From: a virus
Taxonomy: Duplodnaviria; Caudoviricetes
Reading direction: 5' to 3' (one strand)
Length of the DNA stretch: 41,837 nt
Virus record (IMG/VR): IMGVR_UViG_3300017965_000005
Coordinates: 1 to 41,837 of that record
Of this stretch, positions 1 through 41,837 are shown in pieces. The notes beneath the pieces were generated by a model, which searched no databases, was not told where the DNA came from, and saw only the letters and a list, made by a program, of their open reading frames with translations. How positions within the stretch are numbered: position 1 is the first letter of the stretch; each line of letters starts with the position of its first letter. A program made the position numbers and the translations under genes.

Positions 1-164
1 CCCGGTGCTGTTCTCTCGTGGACGCGTACCCGCAGGGCTCCCATAGCTTCGAGATCGTTGCCACGATGGCCGACGACCACAATCTGACAACTCTCCTGGC
101 CACGGGGCCGGAGTTCGGATGCGTCCATCATGCCCCCAAAGAGGCGCTGACCCGAGATGCCTGA
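1..164 (+). CDS. 3' part of a hypothetical phage protein (..TGPEFGCVHH..), in frame with the ORF starting at 41636 if circular
   Basis: Open frame from codon 3-5 to TGA 162-164; Cys/His C-terminus typical of small phage proteins. Confidence 0.55.
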   Translation, partial: RCCSLVDAYPQGSHSFEIVATMADDHNLTTLLATGPEFGCVHHAPKEALTRDA

Positions 165-244
165 GTCCCTACGGGAGCCCCCTCCGGGGGCTTCCGCGGA
201 GTCTCAAGCCCGAGACCCAAGGAAAACAAGAGGAGGAGAGTTAG

Positions 245-583
245 ATGAGTCAATACAGAGACGACATCGGCAGCAACATGATTGAGAACAGAGACGCGGG
301 CCACCGGCGAACCACGCACCTCGATCGCCCCGCCATGTCGCCGAGCGACGAAGAGCTTGCCGCGAAGGCAGCGGCAGAGGCCGAGCAGTACCTCTCCAAC
401 TGGCGCACCAAGCTCGCCGGAAACGTGGGGATGTGGTTGCCTTTGTATGGACCGGCCTCCGAAGCCTTCCGCGAGGCCATGACCCCGAAGAATCGCGGGT
501 CCATCGTCTTCGAAGTGAAACCGGATCCGGAAGGCGGGGACCTGATCCGGTACCGCGAGACGCTGACCGTACCAAGGGGGTAG
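245..583 (+). CDS. Hypothetical protein (112 aa)
   Basis: Strong SD GAGGAGGAG before ATG. Confidence 0.8.
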   Translation: MSQYRDDIGSNMIENRDAGHRRTTHLDRPAMSPSDEELAAKAAAEAEQYLSNWRTKLAGNVGMWLPLYGPASEAFREAMTPKNRGSIVFEVKPDPEGGDLIRYRETLTVPRG

Positions 584-659
584 GCCTGGAGCTTTCACGG
601 GGCCCCGTTCTGGCGGGGCTCCGCGGAGTCTCAAGTCAGAGACCTGGAAAGGAGGAGTA

Positions 660-893
660 TTGCCTGCACGAAGAGCACGTGGCATGCCGGACGTCCCGGC
701 CCGCCGCAAGAAACCGCCATCGCCCATCCCCGGCACTCACCGGTCGTACCGCCTGAACGGCGACGACCGGGAGGCCATCGACTATCTCCTCGAAACCTGG
801 GGAGAGGATGACCCCCTGATGACCGAAAACGGCGTCATCAGAAAGGCCGTCCAGACCGCCGCCGCGCTGGAGCGCGGGCGGCGCGCCCGCTGA
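660..893 (+). CDS. Small DNA-binding protein, ribbon-helix-helix-like
   Basis: SD AGGAGGAG before TTG; strand-helix-helix pattern RSYRLNGDDREAIDYLL..TENGVIRKAVQ. Confidence 0.6.
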   Translation: MPARRARGMPDVPARRKKPPSPIPGTHRSYRLNGDDREAIDYLLETWGEDDPLMTENGVIRKAVQTAAALERGRRAR

Positions 894-922
894 CCGCTCA
901 CAAACCAACAGGAGACTTTGCC

Positions 923-1354
923 ATGGCTGACTGGAGAACGAGAGTCAAGTCCGACTACTACAAAACCGAAGACGTCGAAAACGGTCCGATCCTGCTGACC
1001 GTCAAGGAGCTGATGGAGGAGGAGACGCCCTGGACAAAGGGGGAGTATCACGACGTGATGCTTTTCAGGGAGCGCGGCTCGAAGAAGCTGGTCATGAAGC
1101 CGGCCCTCTACCAGAACGTCGAAGACGTCACCGGCAACAAGGACACCGACACCTGGGCCGGGGCCGTGGTCGTCCTCTTCAAGGACTCCTCGGTGCAGAT
1201 GATGGGGAAGCGGGTCGGCGGCGTGCGTATCCGCGCCCCCAAGAACCGCCCCCAACAGGCGCCGCCCCCGCCCCCCGTACAGCAGCCGGCCTACGAAGAG
1301 TGGCCGGAGCCCGGCGCCAGTGACGCCGACACCTACCCGGATGATCCCTTCTAG
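923..1354 (+). CDS. Putative single-stranded DNA-binding protein
   Basis: SD AGGAG; beta-rich core, Pro/Gln linker and acidic tail ending YPDDPF as in SSB C-termini; upstream of nuclease and helicase. Confidence 0.65.
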   Translation: MADWRTRVKSDYYKTEDVENGPILLTVKELMEEETPWTKGEYHDVMLFRERGSKKLVMKPALYQNVEDVTGNKDTDTWAGAVVVLFKDSSVQMMGKRVGGVRIRAPKNRPQQAPPPPPVQQPAYEEWPEPGASDADTYPDDPF

Positions 1355-1363
1355 GAGAAGACC

Positions 1364-1816
1364 ATGACCGACCTCTACGGATACGGCCCGGATTGCTGCG
1401 GGCCAGATGACAGCGCATACAGCAACCACCCCGATCCCGAAGGCTGCCTCCCCCTGGCTGACGCGGCGACCGGACTCACGGGTCCGGCCGCCAATGCCCA
1501 GGAGTTGACCGCTGGCAGGCCGCAGGAGCCACGATCGGAGCCTGCCCCTGCCATCCCCACGCCTCCGAAGGGATCGGCCCTCAGAATCGATCTGAAGGCC
1601 GGAATCGTGGATCTTCTGTCCATACCCCTCAACCTCCTCTACGGCGACCGTCAGGGGCAAGGCCGGGTCGCTGGTGAGGAGATCACCTGGAAGGATGTTG
1701 GGGAGTATCGGCGCGTGCTCGATCTGGCGAGCAATGGCAGGTGGTGCTGGTCCACTACAACGGTTCCGGGCGTCGCCATCATCAACCGACTTGCGATGTC
1801 TGGGGGCACGGCATGA
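1364..1816 (+). CDS. Hypothetical protein (150 aa)
   Basis: SD AGGAG; ATGA overlap with next gene. Confidence 0.75.
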   Translation: MTDLYGYGPDCCGPDDSAYSNHPDPEGCLPLADAATGLTGPAANAQELTAGRPQEPRSEPAPAIPTPPKGSALRIDLKAGIVDLLSIPLNLLYGDRQGQGRVAGEEITWKDVGEYRRVLDLASNGRWCWSTTTVPGVAIINRLAMSGGTA

Positions 1817-2802
1817 GCCTCGCGACGCATCAACCGGTGACCCGGGCGCTGGAGGCCTTCGCCCGGGAGCACCTCGGGAACCATGAAAGCCCCCTCTTCA
1901 GAAAACAGCAGGAGATCTTTCTCACCCGCCTGCAAGAGAAGCAGGTGGAGTGGCTGTCCCCTCACGACAACGAGGGGGCCTATGGCATGTCCGGGGCCGG
2001 CTCCTGTCTTCTCAAGCAGGACCTCTCCCGGGACGGCGTCAAGGGGACGCCGGTCGAGGGGTGGACCCACATGACGTGGCACCACGGACACATTGTCGAG
2101 GTCGAGGTGGTGTCGATCCTGGAGGCCCTCGGATGCGTGATCGAGGGGACGCAGGCGCCCGTTCGCACCTACCGGGCGGACGGGTCTCTCCTCCATAGCT
2201 CGAAGGTGGACGGGATCATCGTCTCGGCCCCGGCCGATCTCCAGATCCCGACCCCCATAATCCTCTCCGTCAAGAGCACCGCCTACAAGATGGCCGCCTT
2301 CATCAAGGGCGGCAACCAGAAGCGGAAAGGCTTCGCCGCCCTGCCGTTCGGCATCAAGGGCGAGGAGCCCTCCTGGTACATGCAGGCCCAGCTCGAAATG
2401 CACGGCTCCGACCCCCAAGAGGAGGGCTACTCCAGGATTGATCGCGTCCTCCTGGTGGCGGTCGCCAAAGACGTGGTGGCGGCCTATTCGCAGGATGAGA
2501 TCCTGCAAGATGCCGGCTCGATGGCCTTTCACGCCGAGATCCTCAAGTACGAACCGCACATAGCGACTCAACTGGTCAATGCCCGGGAGACCTTCGACCA
2601 CCTCGCCGCCGTGCCGGTCCCGGACGGCCTCGGGGTCGGCTTTGTCCGGCTGCCGGAGCCGGGCTCTCCGGGCGGGCAGAACACTAAGGGCTTTAGCATC
2701 TGGGGCGGTCCCAACCAGGCCGCCACAGGGACGTTCAATCCCTGTGGCATGTGTGAATTCAAGGCGCACTGCGCCGCAACCTATGGAAGAGGGGCCACGT
2801 GA
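1813..2802 (+). CDS. Cas4/AddB-like PD-(D/E)XK exonuclease with Fe-S cysteines
   Basis: ATGA-coupled start; N-terminal Cys (GMSGAGSC), KVDGII, LSVKS, YMQAQLEMH, C-terminal CGMCEFKAHC. Confidence 0.75.
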   Translation: MSLATHQPVTRALEAFAREHLGNHESPLFRKQQEIFLTRLQEKQVEWLSPHDNEGAYGMSGAGSCLLKQDLSRDGVKGTPVEGWTHMTWHHGHIVEVEVVSILEALGCVIEGTQAPVRTYRADGSLLHSSKVDGIIVSAPADLQIPTPIILSVKSTAYKMAAFIKGGNQKRKGFAALPFGIKGEEPSWYMQAQLEMHGSDPQEEGYSRIDRVLLVAVAKDVVAAYSQDEILQDAGSMAFHAEILKYEPHIATQLVNARETFDHLAAVPVPDGLGVGFVRLPEPGSPGGQNTKGFSIWGGPNQAATGTFNPCGMCEFKAHCAATYGRGAT

Positions 2803-3002
2803 ACGGCGACTATGAGCGCATCGACCAGCACCTCGACGATGCCCTCCTGGAGGGAGACGACGACATCCATCCTGGTATCCGAGAGAGCGGATGTCCCCAC
2901 GAGTGGGCCTACACCGGCACTGCCTACGGCGGTGATGACCCGCGCTGGTCTGGCGAGGGTCGCTGCTATTGCGTCTACTGCGGTGCGGACGGTGACGCTT
3001 GA
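2799..3002 (+). CDS. Small Cys/His (zinc-binding-like) protein
   Basis: GTGA coupling; CPHEW..CYCVYCG. Confidence 0.7.
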   Translation: MNGDYERIDQHLDDALLEGDDDIHPGIRESGCPHEWAYTGTAYGGDDPRWSGEGRCYCVYCGADGDA

Positions 3003-3433
3003 AGCCGGTCACCTTCATCGAGGCCAGGGTCCTCGCCGCGATGGCGCGCGGCGGGACCTTGGCCCGGAAGCCGTCGAAGGTCTCCAACCCCCTGCACTAT
3101 CCCTGGGAGCTGCGGGACGGTGGCGGGGGGATCGTCTACTACCCCGCCAAGTACCGGCGGGAGAACCGCCAGGAGGAGGGGGACTGCCCCCTATGGTGGG
3201 CGAAGAAGCTGGCCCCGCTCGTCGAGCGCGGCCTTCTCATCGCTGACCATCCCACTTTCATCAAGGCGGCAAGGCTCTACATCACGGACGAGGGGAAGGG
3301 GGTCGCCTGGAGGCTGCACGTCAGCGGCAACTACGGCAAGCCCATCCCCTGCCTCATCTGCGACCGCCCCCCGCACGAGGCGACGGACCACGAGTATCAA
3401 CCCGCCCTCAAATGGGCGAAGGAGATCAAATGA
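2999..3433 (+). CDS. Hypothetical protein, winged-helix-like with C-terminal CxxC/His
   Basis: TTGA coupling; LVERGLL..LYITDEG; CLIC..H..H. Confidence 0.6.
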   Translation: MKPVTFIEARVLAAMARGGTLARKPSKVSNPLHYPWELRDGGGGIVYYPAKYRRENRQEEGDCPLWWAKKLAPLVERGLLIADHPTFIKAARLYITDEGKGVAWRLHVSGNYGKPIPCLICDRPPHEATDHEYQPALKWAKEIK

Positions 3434-3885
3434 CGCAACTGCGGGAGTACTACGGACTCTTCCCGGATCGAGACTTCTTGCGCCGGGTGAGCGGGGTCAA
3501 TGAGTGGATTCAAGGGACGACGAGGAACGGTATGACGAAGAGCGAGAAGGAAATCAGGCGGGTCGAGGAAGAGGCGCGCCGCCGCGAGGCGGCTGCCCGT
3601 CCCTTTCCCTGGTGGACGAAGGGGGAGCTTCTGGGGAGGAATGATCTCATTGCCAAGCGCCTCCAGGCGCTCGCCGGCCAGGAGGCAGTCATTCTCTTTG
3701 GGAAGGACGCTGATCCGCTGTACCCGCTCGGAGCGGGTACAGCCCGTGCCAAGGTGAGCCTTTCTCCTCCTGCGAACGGCTGGGCCTGGGCCACGATCGG
3801 AGAGGTCTATCACGGCTTCCGGCTGGACAAGGTTCTGAGTGTCTTCACTCCTGAAGAGGCGATGGCCTGCGAGGTGTTACCGTGA
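3430..3885 (+). CDS. Hypothetical protein
   Basis: SD AAGGAG; ATGA overlap at 3430. Confidence 0.75.
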   Translation: MTQLREYYGLFPDRDFLRRVSGVNEWIQGTTRNGMTKSEKEIRRVEEEARRREAAARPFPWWTKGELLGRNDLIAKRLQALAGQEAVILFGKDADPLYPLGAGTARAKVSLSPPANGWAWATIGEVYHGFRLDKVLSVFTPEEAMACEVLP

Positions 3886-4118
3886 TTTCGTACCTAGGAG
3901 TAGTGCAGGTCGAGACCTTCTGGCAGGTAGATCCGGATGGCGGGAGAGAGGTCCTCACGCTCCAGGAGGCAAGGAATGCCATTGACTCCATGGTGTTCCA
4001 GCTCCTCAATGACCCTGCCATCCTCCACCAGGAATCGACATATTCGGATCTTGAACACGCGATGGGCCGGATCTTCGGCGTGGAGACGGAGTCAGATGCA
4101 GAAGCCTCTCCCGCATAG
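3882..4118 (+). CDS. Hypothetical protein (78 aa)
   Basis: GTGA coupling with SD GAGGT; overlaps helicase start. Confidence 0.7.
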   Translation: MISYLGVVQVETFWQVDPDGGREVLTLQEARNAIDSMVFQLLNDPAILHQESTYSDLEHAMGRIFGVETESDAEASPA

Positions 4119-5457
4119 CCCGGAAGCGGAGCGCGCCGTCCTGGGCGCGCTCCTCCTGGAGCCGGAGCGGGTTGGGAGGCTTGCGGACCGGCTTCGCCCT
4201 GAAGATTTCCATGTCGTCCAGCATCAACACATCTACAGGGGGGTCCTGGCTGTCGCAGCGGAAGGTGGGACGCCGGAACCCCTCGCGGTTATGGCTTGGC
4301 TGCGGCAGGCGGGACTCCTCGAAGACGTCGGTGGGCTGGGTGCCCTGGCGGAGCTCGAAGACCTGACCCTGGCGACGGAGCGGGTGGGAGAGTGGACGGG
4401 GATCGTCGTCGACCGCTCGGCCCGCCGCCGCCTGATCGAGGCGGCGGGCGAGGCCATTCGAGAGGGCGCTTCCTCCGCCGCGCCCATGGCGGAGATCCTG
4501 GCCCATCTCTCGGGCGAGATCCTGGCGCTCGAAACCCGCCTCTCCTCCGGGAGCGGCGGCGAAGCCCTGGGGGACATCCTTCAGGGGGACGAGGCGAAGG
4601 CGAACCCGTCCAGGGCCGGTTGGGGGTGGTCCTTCGCCGACCGCTTGACGGTCGGCTTCGCCGAAGGGACGCTCACCTTTCTCGCCGGGCAGGCCAAGAT
4701 GGGGAAGAGTGCGGCGGCGGCCTCGATCATTCGCTGGAATGCCCGACATGGACGGCGAGTGCTCCTGCGGAGCGTCGAGGAGTTTAAACGTCCCTGGGGG
4801 CGGCGGCTCCTCGCCCAGGAGGCGAAGGTCAGCCTTCACCGGCTGATCGAGTCGAAGGGTCGCATCCGCGCAGGCGGACTCCATCCCGACGAAGCCGGGC
4901 GGGTCGCCGTCGCCGAGGCGGCGATGGCCGAGTGGCGGGTGGTCGTGGTTGATTCGGCGCCCAACGCCCGCGGGGTGGCGGCGCCGGATACCCCGGAGGG
5001 GATCGTCGCAACGGTCCTCGCCGAGCATGAGAGGGAGCCGCTCGACCTCGCCGTCGTCGATCATCTTCAGGACGTTCGCGGGGACGACGGCTGGGAGGGG
5101 ATCATCAAGGCGGCGAAGGTCCTACGGACGGTCGCACGGCACGGGGTCCCCGTACTGGTGCTGTCGCAGATCTCCCCCAAGGTCGAGGCCAGGGCGCAGA
5201 AGTTCAGCCCGAAGAGCGAGCGCGCGGACTGGCTGAATGCTCTGCGCCCCACCCTGACGGACCTCGGCGGGGCGGCCCGCCTCGACTCGATCGCCGACGT
5301 CGTCGGGGCGGTCTTCCGCCCCGACTTCTTTCTGCCGGACGGGGCTGTCCCGGACGGCAAGGCGGAGCTGCTCATCCGGGCCAACAGGTACGGCCCGACC
5401 AACAAAATAGTGCCGCTCCGATTCGATCCGGAGAGTACTTCTTTCGAAGGGAGCTGA
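4096..5457 (+). CDS. dnaB: DnaB-like replicative helicase
   Basis: DnaB N-terminus PHSPEAERAVLGALLL; Walker A AGQAKMGKS; Walker B VVDHLQ; VLSQ; NRYGP arginine finger. Confidence 0.92.
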   Translation: MQKPLPHSPEAERAVLGALLLEPERVGRLADRLRPEDFHVVQHQHIYRGVLAVAAEGGTPEPLAVMAWLRQAGLLEDVGGLGALAELEDLTLATERVGEWTGIVVDRSARRRLIEAAGEAIREGASSAAPMAEILAHLSGEILALETRLSSGSGGEALGDILQGDEAKANPSRAGWGWSFADRLTVGFAEGTLTFLAGQAKMGKSAAAASIIRWNARHGRRVLLRSVEEFKRPWGRRLLAQEAKVSLHRLIESKGRIRAGGLHPDEAGRVAVAEAAMAEWRVVVVDSAPNARGVAAPDTPEGIVATVLAEHEREPLDLAVVDHLQDVRGDDGWEGIIKAAKVLRTVARHGVPVLVLSQISPKVEARAQKFSPKSERADWLNALRPTLTDLGGAARLDSIADVVGAVFRPDFFLPDGAVPDGKAELLIRANRYGPTNKIVPLRFDPESTSFEGS

Positions 5458-5462
5458 GAGTT

Positions 5463-5783
5463 ATGGGAATTCATGGAACCTTCGGCGCGAAGATCAGTGG
5501 ACCTGACTGGAGCAAAATCACGGAGGACGAGGCAGGGATTGCGCTTCGTATTGTCAAGAGATGGGAGAGGGAGCATGGCAAACCCCCGGGGTACAAGAGA
5601 ATCAACTTACTCATGGACATAGAAGCGGCCCACCTCGATTGCCGTATGAATCTTGAGAGTTTGCTCGAAAGTGACTCCGTGACCTTCGCGCATGACATCG
5701 GTGGTATTACCAAGCACATGGATCGAGCTACGGGGAAGCTCGGTGGCTGCTTTGTGCCCAGAACGGCAAGGGGGCTGCCTTGA
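5463..5783 (+). CDS. Conserved-looking phage hypothetical protein (FAHDIGGI..DRATGKLGGCFVPR)
   Basis: SD GGGAG; motif recalled from a widespread uncharacterised phage family; visibly lower GC than neighbours. Confidence 0.75.
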   Translation: MGIHGTFGAKISGPDWSKITEDEAGIALRIVKRWEREHGKPPGYKRINLLMDIEAAHLDCRMNLESLLESDSVTFAHDIGGITKHMDRATGKLGGCFVPRTARGLP

Positions 5784-6037
5784 GCTGTTCCTGCCCCGGC
5801 CCCTCTGGGGGTCGCTGCTCGACCTGTCGGGCCAGCACTGCCCATGCGCGGACGGCTGACGTCCCTGCCGGCCCCGGGGTGGAATGGGGGGTGTACACTC
5901 CGGGTCCCCTCCGGGACCTCGCCTCGAAGCTCGCAACCGAGCGGGGAATGTCCCGCTCGGCACTGGCCGCCCGAGCCCTCGGGATCGGCCTCTACCACAT
6001 CATGAAGGGAGGGCTCTTTCGTGCCTCAGAAGATTGA
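5780..6037 (+). CDS. Small protein with Cys-rich N-terminus and CopG/RHH-like C-terminus
   Basis: TTGA coupling; LRDLASKLATERGMSRSALAARAL. Confidence 0.6.
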   Translation: MSCSCPGPSGGRCSTCRASTAHARTADVPAGPGVEWGVYTPGPLRDLASKLATERGMSRSALAARALGIGLYHIMKGGLFRASED

Positions 6038-6317
6038 TCGTCAGGAATGGGATCGGCTCCTCGCTCGTCTAAAGCTGCTCTCGAATGCCCCTTTGAGCGA
6101 TGTCCTCACGGAGGTGCACAAGAAGCTCGACCGACTGAACGAAGTAGAGATCGAGCTGGTCGAGGCGGGCGACAGAATCAGCGACCTCAAAAATGCCGAG
6201 CACCCGCCGAATGAGGCGGCGGCGCGCCTCGTTCATGCGCAACATAGCAGTACTTTCCTTCTCGACCTCAGGCTCTGTCCGCACCCTGACTGCGAGGATA
6301 TCTGGAGGGATGTATGA
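6021..6317 (+). CDS. Hypothetical coiled-coil protein
   Basis: SD GGGAGG before GTG; ATGA overlap with next gene. Confidence 0.7.
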   Translation: MPQKIDRQEWDRLLARLKLLSNAPLSDVLTEVHKKLDRLNEVEIELVEAGDRISDLKNAEHPPNEAAARLVHAQHSSTFLLDLRLCPHPDCEDIWRDV

Positions 6318-6721
6318 GCAGGAAGGGGTACGACCGACAGGGCAACCCCCTCCCCTGCCGCCCTCTGCATCCGGACGAGGAGGAGAACGTCATCCCCTTG
6401 CCGGGCTTCGAGCATCTGATCGGCGAGCCGGTGGTTCCCTCTTCCGCCGGTCGGGCGGAGCTGCATGACAGCCTCTGCCCACAAAAGAAGCGCAAGGAGA
6501 AGCCGCGGCCTCTGGAGTACCGGTTCTGGCAGGAAGTCAGAGAGGGCGACCGGGTGGTCGTCGATGGCTCCCAGGAAGGGGTGGTCATCGCGAACGATGT
6601 TCACGTCGAGAAAGGAGATGTCGTCCGCATCGTCAACTACTCCGTCGTCCTGCTGGACAACGGGGACGAGATAGAGGTCCAGGAACACTCCCGCATGAAG
6701 CGGGTACCGGAGGGAGCATGA
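6314..6721 (+). CDS. Hypothetical protein with beta-rich C-terminus
   Basis: SD GGAGG; coupled at both ends. Confidence 0.75.
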   Translation: MSRKGYDRQGNPLPCRPLHPDEEENVIPLPGFEHLIGEPVVPSSAGRAELHDSLCPQKKRKEKPRPLEYRFWQEVREGDRVVVDGSQEGVVIANDVHVEKGDVVRIVNYSVVLLDNGDEIEVQEHSRMKRVPEGA

Positions 6722-6903
6722 CCAGGAAGGAGATCTACGACACGATGGTGAGCGAGGTCGTTGCCCGCCTCGCTGATCAAGGGGGAGAATTGCGAAGTCG
6801 TCAGGTTGATGCTGTCCTCGTCGAGGTGGCCGGGCTCGCGGCGGATTTCTATGAGCGGCTCGATCATGTCGAGCAAAGGCTCCGCCTCCTGGAGAGGGCA
6901 TGA
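6718..6903 (+). CDS. Hypothetical protein (61 aa)
   Basis: SD GGAGG; ATGA coupling at both ends. Confidence 0.75.
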   Translation: MTRKEIYDTMVSEVVARLADQGGELRSRQVDAVLVEVAGLAADFYERLDHVEQRLRLLERA

Positions 6904-7073
6904 CCGGCAGCGAGCCTCCACAGATCATCGCGGCCGAGACGCTCTCCACCGGCATTCGTCTGCTGATTCAGGCGGCGGACGGCGAGAAGAGAATCTGCGA
7001 GATGAGTGCAGGAGAGCTGTGGGCCATGGGCTCGTCCAAGCCCCGAACCTGGGATGGAAAGGAGAAGCCTTGA
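6900..7073 (+). CDS. Hypothetical protein (57 aa, MTGSEPPQ..GKEKP; not in ORF track)
   Basis: Hand-translated; ATGA overlap at 6900 and TTGA overlap at 7070; fills the gap exactly. Confidence 0.65.
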   Translation: MTGSEPPQIIAAETLSTGIRLLIQAADGEKRICEMSAGELWAMGSSKPRTWDGKEKP

Positions 7074-7297
7074 GCGCCGAGCCCTGTTCGACCTGCCAGA
7101 CCAAGGCCTGGAAAGAGTGGAGCGACGATCGGATACTCCGCGGGGAGGGCATCATCCACGAGATGCCGAAGATCTGCGACCCATGCCGCGAGCGCCTCGG
7201 GCGCATCGCGGCTCAGTACCAGCCGAAGGAAGTCTGGCGCCCATCCCAGGATGGGCGGGATGTGCTCGTTCAATTCCTGGACGAGGAAAAGAAGTGA
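7070..7297 (+). CDS. Zinc-finger-like hypothetical protein (75 aa)
   Basis: SD AAAGGAG before TTG; CSTC..CDPC. Confidence 0.7.
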   Translation: MSAEPCSTCQTKAWKEWSDDRILRGEGIIHEMPKICDPCRERLGRIAAQYQPKEVWRPSQDGRDVLVQFLDEEKK

Positions 7298-7683
7298 GCC
7301 GGTACGGGAAGTACGGCGTCGCGCCGAAGGTGGAGCGGACGAGCCGGGAGGGGATCGTCTTCGACTCGAAGGGCGAGTTGTCAAGGTGGGAGGAGCTTCG
7401 CCTGTTGGAGCGGGCCGGCGAGGTCTCCGAGTTGCGCCGGCAGGTCAAGTACCCGCTCGTGGTCAACGGGGTCGATCTGGGGTCCTATGTGGCGGACTTC
7501 GTATACGTGGACGAAAGGACCCTGCTCGTCGGCGGCAGACAGGTCGTCGAGGACTTCAAGGGAGTCCGCACGCCAGCCTACCGACTGAAAAAGAAGTTGA
7601 TGCTGGCCATCCATGGAATCGAGATCTTCGAGACCGGCGCGCCGCAGCGCCGGACTCGCAGGAAAAGAAGGGAGAATCGATGA
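7294..7683 (+). CDS. DUF1064-family putative endonuclease
   Basis: KYG..GIVFDSKGE..RWEELRLLERAGEVSELRRQVKY..YVADFVY..VVEDFKG..YRLKKKL; GTGA coupling. Confidence 0.85.
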   Translation: MSRYGKYGVAPKVERTSREGIVFDSKGELSRWEELRLLERAGEVSELRRQVKYPLVVNGVDLGSYVADFVYVDERTLLVGGRQVVEDFKGVRTPAYRLKKKLMLAIHGIEIFETGAPQRRTRRKRRENR

Positions 7684-7901
7684 GGCTGGCGCACCAAGGA
7701 TACGACGAGTTGAAGAAGGAGCTGACCCGCGAGAAGCAGGAGCACGTCTGGGCGAGGGCGAGGATCGCCGACTTCCTGATCAAGGAGCAGGAGCTGGATG
7801 GGCTGGCCGACAGCCTGGAGGGGAAGGGGCAGCAGGTCAGGCCCCTCTCCAGGGCAGAGATCGCGGAACGCATTCGCTCCATCCTTCGCCTGCCCGAGTA
7901 G
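7680..7901 (+). CDS. Hypothetical protein (73 aa)
   Basis: SD AGGGAG; ATGA coupling. Confidence 0.7.
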   Translation: MRLAHQGYDELKKELTREKQEHVWARARIADFLIKEQELDGLADSLEGKGQQVRPLSRAEIAERIRSILRLPE

Positions 7902-8015
7902 GGCCGCTGGCCGCCCGCGCGGCGGCCAGGCGGCGGCAGGGCAGGGCATCCCCACTGACCAGCAGGAGAGCGCCCCTCAGAGGGGCGCTAATCAAGACTT
8001 TTTAAGGAGACCATC

Positions 8016-8906
8016 ATGAACGACAAGGAAGCCACTCCGGCCGAGCCGGAGGTACTGTGGAGAGTGCCGCCCGGCACGACGGGTGGCTGGTACGCCTTCA
8101 AGATTCTTGCGGATGGCAGCGCCTGGTCTTGTCATCCTCTGGGTGGCAACTGGATCAAGATGGACGGCGACAGGATGCATCCAGCTATTCGCGAGCTGGC
8201 CCGCCGCCTGCTGACCGAGCGGGCCGAGCAGGAGAGGCTCGACGACCACAACGACGAGATGGAGGCGAGCCAGCCACTCTGGGTTGTGGAGGCGGAGCAC
8301 CTGGAAGAGCGCCTCAGGCGGGTCGAGGCGATAGCCGATCCGGTGGCGCTGGCCATCTTGCGAGGCCAGAGCGGCCTCCATTCTGACCCCCTGAATACCC
8401 TTGAGGCGAAGATGGCAACGCTGGGGCATCGCGTGGAGGAGCTGGACAAAAACCTGGCGCGTGAGGTCGAACGGCGCGCCCTGGAGACGAAGGAGCAGCA
8501 CAGGAACTGCGCCGTCTATGAGCGCGTCCAGGCCGATCTCATCGCAGCGGTGGAGGGCTTGAGGGCCGCCCTCAGTCGGCCCAGCCCGGCCGCGGCGCCC
8601 GAAGCGCCGCCGGCCCTGCGCTGGGAGAGGGGTGCGAATCGGATGATCAATTCGGACGGCGTAGAGGTCCTCGATCTCGGGGACTGCGACAACCTCCGGC
8701 CGGAGGAGCACGCCTGGCTCTCTCGCCTGGCGGATCTGTGGTGCGCATGGGGGGATCACGGGTATCTGCGGGAGCGGCTCGTCAATGCAAGCGGTAGGGG
8801 CAATGCGACCACCAAGGGTTGGTGGCAGGACCATCCCGATTTCCGCCAGCTCCGCTCCGAATTGTTGGCGGTTCCATGGCTCTTCGAAAGGAAGGAGGGG
8901 ATATGA
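8016..8906 (+). CDS. Hypothetical coiled-coil protein; N-terminal domain paralogous to 37195..37917
   Basis: SD AAGGAG; shared EPExLW..RELARRLLxERAE. Confidence 0.8.
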   Translation: MNDKEATPAEPEVLWRVPPGTTGGWYAFKILADGSAWSCHPLGGNWIKMDGDRMHPAIRELARRLLTERAEQERLDDHNDEMEASQPLWVVEAEHLEERLRRVEAIADPVALAILRGQSGLHSDPLNTLEAKMATLGHRVEELDKNLAREVERRALETKEQHRNCAVYERVQADLIAAVEGLRAALSRPSPAAAPEAPPALRWERGANRMINSDGVEVLDLGDCDNLRPEEHAWLSRLADLWCAWGDHGYLRERLVNASGRGNATTKGWWQDHPDFRQLRSELLAVPWLFERKEGI

Positions 8907-9487
8907 GCAGCGACAACTGGCCGGGCGGGATGCTGGCTGCGCTGATCATTCCTTGGCACGCAGCGAAGAATCTCAAGACCTGCTTCTTCGGCAAGCAACT
9001 CAAGGAGCTGCGAGTCGCCCTCAAGGTGGCGACCCGCTACGAATACGACAACTCGCACGATCGCTTCGAGTACATGGGGCTGGAGTTTCCCTTCAGCTTC
9101 CATGAGATGACGTGGGGCATCGGGTCAGAGCTGGAGAAGACGTATCGGTCCAAGTTTGGACGTGACTGTCATGGCGGGCCGAACGGCTCGAACGTGCGCA
9201 TGCTCAATATCTGGAGCATGAACCAGCAGAAGATCCACGAGGAGACATTCCTCTGTGAGTGGGCAGGCCCGCTTCCCGACGGAGCCGTCTCCGCCGCCGA
9301 GGCGGCGATGCTTCGCTTCTACAACAAGGAGATCGCCTGCTCGGACTGCGGGGACGTCATCCCCCTTCCGGGGGCTGGTCGGTACTTCGCTGGAGTCTAC
9401 TGCTCCGGTTGCTGGGAGGGAACGAAGGGGTGTTATCGCGGCAAGGGCGGATGGAAGAAGACCGAGTCCGAGGAGACCTACGACTAA
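8903..9487 (+). CDS. Hypothetical protein with C-terminal Cys4 zinc finger
   Basis: SD AAGGAGG; ATGA overlap; CSDC..YCSGC. Confidence 0.75.
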   Translation: MSSDNWPGGMLAALIIPWHAAKNLKTCFFGKQLKELRVALKVATRYEYDNSHDRFEYMGLEFPFSFHEMTWGIGSELEKTYRSKFGRDCHGGPNGSNVRMLNIWSMNQQKIHEETFLCEWAGPLPDGAVSAAEAAMLRFYNKEIACSDCGDVIPLPGAGRYFAGVYCSGCWEGTKGCYRGKGGWKKTESEETYD

Positions 9488-9522
9488 AAAAGACCCCGGC
9501 CGGGGAGACCGGCCGGCCGGGG
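9486..9522 (-). terminator. Intrinsic terminator of the late operon
   Basis: 10-bp GC stem (9494-9503/9513-9522) followed by TCTTTTTT on the minus strand; no U-tract on the plus strand. Confidence 0.8.
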
Positions 9523-9544
9523 AGATGGGAGGGGACAAGAAGAA

Positions 9545-10153
9545 CTAGACCTTGGTGGCCGCGGTGGCGGTCGGGAGGACATAAGAAACCAGCATGAAGG
9601 AGCGACCGGCGTTGCCGGCGGCGCCGACCGTCGTCACGATTCCGGAGATGACGCGCGCCGCGGCCGAGTAGGCGGCGGAGCGCAGGCCGGTCGTGGTCGA
9701 GAGGTAGGCTCCCGGCTTCCCTCCGGTCTGGGCGAAGTTCAGCTCCTCGCCGACCAGGAGGTCGGTGGCCTTCAGATCGATCCCGATGAACCAACCGTCG
9801 TCATCGGTAGCGTCCCCCACCTTCAGGGTGGCCGAGGTGGTTGCCGTCCAGAGGACGGTCGACCAGAACTTGATGTCAGTGATGAGCGCCCCGGCCGGGA
9901 CGGTGACGGAGCCGGTGTAGGTGCCGGCCCCGGTCGTCTCGGTGAAGGACACCATCTGGGCCTGCGGGATGAAGCCGGTCAGGCCGTCAATCTTGCCGAG
10001 CTCTGCCGCGGTGAGGGTGACTCCGTTGACGATGAAGTTGCCAGAGCTGTCGGCTTCGAGGAGGGCGCCGGTTCCCGGCGAGCCCTTCGATCCGATGCGA
10101 AGCTTCTTGACCTGGACGCCGGACTTCCGGTTACTGGTCTGTTCGTTAGACAT
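9545..10153 (-). CDS. Virion structural protein (decoration/fibre-like, 202 aa)
   Basis: Thr/Gly/Ala-rich beta composition; last gene of late operon. Confidence 0.7.
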   Translation of the reverse strand: MSNEQTSNRKSGVQVKKLRIGSKGSPGTGALLEADSSGNFIVNGVTLTAAELGKIDGLTGFIPQAQMVSFTETTGAGTYTGSVTVPAGALITDIKFWSTVLWTATTSATLKVGDATDDDGWFIGIDLKATDLLVGEELNFAQTGGKPGAYLSTTTGLRSAAYSAAARVISGIVTTVGAAGNAGRSFMLVSYVLPTATAATKV

Positions 10154-10171
10154 AGCTAAATCTTTCCGCCA

Positions 10172-10738
10172 TCAACATGGCAATGGCGCCGGGGCAGGAG
10201 TGCTCCGGCGGAAAGGAGTGACATGGAAGTTTTTCTGATGGAAGACCTGGACCTTGAAGCTGTCATCGAGGCGGCGGTCGACGATGCGCCGTCGCCGATC
10301 GTCGGTGAGCACGTCATGCGAATCGTCAACAAGGCTCTTGCGGCGGAGCGAGCCAGCATTCGGCGGGAGCTGTACGACTGGCTGGTCGGCGACATCGATC
10401 CGCGGGACGCGGGCCTTTACAACTCTCGGCGCATCGTCGACGAGATCAATCGCATCTGCCCGAAGGAGGGATAACTCATGGGATTCTTTCGCACCCTGCT
10501 CCGCATGGAACCCCCTCGTCCTACAGCCCTGGAGCTGGCCGAGGCAAACGAGATGCGCCTGAAGAACGCCAAAGAGGCCGCTGCCTGGGAGCGGCAGCGA
10601 CTGATCGTCGAGTGGCTGGTGTCTCGCGCTGGTGCCACGGGAATCGACGAAGACACGAAAGCAACCCTCTTTGTCATCGCCCGCCTGATCGAGGATGGCG
10701 AGCCGCTCAAGGCGGCTCGCCCTAAAGGGCGTTCTCAT
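10172..10738 (-). CDS. Bridge ORF 1 (188 aa), antisense to two + genes
   Basis: ATG overlaps upstream stop (ATGA); stop overlaps ATG of an 8-aa mini-ORF (10172-10146) whose TAA overlaps the next ATG. Confidence 0.4.
   Translation of the reverse strand: MRTPFRASRLERLAILDQAGDDKEGCFRVFVDSRGTSARHQPLDDQSLPLPGSGLFGVLQAHLVCLGQLQGCRTRGFHAEQGAKESHELSLLRADAIDLVDDAPRVVKARVPRIDVADQPVVQLPPNAGSLRRKSLVDDSHDVLTDDRRRRIVDRRLDDSFKVQVFHQKNFHVTPFRRSTPAPAPLPC
10223..10474 (+). CDS. Hypothetical early-type protein, antisense within late operon
   Basis: SD AAAGGAG; helical protein-like sequence. Confidence 0.75.
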   Translation: MEVFLMEDLDLEAVIEAAVDDAPSPIVGEHVMRIVNKALAAERASIRRELYDWLVGDIDPRDAGLYNSRRIVDEINRICPKEG

Positions 10739-10759
10739 GGTCGGTTGAATGCGAAGTAG
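10478..10759 (+). CDS. Hypothetical early-type protein, antisense within late operon
   Basis: SD AAGGAGG; AAAWERQRLIVEWL..IARLIE pattern; 25-nt tail overlap with gene 10735..11172. Confidence 0.75.
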   Translation: MGFFRTLLRMEPPRPTALELAEANEMRLKNAKEAAAWERQRLIVEWLVSRAGATGIDEDTKATLFVIARLIEDGEPLKAARPKGRSHGRLNAK

Positions 10760-11172
10760 AGTCCGACGATGGTAGCGAGGAGGCCGATTGCGCCGACGAT
10801 GATCTTGGTCGTCTTCGAGATCCCCTCCTCCCGATTCTCGAAGCGGGCGACTCGCTCGGCGAGCGCCCGCAGCTCGCGCTCCAGGGCATCCCTGCCGGCA
10901 AGGACCCATTCCTTCTCCGCGAAGGTCGCGGCCTGCCGGTCCATCTTGGTCTGGAGCTGGTTGTGCTGGTCGAGGCGAGCGGTCGCCGACTCCTCTGACT
11001 TAGCCCCGGACTTCTCCGCGGCGGCAAAGGCCGCGGCGACGAGCTTGTCCTGGGATGCCAGGGCGGCATCACGAGCCCTCTCGGAGGCGCCGAAGCGCTC
11101 CTCGTATCGGCGGTCCATTTCAGCCAGGACCTTCTCGATATGCTCCTTGAGGGTCGTGACGTCCCAGGGCAT
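10735..11172 (-). CDS. Coiled-coil protein with C-terminal TM helix (lysis-module-like)
   Basis: SD AGGAGAG; C-terminal IIVGAIGLLATIVGLYFAF. Confidence 0.7.
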   Translation of the reverse strand: MPWDVTTLKEHIEKVLAEMDRRYEERFGASERARDAALASQDKLVAAAFAAAEKSGAKSEESATARLDQHNQLQTKMDRQAATFAEKEWVLAGRDALERELRALAERVARFENREEGISKTTKIIVGAIGLLATIVGLYFAFNRP

Positions 11173-11958
11173 TTACTCTCTCCTGTCGCCGTCCTTGCTG
11201 TCGGGGCAGGGGCACGGGCATGTCGGCGGTGGCGGCGGTGGAGGTGGTGGAGGAGGTGGTTCCTCGTCCAGGATGTTGATGAGCGTGCAACCCTTCCTCC
11301 CACCTTGCGGCGTGAGTACGGGCTCGGCCCAGGCCTCACCGAGCTTCCGGCCGGCCTGCTCGACCTGGCAGGGCAAGGAGGTCTTGCAGCATCCCGGCGG
11401 GTCGATCGGCTGGAGGCGGATGTTGGTGCCCCGCGGAACGTCCTTGCAGTCGGGATCCGCCCGGCCGACGAGCCGGAGGAAGTCCTGGCACCCGAGCTGC
11501 CGGACGGCTCCATGAACGATGCCGAAGTCGAGGACCTCTTCGTCGGTCGGAACGCGCGAGATACCGGCGTCCACGAAGAGGGCAGCGAGGATCGAGTAGG
11601 CGGCCCCACCCTTCGTCTCGACCCCCTGACTGGCGATGTAGCGCCCCAGAACGTCGCGCCGGCCCTCGGCATAGCGGCCGAGGTATCCGAGGTCGTCGGC
11701 GTTTGAGCCGCTCCACTCGACCGCTGGATTCAGGTGCCGCTGGATGTCGGCGCCTGTGAAGGTCCGCCAATAGACCGTGGCGCCGGCAGGCGGGCGATAG
11801 CCGGAGGCATCCAGCGTGCCGGAGAGGCCAGCACCGATCATCGCCGCTTCGACCTGCCGAAGGTCGGGCGAGGGCGAGGGCGAGGAGCGCGGAAGCTCGT
11901 GGACACACCCAGCCGTGAGGAGGAGCAGGCTCCCGAGCATGATTGCGTTCTTCTTCAT
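11173..11958 (-). CDS. Predicted lipoprotein with Cys-rich C-half and poly-Pro tail
   Basis: Signal MKKNAIMLGSLLLLTAG-C (lipobox); ATGA coupling; P11 tract then CPCPC. Confidence 0.75.
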   Translation of the reverse strand: MKKNAIMLGSLLLLTAGCVHELPRSSPSPSPDLRQVEAAMIGAGLSGTLDASGYRPPAGATVYWRTFTGADIQRHLNPAVEWSGSNADDLGYLGRYAEGRRDVLGRYIASQGVETKGGAAYSILAALFVDAGISRVPTDEEVLDFGIVHGAVRQLGCQDFLRLVGRADPDCKDVPRGTNIRLQPIDPPGCCKTSLPCQVEQAGRKLGEAWAEPVLTPQGGRKGCTLINILDEEPPPPPPPPPPPPTCPCPCPDSKDGDRRE

Positions 11959-12260
11959 TTGCTTGCCTCGACCGGATGTCCGAGATCGATGAGGATCGCC
12001 TTCATCTCGGCCTTGGCGTACCGGTTCAGGCGCTCCAGGCGCTGCCTTGCGGCCTCAGCGAAGGCGGCGTCTCTTTTGGTGTCTCCATTCGGCATAGCCT
12101 CTGGGAGGGTGCGGGGGATGAGGAGGTAGCCAGCGCCCTTCGTGGTGCCGGCGATCGCCTGGGCGGCTTCGAGCGGGACGCCCAGATGCTCGGCGAGGGC
12201 CGCAGCCTGGCGATCAGGGGGGCAACAAACACCGAGAACACAACAAGCTCCTCCCGGCAT
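11955..12260 (-). CDS. Hypothetical protein with N-terminal CCVLGVCC (101 aa)
   Basis: SD GAGGAG before ATG 12260, 1 nt after upstream stop. Confidence 0.7.
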   Translation of the reverse strand: MPGGACCVLGVCCPPDRQAAALAEHLGVPLEAAQAIAGTTKGAGYLLIPRTLPEAMPNGDTKRDAAFAEAARQRLERLNRYAKAEMKAILIDLGHPVEASK

Positions 12261-12261
12261 G

Positions 12262-12549
12262 TCAATCTCCTCTCTTTTCCAGGTGACCGAGCACCCGGAT
12301 ATTGATTCCATTTTGTGTATCGGACGCCTTCTCTATAACGGACAGGCGTGCGTTCAAGTCAGCCAGCGTCTTGATGGTTCCACGATAGTTCTGCTCGTTC
12401 TCCTTGAGGTCGCCCCTGATCTCGGCAAGCGTGTTCTGCACGGTCAGGAGGGCCTGGGCTTGCCGGCCGTTCGAATTGGCGATGAGAACGGCGCTCCCAC
12501 CTATGGAGATCGCCAACGTGATTGGAATGACCAGTTCTCTTCCTGTCAT
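12262..12549 (-). CDS. N-terminal TM plus coiled-coil protein (holin/i-spanin-like)
   Basis: SD GGAGGT; LVIPITLAISIGGSAVLIA then heptad repeats; lower GC. Confidence 0.65.
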   Translation of the reverse strand: MTGRELVIPITLAISIGGSAVLIANSNGRQAQALLTVQNTLAEIRGDLKENEQNYRGTIKTLADLNARLSVIEKASDTQNGINIRVLGHLEKRGD

Positions 12550-12563
12550 TTAAACCTCCGGCC

Positions 12564-15500
12564 TCATCTTCCTGCCCTCAACCGGCGCTTCGCCTTGCGC
12601 TTGGCGCCCTGGATCATGAAGCCGATGGCTTCGTCGTCGTAGCCGTTCTGGCGGAGGATCTGGATGATCTCCGTCTGACGGGGCGAGTCATTTTCGTAGA
12701 GAGCCTGGGCGAAGAGGTTCTCGGCCTTGTAGGTCGACATCCCCTTCGACTCCGGGATCGAGATGAGGAGCTTCCGGAGGACGTCACCCGGGTCCTCGGC
12801 GTCCTGGAGGGAGAAGGGGAGGGCCATCTCGGCCGTGGGCTCCAGGCGAGAGGCGATGTCCTCGACCGGTCCCGGCACCTCACCGGTCTTCTCGCGCTCC
12901 CTGACCAGCTCCTCATAGGGCGAGGGGAACTCGGTGACCGACTTCCCCATGAGGCCGGCTGCCGCCCCCACCCAGGGGCTGGTCTTGCCGGCCAGGAACT
13001 TCATCTGCTGCGCCCCCGGCGTCCCCCAGGCGAAGTGAGGCAGCTCCTGGGCATGCTTCCCGATGCGGTAGAAGATCTTCCTTCCCTTGTCGGTCCTGAA
13101 AGGGGTCTCCAGGTCCATCTTGTGGCCCTCTTCGTTCTCCCACGGGAAGTGCGGTCCCTGCTCCGAGCCGGCAGTCAGGGAGTAGTTGAGGACCGAGAAG
13201 CCGGCGGCGAGCGCCGTGATGTTCGTCCAGTAGGTACGGCCGATGACCCGATGAACCGGATCGGAGGAGAGGGGGGAGAGCCCCGAGCTGATGGCCGAGA
13301 CGTTCCAGTCTGGGGAGAGGAAGATGCGCCGCATCCACTTCAAGGCTCGCGGGTCCGAGAACAGCCGGTTCCTGCTCAGCTCCCAGACCTGACCGCCGAA
13401 GTGGTTGTTGATGCCGGAGGCGACGGCTTCGCCGATCTCCTCGTCGGTCATCGCGGCGAGACGCGCCCTGGTGCGGTCGGTCAAAAAACGATTCGCCACT
13501 CCGAGCGCTCCGCGATCGCCGTTCCTGGCCGCCATGAGCTGCGCCTCCCACTGCTCAGCCGCCGCGATCTTGATCGGGCTGTGGAGAATCTTCCAGATCG
13601 CTTCGTCGTAATAGGCGGCGGTGGCGCGGAGGCCCTTCCCGGCGGCCCCCGCTGCCCTCGCGACCGCGCCCGCCTTGCCGGCGGCGCGGGTCATCATGTC
13701 CTCCCAATCGACCATGGCCCGCTGGAAGGAGTCGGTCATCATGTCGGCCGATGGCGCCTCCACTCCGAGGCCCCTGCGGACCCACTTCTCGGCGACCTCA
13801 CGAGTGAAGGGACTCGCCCAGCCGCGGCGCTCGGCGAGCTGCGCGAGGCCCGGTATGCCGCCGCCTCTCGAGGCCCATGCCTTCGCTCCTTTGACCGGCC
13901 CCATTGACTGCATGGCGGCGAGGCCGAGCTCGAAGGGGTGGAAGATCGAGCCGAGGAACTTGATCCGCTTAACGGTCCCCAGGAGGCGGTCGATCTTGAG
14001 CGGCTCGGCGACGTCTAAGACCGGCTTCAGCTCCTCCCAGATCTTGGGGTGGATCCAGAGGTCCCCCGGGGTCGTCGGAGTCCGCGGCGGCCGGAAGGTC
14101 TTCGGACCGAGCCCCTCGGTCCCCGGGAGCGACGGCTGCTCGATGACGGAGGGAGCCGTCCCACCCTCCGGGGTGTAGCGGTAGAAGCCGCCGGCCGTCT
14201 CGGCGGCCCGGCGGCTCTCGGCCTGGAGAAGTTCTGCATGGCGGACAGCCTCGGGGAGGGCGCGAGAGCTGGTCGCTGAGCGCTGGGCGGCCTTCTCCAG
14301 GACCGGCACGCCGGAGACCCGGACGTACCCCTTCGGCTGCTTCCCCATCGTGGCATAGGTCAGAGCCGGCCTGCTGTCCTGAAGGAGGGGCATGGTCGCA
14401 AGGTCGTCGACCAGGCCGCGGATCGCCTGGGCATGGGCGAAGACCTTCTCGGTCTCGGCCCGGAGCTGCGAGAAGCGGAGCGTCCTGGGCGTCCAGCCGG
14501 CGGCCATCGCCTCGGAGGGATTCAGGAACGTCCGGGAACGGGTGAGTCCCGGCGTAGCGCCCACCGAGCCGAAGGACAGAGGATTGACCGTCTTCACCCC
14601 CTTCGGCGGCACGTAGGTCATGTGCATGTAGTTCTTGACGAACCCCAGGTCCCACATGTCGGAGAGATCGTCCCACATCTGCTTTGTCTGCTCGCGCCAG
14701 GAGGCGACCTCCTGAAGGGCGGACTCGGCGTTCGGGTCAGCGAAGATCTGCTCGACCACCCGCCGCTTGGCGCCGGGCCTCTTGGCGATCCGGGCCGCCA
14801 CCTTGGCCGGCCGGTTCGCGTAGGACCTCGGATCTCCCAGCTCGTGGAACATCCAGGTCAGGGCCTCGTCGGTCTCTTTCGGGATGAGCTTCTGAAGCTC
14901 CTCCGCCCTGGCGCCGGCGCGGTAGCGGCCGAGGCGCTCAGTCGCTGCGTACTCCTTCCGCATGTGCCAGGCCGCCTCTTTCGCTGCCGCGTCAGCGGGC
15001 GGCAGGGGATCCGGGCGGAGCTTGATGAACCCTGCCTCGTTCGATCCTGGGCGAGGCCCGAGAGGAGGCAACGCCAGCGGCGCCTCGGCGAGGGGCGGTC
15101 CTCCGAGCCCAGAAGATACTCCGTCAATTACCTTCGTTGAGTCGAGAAATGGAAGGGGAGCGCCTTCTTTTAGGGTGTCGAATGGACCACCCATATTAGC
15201 GAGCGCTTCTTCGGCGACTACTGCGTTTGCTATTGCACCATCGGGATGATGGAAGGTTACGCGGACCCGTTGAAGCTCGGGCCTGAAGGTAAAGTTTGCT
15301 CCTGTCGCCGAGACTTGATGACCAGGAAACATGCTGGCTATGTCGGACGCCGTCACTGTTCCCTTGTTCCTCTCGAAAGACAGGATCAAGTCATCACCAT
15401 TTAACTCTGCCGCGCGCAGTAAAGGAGAGCCTGCCAAGGCTTCATCCCTAGAGGTGCGGCTCAATCCGAGAGGAGGTGATGCTGCTGATGACGGCCGAAG

Positions 15501-17300
15501 GCCGTCGAGTGATTCCGCAACCTGACCACTGAGAGGAGGTGATGCCGCCGCCCCCAGGGCCTCCGGGCCTGAGGGGGCGGCCTCCAGGCCGCGGAATCCG
15601 CCGGTCCTTCGGTGCTCCTTGAGGTAACCGCGGGCCATGATGGACTCGGGGGAACCGTCATCAGGAATCTTGGCCAGTGCGTCGTCAATCCATTGATTTG
15701 GTTTACCCTCTACTGAACCGATTCCGTAACGATGCAGGGTCTTCCCGAGAAGCTTCTGCTGCGCCATGCTGATGCCGGCGTCATCGGTGATACTGGCGGC
15801 CGACTGACGTCGAGTCGCGTGTCGACGCCCAACCCGCTCCGCGGTCTCGATTTCTTCGGGGGATAACAAGCCTCGCCAATCTTTGAAGGTCCTGGCGTAG
15901 AGGTCGAGGTACGGAGAGCTTCGAGGCGTGCCGGACTTGGCGCGCGAGAGCTTCGCGACCTGAATATCCCCCTCCGCCACCAGGACGAGCGAATCGTACC
16001 CCTTGCCGTTGGCCCATTTGACCAGCGCCTCCTCCGCCTTGTTGAACGGAGCCTCCGGCGGGACGAGCCCCATTGCCTTGGCTGACTTGGAGGCGCTCTT
16101 GTTGAGGACGAGTGGATTCGCGGGCGTAAATGTCTCGGCGGCCAGGTTATTACCACCGAGGCCGGTGAGGTGCCGCGCATAGGCGGTCTGGTCACCGACC
16201 GCATAGAACCTAATTCCCTTCACCGCTCCCTGATCAGGCTTGCCGAGTTGCCACCTGGTGAGAGGCAGATCACGCAGCTCGAAGGGGAGGTCCTCGACCG
16301 AGATCGGCCCTGCCGGCACCTCCCTCGCCAGGCGGCGAAGGGCCTCCTCCGGGCCAAGGCCGCCGACGTTGCGCAGCCGCAGGCCGGGATTGACCGCTGG
16401 CGGGGCCTGTGACGCACGATCTCCCTGCTGGAGGTAGGGTGGGGTGGGCGCTGCATCCTCGGTCTCCTTGAGCCGCTGTAGGCCCAATTCCACCTTGTCC
16501 AGGCGATCCTCGTAGTACGCCTTGCGGTAGCCGGGGTAACGGTTCAGGTTGTCGCGCAGGAGAGCGTCTGCCTCGTCGAGGTCCTGGAGCTTCCCGTAGC
16601 CCTTCTGGAGGGCGGCCTCGGCGCGAGCTCCAAGACCTGGCCGCTTACCAGCCGCGATCGCCGCCTCCTGGGCGGCCTCGGAGAGAGCGCGGGGCGCCTT
16701 GCCGCCCCCAGCGAGGGTTGGATCAACCAGCATGCCGGCCATGGTGGCGGCCTGATGGACGCCTACGGCAACCGGGGTCGGGAGATCCAGCGTGGCCTCG
16801 GCGAGGCGTCCCCTCGCCTCCTCCGTCCAGCGGCGGGTCGTATCAGCGACCGGGGCCAGGGGATCAAGCTTCAGGAGCCGCGCCTCATGGCTGTCCTGGA
16901 TGGCCTCAGCCATCGAGGGGTTGCCGAAGAGCTGCATATAGGCATCCGCCCGCTCGCTCTTCTTCTGCCGCCCTTTCGGGTCGAGATTCCCCGCCCCCCT
17001 CTTCAGGGTGTCGGCGGTCGCATTGAGCACCAAGCTCGGGAGGCGGGCGGTGCCGACGTTGACGTCGGCCGCCGTCGCCCCGGCGAGGCCGAGGGCGTCC
17101 TTGGCGATGGCGGGAAGAGAGGTGTTAGGGACCGGCACGGCGGTCGTGGCACGCTGGCCGCCCGGGACCTGCTTCAGGCGGCGCTCACCGGTCCTCGTGT
17201 TGACGAGAAAGATTCCCTCCTGGACCCATTCCGGGCCGGCGAGGGCGGGGTCGAGAGCTGGCCGGCTCGCCCCGAAGAGAGTCTGGTACCGGTCAGGCAT
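12564..17300 (-). CDS. Large internal virion/DNA-ejection protein (~1578 aa), polyvalent-protein-like
   Basis: Size and position after two other ejection-type genes; helical Ala/Gly-rich C-half; ATG 17300 overlaps bridge ORF stop (frame is open up to 17441). Confidence 0.75.
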   Translation of the reverse strand: MPDRYQTLFGASRPALDPALAGPEWVQEGIFLVNTRTGERRLKQVPGGQRATTAVPVPNTSLPAIAKDALGLAGATAADVNVGTARLPSLVLNATADTLKRGAGNLDPKGRQKKSERADAYMQLFGNPSMAEAIQDSHEARLLKLDPLAPVADTTRRWTEEARGRLAEATLDLPTPVAVGVHQAATMAGMLVDPTLAGGGKAPRALSEAAQEAAIAAGKRPGLGARAEAALQKGYGKLQDLDEADALLRDNLNRYPGYRKAYYEDRLDKVELGLQRLKETEDAAPTPPYLQQGDRASQAPPAVNPGLRLRNVGGLGPEEALRRLAREVPAGPISVEDLPFELRDLPLTRWQLGKPDQGAVKGIRFYAVGDQTAYARHLTGLGGNNLAAETFTPANPLVLNKSASKSAKAMGLVPPEAPFNKAEEALVKWANGKGYDSLVLVAEGDIQVAKLSRAKSGTPRSSPYLDLYARTFKDWRGLLSPEEIETAERVGRRHATRRQSAASITDDAGISMAQQKLLGKTLHRYGIGSVEGKPNQWIDDALAKIPDDGSPESIMARGYLKEHRRTGGFRGLEAAPSGPEALGAAASPPLSGQVAESLDGLRPSSAASPPLGLSRTSRDEALAGSPLLRAAELNGDDLILSFERNKGTVTASDIASMFPGHQVSATGANFTFRPELQRVRVTFHHPDGAIANAVVAEEALANMGGPFDTLKEGAPLPFLDSTKVIDGVSSGLGGPPLAEAPLALPPLGPRPGSNEAGFIKLRPDPLPPADAAAKEAAWHMRKEYAATERLGRYRAGARAEELQKLIPKETDEALTWMFHELGDPRSYANRPAKVAARIAKRPGAKRRVVEQIFADPNAESALQEVASWREQTKQMWDDLSDMWDLGFVKNYMHMTYVPPKGVKTVNPLSFGSVGATPGLTRSRTFLNPSEAMAAGWTPRTLRFSQLRAETEKVFAHAQAIRGLVDDLATMPLLQDSRPALTYATMGKQPKGYVRVSGVPVLEKAAQRSATSSRALPEAVRHAELLQAESRRAAETAGGFYRYTPEGGTAPSVIEQPSLPGTEGLGPKTFRPPRTPTTPGDLWIHPKIWEELKPVLDVAEPLKIDRLLGTVKRIKFLGSIFHPFELGLAAMQSMGPVKGAKAWASRGGGIPGLAQLAERRGWASPFTREVAEKWVRRGLGVEAPSADMMTDSFQRAMVDWEDMMTRAAGKAGAVARAAGAAGKGLRATAAYYDEAIWKILHSPIKIAAAEQWEAQLMAARNGDRGALGVANRFLTDRTRARLAAMTDEEIGEAVASGINNHFGGQVWELSRNRLFSDPRALKWMRRIFLSPDWNVSAISSGLSPLSSDPVHRVIGRTYWTNITALAAGFSVLNYSLTAGSEQGPHFPWENEEGHKMDLETPFRTDKGRKIFYRIGKHAQELPHFAWGTPGAQQMKFLAGKTSPWVGAAAGLMGKSVTEFPSPYEELVREREKTGEVPGPVEDIASRLEPTAEMALPFSLQDAEDPGDVLRKLLISIPESKGMSTYKAENLFAQALYENDSPRQTEIIQILRQNGYDDEAIGFMIQGAKRKAKRRLRAGR

Positions 17301-17667
17301 GGAGGAAGAGATGAGATTCGGAAGGAACGTTCCCGTCCCGGAATTTGATCGACCGATCCGCTCGACCAAGGAGGTCGAGCTTGCGGCCGAGGTGGGGGTC
17401 GCGAGGGCGCAGTATGCGGCGGTCTCCGCCCTGGCCGGCATCTATCGCGAGGCGCTTCGCATCCTGGCGAAGGGCCTCCTCGAGGCCGCCTCCGGTACCC
17501 TGGAGGGGCCGGACATCGAGGTCCTTCTGGAGAAAGCGGAATTGATCTTCTGGACGGAGTACGACCCGGACAACCCCGTCCATCGGGGGGCCTTCCTTGA
17601 ATTTGAGGTCTTTCAAGGGGACCGGGTCTGGCTGGCGACGGACTTCGCCCAGGAGCTGCTCAAGCAC
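17293..17667 (-). CDS. Bridge ORF 2 (124 aa), antisense to 17311..17769
   Basis: SD GGAGGAG; GTG overlaps upstream stop (GTGCTTGA); own stop overlaps downstream ATG (ATGCCTGA). Confidence 0.5.
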   Translation of the reverse strand: MLEQLLGEVRRQPDPVPLKDLKFKEGPPMDGVVRVVLRPEDQFRFLQKDLDVRPLQGTGGGLEEALRQDAKRLAIDAGQGGDRRILRPRDPHLGRKLDLLGRADRSIKFRDGNVPSESHLFLHA

Positions 17668-17769
17668 GGGCTCCTCCCTGCGCCGCCATCCGGATGCGGG
17701 CCAGGATCGACTGCGCCGTCATCCCTTTCTGAAGCTCCTGACGGACAAACGTCTCCTGCTCCGGAGTGA
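17311..17769 (+). CDS. Hypothetical protein (152 aa), antisense within late operon
   Basis: SD GGAGG at 17301-17305; globular-looking core; last 110 nt overlap gene 17660..19069. Confidence 0.7.
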   Translation: MRFGRNVPVPEFDRPIRSTKEVELAAEVGVARAQYAAVSALAGIYREALRILAKGLLEAASGTLEGPDIEVLLEKAELIFWTEYDPDNPVHRGAFLEFEVFQGDRVWLATDFAQELLKHGLLPAPPSGCGPGSTAPSSLSEAPDGQTSPAPE

Positions 17770-19069
17770 GGGAGCCGAAGCTCTGGCGGACGAGGGAGAG
17801 CTTCCGGTCGACCTGCTCCGGGTTAGGTCTCACCTGGGCCTTCCCGCCCTCGCCGCTTGAGGCGGCGGGGCGGACGTCCGGGCCGGCGGTCGGGGCCTCA
17901 CGAGGACGGTCAAGGTTGGCCTGCTTCCGCGCTCCGGGCGGCTTCCAGTTGGGCAGCGGGATCGGGGTCCGGTTGCCGTTCTCGTCCGGGAAGACGGGCC
18001 AGAGAACCCCCTTCTCGGTGTCCTCGTAGTACTTCTTGGTAGAGATCCCGTCCCCCTGTTCGATGATCCGCATCGGGGGCTTCTTCTCTTCCTGCTGGGG
18101 CTTGGTGGGGTAGGCCGAGGCAGGGATGCCGCTGGCTGGCGTCCACTGCCCCTCTGGGCCGCGCTCGAAGACGCCCGTAGGCGTCTCTATGGTCTGCGGG
18201 CGCTCCGGCCTCTCAGGGCCGCTGGGGGCGAAAAGATACCCGTTGCCGGCGCGCCACTTCAGATCCTCCCGGTTCCCTTGGCGCTCGATCTCCTGCTTCC
18301 GCTTCCAGTCCTCGAAGTCGGCAGCCCTCTGCGCCTCCTCTTCGGCCTCCTTCTGGGCCTGCGCCTCGCGGTCGGCGACGACCTTGCGCCAGTCCGGCTG
18401 AGCCAGGGGGTCGAAGCCGGCAGCTCTCGCCGCGGCGTAGTCGGGGAGCTTCTGGTAGAGGGAGGCGAGGTCATCCATCTGCCCCATGCGAGCGTAGGTG
18501 TCGGCGAGGTCCGCGAGGGCGGGCTCCGCCTCGGCGACCTTGTTCGCCATCCCGGCCAGAGAGTTGGCCGCCTGGCGCTCCTTAACGCCCTGGGCCTCGG
18601 CCTGGGCCTGCTGCTGGCGGGCGGTCGCCTCGGCGATCTGCGCCTGCCAGTCCGCCTCCCGGCGGGCGGTCTCCTGGGCGAGCATCTGCTCCCTGCCGCC
18701 CTGGACGTTCTGGGCCGCCTCCCCGAGGGAGACGGCGATCCCGGGACCGCGGCTGTTGGCGCCCTGGGAGAATGCCATCCCGACCTGAAGGATGATGTCC
18801 GCCCGGAGCTGCTGGCGCTGCTCCGGCGTCAAGTCCGCCATCTGGGCGGGCGTCGGCATGGCGATCGTCGGTGGCGCCTCTGGCTGCCCTTGGTAGAGGT
18901 CATCGGCCGAGAGTTGAGCTCGCTGCGGCTGGGGCGGCAGGGTGGCGCCCGAGAGGTCCGGCATCCAGTCTTCTGGCGGGTTGCCAAAGGCCGAGAAGCC
19001 GCCCTCCTCGCCGCCGTAGGTGTCGAGCCCGAAGTCGCCGCCGTAGAAGTTGAATCCCGGGAACGCCAC
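17660..19069 (-). CDS. Internal virion/ejection protein (469 aa)
   Basis: Gln/Ala-rich coiled coil; position between ejection genes. Confidence 0.7.
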   Translation of the reverse strand: MAFPGFNFYGGDFGLDTYGGEEGGFSAFGNPPEDWMPDLSGATLPPQPQRAQLSADDLYQGQPEAPPTIAMPTPAQMADLTPEQRQQLRADIILQVGMAFSQGANSRGPGIAVSLGEAAQNVQGGREQMLAQETARREADWQAQIAEATARQQQAQAEAQGVKERQAANSLAGMANKVAEAEPALADLADTYARMGQMDDLASLYQKLPDYAAARAAGFDPLAQPDWRKVVADREAQAQKEAEEEAQRAADFEDWKRKQEIERQGNREDLKWRAGNGYLFAPSGPERPERPQTIETPTGVFERGPEGQWTPASGIPASAYPTKPQQEEKKPPMRIIEQGDGISTKKYYEDTEKGVLWPVFPDENGNRTPIPLPNWKPPGARKQANLDRPREAPTAGPDVRPAASSGEGGKAQVRPNPEQVDRKLSLVRQSFGSLTPEQETFVRQELQKGMTAQSILARIRMAAQGGARA

Positions 19070-19072
19070 GGC

Positions 19073-20713
19073 TCATCCCTTTCCGTAGGTCTGCTGGTAG
19101 GCGTTGCCGAGACTCCAGCCGGCGGCGGCCCCGCCGACCGCCGCGGCTCCGGAGTTGATCGAGCCGAGGCCTGAGGGGGTCTGCCCGAAAGTCCGGCTCG
19201 TCCCGCCGCGGTCGGAGGCGTTGACGATGTCCATGTAGCGCGACAGGTCCATGAAGGGGACGTCGTGCTGGTAGCGCTGCTGGTCGAAGGCGAGGCGCTG
19301 GTTGGTCGCGTTGACCCCGGCCCTCGCGGCGTCGGCGTTCCTCTTCCCGATGTCGAAGCTGTTGCGGTTCTGGTCGGAACCGAGAGAGAGCTGGCCGGCC
19401 GCTGTCCAGTCGCGCATGCTGAGGCCGGTGATGTCAGGGGTGGCGCCCAGAGCGAAACGCTGGTCCTGGCCGTAGAGGTCGGCGAGGGAGCCCATGGCCG
19501 AGGACCTGAATTCATTCTGGCGCTGTCCCATGCCGACCGCGTTCTGAAGGGCGTCCAGGCGGGCGAGGTCCATCTGGCCCCTGAGGGCCGCGGCCGAGGC
19601 CCCGGCGGCGTTCGAGGAGTTGGCGGCCGACTGTGCCCGGTCCTCGGATGCGATCTTCTCGCGGCTGTTCCTGTCGAGGTAGGCGGTGTCGTAGCCGGTC
19701 CCCAGGTCGAGGCCGTGTTGGTAGAGACCGTAGTCCGCCATCGCGAGCGAGTCGCCGAGCTCGCGGGCCGAGGTGGTGTTCACGTCCCCCAGGGCCTGCG
19801 TCCAGTTGGACGAGCCCATGTTGCCGTTACCGACGTAGAGCCCCATCTTGTCGGCGATCCGCTTGTTCCACTCTTCCTCGTTCCTGCGGGCGATGGCGTC
19901 CTTGACGTTCTGGGGGGCGCCCTGACCGGCGAGGAGAGCCTTGATGTCGTCGACGACGCCGACCGGCCCCTCGGTGGGGCTGGGGGTGTAGGTCGGATTC
20001 GAGGCGTAGGCCGAGTTGACCGTGCCGTAGTGGACCTTGGGGCCGCCGCCTGTGGCGGCGCCACCGCGCGGCCGGGCGCCCTCGACGTCCGCGAAGAGCA
20101 TGTCCTTCAGGCGGCGGATGTCCGGATCATCCATCCCGCGGACCATGTCGGCCGTCTCGGTCCTGTAGCCGTTCCTGTCTTGGCCGGCCAGGGTGTCCGA
20201 GATGAAGTCCTCGGCCTCGCCGTAGAGGGGGTTGCCCTTCTGAGCCTGCTTGACGGCGGCATCGACGACGGTCCTGGTTTGGTCAGATTGCCCTGTCCAC
20301 TTCCCGTCCGGGGCCTGGCCTGGCTTCCCTGGCTTGAGCGGATCGGTGGGTTTCTTGCCCCCCTTCCCGCCCTTGCCGGTGGGCTTCGGGATGACGGTCT
20401 TGCCGTTCGTGTAGACGACGTTCGGGTCGGGATTGCCGCCCGGATTCGGACCGCCACTCCCGGCCGGCCCCTCGCCTGGCCGGTTGCCGGGACTGCCGTT
20501 GTTATAGGGTCCCTTCCAGGCCGGCGTTGGATCGTTCGGATTGAGGATGCCGTATGCCTGCTGCATCGCCCAATTCCGGTATCCGGCGGACTGGTCGGAG
20601 GGGGAGGTCGTGGTCGTCACGTCCGTCCAGCCACCCTTGGCGTTCTGCTTGTTGGCGTCGTCAGCGCCCTTCTTCGATATGTAGGCGCCTGCGATTGCCG
20701 CGAGCCAGGCCAT
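19073..20713 (-). CDS. DNA pilot/ejection protein (P22 gp7/gp20-like position)
   Basis: SD GGAGGT; TGATG coupling; N-terminal WLAAIAGAY, Gly/Ala/Asn/Gln-rich, C-terminal GAAAVGGAAAG. Confidence 0.75.
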   Translation of the reverse strand: MAWLAAIAGAYISKKGADDANKQNAKGGWTDVTTTTSPSDQSAGYRNWAMQQAYGILNPNDPTPAWKGPYNNGSPGNRPGEGPAGSGGPNPGGNPDPNVVYTNGKTVIPKPTGKGGKGGKKPTDPLKPGKPGQAPDGKWTGQSDQTRTVVDAAVKQAQKGNPLYGEAEDFISDTLAGQDRNGYRTETADMVRGMDDPDIRRLKDMLFADVEGARPRGGAATGGGPKVHYGTVNSAYASNPTYTPSPTEGPVGVVDDIKALLAGQGAPQNVKDAIARRNEEEWNKRIADKMGLYVGNGNMGSSNWTQALGDVNTTSARELGDSLAMADYGLYQHGLDLGTGYDTAYLDRNSREKIASEDRAQSAANSSNAAGASAAALRGQMDLARLDALQNAVGMGQRQNEFRSSAMGSLADLYGQDQRFALGATPDITGLSMRDWTAAGQLSLGSDQNRNSFDIGKRNADAARAGVNATNQRLAFDQQRYQHDVPFMDLSRYMDIVNASDRGGTSRTFGQTPSGLGSINSGAAAVGGAAAGWSLGNAYQQTYGKG

Positions 20714-21744
20714 CAGCACACCTCCCGGAACCAGCCGATCACATCAGGCCCGCTCGGCTGCCGGATGCAGCCGCGGGCCTCGAAGCCGTAGCGAGGCGCC
20801 CGCCGCTCCCAGAAGGGGAGCGTCGAGAGGAACATGAAGCCATTCAAGCCGTGCCGCCTCGCGACCGCGAGGGCGGCGTCGAAGTACTGACCCACGAGGC
20901 CACGGCCTCGATATTCAGGGGCCACCCATAAGAGGTGGCCCTGGAGGTAGTCATGAAAGACAGAGACGACATCGAACAGGGGTGGAGCGAAGCGACGGAG
21001 GGTCTCGCTGGAGACCTGCTCGACATTCTCGACGGGGTGACGGCCAACATCAGGCTGCGGCACCTGGCCCGCCTCTTCTACCGGGAGGGCTGGGAGGACA
21101 AGGCGCTCAAAGATTTCTCTCGGCTTCTCCGGCGCGCCATGAGGGACACCAAGAAAGAGATCCAGCAGCCCGCTCCCGAGGCCGCTCCGGAAGAGATCGA
21201 GCGCCCCCTCGACGGGGGCGCCGTCGATCAGGGCGTCGCTGGTCCTGCTCCACTCGGCGAGGCCCCTCTCGATGAGAGGCCAGAAGTCGAAGGGGTTGGC
21301 GGCGCAGGCAAGCTGAAGTCCCACTCTTGGAGCGGGGGACTTTACGACTTCACAGCCAACGAACATGGCCCCCTGCTGTATGGCCCCCTGGGTGAAAACC
21401 CTCCCTATCCGACTGTCGTCCTCTCCGGTTCTTACGGAGCGCTGGTCAACGCCGAGATCCTCCGCCTGGCGAACCGGGTGAGGGACCTGGAGTTTCAACT
21501 GGCCGGAGAGATCATGGCCCATCAGGGGTCGAAGATGGTCGCCGAGGAACGGATCGAGGAGCTGGAGACAAGGAATCACAGCGTCGAGGCCAGCGCCGAG
21601 GTGATCTGCTCCCTCAAGGATGATCTGGCTCTTCGCGTCGGCACGCTGGAGGCGGTGCTTCGCACAGTCGCCAGCGATCTGGACCCCTATGCCGGCTTCG
21701 TCGCCGGGCCGATCGTTCGAGGGGTGCTGCACCGAATCGATCAA
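20713..21744 (-). CDS. GNAT-fold virion-assembly protein with N-terminal extension (bridge ORF 3)
   Basis: SD GAGGAG, TTG 9 nt after upstream stop; acetyl-CoA motif A LWVAPEYRGRGL and motif B FW..RYGF; GNAT-like genes commonly lie between podophage tail and ejection genes. Confidence 0.7.
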   Translation of the reverse strand: MIDSVQHPSNDRPGDEAGIGVQIAGDCAKHRLQRADAKSQIILEGADHLGAGLDAVIPCLQLLDPFLGDHLRPLMGHDLSGQLKLQVPHPVRQAEDLGVDQRSVRTGEDDSRIGRVFTQGAIQQGAMFVGCEVVKSPAPRVGLQLACAANPFDFWPLIERGLAEWSRTSDALIDGAPVEGALDLFRSGLGSGLLDLFLGVPHGAPEKPREIFERLVLPALPVEEAGQVPQPDVGRHPVENVEQVSSETLRRFAPPLFDVVSVFHDYLQGHLLWVAPEYRGRGLVGQYFDAALAVARRHGLNGFMFLSTLPFWERRAPRYGFEARGCIRQPSGPDVIGWFREVC

Positions 21745-21882
21745 GCTCTCTCCTCAACTCGGCTCGTAGAGAATCCAGGCGACGTTGCCGGCATCGGCCG
21801 CGACGGCGCTCGTGATGGTGAAGGAGGTACCGACAACCCGGGCCGTGTTGGCGAGGGCGCCGACAACCCCCACGGCGTTTGA
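20953..21882 (+). CDS. Hypothetical protein (309 aa), wholly overlapped by late genes
   Basis: SD GGAGGT; helical N-domain and coiled coil ILRLANRVRDLE..RIEELE..LEAVLR. Confidence 0.65.
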   Translation: MKDRDDIEQGWSEATEGLAGDLLDILDGVTANIRLRHLARLFYREGWEDKALKDFSRLLRRAMRDTKKEIQQPAPEAAPEEIERPLDGGAVDQGVAGPAPLGEAPLDERPEVEGVGGAGKLKSHSWSGGLYDFTANEHGPLLYGPLGENPPYPTVVLSGSYGALVNAEILRLANRVRDLEFQLAGEIMAHQGSKMVAEERIEELETRNHSVEASAEVICSLKDDLALRVGTLEAVLRTVASDLDPYAGFVAGPIVRGVLHRIDQALSSTRLVENPGDVAGIGRDGARDGEGGTDNPGRVGEGADNPHGV

Positions 21883-22536
21883 AAATGCATACACCCTGGT
21901 GTTGGCCGTCACGCTCGTGTTGGCCACCACCAGGAGGCCTGCCGCCATCACCCCCACGCCCATGCGGGCGTTCGCCCCCTCTTTGATCCGGAGGCCCGCC
22001 CCGGTCCGGGCAAGGATGTGGTTCCCGGAGGTGTCGTAGCGGGCCGCCTCGACGTTGTTCGTGCCGAGGACGAGGGGGGTGCTGTTCAAGGTCCCCACCG
22101 CGAGGCCGCTTCCGAGGGCCGTGCCACAGAAGCTCCAGGAGGCCGGGGTGAAGCCGAAGATCGTGGCGGCCGAGTAGGCCGAGCCGAAGACGATCAGCTC
22201 GGCGCGGCCTACGTTCGCCGCCACGCGGAGACGGGCGTCGGCGCTGGTACCGGTCGAGACGTTCTGGACCACGGCGATCGTCGCGGCGTTCTGGTCGACG
22301 TGGACGTCGAGGGGCTGCGTCGGGGAGGCTCCGACCCCGAGCCGCTGGTCGTTCAAGGTCGTCGAGACGATGGCCTGGCCGCCGGAGCGGCCGGCCTGAA
22401 GGACGGCGCCCCCGGTCGCCCCGGTCTCCAGGTTCTGGATGTCCCTTTCCGCCTGCCGGAAATTGTGATCCCACCAGGACTGTACCTGGGAAAGATCGAA
22501 GAGCTTCCCGAGAAGGCGGAAGCGGCCGGCACTCAC
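21754..22536 (-). CDS. Tail fibre/spike-like protein (260 aa)
   Basis: SD GGAGGT, GTGA coupling; RLGVGASPTQPLDV and PLVLGTNNVEAARY fibre-type repeats. Confidence 0.75.
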   Translation of the reverse strand: MSAGRFRLLGKLFDLSQVQSWWDHNFRQAERDIQNLETGATGGAVLQAGRSGGQAIVSTTLNDQRLGVGASPTQPLDVHVDQNAATIAVVQNVSTGTSADARLRVAANVGRAELIVFGSAYSAATIFGFTPASWSFCGTALGSGLAVGTLNSTPLVLGTNNVEAARYDTSGNHILARTGAGLRIKEGANARMGVGVMAAGLLVVANTSVTANTRVYAFSNAVGVVGALANTARVVGTSFTITSAVAADAGNVAWILYEPS

Positions 22537-24185
22537 GGTACAACCTCCCATGCGATCCAGAGTCCCGGCATTGCCCGCAGCTCGGTTCCGGCGGTGTTCG
22601 GAAGCTGGAGCTCGAAGTACTGCCAGGCTCCCTGACTCTCGACGAAGGGGAAGAGAGAGGTGTCCTCATCGGCATTACTGACGAACGTCGCCGTCTCCTG
22701 GCGCGGGTTGACGATCGTCGCTCCGCTCATGACGGTCTTGAAGTTCGGATCATTTGAGGTCGTGACAGTGACGCTCAGAGCCGCCGGCAGAGGCTCATAG
22801 GAACCAGGGGCCGGAACGCCCGTGAAGCCGACCTCGGTCGAAACGAGAGGGATCGCTCCGGTGATCCTCACGGGGGCAGCGACGGGGGCCTCCTGCTGCG
22901 TGAGAGCGAGGGCCTGCTGCCGAGTGACGAGCCGGGCGGTGAAGACGACCGACCGGGAGAAGGTGAAGCGGTAGGAGCTGGTCCCGGCCTGGGTCGTCGC
23001 GACGATCCCGGCAAGGGTCTCGGTCGTCGACGGAGTCGGCAAGCTTCCCAGGGTGCAGACCGAGGTCGTCGTGCCGGCCTCGCCGACGCCATTCCAGGTC
23101 GTGAACTCGCCGGTCACGGTCGAGTAGAAGATGCCCCTGGTCTTCGTCGCGACGCCGTCCGAGAGGCCACGATAGGCCCAGAAAACAACTCCGGTCTGGG
23201 GGTGGTAGGTGCCCTGCACCCAGAGATCCTCCTCGGTCATCGTCGAGGGGACCGAGCGGTTGACGGCGCCGGGCGAGAAGTCGACATCTGCCAGCCAGGC
23301 CGAGATGGCATAGGGGCTGATCCGCTCCGGCGGGTTCATTCCTACCTGCTTGTAGAAGTAGTAGTCCTGGCCGAGGAAGTAGATCGCTCCCTGGTCCCCG
23401 CGGACGACCGAGGAGGGCCAGTTGGTGCCGACGTTGTCGGCCAGGACATCCTCCCTCCAGGTGCCGCCGTTCGTACCGGTGACGTCACCGGTGAACTGGA
23501 GGGCATGCATCGAACCACGCTTCAAGACCCTGGCGAACTCGCCACCCACTGCCCGCATGATCTGGCCCGGGCGGCTCCGGATGAAGCCGGTGCCGCCGCC
23601 GCCCGACGCGGCGGCGTCCCAGACCGCCGGGTTTCCCGGTACGCTCCAGGCGTAGGCATCGGGGCCAAAGGTGGCGTTTGCGAGGTCGAAGGCCATCATG
23701 TAGTTCTTGACGACGCAGATGTCCCGCGCGATCGGCTTGAAAGTCGAGGTCGTCGTACCGTCGACGAAGCTCCCGGTGTTGCCGGCGCGGACCTGGAGGT
23801 TGTCGATCCGGTTCGTGTACCAGACGTCGTTTCCGAACGACGCCCACCGGCCGGCGGGCGGCTCGCCAGCCGCGGCGAGCCCGCTGCGGATCGAGGTCCA
23901 GGTGTTCGCTGTCCGGTTGTAGACATAGATGTTCGTCTTCGAGCTGTGCAGCTCGGTTGACTCATCGCCAACATAGGAAGCTGCCGAAGGGTTCGCGGGC
24001 CAGATGTGGGCGTAGACCGAATTGAGGGCCGAGTCGGCGACCGTGTTCGCGCCGGACTTGAGCCCCCCTTCCAGGGGGCGCTTGACGCCATAGGCCGGAA
24101 CGACGTTCTCGGCCAGCGCCAGTCCGTCTCCGTGCTCGCCGGCCCCCCACTGAAGGGTACCAAAGTCGATGAAGGTCAGAGGCAT
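22533..24185 (-). CDS. Tail nozzle/head-stabilisation protein (P22 gp10/T7 gp12-like)
   Basis: 550 aa, beta-propeller-like Trp/Gly strands; GLALAENVVP N-terminus; synteny after adaptor. Confidence 0.75.
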   Translation of the reverse strand: MPLTFIDFGTLQWGAGEHGDGLALAENVVPAYGVKRPLEGGLKSGANTVADSALNSVYAHIWPANPSAASYVGDESTELHSSKTNIYVYNRTANTWTSIRSGLAAAGEPPAGRWASFGNDVWYTNRIDNLQVRAGNTGSFVDGTTTSTFKPIARDICVVKNYMMAFDLANATFGPDAYAWSVPGNPAVWDAAASGGGGTGFIRSRPGQIMRAVGGEFARVLKRGSMHALQFTGDVTGTNGGTWREDVLADNVGTNWPSSVVRGDQGAIYFLGQDYYFYKQVGMNPPERISPYAISAWLADVDFSPGAVNRSVPSTMTEEDLWVQGTYHPQTGVVFWAYRGLSDGVATKTRGIFYSTVTGEFTTWNGVGEAGTTTSVCTLGSLPTPSTTETLAGIVATTQAGTSSYRFTFSRSVVFTARLVTRQQALALTQQEAPVAAPVRITGAIPLVSTEVGFTGVPAPGSYEPLPAALSVTVTTSNDPNFKTVMSGATIVNPRQETATFVSNADEDTSLFPFVESQGAWQYFELQLPNTAGTELRAMPGLWIAWEVVP

Positions 24186-24207
24186 GGATTCTCCAGGATC
24201 AAAAGCA

Positions 24208-24717
24208 TCAAACCGTTACCCATGTACCGGTCTGAGTTGAAGCTGCCCACATATTTGTGTTGACGTATTCCAGGACGATATAGCTGCCCTTGGTTGATGA
24301 CTTGACTATGCCACCAGCCAACGAAGCGACGCTGCCGGCGTAGATGACGTGCGATCCCTGGGCCTGAACAGTCAGCTCGTCGGTCCCCAGAATGACGAAG
24401 GCGTACCAAGCCCCGGGAGCCGGAGCAGCCGGCAGGGTGACTTCATCACTGCCGCCGCCCACAATGATCGAGACAGTCCTGCCAATATCCGCGGCGGCGA
24501 GGGTGATGCCACCGGCGCCCGCCCGACGCGCCCTGAGAGCACCAGAGAGGGCGTTCGCATCGTCGATCAAGACGCCTGTCGCTTGCACTGTCGCGCCGCC
24601 AGTCCCATCTGCGCGGAGAATGGCATTGTCGGTCGAGCCCGTCGAGCCGCCGATGCCGCTCCCGCTGCCCCCACCGGCGAGGCCAGGTGGCGTCTCGCCG
24701 CCCCAGAAGAACCTCAC
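24208..24717 (-). CDS. Minor structural/fibre-like protein (169 aa)
   Basis: GTGA coupling; GSTDNAILRADGTGG and VTLPAAP..G..Y fibre motifs. Confidence 0.7.
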   Translation of the reverse strand: MRFFWGGETPPGLAGGGSGSGIGGSTGSTDNAILRADGTGGATVQATGVLIDDANALSGALRARRAGAGGITLAAADIGRTVSIIVGGGSDEVTLPAAPAPGAWYAFVILGTDELTVQAQGSHVIYAGSVASLAGGIVKSSTKGSYIVLEYVNTNMWAASTQTGTWVTV

Positions 24718-25061
24718 GAGATCGCCGCCTTTCGGCAGGAGACAATCACCCAGCAGGCGGTCGCGTTGAAGAACGAGAGCACCTGCCCCGGGGCAACCGA
24801 GAAGCTCTCACCCTGCATGACAGGCTCGGCCGCCGTGCCGTTCGTGACCGCCGCGCTGGGAGCGGCGGCGGTCGTTCCGGAGGCGTTCACGTAGAGGAGG
24901 CCGGCGGAGTACTTGACCCGAATGTGGTTGACTCCGGTCGGTACCGTGAAGGCACCGGCCGTCCCAGGGGCCGTGTTCAGGTCGACGACCTGGTTGTACT
25001 TCGAAACCGGAGGAGTGTCGGCCTGCGTCCTCCGGTTGATCGCAACGATCTCAGCAGCCAT
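24714..25061 (-). CDS. Small structural protein (115 aa)
   Basis: SD AGGAGG; beta-rich. Confidence 0.75.
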   Translation of the reverse strand: MAAEIVAINRRTQADTPPVSKYNQVVDLNTAPGTAGAFTVPTGVNHIRVKYSAGLLYVNASGTTAAAPSAAVTNGTAAEPVMQGESFSVAPGQVLSFFNATACWVIVSCRKAAIS

Positions 25062-25070
25062 TCTACCCTC

Positions 25071-25799
25071 CTACTCGTGCGTCCAGTACCGGTTGCCCCA
25101 GAGGCGCCGGTCGTCGGTTTCGTTGCCTTCCACGCCCGTCCAGGCCGCGCGGGCCTGGCCGGAGGGCTTGACGTGCTGCCGGCGCTCCTCGAAGAGAGAG
25201 AAGAGAGCCTCGTCTCCCGAGACCTTGGCAAAGCCGGCGCGGCCCTGGTCCTGGAAGAGCGGGGTCTTGTAGAAGATCTCCAGGGTCTTGTGCTTCAGGG
25301 CTTCGAGGCCGGCGTCGAACCAGTCGTTGGTCTGGGTCGTCGAGGCTGTCGTGATGAGGACCCCGTCCGCCGTGTTCCGGCGGGCGTCCTTCGTGTAGTC
25401 GAGGTAGAGGACGAGGGCGCTGTTCGGCGGCGGCCCGAGGTAGAGCTTGCGGTCGTGCCAGGAGCGGCCCCGCGGGTACATCGTCGAGACCTCGTCCATC
25501 CAGAAGCGGAGCTCGTCCATGCTGACCTTGTTGATCTCGATCGGCTGCGACCCCACCTTGTAGTAGAGCCGCCGGACCTCCAGAAGGTCCTTGGGAAATC
25601 CGGTAGTCGTGCTGTCGTAGGTCGCCTGGCTGGCGACTGTCGTGAAGCTCGCCTCGTCCTCGGTGAATGTGGTCTTCTCCTTCGAGAGGAAGGTGAGGGC
25701 CTCGACGATCGACTGCTTGAGGATCGTCGAGGTCTTCGAGGTCTTCACGCTAATCTGCGCATAGAGCAGATCATGCAAAGATGTAAACGTCTCAGCCAT
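25071..25799 (-). CDS. Head-to-tail adaptor (T7 gp11/P22 gp4-like)
   Basis: Size, synteny, FPKDLLEVRRL..YPR..LYLGPPP..LYLDY pattern. Confidence 0.75.
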   Translation of the reverse strand: MAETFTSLHDLLYAQISVKTSKTSTILKQSIVEALTFLSKEKTTFTEDEASFTTVASQATYDSTTTGFPKDLLEVRRLYYKVGSQPIEINKVSMDELRFWMDEVSTMYPRGRSWHDRKLYLGPPPNSALVLYLDYTKDARRNTADGVLITTASTTQTNDWFDAGLEALKHKTLEIFYKTPLFQDQGRAGFAKVSGDEALFSLFEERRQHVKPSGQARAAWTGVEGNETDDRRLWGNRYWTHE

Positions 25800-26451
25800 A
25801 ATTCACCATCCAGAAGGAGGATGAATGTTCAAAGCACTGGATCTGTTCTGTTGTGCTGGCGGAGCCTCGGAGGGCCTCCGCCGCGCAGGCTTCGAAGTGA
25901 CCGGCGTCGACATCCGGCCGCAGCCCCACTACTGCGGGGACACCTTCGTGCAAGCCGACGCCCTGGAGTTTCCACTGGAAGGGTACGATCTCATCTGGGC
26001 GAGCCCTCCGTGCCAGGCATTCACGGCCTACAAACGACGACCATCCCATGTCGCGCCGTGCCAGAACCTGATCCCGGCGGTGCGGGAGCGCCTCGCTGGT
26101 TTGCCCGCGTTGACGATCATCGAGAACGTCCCTGGAGCACCGCTGCGCCGCAACTTGATGCTCTGCGGATCGATGTTCGATCTGAGCGTTCGCCGCCACC
26201 GCCTCTTCGAGCTCAGCTTCGAAGCCATCCAACCGACGTGTCGGCACCAGGATCAGGCGCCGCGATTCCCGCCGGCCTCGAACCGTCACAGCCTCCGGCG
26301 TACGGTCGAGGTAGGTGTCTGGAGGATTCCCCTGGAGGTACAGCGGGCCGCCATGGGGATCGACTGGATGACCCGCGAAGAGCTCTCGCAGGCCATCCCG
26401 CCCGCCTACAGCGAGCACATCGGTCGATGCGCCATGGCGGCTCTTGATCAC
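25792..26451 (-). CDS. Bridge ORF 4 (219 aa), antisense to the methyltransferase
   Basis: SD GGAGGT 8 nt before GTG overlapping upstream stop (GTGA); stop overlaps adaptor ATG (ATGGCTGA). Confidence 0.5.
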   Translation of the reverse strand: MIKSRHGASTDVLAVGGRDGLRELFAGHPVDPHGGPLYLQGNPPDTYLDRTPEAVTVRGRRESRRLILVPTRRLDGFEAELEEAVAANAQIEHRSAEHQVAAQRCSRDVLDDRQRGQTSEALPHRRDQVLARRDMGWSSFVGRECLARRARPDEIVPFQWKLQGVGLHEGVPAVVGLRPDVDAGHFEACAAEALRGSASTTEQIQCFEHSSSFWMVNYG

Positions 26452-26469
26452 CGGCCAGGACCTCCGTAG
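25825..26469 (+). CDS. Short DNA (cytosine-5) methyltransferase
   Basis: Motif I DLFCCAGG, IV WASPPCQ, VI IIENV, X-like QAIPPAYSEHIG; SD AAGGAGG. Confidence 0.88.
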   Translation: MFKALDLFCCAGGASEGLRRAGFEVTGVDIRPQPHYCGDTFVQADALEFPLEGYDLIWASPPCQAFTAYKRRPSHVAPCQNLIPAVRERLAGLPALTIIENVPGAPLRRNLMLCGSMFDLSVRRHRLFELSFEAIQPTCRHQDQAPRFPPASNRHSLRRTVEVGVWRIPLEVQRAAMGIDWMTREELSQAIPPAYSEHIGRCAMAALDHRPGPP

Positions 26470-26960
26470 GCGACCCACTCGTCGACCCCGGCGGCCGGCG
26501 TGGTCGCCGCCGCCAGGACCTTGTAGCCGAGGACGGCCCAGCCGCCCGGGTTGGGGACCTGGAGGCCGGCTCCGCCGGTCCCCAGGATGATCGACTCGAC
26601 CGCGGTGACCGCGGCGGAGAAAGGGGCGTTAGCGGAGGCGTCGTAGACGGTGACCTCGCCCGCCACGGCGCCCAAGGCGTCGTAGTACCACATGGTGAGG
26701 TCCATGTTCAGGGTGGGGCCACCGGTGTCGTGGTCGGCCGTGCGGAGGCGCTCGATGCGGTTGAGCCAGCCGCCGCCCGGGAGAGCCATGAGGGCGACCC
26801 GGTCGCCGATGTCGTCGACCGAGGTCGCGGCGATGGTCAAGCTGACCTGCTCCGACCAGAATGCGTCGCGCTTGTAGGGGCGCGACGCGATCGGGCTGAA
26901 GCCCTGGGTGTTCGAGGTGTCGGCCTGGAAAAGGCTGGAGTATGCGGTTGCGGCAGCCAT
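26448..26960 (-). CDS. Capsid decoration/cement-like protein (170 aa)
   Basis: 3 nt after capsid stop; SD GGAGG; beta-sandwich-like. Confidence 0.7.
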   Translation of the reverse strand: MAAATAYSSLFQADTSNTQGFSPIASRPYKRDAFWSEQVSLTIAATSVDDIGDRVALMALPGGGWLNRIERLRTADHDTGGPTLNMDLTMWYYDALGAVAGEVTVYDASANAPFSAAVTAVESIILGTGGAGLQVPNPGGWAVLGYKVLAAATTPAAGVDEWVAYGGPGR

Positions 26961-26963
26961 GGC

Positions 26964-28145
26964 TTAAGCCTCCGTGGTCGCTTCCGTGTAGGAGTGATAG
27001 ATGGCCGAGCCGAAGCTCTCGCCGTCGATGTGGAGGCGCTTGAAACCGAGGCCGGTGTGGTACTTGATCGACTCCCGCTCGTGCTCCATGTCCGAGGTGT
27101 AGTCGACGTGGTTGCCGTTCTCGTAGCCCTTCATCCACCAGAGCAGCGCGGCATGGCTCCCGAGGATGATGTTGGGCTGGCAGTTGGCGACGATGCCGGT
27201 CGCCGGAGTCGTCGCGTTGGCCGCGACGCCGTCCGCGGCGAGGGGCAGCCACTCGGCCGCCACGTAGATGACGTCGTTGACCGACTTGATTGCCGTGGTC
27301 TTCGAGAGGGCGCTGTTGTCGAAGCCCATCCCGCCGGCCATCTCGGCCAGGTCGATCTTCTCGAACTTCGAATCCGGGTCCGAGAACTTGATCTGGTTGA
27401 TCCCCTCCTGCGTGGTGACGCAGAGGAAGCCGGAGCCGAAGGCGGCGAGGTTCATCTTGGTCAGGGGCCACTTGACGCCGAAGCGCTTGGTGGTGAGCTT
27501 GGCGATGAAGCGTGCGACCCCGACGTCCGAGAGGATCGCCGAGCTGTCGGCGGCTACGGCGGCAGTCGTGGTGAGCGGGGTCCCGGAACCCGAGTCGGCG
27601 AAGCCGATGTGCCGGGTGTCATAGTGCGTCACCTGGTTCATCCCGGACATCTTGTGGTCCGGGTAGTGGGAGAGGCCGGTGAAGGTCGTCCCCGAATTGT
27701 AGCGGGTGTCACCGGCCAACTGGCGGTAGAAGCTCCGCTCCATCCATACCGCCGTCGAGTCGTTGGCGTTCTTCCACTGCTCGTCTTCGAGGTTGCGCTC
27801 CGTGCGCTGCTGGTCGCCGGTGCCGTGAGTCAGGTAGAAGTCGTAAGGGGAGCAGTACTCGCAGAGGATGCGGAACTTCAGGGGTTCCGGGGCCGAGCGC
27901 TCGACGCCGATGACCGGCTCGTTGCGGCTCTTGGGGACCGGGTTGTTGTCGGTCAGGCGCATGAACAGGAACTCCTGCTCCAGGCCGGGCCGGCCGCCTT
28001 CGTCGTCGATCTCGATGATGGGGGCCTGAGACTTCCGATCCCCCCTGAGGAAGAAGAGGAGCTGAGGAAGCTCGCTCTCCCAGGTGGTTGTGTAGGAATT
28101 GAGCACCCTCGCCCATTGTGAGGATGCGGGAACGGTCGGTGCCAT
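26964..28145 (-). CDS. Major capsid protein (393 aa)
   Basis: Position after portal/scaffold, size, own promoter; fold not verified. Confidence 0.8.
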   Translation of the reverse strand: MAPTVPASSQWARVLNSYTTTWESELPQLLFFLRGDRKSQAPIIEIDDEGGRPGLEQEFLFMRLTDNNPVPKSRNEPVIGVERSAPEPLKFRILCEYCSPYDFYLTHGTGDQQRTERNLEDEQWKNANDSTAVWMERSFYRQLAGDTRYNSGTTFTGLSHYPDHKMSGMNQVTHYDTRHIGFADSGSGTPLTTTAAVAADSSAILSDVGVARFIAKLTTKRFGVKWPLTKMNLAAFGSGFLCVTTQEGINQIKFSDPDSKFEKIDLAEMAGGMGFDNSALSKTTAIKSVNDVIYVAAEWLPLAADGVAANATTPATGIVANCQPNIILGSHAALLWWMKGYENGNHVDYTSDMEHERESIKYHTGLGFKRLHIDGESFGSAIYHSYTEATTEA

Positions 28146-28318
28146 GCGGCTTCTCTCCGTGTCTCCCGGCGCGTGGCCGGGAGGTTCCGTCAGTTCTCGG
28201 AGCTGTCGGGGAGGGCCTCCGTACCCCTCAGGCGCGTGGCCTGGGAGCCCGTTTTCCTTGGAGGGAGGAGCCCGGGGCGCGGGGCCTCTGCCGCATGGCA
28301 GGTAAGCTACGTGTTACC

Positions 28319-28348
28319 AGGATACACTGGTACCAAGAAGGGAGTCAA
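28319..28348 (-). promoter_or_regulatory. Sigma70-like capsid operon promoter
   Basis: TTGACT-18-TATCCT; -10 lies within GGTACC-N10-GGTAAC inverted repeat. Confidence 0.65.
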
Positions 28349-28351
28349 CCA

Positions 28352-28636
28352 TTGTCTCGTCCAGCTTGTCGAAGCTTTGAGGGCTGCCGTGGGGATGGGT
28401 GGGAGTACGACCTGTGCGATTCAGGGTCCGGCCACACAGTCTACTGTGGCTGTGCGGCCGGTGTCGATCTGATGCGCGCGGAGACCGCTACGCCGACCGC
28501 CGCCCCAGGTCCCGAATCTGACCCAGAAGCCCCCGCTGCACCTTCGGCCAGTCCGATCCCCAGCGACGGGCCCCCTCTTTCTGGACCTCGATCATCCCCT
28601 GACGCTGCCCCTTCTCGGACAGGGTCTTCGTCATGA
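28352..28636 (+). CDS. Small Cys-rich protein, antisense between scaffold and capsid
   Basis: SD AAGGGAG before TTG; CRGDGW..VYCGCAAG; tail overlaps scaffold gene by 149 nt. Confidence 0.5.
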   Translation: MSRPACRSFEGCRGDGWEYDLCDSGSGHTVYCGCAAGVDLMRAETATPTAAPGPESDPEAPAAPSASPIPSDGPPLSGPRSSPDAAPSRTGSSS

Positions 28637-29645
28637 AGGAGAGAAAGTTTCCGTCTCGGGGGGCCTTGCCGTTCGTGCGGGCGGCTGGGGGCGGGGCGGC
28701 GCCCCCCTCTTCGGCAGAGGCGATGAATTCTCGCTGCTCCTGAACACGGGTCGCCGCCGGCCGGGGGGCCGCGGCGCCCGCTTCGACCGGCTGCACGATG
28801 CCGAGCTGGTGCGCCCACTGGAGGGCGGTCATCATCTGCTGCCGGCCGAGCATCTCGACGAGCGCGGCCGGGTTCGTGCCGGTCTGTTCGGCGAGGTCGG
28901 TCATGGCGAGCATCGAGGAACGGGCAAAAGCCTGCGCCTTCGGGCCATCACCGAAGAGCATGCGGCCCTGCTGGTAGCAGGTGTCCGCAATCACCCCCTT
29001 GTAGAAGTTGTACTCGCCGGCCCGGCGGGCGTCGCCGCCGACGTAGACCCGTTCAGCCTCCCGCACCCACTCCGCCCGCTCCGCGGCCCATTCCCCGAAC
29101 TGCTCCTCGCGCTCCCGCGACTCGGTCTCACGCTGGAGGTGTTCCTCGCGCTCGGCCTTCGCCTCGCGGAGGGGGGCGAGCTGCTCCTCGAAGGAGGACT
29201 TGAGGCCGGCAACCTGCTTCTCCCACCAGGCCTTCTGGTCGAGGTCGAAGTCGGGCTCTTCCTCGGCGCCCCCCCTGCCGGGGGCGCCGATCCCCTCGAT
29301 CTTCTTGCCGAGGTCGTCGAGCTTCTGCTCGAACAGCTCCTGAGCCCTGCGCTCCGCGGCCCGCTGGCGCCCCATCTCCTTGCGCTGCTTCCAGGTGAGA
29401 TTCGGGTCGGTGCGCCAGGCATCATTCGCCCTCGCCCACCGATCCGTCTCCCAGCTCTCGCGCGGAGCCGGCTCCGGGGTGGTTTTTTCGGCCGCTGGCG
29501 TGACCTCTGCGGGCCGATCAGCTCCGCCCCCCTCCGCCAGCCCTGCCCTGGACGCTGCTTCCTCTAGGCGGCTCTCTGCGCGGGAAATCTCGGCCTCCGC
29601 GCCACCTCCCGGGTCGCTTCCGCTCTCGACTTCGAAATCAGCCAC
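28488..29645 (-). CDS. Capsid scaffolding protein (385 aa)
   Basis: SD GGAGGTG; acidic disordered N-terminus, coiled coils; between portal and capsid. Confidence 0.75.
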   Translation of the reverse strand: MADFEVESGSDPGGGAEAEISRAESRLEEAASRAGLAEGGGADRPAEVTPAAEKTTPEPAPRESWETDRWARANDAWRTDPNLTWKQRKEMGRQRAAERRAQELFEQKLDDLGKKIEGIGAPGRGGAEEEPDFDLDQKAWWEKQVAGLKSSFEEQLAPLREAKAEREEHLQRETESREREEQFGEWAAERAEWVREAERVYVGGDARRAGEYNFYKGVIADTCYQQGRMLFGDGPKAQAFARSSMLAMTDLAEQTGTNPAALVEMLGRQQMMTALQWAHQLGIVQPVEAGAAAPRPAATRVQEQREFIASAEEGGAAPPPAARTNGKAPRDGNFLSFMTKTLSEKGQRQGMIEVQKEGARRWGSDWPKVQRGLLGQIRDLGRRSA

Positions 29646-29808
29646 GATTCACCTCCGGACAAGAGAAAGATCTACCGAGTCCGCCACTAGTGTCCTTATG
29701 ACCTTGGCGAATATCTCCTCCGCAACCCTTGCACCTGTATGGACAGGAGGCAGAACCGTAGTGCAGGCCGCCGCAAAACGAGCAATCTTCGATCGGGTTC
29801 GCATTCAT
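29638..29808 (-). CDS. 56-aa zinc-finger-like protein (not in ORF track)
   Basis: Hand-translated MNANPIEDCSFCGGLHYGSASCPYRCKGCGG..; ATGA overlap with portal stop and GTGGCTGA overlap with scaffold start. Confidence 0.65.
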   Translation of the reverse strand: MNANPIEDCSFCGGLHYGSASCPYRCKGCGGDIRQGHKDTSGGLGRSFSCPEVNRG

Positions 29809-31970
29809 TGGACCTGGTCTCCCTGCCCCTCCCCCATAGCTCCGGCGCCGGGGCCGAGCATCATCTGCTGGAGCTGGTTGAAGAATTGAGCCTGCTGCTC
29901 AGGCGGCAGGCCCTGGAAATACTGGATTGCCCCCTGCTCGGACTGTTGCTGCTCCTGCATGGTCCAGTCCTCCTCCGCCTGGCGGAGGAGGTCCTGCGCG
30001 GCATCCTCGGGCAAGGGGGAGTACTTGAGGACCATCCGGGCGACGATCTTCGGGCTCACACCCATCTCCTTGATCATCGAAGTCGCCATGCCATGGGTCG
30101 TGAACCAGTCGGCAATCGCGAACCTCTGGTTCGGGGTCGTCGCTCCGACGTCGGCCCGGATGTCGTAGTCCAGAAGGTCCATCTGCTTGAGGAGGCGGCC
30201 GGGGGTCGCCGGCACCATCTGGCCGGTCTTCCGGTCGAGGATCATCCGAGGGGCCTGCGAGCCCTGCTCATCCGCCTCCACGGTCACTCCGTCGATCGGG
30301 GCGACCTCGCCCAGGATGCGGTCGATCTCCCCGGCCGGCATGTGCCGGATGACGTAGGCGGCCATCAGAGACCCGAGGTTCGTGACGAACTGGATGCGCG
30401 GCTTGCGGAGCGGCAGGAGCCGCGCCGCGCCGGTCTGCTGGAGGTTCGCGACGTAGGCATTCGACCTGTCTCCCTGGCCGGTGCCCTGGAGCCACTCATT
30501 GACCCCGGTCACCCGGCCCAGGAGGTCGAGGCAGAAGAAAAAGATGTCCTTGAAGTCCGGGGGAATCTGGGCGTTGGTGTTCGCCACGATCCCGCCCGGC
30601 GCGCCCGGCATGAGCTGCGCCGGGGTGTGGTGCCAGTAGCCTGGTATGGCGTTCTTGGTCCGGAACTCCTCCATCCATTCCGGAGTCGCCGAGTCCGGGA
30701 CGTGGCCGCCGCCCTTGTTGGCGCGGGAGACGGTGTCGACCCAGCTCCGAAGAGCCTTCATCATGTACTGGATCACATCGAAGCAGACGCGGCCGAGGCC
30801 GAAGAAGCGGATGCGATCCTCCTCGGGCTTCTTCCAGACCAGGCCGGTGACGGACTTGACGGGGAACTGATCGACGCCGATCCGCTTCCGGTCGAGGAGG
30901 TAGGCCGCGCCGCGGCTGTGGCCACCGGCCGAGGCGACAAAGGTCGCCTGGTAGTGGCAGTGGCCGATATAGGTATCGACCGACTCCTCGTCCCAGGTAG
31001 GCGGCTGCGGAGGCTGCTCCTCGGAGGCCATTCCCATGGAGACGGCCATCGCGGAGCGCTCGGCGTAGGCCTCCAGCTCCTGCTCGTATTCGAGCTGGTA
31101 CTGTTCCCGGGTGGACTCGAACTCCTCCGTCGGCTCGTTCCGGTACTCGTCCGTCTTCGGATCGATGAAGGAGGTCCTGGAGTGCGAGCTCCGGTAGTAA
31201 AGGGTGTCGATGTCGACCGTCTTCCGGTGCCGGCGGCGCGAGCGGCTGGCGGAGCCCGGAGTGGGCGGTCCAGGGATCGGAGTCGTATCGAGGATCGCGC
31301 TCCCGCCGGCGCGGGAGCGCTCCTTGAGCGCCTCCGTGTGGGTTGGGTAGAGGGCGAGGGCGTTGTCGAGGAGCATCGAGGGCTCGCGGATCACGAAGTA
31401 GTCCGCATCGGCGTAGTTCATTTCCGTTGCGTCGGGGTCCGGCTTCACCCTCCAAGTCTGGAGGGCCTTGATGACCGGGCGGACGGGGCGCTGGTTCGTC
31501 GCGATGAAGCCGATCGCGTAGCCGCGGCCGGTCACCCCGCAGTCCTGGACCGCATCCCAGACGTGGACGTCGGCGTCACAGGCCGACCAGACCTTCCGCA
31601 CCACCTTGGTCATCCAGTCGGCGCACGCCTGGTCGACAGGACCGAGATCCTCGCCGAAGAAGGCGGGCTCGACCTTCTGGGACATCTCGGAACCGAGGAA
31701 GGTGTGCATGATCGCCTGGAAGATGGCGACGTCGGTCGAGACCACCTCGGGGTTGGCGGCGTAGAACTGCTGGTCATCATCCGAGGCCGAGATCCCGGCG
31801 TAGAGCCGCCAGTGCCGGGCGTCCTCGCGGACGGCCGGCCCCTCCTCGGCCTCGGCGTCGTCGAGCGCATTCCGATAGAAGTTGACCAGCTCATCGTCGG
31901 ACATCTCCTGTCCGTGAATCGGCTCGTCGGTATCCTCCCCGGCGCCCGGGAGACGGCTCAGATCAGACAT
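29805..31970 (-). CDS. Portal protein (P22-like, ~721 aa)
   Basis: Follows TerL; CGVTGRGY, VKPDPDA..DADY, FFGLGRV, VTGVNEWLQG, YDIRADVG, Gln-rich tail; alternative start 31985. Confidence 0.88.
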   Translation of the reverse strand: MSDLSRLPGAGEDTDEPIHGQEMSDDELVNFYRNALDDAEAEEGPAVREDARHWRLYAGISASDDDQQFYAANPEVVSTDVAIFQAIMHTFLGSEMSQKVEPAFFGEDLGPVDQACADWMTKVVRKVWSACDADVHVWDAVQDCGVTGRGYAIGFIATNQRPVRPVIKALQTWRVKPDPDATEMNYADADYFVIREPSMLLDNALALYPTHTEALKERSRAGGSAILDTTPIPGPPTPGSASRSRRRHRKTVDIDTLYYRSSHSRTSFIDPKTDEYRNEPTEEFESTREQYQLEYEQELEAYAERSAMAVSMGMASEEQPPQPPTWDEESVDTYIGHCHYQATFVASAGGHSRGAAYLLDRKRIGVDQFPVKSVTGLVWKKPEEDRIRFFGLGRVCFDVIQYMMKALRSWVDTVSRANKGGGHVPDSATPEWMEEFRTKNAIPGYWHHTPAQLMPGAPGGIVANTNAQIPPDFKDIFFFCLDLLGRVTGVNEWLQGTGQGDRSNAYVANLQQTGAARLLPLRKPRIQFVTNLGSLMAAYVIRHMPAGEIDRILGEVAPIDGVTVEADEQGSQAPRMILDRKTGQMVPATPGRLLKQMDLLDYDIRADVGATTPNQRFAIADWFTTHGMATSMIKEMGVSPKIVARMVLKYSPLPEDAAQDLLRQAEEDWTMQEQQQSEQGAIQYFQGLPPEQQAQFFNQLQQMMLGPGAGAMGEGQGDQVQ

Positions 31971-32115
31971 CAGGCCCCCAGACACGATGAATCACATCGC
32001 CCCTGATAAAGATCCGGACCAGCTCCGTTCCGTAGAGCCTCGTCCGCCACTTCGACGGGGACCAATCGACCGCGAAGATCCTCATCCGGTTGGTCGTTTC
32101 TACGCCACTCGCCAT
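31963..32115 (-). CDS. 50-aa hypothetical protein (not in ORF track)
   Basis: SD GGAGG; starts inside terL 3' end; stop overlaps portal ATG (ATGTCTGA); MASGVETTNRMRIFAVDWSPSKWRTRLYG.. Confidence 0.5.
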   Translation of the reverse strand: MASGVETTNRMRIFAVDWSPSKWRTRLYGTELVRIFIRGDVIHRVWGPDV

Positions 32116-33998
32116 GACGGCCTCCCCTTGCCTTGCGTGCGCTTCCTCTGCTTCATCGCGAGGAGCTTCCCGTGGCGATCGTTGTAGTCGCCGGACTTCC
32201 CGCCCGCCCCGCCCCAGGCGGGCGGGCCGGCGAAGAGGTGCTTCAGCTCATCGAGCGAATGCCAGCTGAAGGTGTCTAGCATGTCGTCGACGGCATCGGG
32301 CTTCTCGCCCTCCGCCTCGTTCCAGTCGAGGTACTCGTCATCGAGGAACTGGACGATGGTGTCGCGCTCGTCCTCTTCGAGGCCGGGGCCGTAGTGGCTG
32401 CCGTGGCCGAAGCCGGAGCCCGCGGCCACCCAGGCGCCGTTCACCTTGACCATCTCGATCGCGTCCTGTGAGCTGGTGAGCCAGTCGGCCGGCGGGGCCG
32501 GAAGCCAGATGAGGCCGTTCCGGAACTCCTGGTCGAGGATGCGGATGCGGGAGACCTTCGTCTTTGAGGCGACGCCCTTTGGCAGCTCCGCGGACCCCAG
32601 GGCGCGGATGCGACAGCGGTATTTCCGCTTCCCCTCGGCGAGGAGGCGGGCAAGCTCGCGCTTCGCCCCCGACACCCAGGCATCGGCGCCGCCAGTCTCG
32701 AACCAGATCTGAGCCGGGTCCTTGGAGAAGCTCTGCCACTTCCCGACGAGGCCGCCGTCCGCCACGTTCGGCTTCCAGACATGGCGCTCCGAGGTGGCCG
32801 ACTCCCAAGAAGGGGGTCCAAAGAGGCAGTCAAGGGTGTCCGATTGGCCCATCTTCTCGCGGACCAGATCGAGGACGTAGCGCTTCCGGTCGGGGCGGAT
32901 GGCGACGACCTGGATGACGGTGTAGTCGCTCTCCTCGCCGCCCTTGGCGTAGTCGACGATCATGTGGATGTTCGAGCCTACGGCCCAATGCTCCGGCGGC
33001 TCCACATAGAAGTGGAGGTCCTCGAAGCGGAAGCTCTTCCGGTGCGGGTCGCGGATGAGGAGATCGAACTGAGCCTCGGCGATCGCCTTGTCCTGGATCG
33101 CGCGGTACTGCTCGTCGAGAAACTTGAGGGTCCGGAGGACTGGCTTGCGTTCCTTGCGGCCAGAAGGGTGGAAAGAGATGCCGCCAACGAAATAGCCCTT
33201 CGCCTTTCGCTGGACGACCGGGTCTCGCCGGCCGTAGGGGGTACCGATGAACCAGATCGGCGTGTTGCCGCCACGGAGCGGGACCAGGTTGTCGAGCATG
33301 ACGTCGACCCTTCGGGCCGTGCGCTTCGACTCGACGGTATCCATGCCGACCGGGTCCTCGACCAGGATCCAGGTAGGGTGAATGCCCTGGATGGCGGTCT
33401 TGATGCCGTGGACGGAGACGGAGGGGTCGCGGGGGCCGTGCTTCCTCTTGACCGTGATCCGGGTGTCGGAGCATTCGGCGAGTTCGCGAAACTGCGGGGC
33501 GATCCGCTTGAGGCGGTCGCCTTGCATGACCTTCGCGATGTCCGAGCCGACGAAGCCCTCGCCGACCTGGTCGATCTTGTGGGTCGGGATGGCGATCGTC
33601 TCCATCGGATCTCGATAGAGAATCCAGACCGTGCCGTTGACGGTGATGACGGTCGACTTGAAGTGATGGCGAGCCCACCAGAAGAGGAGGAACGACGTCC
33701 GCGCCTCGATCGCCTTCTGGACCTCGCGGATGCGAGCGAAGAGCCAAGGGTGCTCGATCCACAGACGCCCCTTCATCGGATGCCCTGGATCTGCGATCCG
33801 GAAGTCGCCGAGCGGCGTACAGCGCTTCGTGAACCAGAAGAAGTCAACCCGGCAGATGTACGCCTCGCGGAGGAGGGCGAGCTTCGGATCTCTCTCGTAG
33901 AGGAGGTCGAGCTCGGCTTCGAGCTGGCGATAGACCTTGTGGGTCGGGGTCGGCGGGAGCCGCCAGGCGAACTGGCGGCCGGTGGTCCGCAGGGTCAC
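32100..33998 (-). CDS. terL: Terminase large subunit (~632 aa)
   Basis: Walker A variant WARHHFKST, Walker B ILVEDP, IGTPY coupling motif, nuclease IVDYA..SDYT..DDMLDT; GTGA coupling to terS. Confidence 0.92.
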   Translation of the reverse strand: MTLRTTGRQFAWRLPPTPTHKVYRQLEAELDLLYERDPKLALLREAYICRVDFFWFTKRCTPLGDFRIADPGHPMKGRLWIEHPWLFARIREVQKAIEARTSFLLFWWARHHFKSTVITVNGTVWILYRDPMETIAIPTHKIDQVGEGFVGSDIAKVMQGDRLKRIAPQFRELAECSDTRITVKRKHGPRDPSVSVHGIKTAIQGIHPTWILVEDPVGMDTVESKRTARRVDVMLDNLVPLRGGNTPIWFIGTPYGRRDPVVQRKAKGYFVGGISFHPSGRKERKPVLRTLKFLDEQYRAIQDKAIAEAQFDLLIRDPHRKSFRFEDLHFYVEPPEHWAVGSNIHMIVDYAKGGEESDYTVIQVVAIRPDRKRYVLDLVREKMGQSDTLDCLFGPPSWESATSERHVWKPNVADGGLVGKWQSFSKDPAQIWFETGGADAWVSGAKRELARLLAEGKRKYRCRIRALGSAELPKGVASKTKVSRIRILDQEFRNGLIWLPAPPADWLTSSQDAIEMVKVNGAWVAAGSGFGHGSHYGPGLEEDERDTIVQFLDDEYLDWNEAEGEKPDAVDDMLDTFSWHSLDELKHLFAGPPAWGGAGGKSGDYNDRHGKLLAMKQRKRTQGKGRPSWRVA

Positions 33999-34705
33999 GC
34001 AATCCCCGTGGAGGCCGGGAGCTTCTTGATGTGGCCCTTGAACCAGTCCTGCTGTTGCTCGATGAGCTTCCGGTCCCCGTCTTCGAGTTGGAACTCGTGG
34101 ACGATCTTCGCCTTCGGATTCCATTTGTCGGGGTTGCGCGTACGGAGGGACTGGAGGGCGAGGGAGTTGTCCTGCGACCGCGAGCCCGAGAGGGCCGCGG
34201 TGTCGAGCTTGTCTTCCATGCGGACGGTGATCCGGTGGTTGAGTTGGCTGAAGCGGCGCGTCGCCCGCTTGTCACCGCCGTTGATCGCGTCCATCAGGGC
34301 GTCGAAACTGACCTGCCATCCCTGGGAAGCAACCTCCTGAAAGGCGCCGTAGCGGTCAATCTTCCCCTCGTCGACCTGCTTCTCGATCGCGGCGAGATAG
34401 GCGACGAGAACCTCGGGAATCTCCTCGTCTTCGATCTCCGGCAGGATAATCTCGGGCTCCAGCGCTCGCTCCGCGACCGCGTTCTCGCGGTGCATCCGGC
34501 GGATCGCTGCCTCCTCGTCGAGGAAGTCCTGGTTGACCGACTCGATCCCCTGCTGGAGGCAGAGCTTGTGCGCCTTTTTCCAGCCGGAGAGGGTTCCAAC
34601 CGCGATGCCAGCGCGCTCGCACACCCTCCAGGCGACGGTTGATGCTCCGGGCTCCTGGAGCATCGCCTGGAGGACGTCGAGGTACTTCCGCTGAGCCGGC
34701 GTCAC
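33995..34705 (-). CDS. terS: Terminase small subunit
   Basis: N-terminal HTH CERAGIAVGTLSGWKK; LRTRNPDKWNPK motif; directly upstream of terL. Confidence 0.75.
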   Translation of the reverse strand: MTPAQRKYLDVLQAMLQEPGASTVAWRVCERAGIAVGTLSGWKKAHKLCLQQGIESVNQDFLDEEAAIRRMHRENAVAERALEPEIILPEIEDEEIPEVLVAYLAAIEKQVDEGKIDRYGAFQEVASQGWQVSFDALMDAINGGDKRATRRFSQLNHRITVRMEDKLDTAALSGSRSQDNSLALQSLRTRNPDKWNPKAKIVHEFQLEDGDRKLIEQQQDWFKGHIKKLPASTGIA

Positions 34706-35520
34706 CCCCGGTAGGCCCCCATCTGCCCGAATCCGAACGGGTTCGGCCCACCGGAGCCACCGTACTGCGGTGGACCGCCCCTGCCCGTGAACGACCCGTA
34801 GAGGTCGGCGAGCGATCCGGGATTGAAGCTCCCCTGCCGCATGCCCTGGAGGCGCTGCTGGAGGGCGATCTGCGGCGGTACCTGCCCGCCGGGCTCGGCG
34901 CCCGGCGGAGGGAGGCCGGGGCCGGGCGAACCAGGGCTCATGCCCCCGGGTCCGGCGACCGACATGTCAGGGCCGCCCGTGGAGACGGTCGGGCCGCCCG
35001 CTGGCTGCCCGCCTGGCGCACCAGGGCCGTACTGCTGGATGATCTGCTGCCGGAAGTTCGGATCGGTCGCCATACGACTTGCCACGGCCTCCTGCGGGTC
35101 ACGTCCGGCGGCGCGGGCCGTCTCCCGCATCCGCGGGGGGAGCATGGAGTAGGGGTCGTCCTCGACCCGCGGGCCGGCGTTCAGCTCGGCACCCGGGGGA
35201 AGCGGCATCTCCCCGCCCGTGGTGGGCGGGCCGGAGGGGCCGCTCGTCGCTTGATCCATGCCTCCCGAAGGCGGCATGACGCGGACACCGCGAGGCAGAC
35301 CGCCGCCGGTTCCGCCGGGGCTCATCCCGCCCCCGGGCTCCCGCATGCCGCGGGGCGCCGGGCCGCCGCCGGGCTGGAAAGGCATGCGAAGCCTTCGCTT
35401 CGCCTCCTCCATCTTGGCGATCATCGGTACCGCCTTGAGCTGGGGCTGGCTGGGGTTGGGGGCCGCGGCCGACTGGCCGCTGCGGCGGCCCCCCTGGTAG
35501 GACGTGGCATCCATGGCCAT
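34702..35520 (-). CDS. Gly/Pro/Met/Gln-rich low-complexity protein (272 aa)
   Basis: SD AAGGGA, 3 nt after upstream stop, GTGA overlap with terS. Confidence 0.7.
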   Translation of the reverse strand: MAMDATSYQGGRRSGQSAAAPNPSQPQLKAVPMIAKMEEAKRRLRMPFQPGGGPAPRGMREPGGGMSPGGTGGGLPRGVRVMPPSGGMDQATSGPSGPPTTGGEMPLPPGAELNAGPRVEDDPYSMLPPRMRETARAAGRDPQEAVASRMATDPNFRQQIIQQYGPGAPGGQPAGGPTVSTGGPDMSVAGPGGMSPGSPGPGLPPPGAEPGGQVPPQIALQQRLQGMRQGSFNPGSLADLYGSFTGRGGPPQYGGSGGPNPFGFGQMGAYRG

Positions 35521-35523
35521 GGC

Positions 35524-36105
35524 CTATCCCTTCTTCGAGTCCCAGCCGCGGGACATTTCGGTCTTCTTGATCGGCTTGGAGCCCGGGATCTTCTTGCCGG
35601 CCTCGCCGCGGGCGCTCTTCGGACCCGGCTCCGGGAGAATCCCGCCGGGCTGCTTGACGACCTTGGACATGAGCTTCCTGCCTTTCGTGGTAGAGCCGGG
35701 AGGACGCCCCCGGCGTGGTTTCTCGGTGGACTCGCCGGCCGGCTTTCCGGCCGGCCGCGCGACGATCGCTTGGAGGGCGGCGACCAGGTCCTTCTGGACG
35801 AACCTGTCGAAGCGAAGCCAGATCGGAGTACGGCCGGCGACCGCGATGCGGAGGTACCGGCGGTGCTCGCCGGTGTTCGGGAGGCGGAGGCCGCCCGCGG
35901 AGTAGAAGCGGGGGACGTCGAAGGAGACTTCCCGCACGAGGCGGGCACGGAGCGATGGTAGCTGAAGGGACTGGAGGGCGAGACGGGCATGACCGCGGAT
36001 TGTTCCGTGCATCACCGTCGCCGTGATCCGCTCCGACCCGCCGCCCTCTTTGGGCCAGCCAAAGATCACGCGGGACCCTGTCTCTGGAATCTGGACGGTC
36101 GCCAT
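35524..36105 (-). CDS. First late gene: globular N-domain, AT-hook, basic tail (193 aa)
   Basis: ATG 6 nt after -10 box (leaderless); KPRRGRPPG AT-hook. Confidence 0.7.
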   Translation of the reverse strand: MATVQIPETGSRVIFGWPKEGGGSERITATVMHGTIRGHARLALQSLQLPSLRARLVREVSFDVPRFYSAGGLRLPNTGEHRRYLRIAVAGRTPIWLRFDRFVQKDLVAALQAIVARPAGKPAGESTEKPRRGRPPGSTTKGRKLMSKVVKQPGGILPEPGPKSARGEAGKKIPGSKPIKKTEMSRGWDSKKG

Positions 36106-36111
36106 ATTACC

Positions 36112-36140
36112 AGAGTACATAGGTAACAAGGTGTCGTCAA
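36112..36140 (-). promoter_or_regulatory. Sigma70-like late promoter, leaderless transcript
   Basis: TTGACG-17-TACTCT-6-ATG; -10 lies within TTACC-N10-GGTAA inverted repeat. Confidence 0.7.
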
Positions 36141-36142
36141 GG

Positions 36143-36660
36143 GGCGCCCTTGCGCTGGAGCGCCGGGCGCCGATACCCCCGCCTTCCCTGCTCAGGACCC
36201 TTCCTGGGTGGGTGGCTGCCCCTCGCTGTTCGCCCCGACCCCTGCGACGGCCAGGCTCCCGGCGAGCTGGACCGCGCCGGCCGCCTCAAGCGGCCCGGCG
36301 CCTGAGCATAGGACCAGGACGTATGCGGGATGCCGGATCGAACTACCGGCCCGGAGCCTGGATTTCTGCTCGCCGGCCCGGGGTGCGAGCCCCGGGTGCT
36401 GCTGTTGGCCGGGGGTCTCACCCGGTCCTCCTCGCTCTTTTCCCCCTCGCCCTCTCGGGGTCAACGGGGCCGGGAGCTGCTTTTCTTGACCGGGACGGTA
36501 GACGAGGAGGACGAGGCTGTGGTAGGATTGCTCCGTTCGCCACAGTCTTTCTTCGCTCCCGAGCCCGCGCCGTCACGCGGGCTCAACTCTTTGTAGGTCA
36601 TCTGCACCACAAAAGCATCCGCCGTTCTGGCGACCCGGTCAAGGTGTCTGTTTTCAGACA
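36143..36660 (-). ncRNA. Candidate large structured RNA A (~520 nt)
   Basis: Many 7-10 bp complementary pairs incl. crossing ones; GNRA loops and A-rich linkers on minus strand; extended -10 TGnTACCAT at 36685-36677. Confidence 0.55.
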
Positions 36661-36668
36661 GTGCGACA

Positions 36669-36685
36669 TGTTACCGATGGTAACA
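36669..36685. promoter_or_regulatory. Palindrome TGTTACC-GAT-GGTAACA at the strand-divergence point
   Basis: Perfect 7-bp inverted repeat in AT-rich region; same GTTACC half-site as late promoters. Confidence 0.6.
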
Positions 36686-36769
36686 GCGGTATGTATGCTT
36701 TTTCTTACATCTTGACTGGAGACAGGATTTGCTCTCAATTTATGGTTGTCGCTGCAAAGGAGGCTTGAT

Positions 36770-36991
36770 ATGGAGACCAAGCAGTGCAACAAGTGCAAGG
36801 AGTTCAAGGCGTTGCTTTTCTTCGGAAAGAGAAGGGCCAAGAAGGACGGTCTTTACGAGACTTGCAGGGATTGCATGAAGGACGTTCCGAGCAGGGTATC
36901 GGCGATGAATCGCAACAAGCTCAAGTCGCTGATCAAGAGGCGCGACATGATGGGCGCTCAACGCTGGAAAGATGGTGGCGGCGGCGCCTGA
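36770..36991 (+). CDS. Cys4 zinc-finger protein (73 aa)
   Basis: SD AAGGAGG; KQCNKC..F..KDGL..CRDC, like N-terminal Zn domains of phage HNH/EndoVII proteins but no nuclease domain. Confidence 0.75.
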   Translation: METKQCNKCKEFKALLFFGKRRAKKDGLYETCRDCMKDVPSRVSAMNRNKLKSLIKRRDMMGAQRWKDGGGGA

Positions 36992-37003
36992 AGCGCCCGC
37001 CGC

Positions 37004-37162
37004 TCAGGGCCAGGAGACGCCGTGGCCCGAGAAGACGAAGCAGAGAACGAGCGCGCCACAAAAGAACAGGATGCAACCGACCTCGGCTGCCTTGGGGTTC
37101 GCGGCCAGGGCGTAGGTGACGAGACCAACGATGGCGACGAGCATGGGGATGATGGCGGTCAT
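37004..37162 (-). CDS. 52-aa two-TM membrane protein, antisense in early region
   Basis: MTAIIPMLVAIVGLVTYALA-ANPKAAE-VGCILFFCGALVLCFVF. Confidence 0.65.
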   Translation of the reverse strand: MTAIIPMLVAIVGLVTYALAANPKAAEVGCILFFCGALVLCFVFSGHGVSWP

Positions 37163-37194
37163 GCCGCCTGGACACCTGCAAAAAGGAGACCAAG

Positions 37195-37917
37195 ATGAAG
37201 AGAAGTGAGTTCGAATCCAAGGTCCGTAGCTGCACGGCAGAGCCCTGGACGGACACATCATACGGAGCCGATCAAGTCCTTGCTCTGGTCGCTCAAGTCG
37301 GTGTCACCTGGGACCCGGAGGAGCCGGAAGCGCTGTGGGAAGCTCCAGAAACCGTGGATGTATATGCCACCCGAATACTCATTGACGGGACCATCGAATA
37401 CCTTTCTTCGCTTAGGGGATGGCTGCCCATGGATTGCCCGACTACTCGCGAGCTTGCCCGCCGACTCCTCGCTGAGCGGGCGGAGAAGGCGAAGCAGGAT
37501 GTCATGCAGCACAGCGTCCTGGCCGGACTCGCCGCCGACAAGGATCACGTCACGGACGGCAGCTCCTGCTGGTGCAATCCGGTTACGGAGAAACCGGGGA
37601 TCGAAGATGTCCCGGACGGCGATATGGCGGCGGTTTCGGGGACCGCCGCCTGGATCGAGAGGGAGAGGGCGTGCCGGGACCTGGACGGAGAAGTTCGGAG
37701 CGAGGAGGCTGCCGGTCGCCGCCGGATCGCGAAAATACTCAAGGCCAGCAGGTCGTCGTACTGGTACGCGAGACACATCGGGAAGGTGTTCGAGGTCGAG
37801 TTAGTGGAGGCGGAGGGGTTATTCAAGGGGAGTGCGCGCGTTGCCGGTTATTGTGGCGGTCACTATGTTCAACCCGAGGACATGGAGTACCTGGAATTCC
37901 TGGATCTAGGCTCTTGA
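37195..37917 (+). CDS. Hypothetical mosaic protein (240 aa)
   Basis: SD AAAGGAG; domain shared with 8016..8906; H..CWCNP motif. Confidence 0.8.
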   Translation: MKRSEFESKVRSCTAEPWTDTSYGADQVLALVAQVGVTWDPEEPEALWEAPETVDVYATRILIDGTIEYLSSLRGWLPMDCPTTRELARRLLAERAEKAKQDVMQHSVLAGLAADKDHVTDGSSCWCNPVTEKPGIEDVPDGDMAAVSGTAAWIERERACRDLDGEVRSEEAAGRRRIAKILKASRSSYWYARHIGKVFEVELVEAEGLFKGSARVAGYCGGHYVQPEDMEYLEFLDLGS

Positions 37918-37943
37918 CATTCTAGGATCTCTCATCCTAGAAT
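37914..37943 (+). promoter_or_regulatory. Near-consensus sigma70 promoter with overlapping operator
   Basis: TTGACA-18-TAGAAT; perfect inverted repeat ATTCTAGGAT-N5-ATCCTAGAAT at 37919-37943. Confidence 0.8.
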
Positions 37944-37947
37944 TGTT

Positions 37948-38330
37948 GTTGGAGGCGGACGGGTTGAAAGCCGAAGCTGCTTGCCAGTCAAAAGATCGGC
38001 AACCATCCAACCCGGAAGCCCTGAGGCGTACGACCAGGGCGCCGCCTCCAACTCCTTGGATCGCAGGATTGCATCCTGCCAGGAAACGACAGCGCGGTAA
38101 GGGGACAGGGGCTCCAGTCCCCCTTCGGCCACCGGGAAAAAGCGCATATGCGGCGAGATCGTCGGCCCCACGACGCGACCCGCGAAAACCAAGACTTGTA
38201 TCGGCGAGGTGGCATTTCTGGCAGGATGGAGTCCTGCGGAGATCGACCGGCCGCAGCCGAGGCCGGCGAAGATCCGGTACAGCGAGCAACGGGAAGTCCC
38301 GCAAGCCGGGTGGCCCCGCCGATACGGGGC
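37948..38330 (+). ncRNA. Candidate large structured RNA/leader B (~380 nt)
   Basis: Starts at predicted TSS; 11-bp closing helix, ~23-bp long-range helix with G-U pairs, possible kissing loop and pseudoknots. Confidence 0.6.
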
Positions 38331-38353
38331 ATTCAATGACGAAAGGAGACCAG

Positions 38354-38668
38354 ATGAGTGAAGTGCGGAAGATGAGGCGGAGGCTCATGAACATGAGCAC
38401 AGGCGGGTATCCGATGGGGCCGGCTTCTCCGGAGGTGTTCAACGACATGCGGCGCCAGAACTTCGCCGAGGAGCTGGTGAAGCTGGGGATCGAAGAGCTG
38501 AGCTACGAAAGCTTCAGCGACACCCACAAAGAGGTCAAGCACGAGGGCAAGGAATACTTCGACACGGAGCCGACTCTGACCCTGGAGGGGTGGTTCCTGG
38601 CGATGACGAAGGCGGCCAAGGCCGCGGCCGAGGAGATGTACCCCGAGCTGCCTGAGGAGGAAGCCTGA
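38354..38668 (+). CDS. Hypothetical protein (104 aa)
   Basis: SD AAAGGAG before ATG 38354; TGATG coupling to next gene. Confidence 0.75.
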   Translation: MSEVRKMRRRLMNMSTGGYPMGPASPEVFNDMRRQNFAEELVKLGIEELSYESFSDTHKEVKHEGKEYFDTEPTLTLEGWFLAMTKAAKAAAEEMYPELPEEEA

Positions 38669-38970
38669 TGCCCAGGAAGCCGAAGGACGAAGAGACCGCC
38701 GTCAAGCCCGGCGCGCGGAGCCCGAAGCTCCGCGTCGCCATCCCACTTTCTCCGGAGGCTACGGCCGAGGTCCGGTCGAAGGCCTCCGTCTACCGCGGCC
38801 AGCTCACCCAGGAGGGGTTCATCGCTCTGATCGGTCTCGAGATCGAGAACCGCCTGCCGGTCATTCTGCGCCAGATCATCGCGAGCCTCGAAGCCGATCG
38901 CCGGCAGAGGTTGGGCCTGGAGCCGCCGCCGGTCGCCGTCGAGGCGGTCAGGACCGAGGACGAAGTCTGA
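38668..38970 (+). CDS. Hypothetical, possibly DNA-binding protein (100 aa)
   Basis: SD GAGGAGG; TGATG coupling at both ends. Confidence 0.7.
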   Translation: MPRKPKDEETAVKPGARSPKLRVAIPLSPEATAEVRSKASVYRGQLTQEGFIALIGLEIENRLPVILRQIIASLEADRRQRLGLEPPPVAVEAVRTEDEV

Positions 38971-39221
38971 TGGCGGCCTCGAGGTTTCGGCCTCCGAAGA
39001 GCTGGACGCCGGCAGTGACGAGCCAGCCGGCTGCTGGTTGCGGCATTCGCAGCGGGGTCAACTTCAAGAAGGAAAAAGAGGAGGCCCCGGCCCTGCGCGT
39101 CTCTCGCACCGGCATCTGCAACAAACCGCGCAAGCAGAGGGAGGCCTTGCGCAAGGAACGTAAGGCGGACCCGAACGGTTTCGGGGTGCATTCCTGGCGT
39201 CGGAGGCAGTGGGTCGCGTGA
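38970..39221 (+). CDS. Basic hypothetical protein (83 aa)
   Basis: Coupled at both ends. Confidence 0.55.
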   Translation: MAASRFRPPKSWTPAVTSQPAAGCGIRSGVNFKKEKEEAPALRVSRTGICNKPRKQREALRKERKADPNGFGVHSWRRRQWVA

Positions 39222-39454
39222 GAGAGCTGGATTGGGGGCGGGCGATGCGGATGCTCAAGGCGTCCTCCGGCCTCTCGCAGGCCGAGCTCGCCGCGAAGGC
39301 CGGCATCTCCCCCTCCCACCTGGCAGAGATCCGGGCCGGTCGCCGCACCAGGGGCGGCCGGCAGTCCCATCCCTCGATCGACACCCTACTCCACCTCGCC
39401 GAGGCGGGCGAGGTGGAGGTCTCCACGATTATTTCCTGGGCGGAGGGGTCATGA
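39218..39454 (+). CDS. XRE/Cro-family HTH regulator
   Basis: GLSQAELAAKAGISPSHLAEIRAG..PSIDTLLHLA; GTGA coupling, SD GGAGG. Confidence 0.85.
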   Translation: MRELDWGRAMRMLKASSGLSQAELAAKAGISPSHLAEIRAGRRTRGGRQSHPSIDTLLHLAEAGEVEVSTIISWAEGS

Positions 39455-39618
39455 GCTGTACCTGGAGAGAGGACCCGGACGGGAACTGGCACACCGACTG
39501 CGGCCACATCTTCTGCTTCGTCGAGGGAGGGCCAACTGAGAACCAGGTCAAGTTCTGCGGCTACTGCGGGTCCCGCATCTTCGATGAGCCGTTCGTCGAC
39601 CACGAGGAGGAAGATTGA
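39451..39618 (+). CDS. 55-aa zinc-ribbon protein
   Basis: SD GGAGG; CTW..WHTDCG..KFCGYCG. Confidence 0.75.
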   Translation: MSCTWREDPDGNWHTDCGHIFCFVEGGPTENQVKFCGYCGSRIFDEPFVDHEEED

Positions 39619-40034
39619 AAATCACAGATCTGGAAGAGCTGCTGATGGAGATTCACGGGCTTCGCGGCGACCTGGATCGCGAGACGAAGCTGCGAAGGAA
39701 GGCGGAGGCCGGGTGGGCGGCCATGTGTGAGCTGCTCGGGGAGCGGATGAAGGTCGAGGAGGAGCGCTGTCACTTCCAGATCAGGGTCACGGCGGAGGCA
39801 GTCCTCTCCGATTGCCTGCTGCTTGTGGCCGATACCAACCTCGGCCAGCTTGAGGAGCACCTCGCGGAGACACTGGCGCGCGCCATCTTCCTCCAGCTCC
39901 GCGCCGGCCGTGAGGGCCGGCTCTCCTTTGAGCGCGCGGCGGTTCCCAGGATGCTCCGGGAGATTCCGGTACCGGATTTCCCGAGACCTAGGATGACAGG
40001 TCCGGAGATTCCCGGAGCGGAGACCCTAGAATGA
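39615..40034 (+). CDS. Hypothetical protein (139 aa)
   Basis: SD GAGGAGG; TTGA coupling. Confidence 0.7.
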   Translation: MKITDLEELLMEIHGLRGDLDRETKLRRKAEAGWAAMCELLGERMKVEEERCHFQIRVTAEAVLSDCLLLVADTNLGQLEEHLAETLARAIFLQLRAGREGRLSFERAAVPRMLREIPVPDFPRPRMTGPEIPGAETLE

Positions 40035-40252
40035 GTGGATTCTGCGACTCCCTTCGCGACGGCTTGAAGACCAGGATGGGCATATGTCCAACCTGTGGGG
40101 TCGGCGACATGCACCAGAGGGAGATGGCGCGGCTACTCAACGTGTCTCCTGCAATCCTCAGCAGGTTCCTCGGAGGCAAGGCGCCATCGGCAATGCTGGT
40201 TGACCGCCTCGTAGAGTATCTGGAGATTCTCGGAACGGAGACCCCAGAATGA
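40031..40252 (+). CDS. HTH regulator with N-terminal CxxC
   Basis: HQREMARLLNVSPAILSRFLGGKAPS; ATGA coupling. Confidence 0.75.
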   Translation: MSGFCDSLRDGLKTRMGICPTCGVGDMHQREMARLLNVSPAILSRFLGGKAPSAMLVDRLVEYLEILGTETPE

Positions 40253-40422
40253 CTGCCAAGAACCGCCTGGTCCGCGTCGTGGCGGCCTACGGACCATCCG
40301 AGCGCGAGACGTGGGAAACTCTCTGGTTCGGATACGAAGACACCTTGCCGGCGGCAAGAGTGCCGTCTCCCCTGCTTGTTCCAGCCAATGAGAAATTCCA
40401 CTTGATGATAGTGCCCTACTAG
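40249..40422 (+). CDS. 57-aa hypothetical protein (not in ORF track)
   Basis: Hand-translated MTAKNRLVRVVAAY..; ATGA overlap, SD GGAG. Confidence 0.55.
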   Translation: MTAKNRLVRVVAAYGPSERETWETLWFGYEDTLPAARVPSPLLVPANEKFHLMIVPY

Positions 40423-40816
40423 GGCCAGGACGCCACCAGAGGGCACCTGAGCCACGAACGCCTACCACCCCTCCCTACCTCACGAGCCCGCCCCTCCGAT
40501 CCCCGTAAAAGCCAGCTTAGCGCGAAACAGGCCCATACAGGCCGCCGGCGCCTGAAGCGCCCGGCGGCTGAGTCCTGTCCCTCTGCTACCGCCTCGTCAT
40601 TGTCCTCTTTGGGCTACGACATGCCTGAGCGACCCGCATATTGAAAGCGGGGACTCCCCCCTCTCCGCCGCCACCCGCCCTCGACCGGCATACCCCCCCC
40701 TTACACACAGGTGTGCTTGAATAACTCTATGGCTTTGTAGGAAAGACATGGTGCTCATGCAGTGAGCATGACTTGAATAATAGTTGAACTAGGGGGAGGC
40801 CATAGAGGGGAAGAGG

Positions 40817-40887
40817 GGATGGGTCAGAGATTGACCCACTACAGAGGGGAGGGCGGTGGTGTGGTGGATGGGTCAAAGATTGACCCA
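40817..40887. repeat. Two copies of a 22-bp palindromic repeat GGATGGGTCA(G/A)AGATTGACCCA
   Basis: 40817-40838 and 40866-40887, one mismatch, each TGGGTCA-N5-TGACCCA. Confidence 0.85.
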
Positions 40888-41635
40888 TGGGTGGGACAAA
40901 ATGTCGCAGCCTCTCTGGTGTGCTGGTGCTGTAGTACACCGAGCTGCTCCTTCCCCTCCTCCCTCCTCTCCCCCTTCCGGGTTCAACCATTCCTCAACTC
41001 CTGCGCAGTGAGTGGGTATCCGGGTAAGATCGTTGAATCTCGTTGGCTCCGTGGTATTGCGTTCCTCTGTCGCACGTGCGACACTCATCTTGTCAGGGGC
41101 GGGGGAGGGCGGGCGGGGCGGCGGTGACGGGTTGACATGGAGAGCGAAGGGCGGGAGCGGACCGGGCGCGAGAGCGCAGAGGTCCGCAAGCCTCCCGAGG
41201 TGCTCCGCGAGCTTCGGCCCGCGTCCGGTTGTTTCGGTTCCTGCCGGGGCGTGTGTGGTGCGTGGTTCCCTGGCACGGGGCGGTTCTGGTCTATGCGCGT
41301 TCCTCACTGCGCGGGCGCTCAGGCGCCGCGCAGGAGAGCACGAAAGGCGGGACGGAGCGGCGGGTCTCCCCGGTAAGAGTGGAGCGAGTTGTCCAAGCGG
41401 CAGCGACTCCCCAGGACGGCAGGAGCCGAGTGCATCCCTCTCCGGAGGCTTGCATCCTGCTACTTCTTTCCGGCGCGAGTCCCCTTGACCGGGGCGTTGT
41501 CAAGTGCCAGTAAAACCGCGACAGTGCGTAAGGGTGTGTGGAGGGGTGAGCGGCGACCGGTTGATTCCAGGTCACAAAGAAGAGGCGGCAGGATGGAACC
41601 CTCCGGACCAAACCTCAACAGAAAGGAACCCTCTC

Positions 41636-41837
41636 ATGTCAGTCCCTCGCGATATCTATCTAACCTTCCCCTCGCCCCGTACGGCTCTTTCGGCAATGCG
41701 TCGACTCAGGGAAGTCCGCCCCAACGCCAGGGTACTCCGTGATCCCGGCTCCAGCATTCTTCGGATCTCCCGCACCTGGGAGCCCGCATCCCACTACACC
41801 GAAGTCCTCGGATGCGCCGCACCTGTCGTGCGGGTCG
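41636..41837 (+). CDS. 5' part of hypothetical protein running off the window end
   Basis: SD GAAAGGA; MSVPRDIYLTFPSPR.. open to the end. Confidence 0.6.
   Translation, partial: MSVPRDIYLTFPSPRTALSAMRRLREVRPNARVLRDPGSSILRISRTWEPASHYTEVLGCAAPVVRV

Follow-up and report, generated by a model that had tools for sequence, protein, structure and literature searches.

Translational coupling through overlapping stop and start codons (ATGA, TGATG) is well established, and the accessory genes known as morons, which lie between the virion genes of temperate phages and vary among close relatives, are typically flanked by a promoter and terminator of their own, which lie in additional non-coding DNA. In noncontiguous operons, which include tha/ith of the S. 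aureus phage 80alpha, an antisense gene is nested in a phage operon, and the part of that account used here describes transcriptional interference together with an inhibitor protein (PMC11087260). In alphanarnaviruses a long, codon-aligned ORF on the reverse strand stays open because CUA, UUA and UCA are avoided, according to the portion of the work drawn on here (PMC7010960).

The window (the whole 41,837-nt stretch analysed) comes from a podovirus-like soil phage in which plus-strand accessory genes are set backwards within the minus-strand virion (late) operon, with five cargo genes at four sites, all between minus-strand late genes (Table 1). Like morons, this cargo lies between virion genes and is present in some relatives and absent or replaced in others, but it comes with almost no non-coding DNA, has a genome-like GC content and overlaps late genes at both ends (the 3' ends overlap late genes and the starts either fall within the downstream late gene or lie 11–70 nt away from it). 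The junctions are of the types known from translational coupling and the same re-initiation is proposed for them, whereas the coupled ORF here runs along the opposite strand of another gene and its product probably has no role. As in noncontiguous operons, antisense genes are found between co-oriented late genes, here at four sites; in the described examples the nested gene has its own promoter and the expression states are opposite (PMC11087260), and relative to the part of that account used here our phage differs in that the operon strand has a stop-free frame with coupling at either end, cargo genes are stacked in the same frame, and cargo is placed in the loop of an operon gene. Literature searches found no published description of such a bridged variant. 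The codon-aligned reverse frame is open across the cargo genes as it is in the ambigrammatic alphanarnaviruses, but those are RNA viruses of eukaryotes with, in the portion of the work drawn on here, one genome-long reverse ORF (PMC7010960), while the reverse ORFs of this DNA phage are local, what defines them is stop/start coupling with the neighbouring genes, and at the GC3 of the phage much of the codon avoidance is background.

Table 1. Features of the late operon and its antisense cargo, in window coordinates.
Feature	Position	Strand	Remarks
Last late gene, 202 aa	9545..10153	-	No SD; terminator-like hairpin next, 9516-9496
8-codon relay ORF	10146..10172	-	Links bridge 1 to the 202-aa gene, which has no SD
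Bridge 1, 188 codons	10172..10738	-	ATGA start on stop of 145-aa gene; no SD
Cargo c1a, 83 aa, no assigned function	10223..10474	+	Interior replaced in relative, 236 by 134 nt
Cargo c1b, 93 aa, no assigned function	10478..10759	+	Frame shared with c1a
Likely ejection protein, 1578 aa	12564..17300	-	No SD; c2 SD lies opposite its start
Bridge 2, 124 codons	17293..17667	-	GTGCTTGA start with SD; ATGCCTGA end
Cargo c2, 152 aa, no assigned function	17311..17769	+	SD match; final 36 codons run on
Bridge 3, 343 codons	20713..21744	-	TTG start at +9; TGATG-coupled to 546-aa gene
GNAT C-half (predicted)	about 20985-20713	-	Follows loop insert
Cargo c3, 309 aa	20953..21882	+	Starts opposite edge of GNAT C-half, fills loop
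GNAT N-half (predicted)	about 21318-21145	-	Then loop insert of about 55 codons
Bridge codons of bridge 3, about 142	21744-21319	-	In front of GNAT
Head-tail adaptor	25071..25799	-	PF24175 SU10_adaptor; downstream of bridge 4
Bridge 4, 219 codons	25792..26451	-	GTGA start, GGAGGT SD; ATGGCTGA end
CATAAT, -10-like box	25797..25802	+	Over adaptor start codon, 22 nt before c4 start
Cargo c4, C5 DNA-methyltransferase-like protein	25825..26469	+	PF00145, phrog_363
Major capsid protein	26964..28145	-	24% identical to G001 protein matching phrog_334
Promoter-like TTGACT-18-TATCCT	28319..28348	-	Unbridged 342-nt gap before capsid gene

A sequence-only reading had proposed that each site is spanned by a translationally coupled bridge ORF on the minus strand (b1–b4), and the anatomy it described was recovered: the four ORFs are stop-free over their whole lengths, with 1–12 stops in each of the remaining two minus frames, and they start at −4 (ATGA), −8, +9 (TTG) and −4 (GTGA) relative to the upstream stop, with an SD of 5–6 nt before all except b1. 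The four plus-strand cassettes have SD matches of 5–7 nt, and with the bridges counted, the late chain between the capsid gene and the last gene has no gap wider than 22 nt. Other parts of that reading stood less well. The bridge ends on the next start at b2, b3 and b4 but not at b1, where the ATG of TGATG (10172) opens the relay ORF (an in-frame ATG upstream at 10178 would give it 10 codons), the stop of which overlaps the start of the 202-aa gene (10153, in a different frame from the ATG at 10172). Downstream genes were said to be SD-poor, and this is so after b1 and b2 (no SD), partly so after b4 (GGTGA), but not after b3 (GGAGGTG); nor are the four bridges all of one kind, b3 being a GNAT gene interdigitated with its cargo. 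That c1a runs into c1b in the same frame (TAA CTC ATG) had been missed, and this sharing is needed for b1 to be continuous. The run-on of c2 extends into the antisense of the 469-aa gene. Small coupled ORFs are present elsewhere in the late operon too. Shadows on the plus strand joining the cargo genes to each other were ruled out, with 18 antisense stops in the 1578-aa gene.

We think it probable that insertions are retained only if the late message stays continuously translatable, and that backwards cargo is crossed by a coupled open frame. A ribosome finishing the upstream virion gene would re-initiate at the overlapping bridge start, read the cargo antisense in the only frame kept almost without stops by GC-rich codon use, and terminate at the start codon of the virion gene that follows; arriving ribosomes would then supply SD-less genes (1578 aa and 202 aa), and ribosome coverage could shield the late RNA from Rho or nucleases. 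At site 3 the same rule would operate within a gene, with cargo in frame both in a tolerant GNAT loop and in front of it. We infer from the arrangement of the sequence that the bridges are translated and beneficial, through re-initiation or protection from polarity. The earlier proposal of selection for translational continuity is supported by the null rates, by the exchanges in a close relative (X3) and by what a distant one (G001) offers, an independent bridge as well as an unbridged control, but not in its assumption of four like bridges and uniformly SD-poor downstream genes. Several observations run against our reading: a strong SD precedes the gene after b3, an extra mini-ORF is required at b1, the GNAT could start internally, and bridged RNA is not C-rich.

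The bridge pattern exceeds chance. In this genome a start in the aligned antisense frame falls within −8 to +10 of a stop-like triplet in 98 of 674 cases (12 of 674 with an SD of at least 5 nt), and an off-frame stop ends 0–7 nt into an ATG in 67 of 416. Under the codon use of the genome the probability of openness is 0.48, 0.60, 0.24 and 0.32 for b1–b4, a joint value of 0.021, and avoidance of the antisense-stop codons TTA/CTA/TCA is not significant when taken gene by gene. The product of the nulls for frame match (1/81), end coupling of b2 and b4, openness and the shared frame of c1a and c1b is about 2e-6, and that for the G001 bridge alone is about 9e-4; these products are conservative, were formed post hoc with independence assumed, and use the codon table of the window for both genomes. 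The excess is likely to have arisen because inserts survive only if ribosomes can continue along the late message.

The methylase at site 4 allows openness to be compared among homologs. The antisense frame is fully open in just 10 of 86 homologous methylases, and in 8 of 53 where GC3 is at least 0.7. Enough flanking sequence was available for 75 of the 86 loci; four of these were marked as antisense to both neighbours, and the marking stood up for only one (L012, an unrelated phage), in which a methylase of the same family lies backwards between co-oriented genes with six antisense stops and without a bridge, which shows that bridging is not a universal requirement. A further locus flagged by the script as a bridged methylase (L078) proved to be co-oriented in an early cluster, and the open methylases of L039, L084, L064, L030 and L072 do not lie between two opposite-strand genes; four further open cases were assessed by script alone. 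It should be noted that antisense-stop codons are scarce throughout the phage genome (38/7791 late and 17/3873 early codons), where many genes have open shadows, as would be expected if the bridges were shadow ORFs of GC-rich genes avoiding TTA/CTA/TCA, with junctions arising by chance through tight packing, and an unbridged antisense gene in G001 also has a partly open shadow. This explanation is nevertheless largely refuted, and we consider it very unlikely, given the null products in two genomes, the stacking of two and three cargo genes in the same frame, the low rate of openness among GC-rich methylase homologs and a frame that survives replacement of the methylase in X3.

The comparison with relatives that the sequence-only reading had called for could be made in part with X3, which exchanges cargo while the b2 junctions have no listed differences. 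At b2 the frame is kept, the junction bases are identical and the interior is 121 rather than 346 nt, which reduces the bridge from 124 to 50 codons; at b4 the methylase is absent and the frame is kept, 649 nt having been replaced by 112 nt and the bridge reduced from 219 to 41 codons. Length changes in bridged segments are 102, 225, 45, 168 and 537 nt, all five being multiples of three, against none of the three unbridged replacements (490, 203 and 521 nt), where frame keeping is judged from the length changes and not from the letters inside replaced segments, and only b2 and b4 of the five swaps are free of cargo or GNAT frame constraint (1 in 9 for those alone). There is also a 504-nt insert at 19068–19083 among the relatives. 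A relic of history might look similar, the cargo having entered small dispensable late ORFs in frame, with frames that have not yet decayed and the 41- and 50-codon forms of X3 taken as near-ancestral; the short in-frame versions, the inheritability of coupled starts and SDs, and the small coupled ORFs elsewhere in the operon all accord with this. We regard it as unlikely, since five in-frame entries out of five themselves imply a filter, in G001 these sites are direct junctions and the bridge is at another place, and the 121-nt form at b2 retains a plus-strand SD and ATG and so resembles other cargo, not an empty site. If retention does depend on continuous translation, the rule probably acts by filtering the register of insertion (one in three), followed by avoidance of TTA/CTA/TCA in the cargo; the coupled start and its SD may date back to the ancestral junction and need not have evolved once the insert was in place.

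Site 3 is where the proposed bridge is most changed by closer analysis: its frame is open and coupled, but it is not a pure shadow, and sequence and fold model predict that it contains a complete GNAT acetyltransferase-family protein. The match to PF00583 scores 21.5 bits (cut-off 20.7), a profile match to solved acetyltransferases in the PDB has an E-value of 1.5e-5, 35 of 36 matches in the homolog search are GNAT-like proteins of phage size, and in the model the block pLDDT values are 90–98 for the two halves and 44–76 for the insert. The protein shares the GNAT motif and profile matches of the family, and differs in that one of its loops carries an antisense gene and about 142 additional codons precede it. 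Cargo c3 runs through the loop and the antisense of the N-half, then through a second segment opposite the bridge codons. Translation of the GNAT could also start internally at an in-frame ATG (21366) or GTG (21324), with a weak or absent SD. In two phages the GNAT gene sits just before the ejection-protein genes, a position which we take to resemble that of T7 gp13 or P22 gp14, for which the searches here gave no confirmation. Two close relatives (P0013 and P0014) have open equivalents of b3 with conserved GNAT halves and differing inserts. Word-indexed searches found no homologs of c3 among shorter proteins and were empty for the last 149 residues of b3, and no loci were recovered with GNAT sub-alignments as queries; the matches in GTDB did not include the NCBI contig that encodes P0007 and P0014.

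Unrelated sequences are inserted at one GNAT site in nine of the 36 matches, and six matches are C-half only; these are what might be seen if inserts were removed or skipped, through introns, DNA excision or bypassing by ribosomes, so that the GNAT became compact again and the ancestral junctions were re-formed. The C-half-only proteins could be stop-interrupted, or could equally reflect gene-caller truncation beside divergent cargo or on short contigs. Removal would require neither an open frame nor a new coupled stop, Rfam gave no matches in the window or L088, comparison of seven GNAT inserts by eye found no common edge motif, and the model accommodates the insert as a low-confidence loop, and we therefore hold removal to be highly improbable.

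The distant relative G001 (portal 31% identical to that of the window, same gene order) has a bridge of its own, a 413-codon ORF (L088:8128-9369) with a GTGA start, SD GAGGT and ATGA end, which runs over three antisense genes sharing a frame, together with a 54-nt spacer; in the window the genes at this junction overlap directly. Conversely, G001 joins its genes directly at the sites corresponding to b2, b4 and the front part of b3, and its homolog of the 1578-aa protein directly adjoins the upstream gene. The unbridged antisense gene of G001 lies behind a terminator-like hairpin, and the scaffold–capsid gaps with promoter-like sites are likewise unbridged. Cargo proteins of the window had no tblastn match among those of G001 at E 0.05, and adaptor and tail-protein alignments found no relative besides G001. 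The capsid protein had no relative in IMG/VR, GTDB genomes or GenBank phages, and its sole match in a metagenome scan was the window's own contig; in GenBank phages the terminase and the tail protein had only weak single matches, and the GNAT had none. With somewhat less assurance than for the window itself, we favour a lineage-wide two-strand acquisition rule under which genes enter backwards and only in a register that leaves the late strand translatable, whether between genes as disposable bridges, stacked several deep in one frame or in a loop of a conserved assembly gene, which would yield interdigitated genes where either strand is read through the domains of the other, the ORF being selected for being translated and not for its product.

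The peptides of b1, b2 and b4 are likely by-products. Functional small antisense partners do have a precedent in phage noncontiguous operons, at least in the part of the account used here (PMC11087260), and bridge peptides might act on the cargo in the course of lysis, inhibiting or regulating it in the way that Ith acts on Tha; residues 1–65 of b3 also align with the first residues of P0013. This similarity is expected because the plus-strand gene is conserved, bridge lengths vary freely in X3, profile searches gave no family match for b1, b2 or b4, and PADLOC had no match for nine of ten cargo proteins, the tenth being the methylase, all of which leaves a peptide function very doubtful.

If our reading is true, an ORF can be maintained solely so that ribosomes cross it, and some dismissed shadow ORFs are functional parts of operons. 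The bridges would offer a natural, swappable test system for coupling and polarity constraints on phage genome order, and suggest a design rule for adding genes within operons as well as a route to long antisense overlaps and new protein loops. Annotation is also affected: gene callers of public collections annotate the plus-strand genes and miss b3 with the full GNAT frame, a real gene.

The cargo genes are likely driven by their own promoters inside late coding sequence; the promoter scan as a whole is at background level. The CATAAT before c4 is a consensus match only, one of three such plus-strand matches in 9545–36000, and upstream of c1a and c2 there was no promoter match above background. 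We found no terminator-like site on the plus strand at cargo ends and none on the minus strand in the b1 flanks, b2 or b4; weak minus-strand sites occur within b1 and b3, and the total is 12 against 10.1 in shuffles. Bridged RNA is not more C-rich (C/G 0.89–1.22) than the late genes (1.02–1.25). In G001, the loop gene is preceded by TTGACG-19-TATACT.

The entire 41,837-nt virus record, from a soil metagenome run, has a podovirus-like gene content: the minus strand encodes a P22-type portal, a terminase and an SU10 adaptor, and the plus strand DnaB plus small genes; no terminal repeat was found in the window. The late chain of virion genes begins with capsid (28145) and finishes with the last gene (9545), and its gaps are −19 to +22 nt when the four bridges, minus-strand ORFs lying across plus-strand cargo, are counted in. 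The sequence-only reading had described these ORFs as stop-free with coupled starts, and so they are (see Table). It had also placed each bridge end on a downstream ATG, which is correct for bridges 2–4, whereas bridge 1 terminates earlier, at the ATG of an 8-codon ORF that in turn ends by overlapping the start of the 202-aa gene, which lacks an SD. Similarly, the downstream genes called SD-poor have no SD after bridges 1 and 2 and GGTGA after bridge 4, but GGAGGTG after bridge 3.

Openness of the frames alone is weak evidence because antisense-stop codons are so rare (about 0.5% of codons in the window) and redrawing synonymous codons often leaves the frames open. Amongst stand-ins, 98 of 674 had a start in the aligned frame close to a stop-like triplet, and 67 of 416 had an off-frame stop 0–7 nt into an ATG. 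As start and SD may come from an old junction, the product was restricted to the frame match (1/81), the end positions of bridges 2 and 4, openness, and the single frame shared by both genes of cassette 1 (c1a and c1b), and came to ~2e-6 (post hoc and assuming independence). The antisense frame was fully open in 10/86 homologs of the cargo methylase (six from genomes and, out of 352 viral matches, the top 80) and in 8/53 at GC3 ≥ 0.7. The bridge pattern is real and well beyond chance, and we regard chance shadow ORFs as a very unlikely explanation; the first reading holds in outline, except at bridge 3, part of which is a real gene.

This conclusion on bridge 3 is drawn from its sequence, which matches PF00583 above cut-off, with residues ~143–200 and 254–343 matching the two halves of a ~150-aa GNAT-family protein; the profile of this part matches solved acetyltransferases, and AlphaFold2 (residues 144–343) gave block pLDDT values of 90–98 in the halves and 44–76 in the insert between two strands. 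A full-library search returned 36 proteins, sorted by eye into 20 compact, nine with both halves and additional sequence at one shared position, six with the C-half only (which might be interrupted) and one unrelated. The cargo gene c3 starts opposite the C-half edge, fills the loop, continues antisense to the N-half and then covers the initial 142 codons of the bridge on the other strand, which leaves c3 and the GNAT gene interdigitated. The GNAT start may lie inside the bridge at 21366 or 21324, and the slot may correspond to that of T7 gp13 or P22 gp14, for which a literature look-up gave no confirmation. Functional bridge peptides are a very unlikely explanation of the arrangement.

Phage in runs X2–X4 (one study) are ~90–94% identical to ours across aligned genes. 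In X3, length differences at bridged segments are multiples of three in 5/5 cases, and in 0/3 replacements outside bridges and genes. It should be noted that frame-keeping is read from segment lengths, openness in X3 being putative; the GNAT forces the loop change, and the cargo frame could force those at bridge 1 and the bridge 3 front, while bridges 2 and 4 are clean. For the c2 tail, 8/11 differences listed sit at third positions of the late gene, and none of those listed (40 of 499 rows, spanning 17199–18047) falls in the bridge 2 junctions at 17281–17313 and 17660–17701. Two further relatives, represented by their GNAT proteins, are open through different loop inserts, P0013 starting at the bridge 3 start position and P0014 differently. 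P0007, a relative's methylase, has a run-on that corresponds to the end of the 170-aa gene on the opposite strand, and this methylase is therefore likely to occupy the same site as in the window. We consider it unlikely that the bridges are an unselected relic.

G001, a 44.8-kb IMG/VR genome whose portal shares 31% identity, is a more distant relative and keeps the late gene order of the window, with direct junctions at the sites of bridges 2, 4 and the front of 3. A 413-codon ORF sits where the window genes overlap directly, starting at GTGA with SD GAGGT, ending at ATGA, and crossing three same-frame antisense genes plus a 54-nt spacer (conservative chance ~9e-4). The G001 GNAT starts on the upstream stop (GTGA), and the same loop holds an SD-led 108-aa antisense gene with TTGACG-19-TATACT upstream. 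As single controls, a G001 antisense gene behind a terminator-like hairpin has no bridge, and neither the window nor G001 has an ORF across the scaffold–capsid gaps, which hold promoter-like sites. An unrelated phage (L012) provides a counter-example: a methylase homolog, reversed within an operon-like run and flanked by co-oriented primase-side and SSB-like genes, lacks a bridge and shows six antisense stops and a 125-nt gap to the next gene.

We think it probable that insertions survive only in a register keeping the late message translatable, in which ribosomes would traverse the reverse strand of the cargo, also covering the RNA, and then re-initiate at the next virion gene. Re-initiation is favoured as the main benefit at bridges 1 and 2, where the gene that follows lacks an SD; at bridge 3 the benefit would be read-through of an assembly gene. 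Nothing singles out Rho, as the C content of bridged RNA is not above that of the late genes. Removal of the inserts, with no Rfam match, is very unlikely. Cargo promoters are presumed, and a scan for promoter-like sites showed none before c1a or c2. The predicted design would be a variant of an already known kind of system: it would act as translational coupling within a noncontiguous operon (PMC11087260), together with a local form of ambigrammatic coding (PMC7010960). Searches for this combination gave nothing beyond one general paper on overlaps in the literature covered, most subscription papers and supplements being outside its scope, which does not establish absence from print.

Table. 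Bridges and other features (window coordinates unless a locus is named; start, relative to upstream stop; open, probability of remaining open on codon redraw; lengths, window to X3)
Feature	Coordinates	Strand	Details
Bridge 1	10172–10738	−	start −4 nt; stop 19 nt short of next gene; open 0.48; interior 236 to 134 nt
Bridge 2	17293–17667	−	start −8 nt; stop 7 nt into ATG; open 0.60; interior 346 to 121 nt
Bridge 3	20713–21744	−	start +9 nt; stop on ATG; open 0.24; front 390 to 222 nt (record coordinates); GNAT loop 194 to 239 nt
Bridge 4	25792–26451	−	start −4 nt; stop 7 nt into ATG; open 0.32; interior 649 to 112 nt, methylase gone
X3 insert	19068–19083		14 to 504 nt, between the genes of 546 and 469 aa; possibly one more antisense cassette
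X3 replacement	24194–24725		530 to 733 nt
X3 replacement	12234–12564		329 to 850 nt
1578-aa gene, internal segments	13400–17130	−	several replaced in X3, including an in-frame change of 512 to 899 nt; variable region of the likely ejection protein; gene holds 18 of 38 late antisense-stop codons
Methylase homolog	L012:3626–4258
Spacer between two G001 antisense cargo genes	L088:8491–8544		GC-rich inverted repeat; bridge reads through in frame
5-codon ORF	12567–12550	−	overlaps stop of 1578-aa gene, ends directly before next ATG; possibly another relay, or chance
TATAAC	12334	+	within the 95-aa gene, which is AT-richer; late region has three such −10-like boxes on this strand; no clear gene after
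265-aa gene	21754–22551	−	ends in PF24146 (K1-lyase C-terminal-like domain); likely component of a tail spike
Cys-rich ORF	29808–29638	−	56 codons, CxxC pairs; fills portal–scaffold gap; overlaps ATGA and GTGGCTGA; probably a real small zinc-binding gene
Second short ORF			fills terminase–portal gap; end ATGTCTGA on likely portal start 31972
Non-coding stretches (apparent), early side	37917–38372, 40252–41837		long; hairpin at 37918–37943
Promoter-like site	36140–36112	−	TTGACG-17-TACTCT, ending 6 nt before ATG 36105; suggests a nearly leaderless first late gene

Follow-up and report, generated by a model that had tools for sequence, protein, structure and literature searches.

An acetyltransferase-like late gene interleaved with an antisense modular gene in a GC-rich podophage-like genome, with a possible origin by reverse insertion

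Introduction

Can two proteins be encoded on opposite strands of the same phage DNA, with each strand keeping its conserved parts where the other is free to vary? This question is raised by a locus in the 41.8-kb contig analyzed here (the window, about 66% GC), where a minus-strand ORF with the C-terminus of a GNAT acetyltransferase faces a long plus-strand ORF. A sequence-only reading had proposed that both strands encode real proteins, with constraint alternating between them. Both frames are present where it placed them, at 21744–20713 on the minus strand (343 aa, TTG start) and at 20953–21882 on the plus strand (309 aa, ATG start). The overlap, which it put at about 790 nt, measures 792 nt and runs codon opposite codon (the −0 frame). 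The plus ORF, which had been claimed to lie entirely under late genes, does so nearly throughout, with 9 nt (21745–21753) uncovered.

Genome context and open frames

The minus strand encodes a P22-like portal, a large terminase, and an SU10-type adaptor; hence, the window reads as a podophage. A single run was found to contain the whole stretch, a soil metagenome from which this DNA may derive. The late operon reads as running leftwards from about 36100 to 9500, with the early genes on the plus strand. The portal (PF16510) and the adaptor (PF24175) are identified among the late genes upstream of the GNAT ORF, which has a tail-fibre-like gene (PF24146) on one side and, on the other, three large genes, putative ejection genes by gene order alone. 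The 550-aa and 546-aa neighbors have no family match, and their roles are likewise assigned from gene order. Scanning of viral contigs and genome contigs found no related DNA locus, a metagenome scan returned the window's own record only, and the capsid gene had no significant tblastn match in phage records.

Open antisense frames (shadows) are the rule in this genome. An antisense stop is given by 33 of the 6316 late-gene codons (approximately 0.5%) and by 20 of the 3583 early-gene codons; the shadow of the 725-codon portal gene is entirely open, and a shadow of 309 codons is open by chance approximately 20% of the time. ORF length was therefore dropped as evidence, since neither open frame exceeds chance, and the alternative ORF is not longer than codon use predicts, as might be asked of an antisense pair. 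With both long frames expected, the case must rest on conservation. In PMC8903798, the −0 frame is described as allowing any pair of sequences to be encoded without a stop and as holding the longest antisense overlaps in viruses. Helical periodicity was set aside by reasoning as a strand test, being mirrored between the strands in this frame.

The minus-strand GNAT ORF

The long GNAT ORF (20713–21744, minus strand) starts at a TTG 9 nt past the upstream stop, behind an SD-like GAGGAG (21750–21755, −7.2 kcal/mol) that overlaps the stop of the upstream gene, and its end shares a TGATG with the gene that follows, a putative ejection gene. It begins with a variable N-extension of 148 aa (21301–21744), antisense to module 2 of the plus ORF, followed by a conserved N-lobe candidate of 50 aa (21151–21300). 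A variable in-frame insert of 59 aa (20974–21150), antisense to plus module 1, separates this lobe from the C-lobe with the acetyl-CoA-binding motif (20716–20973), the first strand of which is antisense to the plus start and its SD.

The GNAT C-terminus recognized by the sequence-only reading was confirmed by a PF00583 match at residues 266–308, with 21.5 bits against a cut-off of 20.7. Three of the seven long forms reach this cut-off, and the remaining four score 17.9–20.6. In the PDB, the C-lobe has a GNAT match (E 0.005). Matches to acetyltransferase PHROGs are weak (E 0.002 and above), and no significant tblastn match was found in 50,697 phage records. By score and by the acetyl-CoA-binding motif, the product is a putative acetyltransferase of the PF00583 family. 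As to the proposed N-lobe, its conservation was borne out (84% mean identity), but its fold was left unconfirmed by the predicted model, and it has no profile match and no tblastn match. The model is poor (mean pLDDT 38, mostly above 50 at residues 283–343 only, and below 50 in the N-extension); hence, the N-lobe fold and the loop position rest on motif reading. From the order of GNAT motifs, the insert presumably lies in a hairpin loop.

Relatives were sought among proteins of 188–601 aa and of 30–187 aa. Six were found among 8000 candidates of 188–601 aa, all of them long (278–332 aa), so that the seven proteins together span 278–343 aa; as they were reached through long minus-strand proteins, open frames are favored among them. 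Compact homologues lacking the extension and the insert had been predicted and did not appear: none of the 93 candidates of 30–187 aa matches, and all close relatives are long. Averaged across the 21 pairs, the N-lobe is 84% and the C-lobe 90% identical, against 28% for the insert and 37% for the N-extension. The inserts of the relatives are 51–74 aa long, always in frame and unrelated in sequence, and the N-extensions range from 84 to 148 aa across the seven proteins.

The same pattern is seen in the DNA of a relative's 25,128-bp contig, which is probably the source of P0014 and thus not independent of it. Both lobes are kept and three stretches are replaced, from 194 to 239, 139 to 88, and 211 to 94 nt (+45, −51, and −117), all multiples of 3, and no change is listed in the region of the GNAT SD (21740–21766). 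Among the codon changes listed in the lobes, a listing that omits differences near the ends of the aligned pieces, 9 of 14 are silent in the GNAT frame; of the five within the overlap, three are silent on the minus strand, one is silent on the plus strand, and one on neither.

The plus-strand ORF and its modules

As the sequence-only reading had noted, the plus ORF (20953–21882) has its own SD, GGAGGT at 20943–20948, which at −10.7 kcal/mol ranks within the best 3.5% of 2709 NTG sites. Its first segment, module 1 (20953–21153), is predicted to be helical and is exchangeable among relatives, which carry at least two non-alignable types. A Pro/Gly/Glu linker (21154–21303) follows as the shadow of the GNAT N-lobe, with a shadow-like composition and a pLDDT below 50. 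Module 2 (21304–21750), predicted to form a coiled coil, has relatives in the N-terminal parts of P0010, P0017, and P0018, and the tail (21751–21882) is the shadow of the end of the upstream tail gene. In the predicted model of the plus protein, a single long helix spans residues 160–246, with a pLDDT of approximately 71–87 over residues 171–270.

A full-length homologue, P0009 (56%), covers the whole plus ORF with a plus frame open end to end, and 50 of the 67 residues of module 1 are identical. Its opposite strand fits both GNAT lobes, at 161 of 200 and 298.5 of 344 points, as raw scores without a shuffle control. Separate homologues had been expected for both plus modules; module 2 has three such proteins, but no stand-alone homologue of module 1 was found. 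P0010, P0017, and P0018 (E 4e-21, 2e-6, and 1e-5) are apparently stand-alone coiled-coil homologues of 333–470 aa that, compared as proteins alone, begin at the start of module 2 and contain neither module 1 nor the linker. Module 2 is much shorter than these homologues, its stop being set by the upstream tail gene.

In the six GNAT relatives, the plus frames were inferred from the protein alone. The reversed N-extensions of five of them, all except P0016, fit the module 2 homologues beyond all 30 shuffles, a fit that owes much to one helix block. The core helix block of module 2 is kept at all 8 loci, and its flanks are swapped. The plus ORF and its segments had no significant tblastn match in phage records, and the product matches no Pfam family, including the Ead/Ea22-like PF13935. 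The Atlas gave leads only, all scoring below 0.9, among them one of 0.80 for an Ead/Ea22-like assignment. The best guess, from the modular form of the family, is a host-interacting coiled-coil accessory protein. Searches with the sigma-70 consensus, which may not be that of the host, found no promoter in 20000–22800 and none on the plus strand in 9400–29000; the plus gene may, as a guess, be transcribed by read-through from the early plus-strand operon.

Constraint on the two strands

Constraint very probably alternates between the strands at this locus, as had been proposed, and the wobble GC switches strand at each segment. Third-position GC on the plus and minus strands, respectively, is 0.68 and 0.86 for the C-lobe, 0.83 and 0.69 for module 1, 0.68 and 0.90 for the N-lobe, 0.76 and 0.70 for module 2, and 0.63 and 0.85 for the plus tail. 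Homologues likewise occur on both strands across the overlap, segment by segment, with the GNAT lobes on the minus strand and P0009 and the module 2 relatives on the plus strand. Only the plus start region looks well conserved on both strands at once; elsewhere, a passenger appears to lie opposite a conserved segment. The evidence for selection is segment-wise and comes from protein-level proxies, pointing to the minus strand in the N-lobe and to the plus strand in the modules.

Substitutions that could be silent on the plus strand were compared with simulated neutrality and with an empirical control of ordinary late genes (120/251, 48%). In the insert pair P0011/P0015, 26 of 31 substitutions could be plus-silent, against 10 ± 2.5 under simulated neutrality, and the four insert pairs, which are not independent, give 87/138 against the 120/251 of the control. 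The pair P0001/P0012 (14/27) stands above simulated neutrality but not above the empirical control, from which the plus linker (10/16) is also indistinct, and the four N-extension pairs (48/94) have no excess (P 0.63). In the plus tail, 14 of 18 substitutions could be minus-silent. Amino-acid composition is intermediate and separates the strands only weakly, with no clean alternation in all relatives.

Start of GNAT translation and rival explanations

Among the 14 in-frame starts of the GNAT ORF, TTG 21744 has the best SD, and the long form made from it is tentatively ranked ahead of an internal start. It is rather unlikely that both genes are real with GNAT starting internally at GTG 21324 or ATG 21366, whereby the translated overlap would be approximately 370–410 nt and the N-extension an unused shadow. 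The N-extension is indeed unconstrained, and a Val or Met found 7–9 residues before the conserved N-lobe in all seven long proteins may be an ancestral start. However, GTG 21324 lacks an SD (0 kcal/mol) and ATG 21366 has one of −5.0 kcal/mol, against −7.2 kcal/mol at TTG 21744, from which the frame runs without a stop; an upstream N-terminus is common to four of the seven proteins; and the stand-alone plus homologues have, close to their start, a conserved His that accounts for the Val or Met. In P0009, module 2 is free of His; hence, the minus strand of P0009 offers no ATG or GTG there.

Less probable still is that GNAT alone is functional and that the plus ORF is unexpressed coiled-coil recombination debris, its frame kept by GNAT. 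The prevalence of open shadows in this genome, the truncation of module 2, the missing sigma-70-type plus promoter (a consensus that may not suit the host), and the several substitution tests that fail to beat the empirical control are in its favor. Against it stand the ATG with its high-ranking SD, the opposite His, invariant in all seven proteins, which the plus strand can face only with an ATG or GTG, the wobble GC favoring the plus strand in both modules, the 26 of 31 changes in one insert pair, and the core helix block kept despite swapped flanks. Furthermore, an intact methyltransferase is nested likewise (see below), so that plus-strand expression in this region is likely by analogy. 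Splicing of the inserts from the message, or their bypass by the ribosome, would yield a compact GNAT of approximately 150 aa, of ordinary size by segment arithmetic once insert and extension are subtracted, and a terminator-like hairpin lies at 21186–21164 on the minus strand (one found, 1.3 expected). This is very improbable: Rfam gives no match within 16500–27000, the segment boundaries hold no informative repeats, and the unrelated 51–74-codon inserts are always in frame, whereas skipping needs no minus-strand frame. The reading of one real plus gene breaking up a decayed GNAT remnant is largely refuted. Gene callers kept the plus ORF here (in the six relatives, the minus one), and the Pfam cut-off is reached by a minority of the proteins, but lobes that are 84–90% identical, listed codon changes that are mostly silent, and an ORF intact in 7/7 are not those of a decaying gene.

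Comparison with known systems

By analogy, the GNAT appears to work most like the acetyltransferase of podophage IVP-A. The IVP-A and T7 gp13-type enzymes are likewise encoded by late-operon genes of the GNAT family, and their setting, with tail genes to one side and large putative ejection genes to the other (for IVP-A, tail tube B and IVP-B), may match the one assigned here from gene order (PMC4819975, PMC6775973). They are described there as small and non-structural, whereas the proteins here, at 278–343 aa with a variable N-extension and insert, are not of the small, single-domain type. Since the acetyltransferase at the syntenic position in podophages is non-structural according to PMC4819975, the label of virion gene in the sequence-only reading finds no support.

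Two opposite-strand proteins at one phage locus are also known from gene 10 and olg1 of phage Fc02; however, olg1 is short (7.9 kDa), lies in the lysis–lysogeny region, and has demonstrated expression, and the available text describes no domain-by-domain alternation or module exchange (PMC9936078). The Pseudomonas aeruginosa pairs olg1/tle3 and olg2/PA1383 likewise overlap over long stretches of GC-rich DNA (957 and 1536 nt) and are reported as having selection on both frames and as young ORFs overprinted inside old genes (PMC8850804). In contrast, modules with outside homologues lie on both strands here and are exchanged, and neither gene is wholly the mother gene. Antisense gene pairs are reviewed in PMC7457138.

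Variable, non-morphogenetic cargo is also found in the late operons of P22-like phages as morons, the ant moron among them; morons are usually expressed independently and, in P22-like phages, sit at one site (PMC2629481). As with morons, the cargo varies among related phages through module exchange; here, however, it occupies three sites, no sigma-70-type promoter was found, and it lies beneath open late frames. Termination–reinitiation coupling (PMC6728339) likewise involves stops and starts that overlap by 1, 4, or 8 nt and an SD located within the upstream gene, whereas the coupling ORF would here be the antisense shadow of another gene. In a literature search largely outside subscription papers, no report of interleaved antisense modules or of late-operon shadow bridge ORFs was found.

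Further nested antisense loci and a proposed origin

Two more plus-strand genes are nested in the late operon, each beginning just behind the start of a late gene; both were noticed after the fact. One, at 25825–26469, encodes a C5 cytosine methyltransferase (phrog_363, E 7e-33) with matches in 313 phage records, and a relative carries one too. The other, a 152-aa ORF at 17311–17769, has an SD of −9.3 and a plus-third GC of 0.82, and no homologue of it was found, including by tblastn against phage records. The methyltransferase is overlaid on the minus strand by a candidate bridge ORF (25792–26451) with a GTGA overlap and a GGAGGT at its start (SD −10.7), the end of which overlaps the adaptor gene by 8 nt. 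The candidate bridge over the 152-aa gene (17293–17667, minus strand) has an SD of −10.0 at the upstream stop and an 8-nt end overlap on the SD-less ATG (17300) of a 1578-aa gene. Both bridges are in the −0 frame, and at the gene ends concerned no SD-bearing start is stronger than theirs.

With the GNAT locus, an SD-bearing shadow-frame start thus lies at the upstream stop in 3/3 nested loci. By chance, a site would have such a start with a probability of 1.6% (0.5% at −10) and the stop with one of 4.5–7.6%; openness alone has a probability of 0.3–0.5. In other phages, the four homologous methyltransferases checked all have antisense stops (1–5 each).

For the preferred reading of two real genes, the overlap with its alternating conservation likely arose because plus-strand modules were inserted backwards. 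On balance, and with moderate confidence, reversed plus modules are taken to lie behind the GNAT start and in the GNAT loop, where they would be translated as passenger sequence. An insertion in reverse orientation would have landed behind an existing late ribosome-binding site, placing plus modules just behind the GNAT start and inside its loop. GC-rich codon use would leave the −0 frame nearly stop-free, and a backwards insert would be kept only when downstream translation survives. At the GNAT locus, the shadow frame would fuse in frame to the downstream enzyme, and at the methyltransferase and 152-aa loci it would end on the next start codon. Late ribosomes are predicted to read through the inserted shadows, and the plus modules would later have been exchanged in frame among relatives. 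No empty site was found among the relatives; hence, insertion remains an inferred origin.

In the resulting arrangement, translation from TTG 21744 would yield a GNAT of 343 aa, including a disordered N-extension and loop insert, that would act as an IVP-A-like assembly acetyltransferase. The plus gene would be made from ATG 20953, probably early, and in its product the antisense of the GNAT N-lobe would link the helical module to the coiled coil. More tentatively, the antisense frame, being free of stops, may serve the phage lineage as a cargo bay, with foreign genes and exchangeable modules placed backwards at several points of the late operon and even within an assembly enzyme, which would make the locus an interleaved sense–antisense pair in which the domains of each strand are the linkers of the other. 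An equally tentative suggestion, genome-wide, is that late ribosomes translate shadows as filler or as coupling bridge peptides, an idea that single synonymous changes could test directly.

Long antisense overlaps are usually explained by overprinting; this locus points to a second route, the insertion of existing genes, filtered by read-through. If true, backwards insertion would be a means, not described so far, by which phages acquire cargo within essential gene clusters, bearing on gene uptake by GC-rich phages without breakage of operons and on the design of entangled genes. As gene callers keep one strand, either the cargo or the assembly gene stays hidden at such loci.

A possible fourth plus ORF lies at approximately 28296–28636, before the capsid gene; its shadow frame holds stops, and two weak minus-strand promoter matches lie nearby.

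Organization of the late operon

The late operon, on the minus strand, is almost wall-to-wall ORFs, since the portal–scaffold and terminase–portal gaps are occupied by small minus-strand ORFs of about 50 codons each (29649–29808 and 31963–32115). Two further plus-strand ORFs are nested within it. One encodes a C5 cytosine methyltransferase (25792–26469, including the overlying ORF), and the minus ORF above it is open, with junctions of the coupling type at either end. The other is a 152-aa ORF (17293–17769, likewise with its overlying ORF); here, the overlying minus ORF carries an SD and terminates on start 17300 of the 1578-aa gene, a start without an SD. In the 342-nt gap preceding the capsid gene, a possible small Cys-rich plus-strand ORF (28296–28636, start approximate) has stops in its antisense frame, and this region also has weak promoter matches on the minus strand at two positions, 28467 and 28348.

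A count of antisense-stop codons across the late genes gave 33, of which 19 fall in the 1578-aa gene. Within this gene, GC falls to 0.61 at 15001–16000, a region that is possibly an acquired domain. The minus-strand tail-fibre-like gene (21754–22551), with a K1-lyase C-terminal domain (PF24146), likely starts at GTG 22536, with an SD of −10.9 and a 4-nt overlap, rather than at ATG 22551.

Coiled-coil homologues and transcription signals

P0010, P0017 and P0018, homologues of module 2 of the plus ORF antisense to the GNAT gene, make up an unnamed family. Its members are coiled-coil proteins of modular build in which common blocks are shuffled, and they have no significant match in Pfam or PHROG.

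A minus-strand terminator-like hairpin (21186–21164) lies where the GNAT N-lobe ends, the number of such hairpins being no higher than chance. A strong one (9492–9516, minus strand) is situated at the point where transcripts of the late and early genes would meet, and a near-consensus sigma-70 promoter match (11/12) is located in the early region at 37914–37943 on the plus strand.

Follow-up and report, generated by a model that had tools for sequence, protein, structure and literature searches.

Positions 36143–36660 of a caudoviral genome fragment (IMG/VR record IMGVR_UViG_3300017965_000005) are a conserved, non-coding element, and this element very probably encodes a structured RNA of some kind. 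The RNA is probably real and represents a new family of a known general kind; its function can only be inferred. The original prediction of a novel non-coding RNA stands, as the element has no Rfam match, is conserved and is non-coding. Of the two roles proposed with it, that of a packaging RNA is weakened by the present data, and antitermination is possible but also weakened.

Genomic setting and predicted architecture

The window is the whole record, one linear piece of 41,837 nt with a CheckV completeness of about 53 per cent. The virion genes form a minus-strand block that runs from 36105 downward and comprises about 25 kb of late genes, among them a portal (phrog_156) and an SU10-type adaptor. 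Small early-type ORFs lie on the plus strand from about 36770, and the candidate RNA fills the gap between these divergent blocks. The main features are as follows.

26964–28145, minus: major capsid gene, N4-gp56-like by predicted structure
28312–28348, minus: twin promoter/operator of the capsid gene, sigma-70-like, passing the promoter scanner, about 170 nt before the gene
32100–34001, minus: large terminase (terL), phrog_38, E 2e-26, of lambda-gpA type over residues 89–550
33995–34705, minus: terS-like ORF, weak HTH match under the cut-off
35524–36105, minus: first late ORF, 193 aa, no family
36106–36140, minus: promoter-like site before the first late gene, with its −35 at 36140–35, 17-nt spacer, −10 at 36117–12
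36143–36660, minus: candidate large non-coding RNA of about 520 nt, or up to about 530 nt with a start near 36670
36668–36685, minus: putative RNA promoter, extended −10 at 36685–36677 or alternative −10 at 36673–36668

The helicase of this phage is at most 29 per cent identical to that of any annotated phage, and no match to terL or the portal was obtained among annotated phages. The first late protein matched no PHROG, Pfam or PDB family, and its matches in the Atlas, from a low-confidence model, were weak, unnamed and PH-like only. Its C-terminal 48 residues (35524–35670, minus) form a lysine-rich peptide that begins at an internal Met and is a separate 48-aa protein (P0023) in a relative. 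The ORF ahead of the terS-like gene (34702–35520, minus; 272 aa) matches no family and, with 21 per cent Gly and 17 per cent Pro, is probably disordered. The stretch had been placed directly upstream of the packaging genes; in fact, two to three small ORFs without a known family intervene, and the start of the terS-like ORF is about 1.4 kb away, with a separate promoter-like site between. On the other side of the stretch, an 81-aa ORF (36746–36991, plus) matched only the N-terminal part of endonuclease VII/HNH families, the nuclease domain being apparently missing. Further into the late block, a tail protein (21754–22551, minus) carries a C-terminal domain of K1-lyase type (Pfam PF24146).

The predicted parts of the RNA are listed below in 5′ to 3′ order of the minus strand; X followed by a number denotes a contig from a related phage.

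36645–36660, minus: 5′ hairpin, 6 bp, AAAA loop
36425–36643, minus: 5′ domain, three mutually crossing helices around internal hairpins
36643–34/36494–85, minus: helix P1, 10 bp, pair probability 1.0
36588–36633, minus: variable sub-domain, two small hairpins, altered in X2 by 11 substitutions and 2 indels
36561–55/36477–71, minus: helix PK2, 7 bp
36512–03/36434–25, minus: helix PK3, 10 bp
36189–36376, minus: 3′ domain, three mutually crossing helices
36376–68/36267–59, minus: helix B, 9 bp, a G–U keeping the pairing in X6 and X11
36361–53/36259–51, minus: helix A, 9 bp, reduced to 6 bp in X11
36308–01/36196–89, minus: helix C, 8 bp, unchanged among the relatives' differences listed
36272–36301, strand not assigned: variable GC-rich hairpin, with similar stem-loops elsewhere in the genome
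36143–36171, minus: GC-rich hairpin at the 3′ end, 7 + 3 bp, no U-tract

On the minus strand the arms follow one another as P1, PK2, PK3, P1′, PK2′, PK3′ in the 5′ domain and as B, A, C, B′, A′, C′ in the 3′ domain. Since this order is identical in the two domains, every helix crosses its two domain mates. Triple-crossing helices are rare in natural RNA. The predicted fold into two such domains is supported in outline, not pair by pair.

All six long-range pairings that had been proposed are exact Watson–Crick complements, the arms 36251–59 and 36259–67 having base 36259 in common. Pair-by-pair checks likewise confirmed the stems of the hairpins at 36377–96, 36517–45, 36561–84, 36645–60 and 36275–300, and both stems that close GNRA loops on the minus strand. 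The A-rich linkers are also there: outside the helices the minus strand has 80 A versus 42 U. The T-loop-like GUUCGAU is found at 36343 on the minus strand, but one of its bases (36340) is lost in X11. Helix C could be extended by 36185–88/36310–13 and 36180–83/36318–21. Several arms have equally long alternative partners (e.g. 36255–63/36469–77), and no palindrome of at least 8 nt was found in the stretch. Two further pairings were considered and rejected: an extra pseudoknot, 36478–84/36611–17, has two of its seven pairs broken on the minus strand in X2, and the stem 36306–10/36322–26 is disrupted in X6 and X11.

Perfect helices of at least 9 bp number seven in the stretch versus 0.98 ± 1.0 in shuffled sequences, none of 100 shuffles reaching seven. 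For helices of at least 10 bp the corresponding figures are two versus 0.26, with 4 of 100 shuffles reaching two. Among 404 other 518-nt windows of this GC-rich genome, two reach seven such helices, both over one spot in the helicase gene. Nested folding is also better than in shuffled sequences, with a z-score of −2.99 on the minus strand (1 of 100 shuffles); the plus strand scores better still (−4.10, 0 of 100). The nested signal is carried by the 5′ domain (5′ 183 nt; z = −5.64, 0 of 200 shuffles). With pseudoknots left out of account, the 3′ part (283 nt) folds no better than is usual (z = −0.74, 43 of 200).

GC-rich stem-loops with similar 5-nt loops are present at 10697–10721, 17851–17867, 36279–36295, 36980–37000 and 40545–40565. 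X11 has an exact copy of the 36272–36301 30-mer about 2.3 kb from its own copy of the RNA, which differs at that place.

Conservation in related phages

The stretch is present in 12 runs (11 soil metagenomes and one of drinking water), of which seven were compared here. No RNA run is among the 12, which weighs neither way on transcription. The relatives were compared as contigs assembled from these public soil and water runs and aligned onto the stretch, and the identity of the stretch in related phages is 93–97 per cent.

X2 is a single contig over 35900–36900, with 37 substitutions in a complete list. Only 3 of 445 positions differ within 36143–36587, 11 substitutions fall in 36593–36633 and five in the promoter region. 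In the adjacent gene 17 of 206 positions differ, 15 of the 17 at third codon positions. Divergence is also low outside the RNA, 1 of 140 positions differing within 36761–36900. The helices P1, PK2 and PK3 are unchanged in X2, and its two indels cancel out. The change in 36588–36633 is one event common to the close relatives X2, X4 and X5. Read by hand, the X2 hairpin at 36590–36613 has seven substitutions and an insertion and still forms a 7-bp stem, in a shifted register.

X6 and X11 each have 29 differences, X6 over 36100–36587 (94% identity) and X11 over 36100–36498 (93%); positions for 22 of the 29 in each are among those listed, none beyond 36464. In X11 the 141 nt at 36499–36639 are replaced by 139 unlike letters, with both flanks kept and no difference in 36640–36661. 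As this interior of the 5′ domain is unaligned in X11 and the alignment of X6 ends at 36587, conservation of P1, PK2 and PK3 is seen only in close relatives. X7 diverges past 36654, and X12 keeps eight bases at and beside the PK3 arm behind an altered linker. In the last hairpin of the RNA the outer stem has no substitution among the differences listed; the loop varies in X6 and X11, which have 8–10 additional bases in or near this hairpin.

The absence of a credible coding sequence, noted in the original prediction, is borne out by indels of +8, +10, +1 and −1 in X6, X11 and X12. Since these break the frame, long overlapping ORFs are ruled out. One such ORF, of 230 aa on the plus strand (36023–36715), has no PHROG match and is frameshifted in X6, X11 and X12.

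A terL 70 per cent identical and a first late protein 46 per cent identical to those of the window each come from a single 8148-nt contig, linked to the X11 contig by identical length only. If these are one contig, the RNA (93% in X11) appears to be far more conserved than the neighbouring proteins.

Wider searches added little to this set. Four protein scans of viral contigs (with terL, a terL alignment, a first-gene alignment and a distant homologue) gave no relatives. Four DNA-pattern scans of viral contigs gave 16, 69, 55 and 30 loci, none alike beyond about 25 nt around the seed. Some of these loci had an apparent partner 226 nt upstream, which alignment showed to belong to a protein-coding family, presumably baseplate, and they were discarded. 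A metagenome scan matched only the window's own contig, genome contigs gave no match, and blastn against phages and plasmids returned only short matches within unrelated sequence. Such homologue searches may miss records that are very close, and diverged homologues escape exact seeds; the family may thus be wider.

The distribution of changes over the predicted structure was examined with the originally proposed helices as a fixed model (193 of 518 positions paired, the 36275–300 hairpin included). Of 45 variable sites, 6 fall in helices versus 14.4 expected with base classes stratified (P = 0.002; 1 of 517 circular shifts), a figure inflated because 36465–36660 is covered by X2 alone. Where X2, X6 and X11 all have listed differences, the avoidance is not significant (6 of 34, P = 0.18; 23 of 321 shifts). 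For X2 alone the count is 0 of 14 (14 of 517 shifts), and X11 alone shows no avoidance (P = 0.57, with the 36275–300 hairpin left out).

Covariation in the long-range stems had been sought as support, and none of the six shows a two-sided compensatory change. These helices are simply unchanged, as any strong sequence constraint would make them. One-sided changes that keep or repair pairs occur in helix B (X6, X11), in a hairpin at 36197–209 (X7, X11, X12) and in the helix C extension (X6, X11). X6, read by hand, retains a hairpin at 36274–36301 despite indels. In X11 two helix A pairs are disrupted, as is the end pair in the hairpin at 36377–96.

Wobble asymmetry is tied, with four sites favouring the minus strand and four the plus strand, and the variable hairpin of X6, read by hand, has its GNRA loop on the plus strand. 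The minus strand is preferred because the A-rich linkers, the GNRA loops of the window and the sole inward promoter-like sequence are all on it; on these sequence features the RNA is likely transcribed from the minus strand.

Comparison with known RNA families

Rfam covariance models gave no match at gathering score in the window, and with E up to 10 the region 35900–36900 gave five chance-level matches, none to a large ornate family. The RNA had been described as neither RNase P nor tmRNA, and this agrees with the lack of an Rfam match and with ARAGORN, which found no genes; no tRNA gene was found in the window. The conserved P4 motifs of RNase P are absent from both strands within two mismatches, as are the catalytic-core motifs of group I introns within two mismatches. 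The domain V motif of group II introns was found only as two-mismatch matches, with no Rfam match. The genes flanking the stretch diverge from it, unlike the interrupted host gene of an intron.

In its size, phage-borne location, crossing complements that may form several pseudoknots, lack of an ORF and variable segment between conserved parts, the RNA resembles ROOL, which averages 581 nt in the descriptions given in parts of PMC5737381 and bioRxiv 10.1101/2024.12.08.627333. It differs from ROOL in the lack of a model match, in the absence of tRNA genes, beside which ROOL and GOLLD often lie, from this roughly 53%-complete record and in its position between its own and the late-gene promoter-like sites; unlike ROOL, with its few invariant bases, its sequence is far more conserved among relatives. 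Compared with GOLLD, it is shorter than most such RNAs, has no model match and lies in no tRNA island. According to sections of bioRxiv 10.1101/2024.12.08.627333, assembly of ROOL and GOLLD monomers uses A-minor contacts and kissing loops; one pairing of ROOL, detected by covariation and at first taken for tertiary, turned out to be a kissing contact between molecules. The same sections describe raiA as a monomer, so that size alone is no sign of assembly.

Like conAn2 and HK022 put, the RNA heads a very long operon, and the small protein encoded next belongs to no known family; portions of PMC8191782 give a precedent for a very long operon that opens with a large RNA element plus a small protein. 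It differs from these elements in the separate promoter-like site after the RNA, in the first protein having no Pfam match and in that no strong intrinsic terminators were found downstream. The phi29 pRNA, of 174 nt, is likewise a phage RNA with potential for intermolecular pairing; the present RNA is about three times longer, has no Rfam match and belongs to a phage with a canonical large terminase. Nothing naming this RNA was found in the literature searched. PMC10690425 reports 10,006 viral candidate RNAs; as far as the excerpted parts describe them, they are 29–151 nt long, and they could include a short piece of it. The candidate RNA lacks the tested features of ROOL, GOLLD, RNase P, tmRNA, group I and II introns and pRNA and belongs to none of them, and in size and build it is like the large ornate phage RNAs described in parts of PMC5737381.

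Transcription unit and possible functions

The extended −10 that had been proposed for the RNA (TG-T-TACCAT, 36685–36677) is present, but only at chance level, with one found versus 1.04 expected in the genome; a standard promoter scanner at its thresholds reports no promoter at the stretch. A 7-bp inverted repeat whose halves are 3 nt apart, a putative operator, overlaps the putative RNA promoter. At the other end of the RNA, the −35 of the first-late-gene site begins 2 nt past the last hairpin. The −10 of this site has three of six consensus bases and lies 6 nt from the ATG, a leaderless spacing, and no ribosome-binding site is evident. In two related proteins the upstream in-frame extensions read Y-[P/S]-G-N-M, which agrees with the −10-to-ATG spacing. 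The X6 and X11 differences listed here, where those near alignment ends may be unlisted, lie at 36130–34 and 36141–42, on both flanks of the −35 and none in it.

One and the same inverted repeat, its halves 10 nt apart, overlaps both the first-late-gene site and the twin capsid site. They have in common an 18-nt pattern that occurs at no third place, although the pattern was derived from these sites and its chance figure is no test. The 7-mer half-site occurs five times in the genome versus 0.81 expected (0 of 100 shuffles): two copies in the RNA promoter, one in each late promoter and one elsewhere. Between the twin site and the capsid start there is a GC-rich leader of about 170 nt with an 8-bp hairpin (28146–28311, minus). 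Given these promoter-like sites, the late genes are likely to be transcribed from promoters of their own, and the best reading of the RNA is that of a separate gene with related control. No U-tract terminator was found 3′ of the RNA, so transcription could still read through.

The reading that we prefer, tentatively and just short of calling it probable, is that of a stand-alone structural RNA of about 520 nt which works, by analogy, like ROOL and GOLLD. That the RNA stands alone, rather than being a leader, is favoured by the promoter-like site that starts 2 nt beyond its last hairpin and has a twin ahead of the capsid gene. Its own minus-strand promoter would yield a free-standing transcript, with a 3′ end at the last GC-rich hairpin produced by processing or by U-less termination, and the predicted two domains of three crossing helices would then form. 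Through the inverted-repeat half-site the RNA and the late genes may come under common control. The A-rich linkers, GNRA loops and long crossing helices fit the build of ROOL and GOLLD; on that analogy, the RNA would be abundant and would pair with its own copies. Some of the crossing helices may be formed between molecules, as three crossing helices of 7–10 bp are hard to close within one chain.

The same position, on the strand of the roughly 25 kb of late genes and directly ahead of them, would suit a cis-acting antiterminator or leader that heads the long late transcript and modifies RNA polymerase, as HK022 put or conAn2 does, perhaps with the first late protein as processivity factor. 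The missing U-tract at the 3′ end agrees with this, mutually exclusive helices could serve as a switch, and the pairing of a large RNA element with a small protein has the precedent cited above (parts of PMC8191782). We nevertheless consider it unlikely, because the first late and capsid genes have their own promoter-like sites and would not need read-through, the one directly after the RNA being conserved. Terminator-like sites in 17000–36200 number 15 versus 9.3 ± 3.5 in shuffled sequences, five of them on the minus strand and none strong; a terminator-like hairpin within the RNA itself (36633–19) is altered in X2, and no PHROG, Pfam or PDB match was obtained with the first late protein. A mosaic of smaller RNA modules (a variable 5′ domain, a conserved 3′ core and exchangeable hairpins), in which some long-range matches are due to chance and the identity partly to recent exchange between phages, is rather unlikely. 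It would account for the replaced 5′ interior of X11 and the alignment end at 36587 in X6, for the patchy divergence of X2, for the 3′ part without a nested folding signal and for the resemblance of the 36272–301 hairpin to dispersed stem-loops. Against it, the segment replaced in X11 is similar in size (139 versus 141 nt) with both flanks kept, X12 keeps the bases at and beside the PK3 arm behind its altered linker, and P1, PK2 and PK3 join the 5′ domain to 36425–36494.

An element acting as DNA, such as a packaging start, a replication origin or an operator array, might also be expected between divergent operons and upstream of a terS-like gene; in lambda-like phages, cos lies upstream of the terS gene. 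Inverted repeats work on either strand, and the wobble test of strand is tied, but crossing arms 50–150 nt apart are unexpected of double-stranded binding sites, as are linkers rich in purines on one strand and hairpins that re-form in a shifted register. The largest families in a genome-wide repeat listing include no direct-repeat array inside the stretch, and we regard a DNA-level element as improbable. A pRNA-like part of the packaging motor or procapsid is very improbable. Its location ahead of the packaging genes and crossing arms that could make intermolecular rings, as the loops of pRNA do in the account excerpted from PMC5066667, speak for it; the terminase speaks against it, being of lambda-gpA type over most of its length with a terS-like ORF before terL. 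In the same excerpts pRNA is reported only for, and needed only by, phi29-like phages, the large terminase being the equivalent of pRNA plus ATPase. A bolder proposal, which we hold to have little chance of being right, joins the two tandem triple-pseudoknot domains and the operator in common with virion genes into a self-assembling scaffold for head assembly or DNA packaging. The RNA, a new class of large RNA, would assemble with itself, with the basic peptide and with the Gly/Pro-rich protein encoded just downstream. If true, a phage that has an ordinary terminase would provide the first RNA linked to packaging outside the phi29 group.

Few RNA classes of such size and complexity are known in bacteria and phages, and their functions are mostly obscure. 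A new family with an unusual, repeated topology, in a small phage without tRNAs and between promoter-like sites that have a half-site in common with the capsid-gene promoter, would link an RNA of this type to one defined phase of infection. The candidate RNA lends itself to probing and cryo-EM; at present the narrow range in which it is known limits its value.

Other sequence features were noted elsewhere in the window. A strong promoter-like site (37915–37944, plus) lies under a 10-bp inverted repeat that is likely a second operator type. The early region contains a 30-nt direct repeat (188–217 and 615–644, 87% identical) with a hairpin before each copy. At 40819–40890, two nested inverted repeats of 7 and 9 bp with the same core lie beside purine- and pyrimidine-rich tracts, a possible origin or operator region.

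Follow-up and report, generated by a model that had tools for sequence, protein, structure and literature searches.

A modular leader of a phage early operon with a long helix as a candidate RNase III processing site

Long RNA helices serve as processing signals in several early phage transcripts. RNase III sites are present in the transcripts of phages lambda and T7, and cleavage at such sites relieves occluded ribosome-binding sites, as stated in the available parts of two works (PMC5371410, PMC8708148). The leaders of lambda N and cIII, the early T7 sites of the R1.1 type and the Escherichia coli adhE leader, as they appear in the same excerpts, are the described systems closest to the locus presented here. 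The likeness lies in a long helix within an early-operon leader behind a repressible promoter, and in a candidate occlusion of the Shine-Dalgarno sequence (SD) which would be relieved by cutting. The lambda and T7 sites are simple hairpins, whereas the helix here closes a branched interior of 129 nt with several hairpins, and its cleavage is a prediction. Moreover, this helix occurs twice in the genome with a common core, has palindromic arms and stands behind a separate conserved 5′ junction.

The nut/boxB hairpin of phage lambda together with the N protein forms an early antitermination system. Another structured RNA of this kind of position is the put RNA of phage HK022, which is made first from an early promoter (PMC9378689, in the part available). 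Such systems resemble the present leader in having a structured RNA at an early promoter; in addition, a hairpin stem of this leader is reminiscent of boxB, and an Arg-rich N-terminus is encoded by the first gene. The likeness is one of features, and there are differences: the leader here has a three-way junction and an 11-nt loop, the family of the first gene also occurs leaderless (in the distant phage G403), and its protein belongs to no known family.

Two further types of element have to be considered. REPINs, as presented by Bertels and Rainey in the available part of PMC3337134, consist of inverted imperfect palindromes with a spacer of 110–130 nt and are patchily present among relatives, and all these traits are found in the present element. 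It differs from them in lying in a phage, in only two copies and in reversed orientation, in the absence of a second hairpin, in a spacer that folds as several hairpins and not as one, and in that no RAYT protein was found among those scanned. The minimal subtype of the raiA motif RNA (RF03072) resembles the 5′ domain of the leader in length (about 105–113 nt), in paired 5′ and 3′ ends, and in a 5′ GAAAG-type and a 3′ ACCAGG motif. The differences are the lack of P4 and of PK2, the competing strong helices, a score within the range of chance and a motif that is not kept in a relative.

Layout and folding of the leader

The window analysed here is the whole virus record of 41,837 bases, the completeness of which is estimated at 53%. 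The genome encodes terminase, portal, capsid, DnaB helicase, a Cas4-like nuclease and a methyltransferase, as found by a protein family scan (the capsid by fold). On the + strand, the leader is preceded by a 240-aa ORF that ends at 37917 and followed by several small genes, two of which encode helix-turn-helix (HTH) proteins (Table 1). The region is a leader of about 405 nt, which extends from a sigma-70 promoter with a palindromic operator to the gene that opens a phage early operon. The consensus promoter with its palindrome and the SD near 38343, both named in a preliminary description of this DNA, are present; of the two HTH regulators which that description assigned to the operon, one is a firm family match and the other only a match below the cut-off. 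Transcription is expected to start at about 37949–37951. The palindrome is likely the operator, judging by its position and symmetry, and may double as a terminator for the upstream gene. It appears terminator-like in the terminator prediction, which found no terminator between the leader RNA and the first gene. The protein of the first gene gave no Pfam, PHROG or Atlas match; at least 16 small phage proteins, divergent from one another, make up its family. Their N-terminus is rich in Arg, a C-terminal YPE motif is conserved, and in two phages the protein is encoded by the first gene behind the early promoter.

Table 1. Features of the leader, of the genes that follow it and of the related downstream element
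Feature	Position	Strand	Description
Sigma-70-type promoter, TTGACA-18-TAGAAT	37914–37943	+	11 of 12 consensus positions; 0.6 expected in shuffles
Promoter palindrome	37919–37943	strandless	10-bp arms, 5-nt spacer; spans promoter spacer and −10
Domain 1	37948–38052	+	predicted to form a three-way junction, with P1 as the closing helix
Exchangeable inner arm of domain 1	37963–38011	+	49 nt here, 70 nt in the relative
Domain 1 3′ hairpin	38018–38040	+	6 bp, 11-nt loop; in the part kept in the relative
CUCCUU tail	38052–38057	+	complementary to SD 38343–48; candidate anti-SD; kept in the relative
Domain 2	38062–38238	+	accessory cassette within a closing helix of 24 positions; missing in the relative
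Left arm of long helix	38062–38085	+	itself a 17-nt palindrome, REP-like
Right arm of long helix	38215–38238	+	itself a 17-nt palindrome, REP-like
Open frame	38101–38361	+	weak coding signature, no in-frame ATG; stop overlaps start of next gene
Hairpin before SD	38313–38330	+	6 bp; in the stretch kept in the relative
First operon gene	38354–38668	+	104 aa, no known family, Arg-rich N-terminus; SD 38343–48
HTH gene 1	39209–39454		Pfam HTH_3, E 9.6e-9
HTH gene 2	40031–40252		HTH match below cut-off
Second cassette	41441–41607	+	related helix 41441–68/41580–607; 29 nt before an SD-led ATG at 41636

The whole region folds more stably than its shuffled versions (z −4.35), none of 100 shuffles being equally good. 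Domain 1 reaches z −5.0 on the + strand and −5.26 on the − strand, domain 2 −4.28 and −3.18, respectively, and the stretch 38243–38335 only −1.84. For calibration, 379 genome windows of 190 nt were each compared with 10 shuffles, which gave a mean z of −0.85 (sd 1.35). The three calibration windows in the leader have z of −2.7, −3.8 and −3.3, and the best of them ranks 15 of 379. The folding signal of the leader is strong against the genome's own background, yet not unique.

All eight complementarities named in the preliminary description exist where it placed them. In the ensemble, the pairing probability is near 1 for P1, for 37960–66/38008–14, for 38018–23/38035–40 and for the long helix. 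A further stem proposed within domain 1 (37970–74/37996–38000) did not survive, with a probability of 0.01 and two other hairpins preferred in its place. P1 has 11 bp, or 8 bp if transcription starts at 37951, and it would pair the very 5′ end of the transcript, given the expected start. The Rfam scan suggested earlier as a check yielded no match at gathering score and no credible match for the leader up to E 10, and ARAGORN reported no tRNA or tmRNA gene in it. CsrA sponges, 6S RNA, pRNA, tRNA-like, hammerhead and bridge RNAs were dropped by eye, as their hallmark motifs are missing.

Modules gained and lost among relatives

A contig found in two runs (X2 and X3) of one independent study is collinear with 37000–39447 of the window. 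The comparison rests on this one close relative from one study, with the differences in short pieces counted rather than placed; a further run of the comparison (X4) does not reach the RNA region. Three stretches are kept in the relative: 37873–37962 with 5 differences, 38012–38058 with 3 differences in 47 nt, and 38301–38970. Between them, 37963–38011 (49 nt) is swapped for 70 nt and 38059–38300 (242 nt) for 88 nt. The relative therefore retains the promoter, both arms of P1 and the 3′ hairpin of domain 1, and it also retains the HTH gene. The breakpoints within domain 1 (37962/38012) flank one predicted pair, G37962–C38012, as is expected if the outer part of the helix is real and the arm exchangeable. 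This placement is the best comparative support for domain 1 as predicted. A strong SD and an ATG directly after domain 1 of the relative are in frame with 38302–38361, which suggests an ORF of about 42 aa there, 58 of the 88 letters being unseen. Downstream of the leader, the 83-aa ORF 38970–39221 is cleanly absent from the relative (joint 38970–39218) and constitutes a further accessory module.

In the distant phage G403, the same two genes follow a sigma-70 promoter with palindromes. Nothing in that phage matches the leader RNA, and its four weak blastn matches are due to chance. Thus, promoter and first genes are constant and the leader varies in length, from about 405 nt here, through domain 1 plus 88 nt in X2/X3, to 19 nt between the −10 box and the ATG in G403. 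To all appearances, the leader is accessory cargo in a conserved slot between promoter and gene, and it is, as far as these sequences tell, modular rather than one conserved 380-nt unit or one integrated riboswitch.

The search for further homologues of the leader covered several collections. Comparison by blastn with 50,697 phage records gave no real homologue. Pattern searches of viral contigs gave 2, 47, 0 and 1 loci, and those examined are unrelated and mostly coding. Scans that started from the proteins, over viral, metagenome and genome collections, returned only the record itself and one distant relative, and a profile of the first-gene family gave no match over 401 genomes of one phylum. 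No second copy of domain 1 was found by a single-sequence model applied to the window, six loci, G403 and 151 genomes, and six supplementary files of PMC10690425 contained no catalogue match for the leader.

The long helix of domain 2 and its possible processing

The helix that closes domain 2 had been described as having about 23 bp with two G-U pairs. The helix and both G-U pairs hold; of its 24 positions, 21 are Watson-Crick, 2 are G-U and one is a G-G mismatch. The two G-U pairs favour an RNA of the + strand. No other long-range inverted repeat of the genome scores as high (19, against maxima of 9–14 in 12 shuffled genomes). Each arm is also able to fold alone, as had been claimed, into self-hairpins of −8.5 and −8.8 kcal/mol.

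A related helix closes the second cassette, which precedes an ORF from 41636 that runs off the end of the record. A pattern derived from the arms matches exactly four sites, namely both arms as well as 41443–61 and 41587–605, and none further at two mismatches; the four matches are circular evidence, the absence of other sites is not. The pair 41443–61/41587–605 is the second-best long-range helix of the genome, although its score alone is within the shuffle range (13 against 9–14; z −2.2). Both helices lie upstream of an SD on the + strand, have a common core with the G-G mismatch at the same position, and differ by a compensatory exchange of an outer pair. In the second copy, the self-hairpins have decayed to −2.6 and −2.1 kcal/mol. 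The loss of the self-hairpins with retention of the long-range pairing favours the long helix, rather than the palindromes, as the conserved feature. The motif common to both interiors is weak, being equalled in 77 of 5000 shuffles and exceeded in score by at least 12 of 796 genome windows.

With a probability of roughly 0.5, the region would be a modular early leader in which the 24-bp helix is a site of the host RNase III that trims the mRNA and releases the cassette. The proposed mechanism would proceed in five steps. First, a repressor bound to the palindrome 37919–43 would gate the promoter. Second, domain 1 would fold, pairing and so shielding the 5′ end of the transcript, and its conserved junction and hairpin would probably be contacted by a protein or by the polymerase. 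Third, translation of gene 38354 would be damped through pairing of its SD with the CUCCUU tail. Fourth, once the right arm is made, each arm would leave its own hairpin for the long helix, and RNase III would cut both strands, which separates the tail from the SD and frees a cassette of about 150 nt. Fifth, translation could be coupled by a short upstream ORF whose end lies on the start codon of gene 38354; such an ORF is clear in the relative and doubtful here.

The helix has the length of about two turns that RNase III substrates have, with 24 positions, 23 of them paired at a probability near 1. The arms hold no clear match to the proximal box as preferred by the Aquifex enzyme (PMC3074117, in its available part). 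Verified E. coli RNase III sites also depart from the consensus, according to the sections available of PMC5371410 and PMC8708148. The odd-centred palindromes of the arms would not be explained by the two-fold geometry of RNase III.

The accessibility of the SD was predicted for several forms of the RNA. With domain 1 present and 3′ ends up to 38400, the SD is unpaired with a probability of 0.04–0.41, compared with 0.83–0.89 for an RNA starting at 38243; a cut in the middle of the helix gives 0.26–0.63, which is a modest gain. The gain vanishes in RNAs that reach 38420, all of which leave the SD open (about 0.8). The pairing probability of the tail itself varies from 0.02 to 0.54, depending on context. 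Such predictions support a damping role of the CUCCUU tail only weakly.

The short upstream ORF of the fifth step would correspond here to the end of the frame 38101–38361. Its codon score of −0.09 is equalled by none of 114 off-frame controls and by 36 of 2000 shuffles, and the frame is likely a remnant or a short upstream ORF. No homologue was found among proteins of 30–46 aa, and no Pfam family. The right arm of the long helix and the interior overlap this weakly coding-like frame.

If the RNase III reading is true, it adds an uncatalogued 5′ junction RNA, and helix-clamped modules come and go while the promoter and the first gene stay in place, one genome using the same clamp twice. The locus would then be a small, testable system for how phages add control at the RNA level or RNA cargo. 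A more far-reaching and rather unlikely extension is that the shared helix cuts interchangeable RNA cassettes from two early transcripts, and that the cassettes and domain 1 are undescribed trans-acting sRNAs which act on the host.

The main rival of the RNase III reading, though an unlikely one, derives domain 2 and the copy at 41441–41607 from a REP doublet (REPIN-like) of the host chromosome; the helix would be a by-product and domain 1 the only functional RNA. This would fit arms that are each palindromic and inverted to one another, and an element that is absent from the relative. A 19-nt core also agrees at 18 of 19 positions with a repeat of a Bryobacteraceae genome (G001), the pattern of which has 34 copies there and none in the controls, once as a classical doublet. 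In that genome the repeat forms a two-hairpin REP-like family, the 34 copies being those found by one pattern. A second hairpin follows the palindrome at all 11 of its loci examined and is missing in the phage, and the single full doublet is oriented in the opposite way. Reversed doublets with A/T runs inside are known, according to the part of PMC3337134 available. An exact match occurs in 5 of 301 genomes of that phylum, in 4 of them once, and a palindrome with 7-bp arms may well meet some REP family by chance among 185,579 genomes; six of seven loci in the initial genome search are about the chance level (estimate about 4). Further points against such an origin are that the phage proteins scanned include no RAYT family and that no target-site duplication is seen. 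The inverted palindromic REPs of a REPIN are present, and its single-hairpin spacer is absent, the interior being multibranched. Were this origin true, host repeat DNA would have entered the phage and been co-opted in its leaders.

Less probable readings and further elements of the genome

A low probability is given to the view, put forward in the preliminary description, that all 380 nt form a single stand-alone ncRNA or a ligand- or protein-sensing switch whose pseudoknots open or close the SD. The structured, promoter-proximal nature of the region stands, and the region has its own promoter, a z of −4.35 and arms that can each fold alone during transcription. Pseudoknots and the loop-loop kiss are outside the scope of the folding model and were judged as plain complementarities only. 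As such, the 9-bp complementarity arises in 83 of 3000 shuffles, the 7-bp one in 1033 of 3000, and the kissing loops match over 5 bp. What is not supported is the single RNA of about 380 nt and the pseudoknot switch, because the relative lacks 38059–38300, and with it domain 2, the two kissing loops and the 5′ partner of each pseudoknot, and keeps the 3′ partners, so the pseudoknot pairing is not conserved. Single modules could act on their own after processing. The lack of a terminator before the first gene, of an Rfam family and of any homologue found, as well as the distant G403 with no leader at all, speak against it too. Considered as a new riboswitch class, the region keeps the frame of domain 1 and the anti-SD in the relative, which is one relative only.

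The arms could also act as DNA. Palindromes of 17 bp with an odd centre suit HTH dimers, and in this scenario, likewise improbable, the four 17-bp palindromes are operators for a phage HTH protein, paired for looping, and the RNA helix is incidental. Four related sites lie in two intergenic regions with a fifth, perfect one at 2490–2506; the pattern count is 6 against 1.07 expected; AGGAT is common to these sites and the promoter palindrome; and two HTH genes follow. However, the spacer is 3 nt and not the 5 nt of the promoter palindrome, the complementarity extends at least 7 nt past the palindromes, and the second pair has retained the pairing with decayed symmetry. The site at 2490–2506 lies within coding sequence, and the relative retains the HTH gene without these sites. 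This site is a perfect 17-nt palindrome of left-arm half-sites inside the Cas4-like gene.

Domain 1 as a minimal phage-borne raiA motif RNA (RF03072) is very unlikely. The alignment to RF03072 is end to end, with the 5′ and 3′ motifs in place, and scores 13.6 bits (E 0.72 over all Rfam families, E 0.0092 for RF03072 alone). A natural minimal raiA of 113 nt exists (PMC12968392, in the part available), and short collinear motif matches are seen by eye against the 5′ parts of alignment rows in the available part of PMC10861870. However, the cut-off of the family is 101.3 bits, and chance matches in coding DNA score 18.7–21.8. The chained conserved blocks amount to 11 of 44, which 53 of 83,674 genome positions equal; the pairing probability of P1c is 0.0, P4 and PK2 cannot form, and PK1 is ambiguous. 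The raiA-like letters are also the part replaced in the relative. The resemblance is weak and failed a fair test by score, block chain, pairing and relative; a literature search brought up no phage-borne raiA.

Very remote is the option of an invertible segment with the arms as its recombination sites: palindromic inverted sites do surround 110–130 nt and TTGAC motifs occur in the second element, yet the central bases of the two sites differ and no recombinase family is among the proteins scanned (record estimated at 53% complete). The contigs of run X1, from which the window itself may derive, show no joint in the region, a check which rare inversions could escape.

Scarcely credible, finally, is the region as coding sequence for the N-terminus of a 241-aa protein starting at 37943, the frame of which is open over 37910–38668, given that its 5′ 137 codons score −0.38 against +0.28 for 38354–38668 in a codon model of the phage, that GC is flat by codon position, that the start falls inside the −10 box, that promoter and gene lie closer together in the relative (net −133 nt), and that no member of the 21-row family alignment (one 1459-aa repeat match left out) reaches further than about 15 aa upstream of the 38354 start. 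The homologues begin at this start in 6 of 7 candidates of a length-limited search and in 16 proteins of a search without length limit. Translation and conservation of this ORF, which the preliminary description had named as evidence against a structured RNA, is therefore not supported by codon score, net deletion or family start.

Several other elements were observed in the genome. The lowest folding z (−5.4 and −6.5) belongs to 40700–41030, where a long inverted repeat (40760–822/40949–41010) is accompanied by two copies of a 22-nt palindrome (40817–38 and 40866–87); the region has no Rfam match, and an origin or regulatory region is suggested. A 31-nt repeat with 90% identity (187–217 and 615–644) has a GC hairpin before and an SD after each copy and is a repeated leader motif. 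A 24-nt repeat with 92% identity (36979–37002 and 40543–40566) lies just past gene ends as a possible terminator or processing signal. A 37-nt repeat with 86% identity (40001–40037 and 40219–40255) covers the starts of two small genes, and part of it resembles half of the promoter palindrome. Finally, + strand genes are inserted at 25825–26469 and 10223–10759 against the direction of the structural operon, one of them encoding a C-5 methyltransferase.
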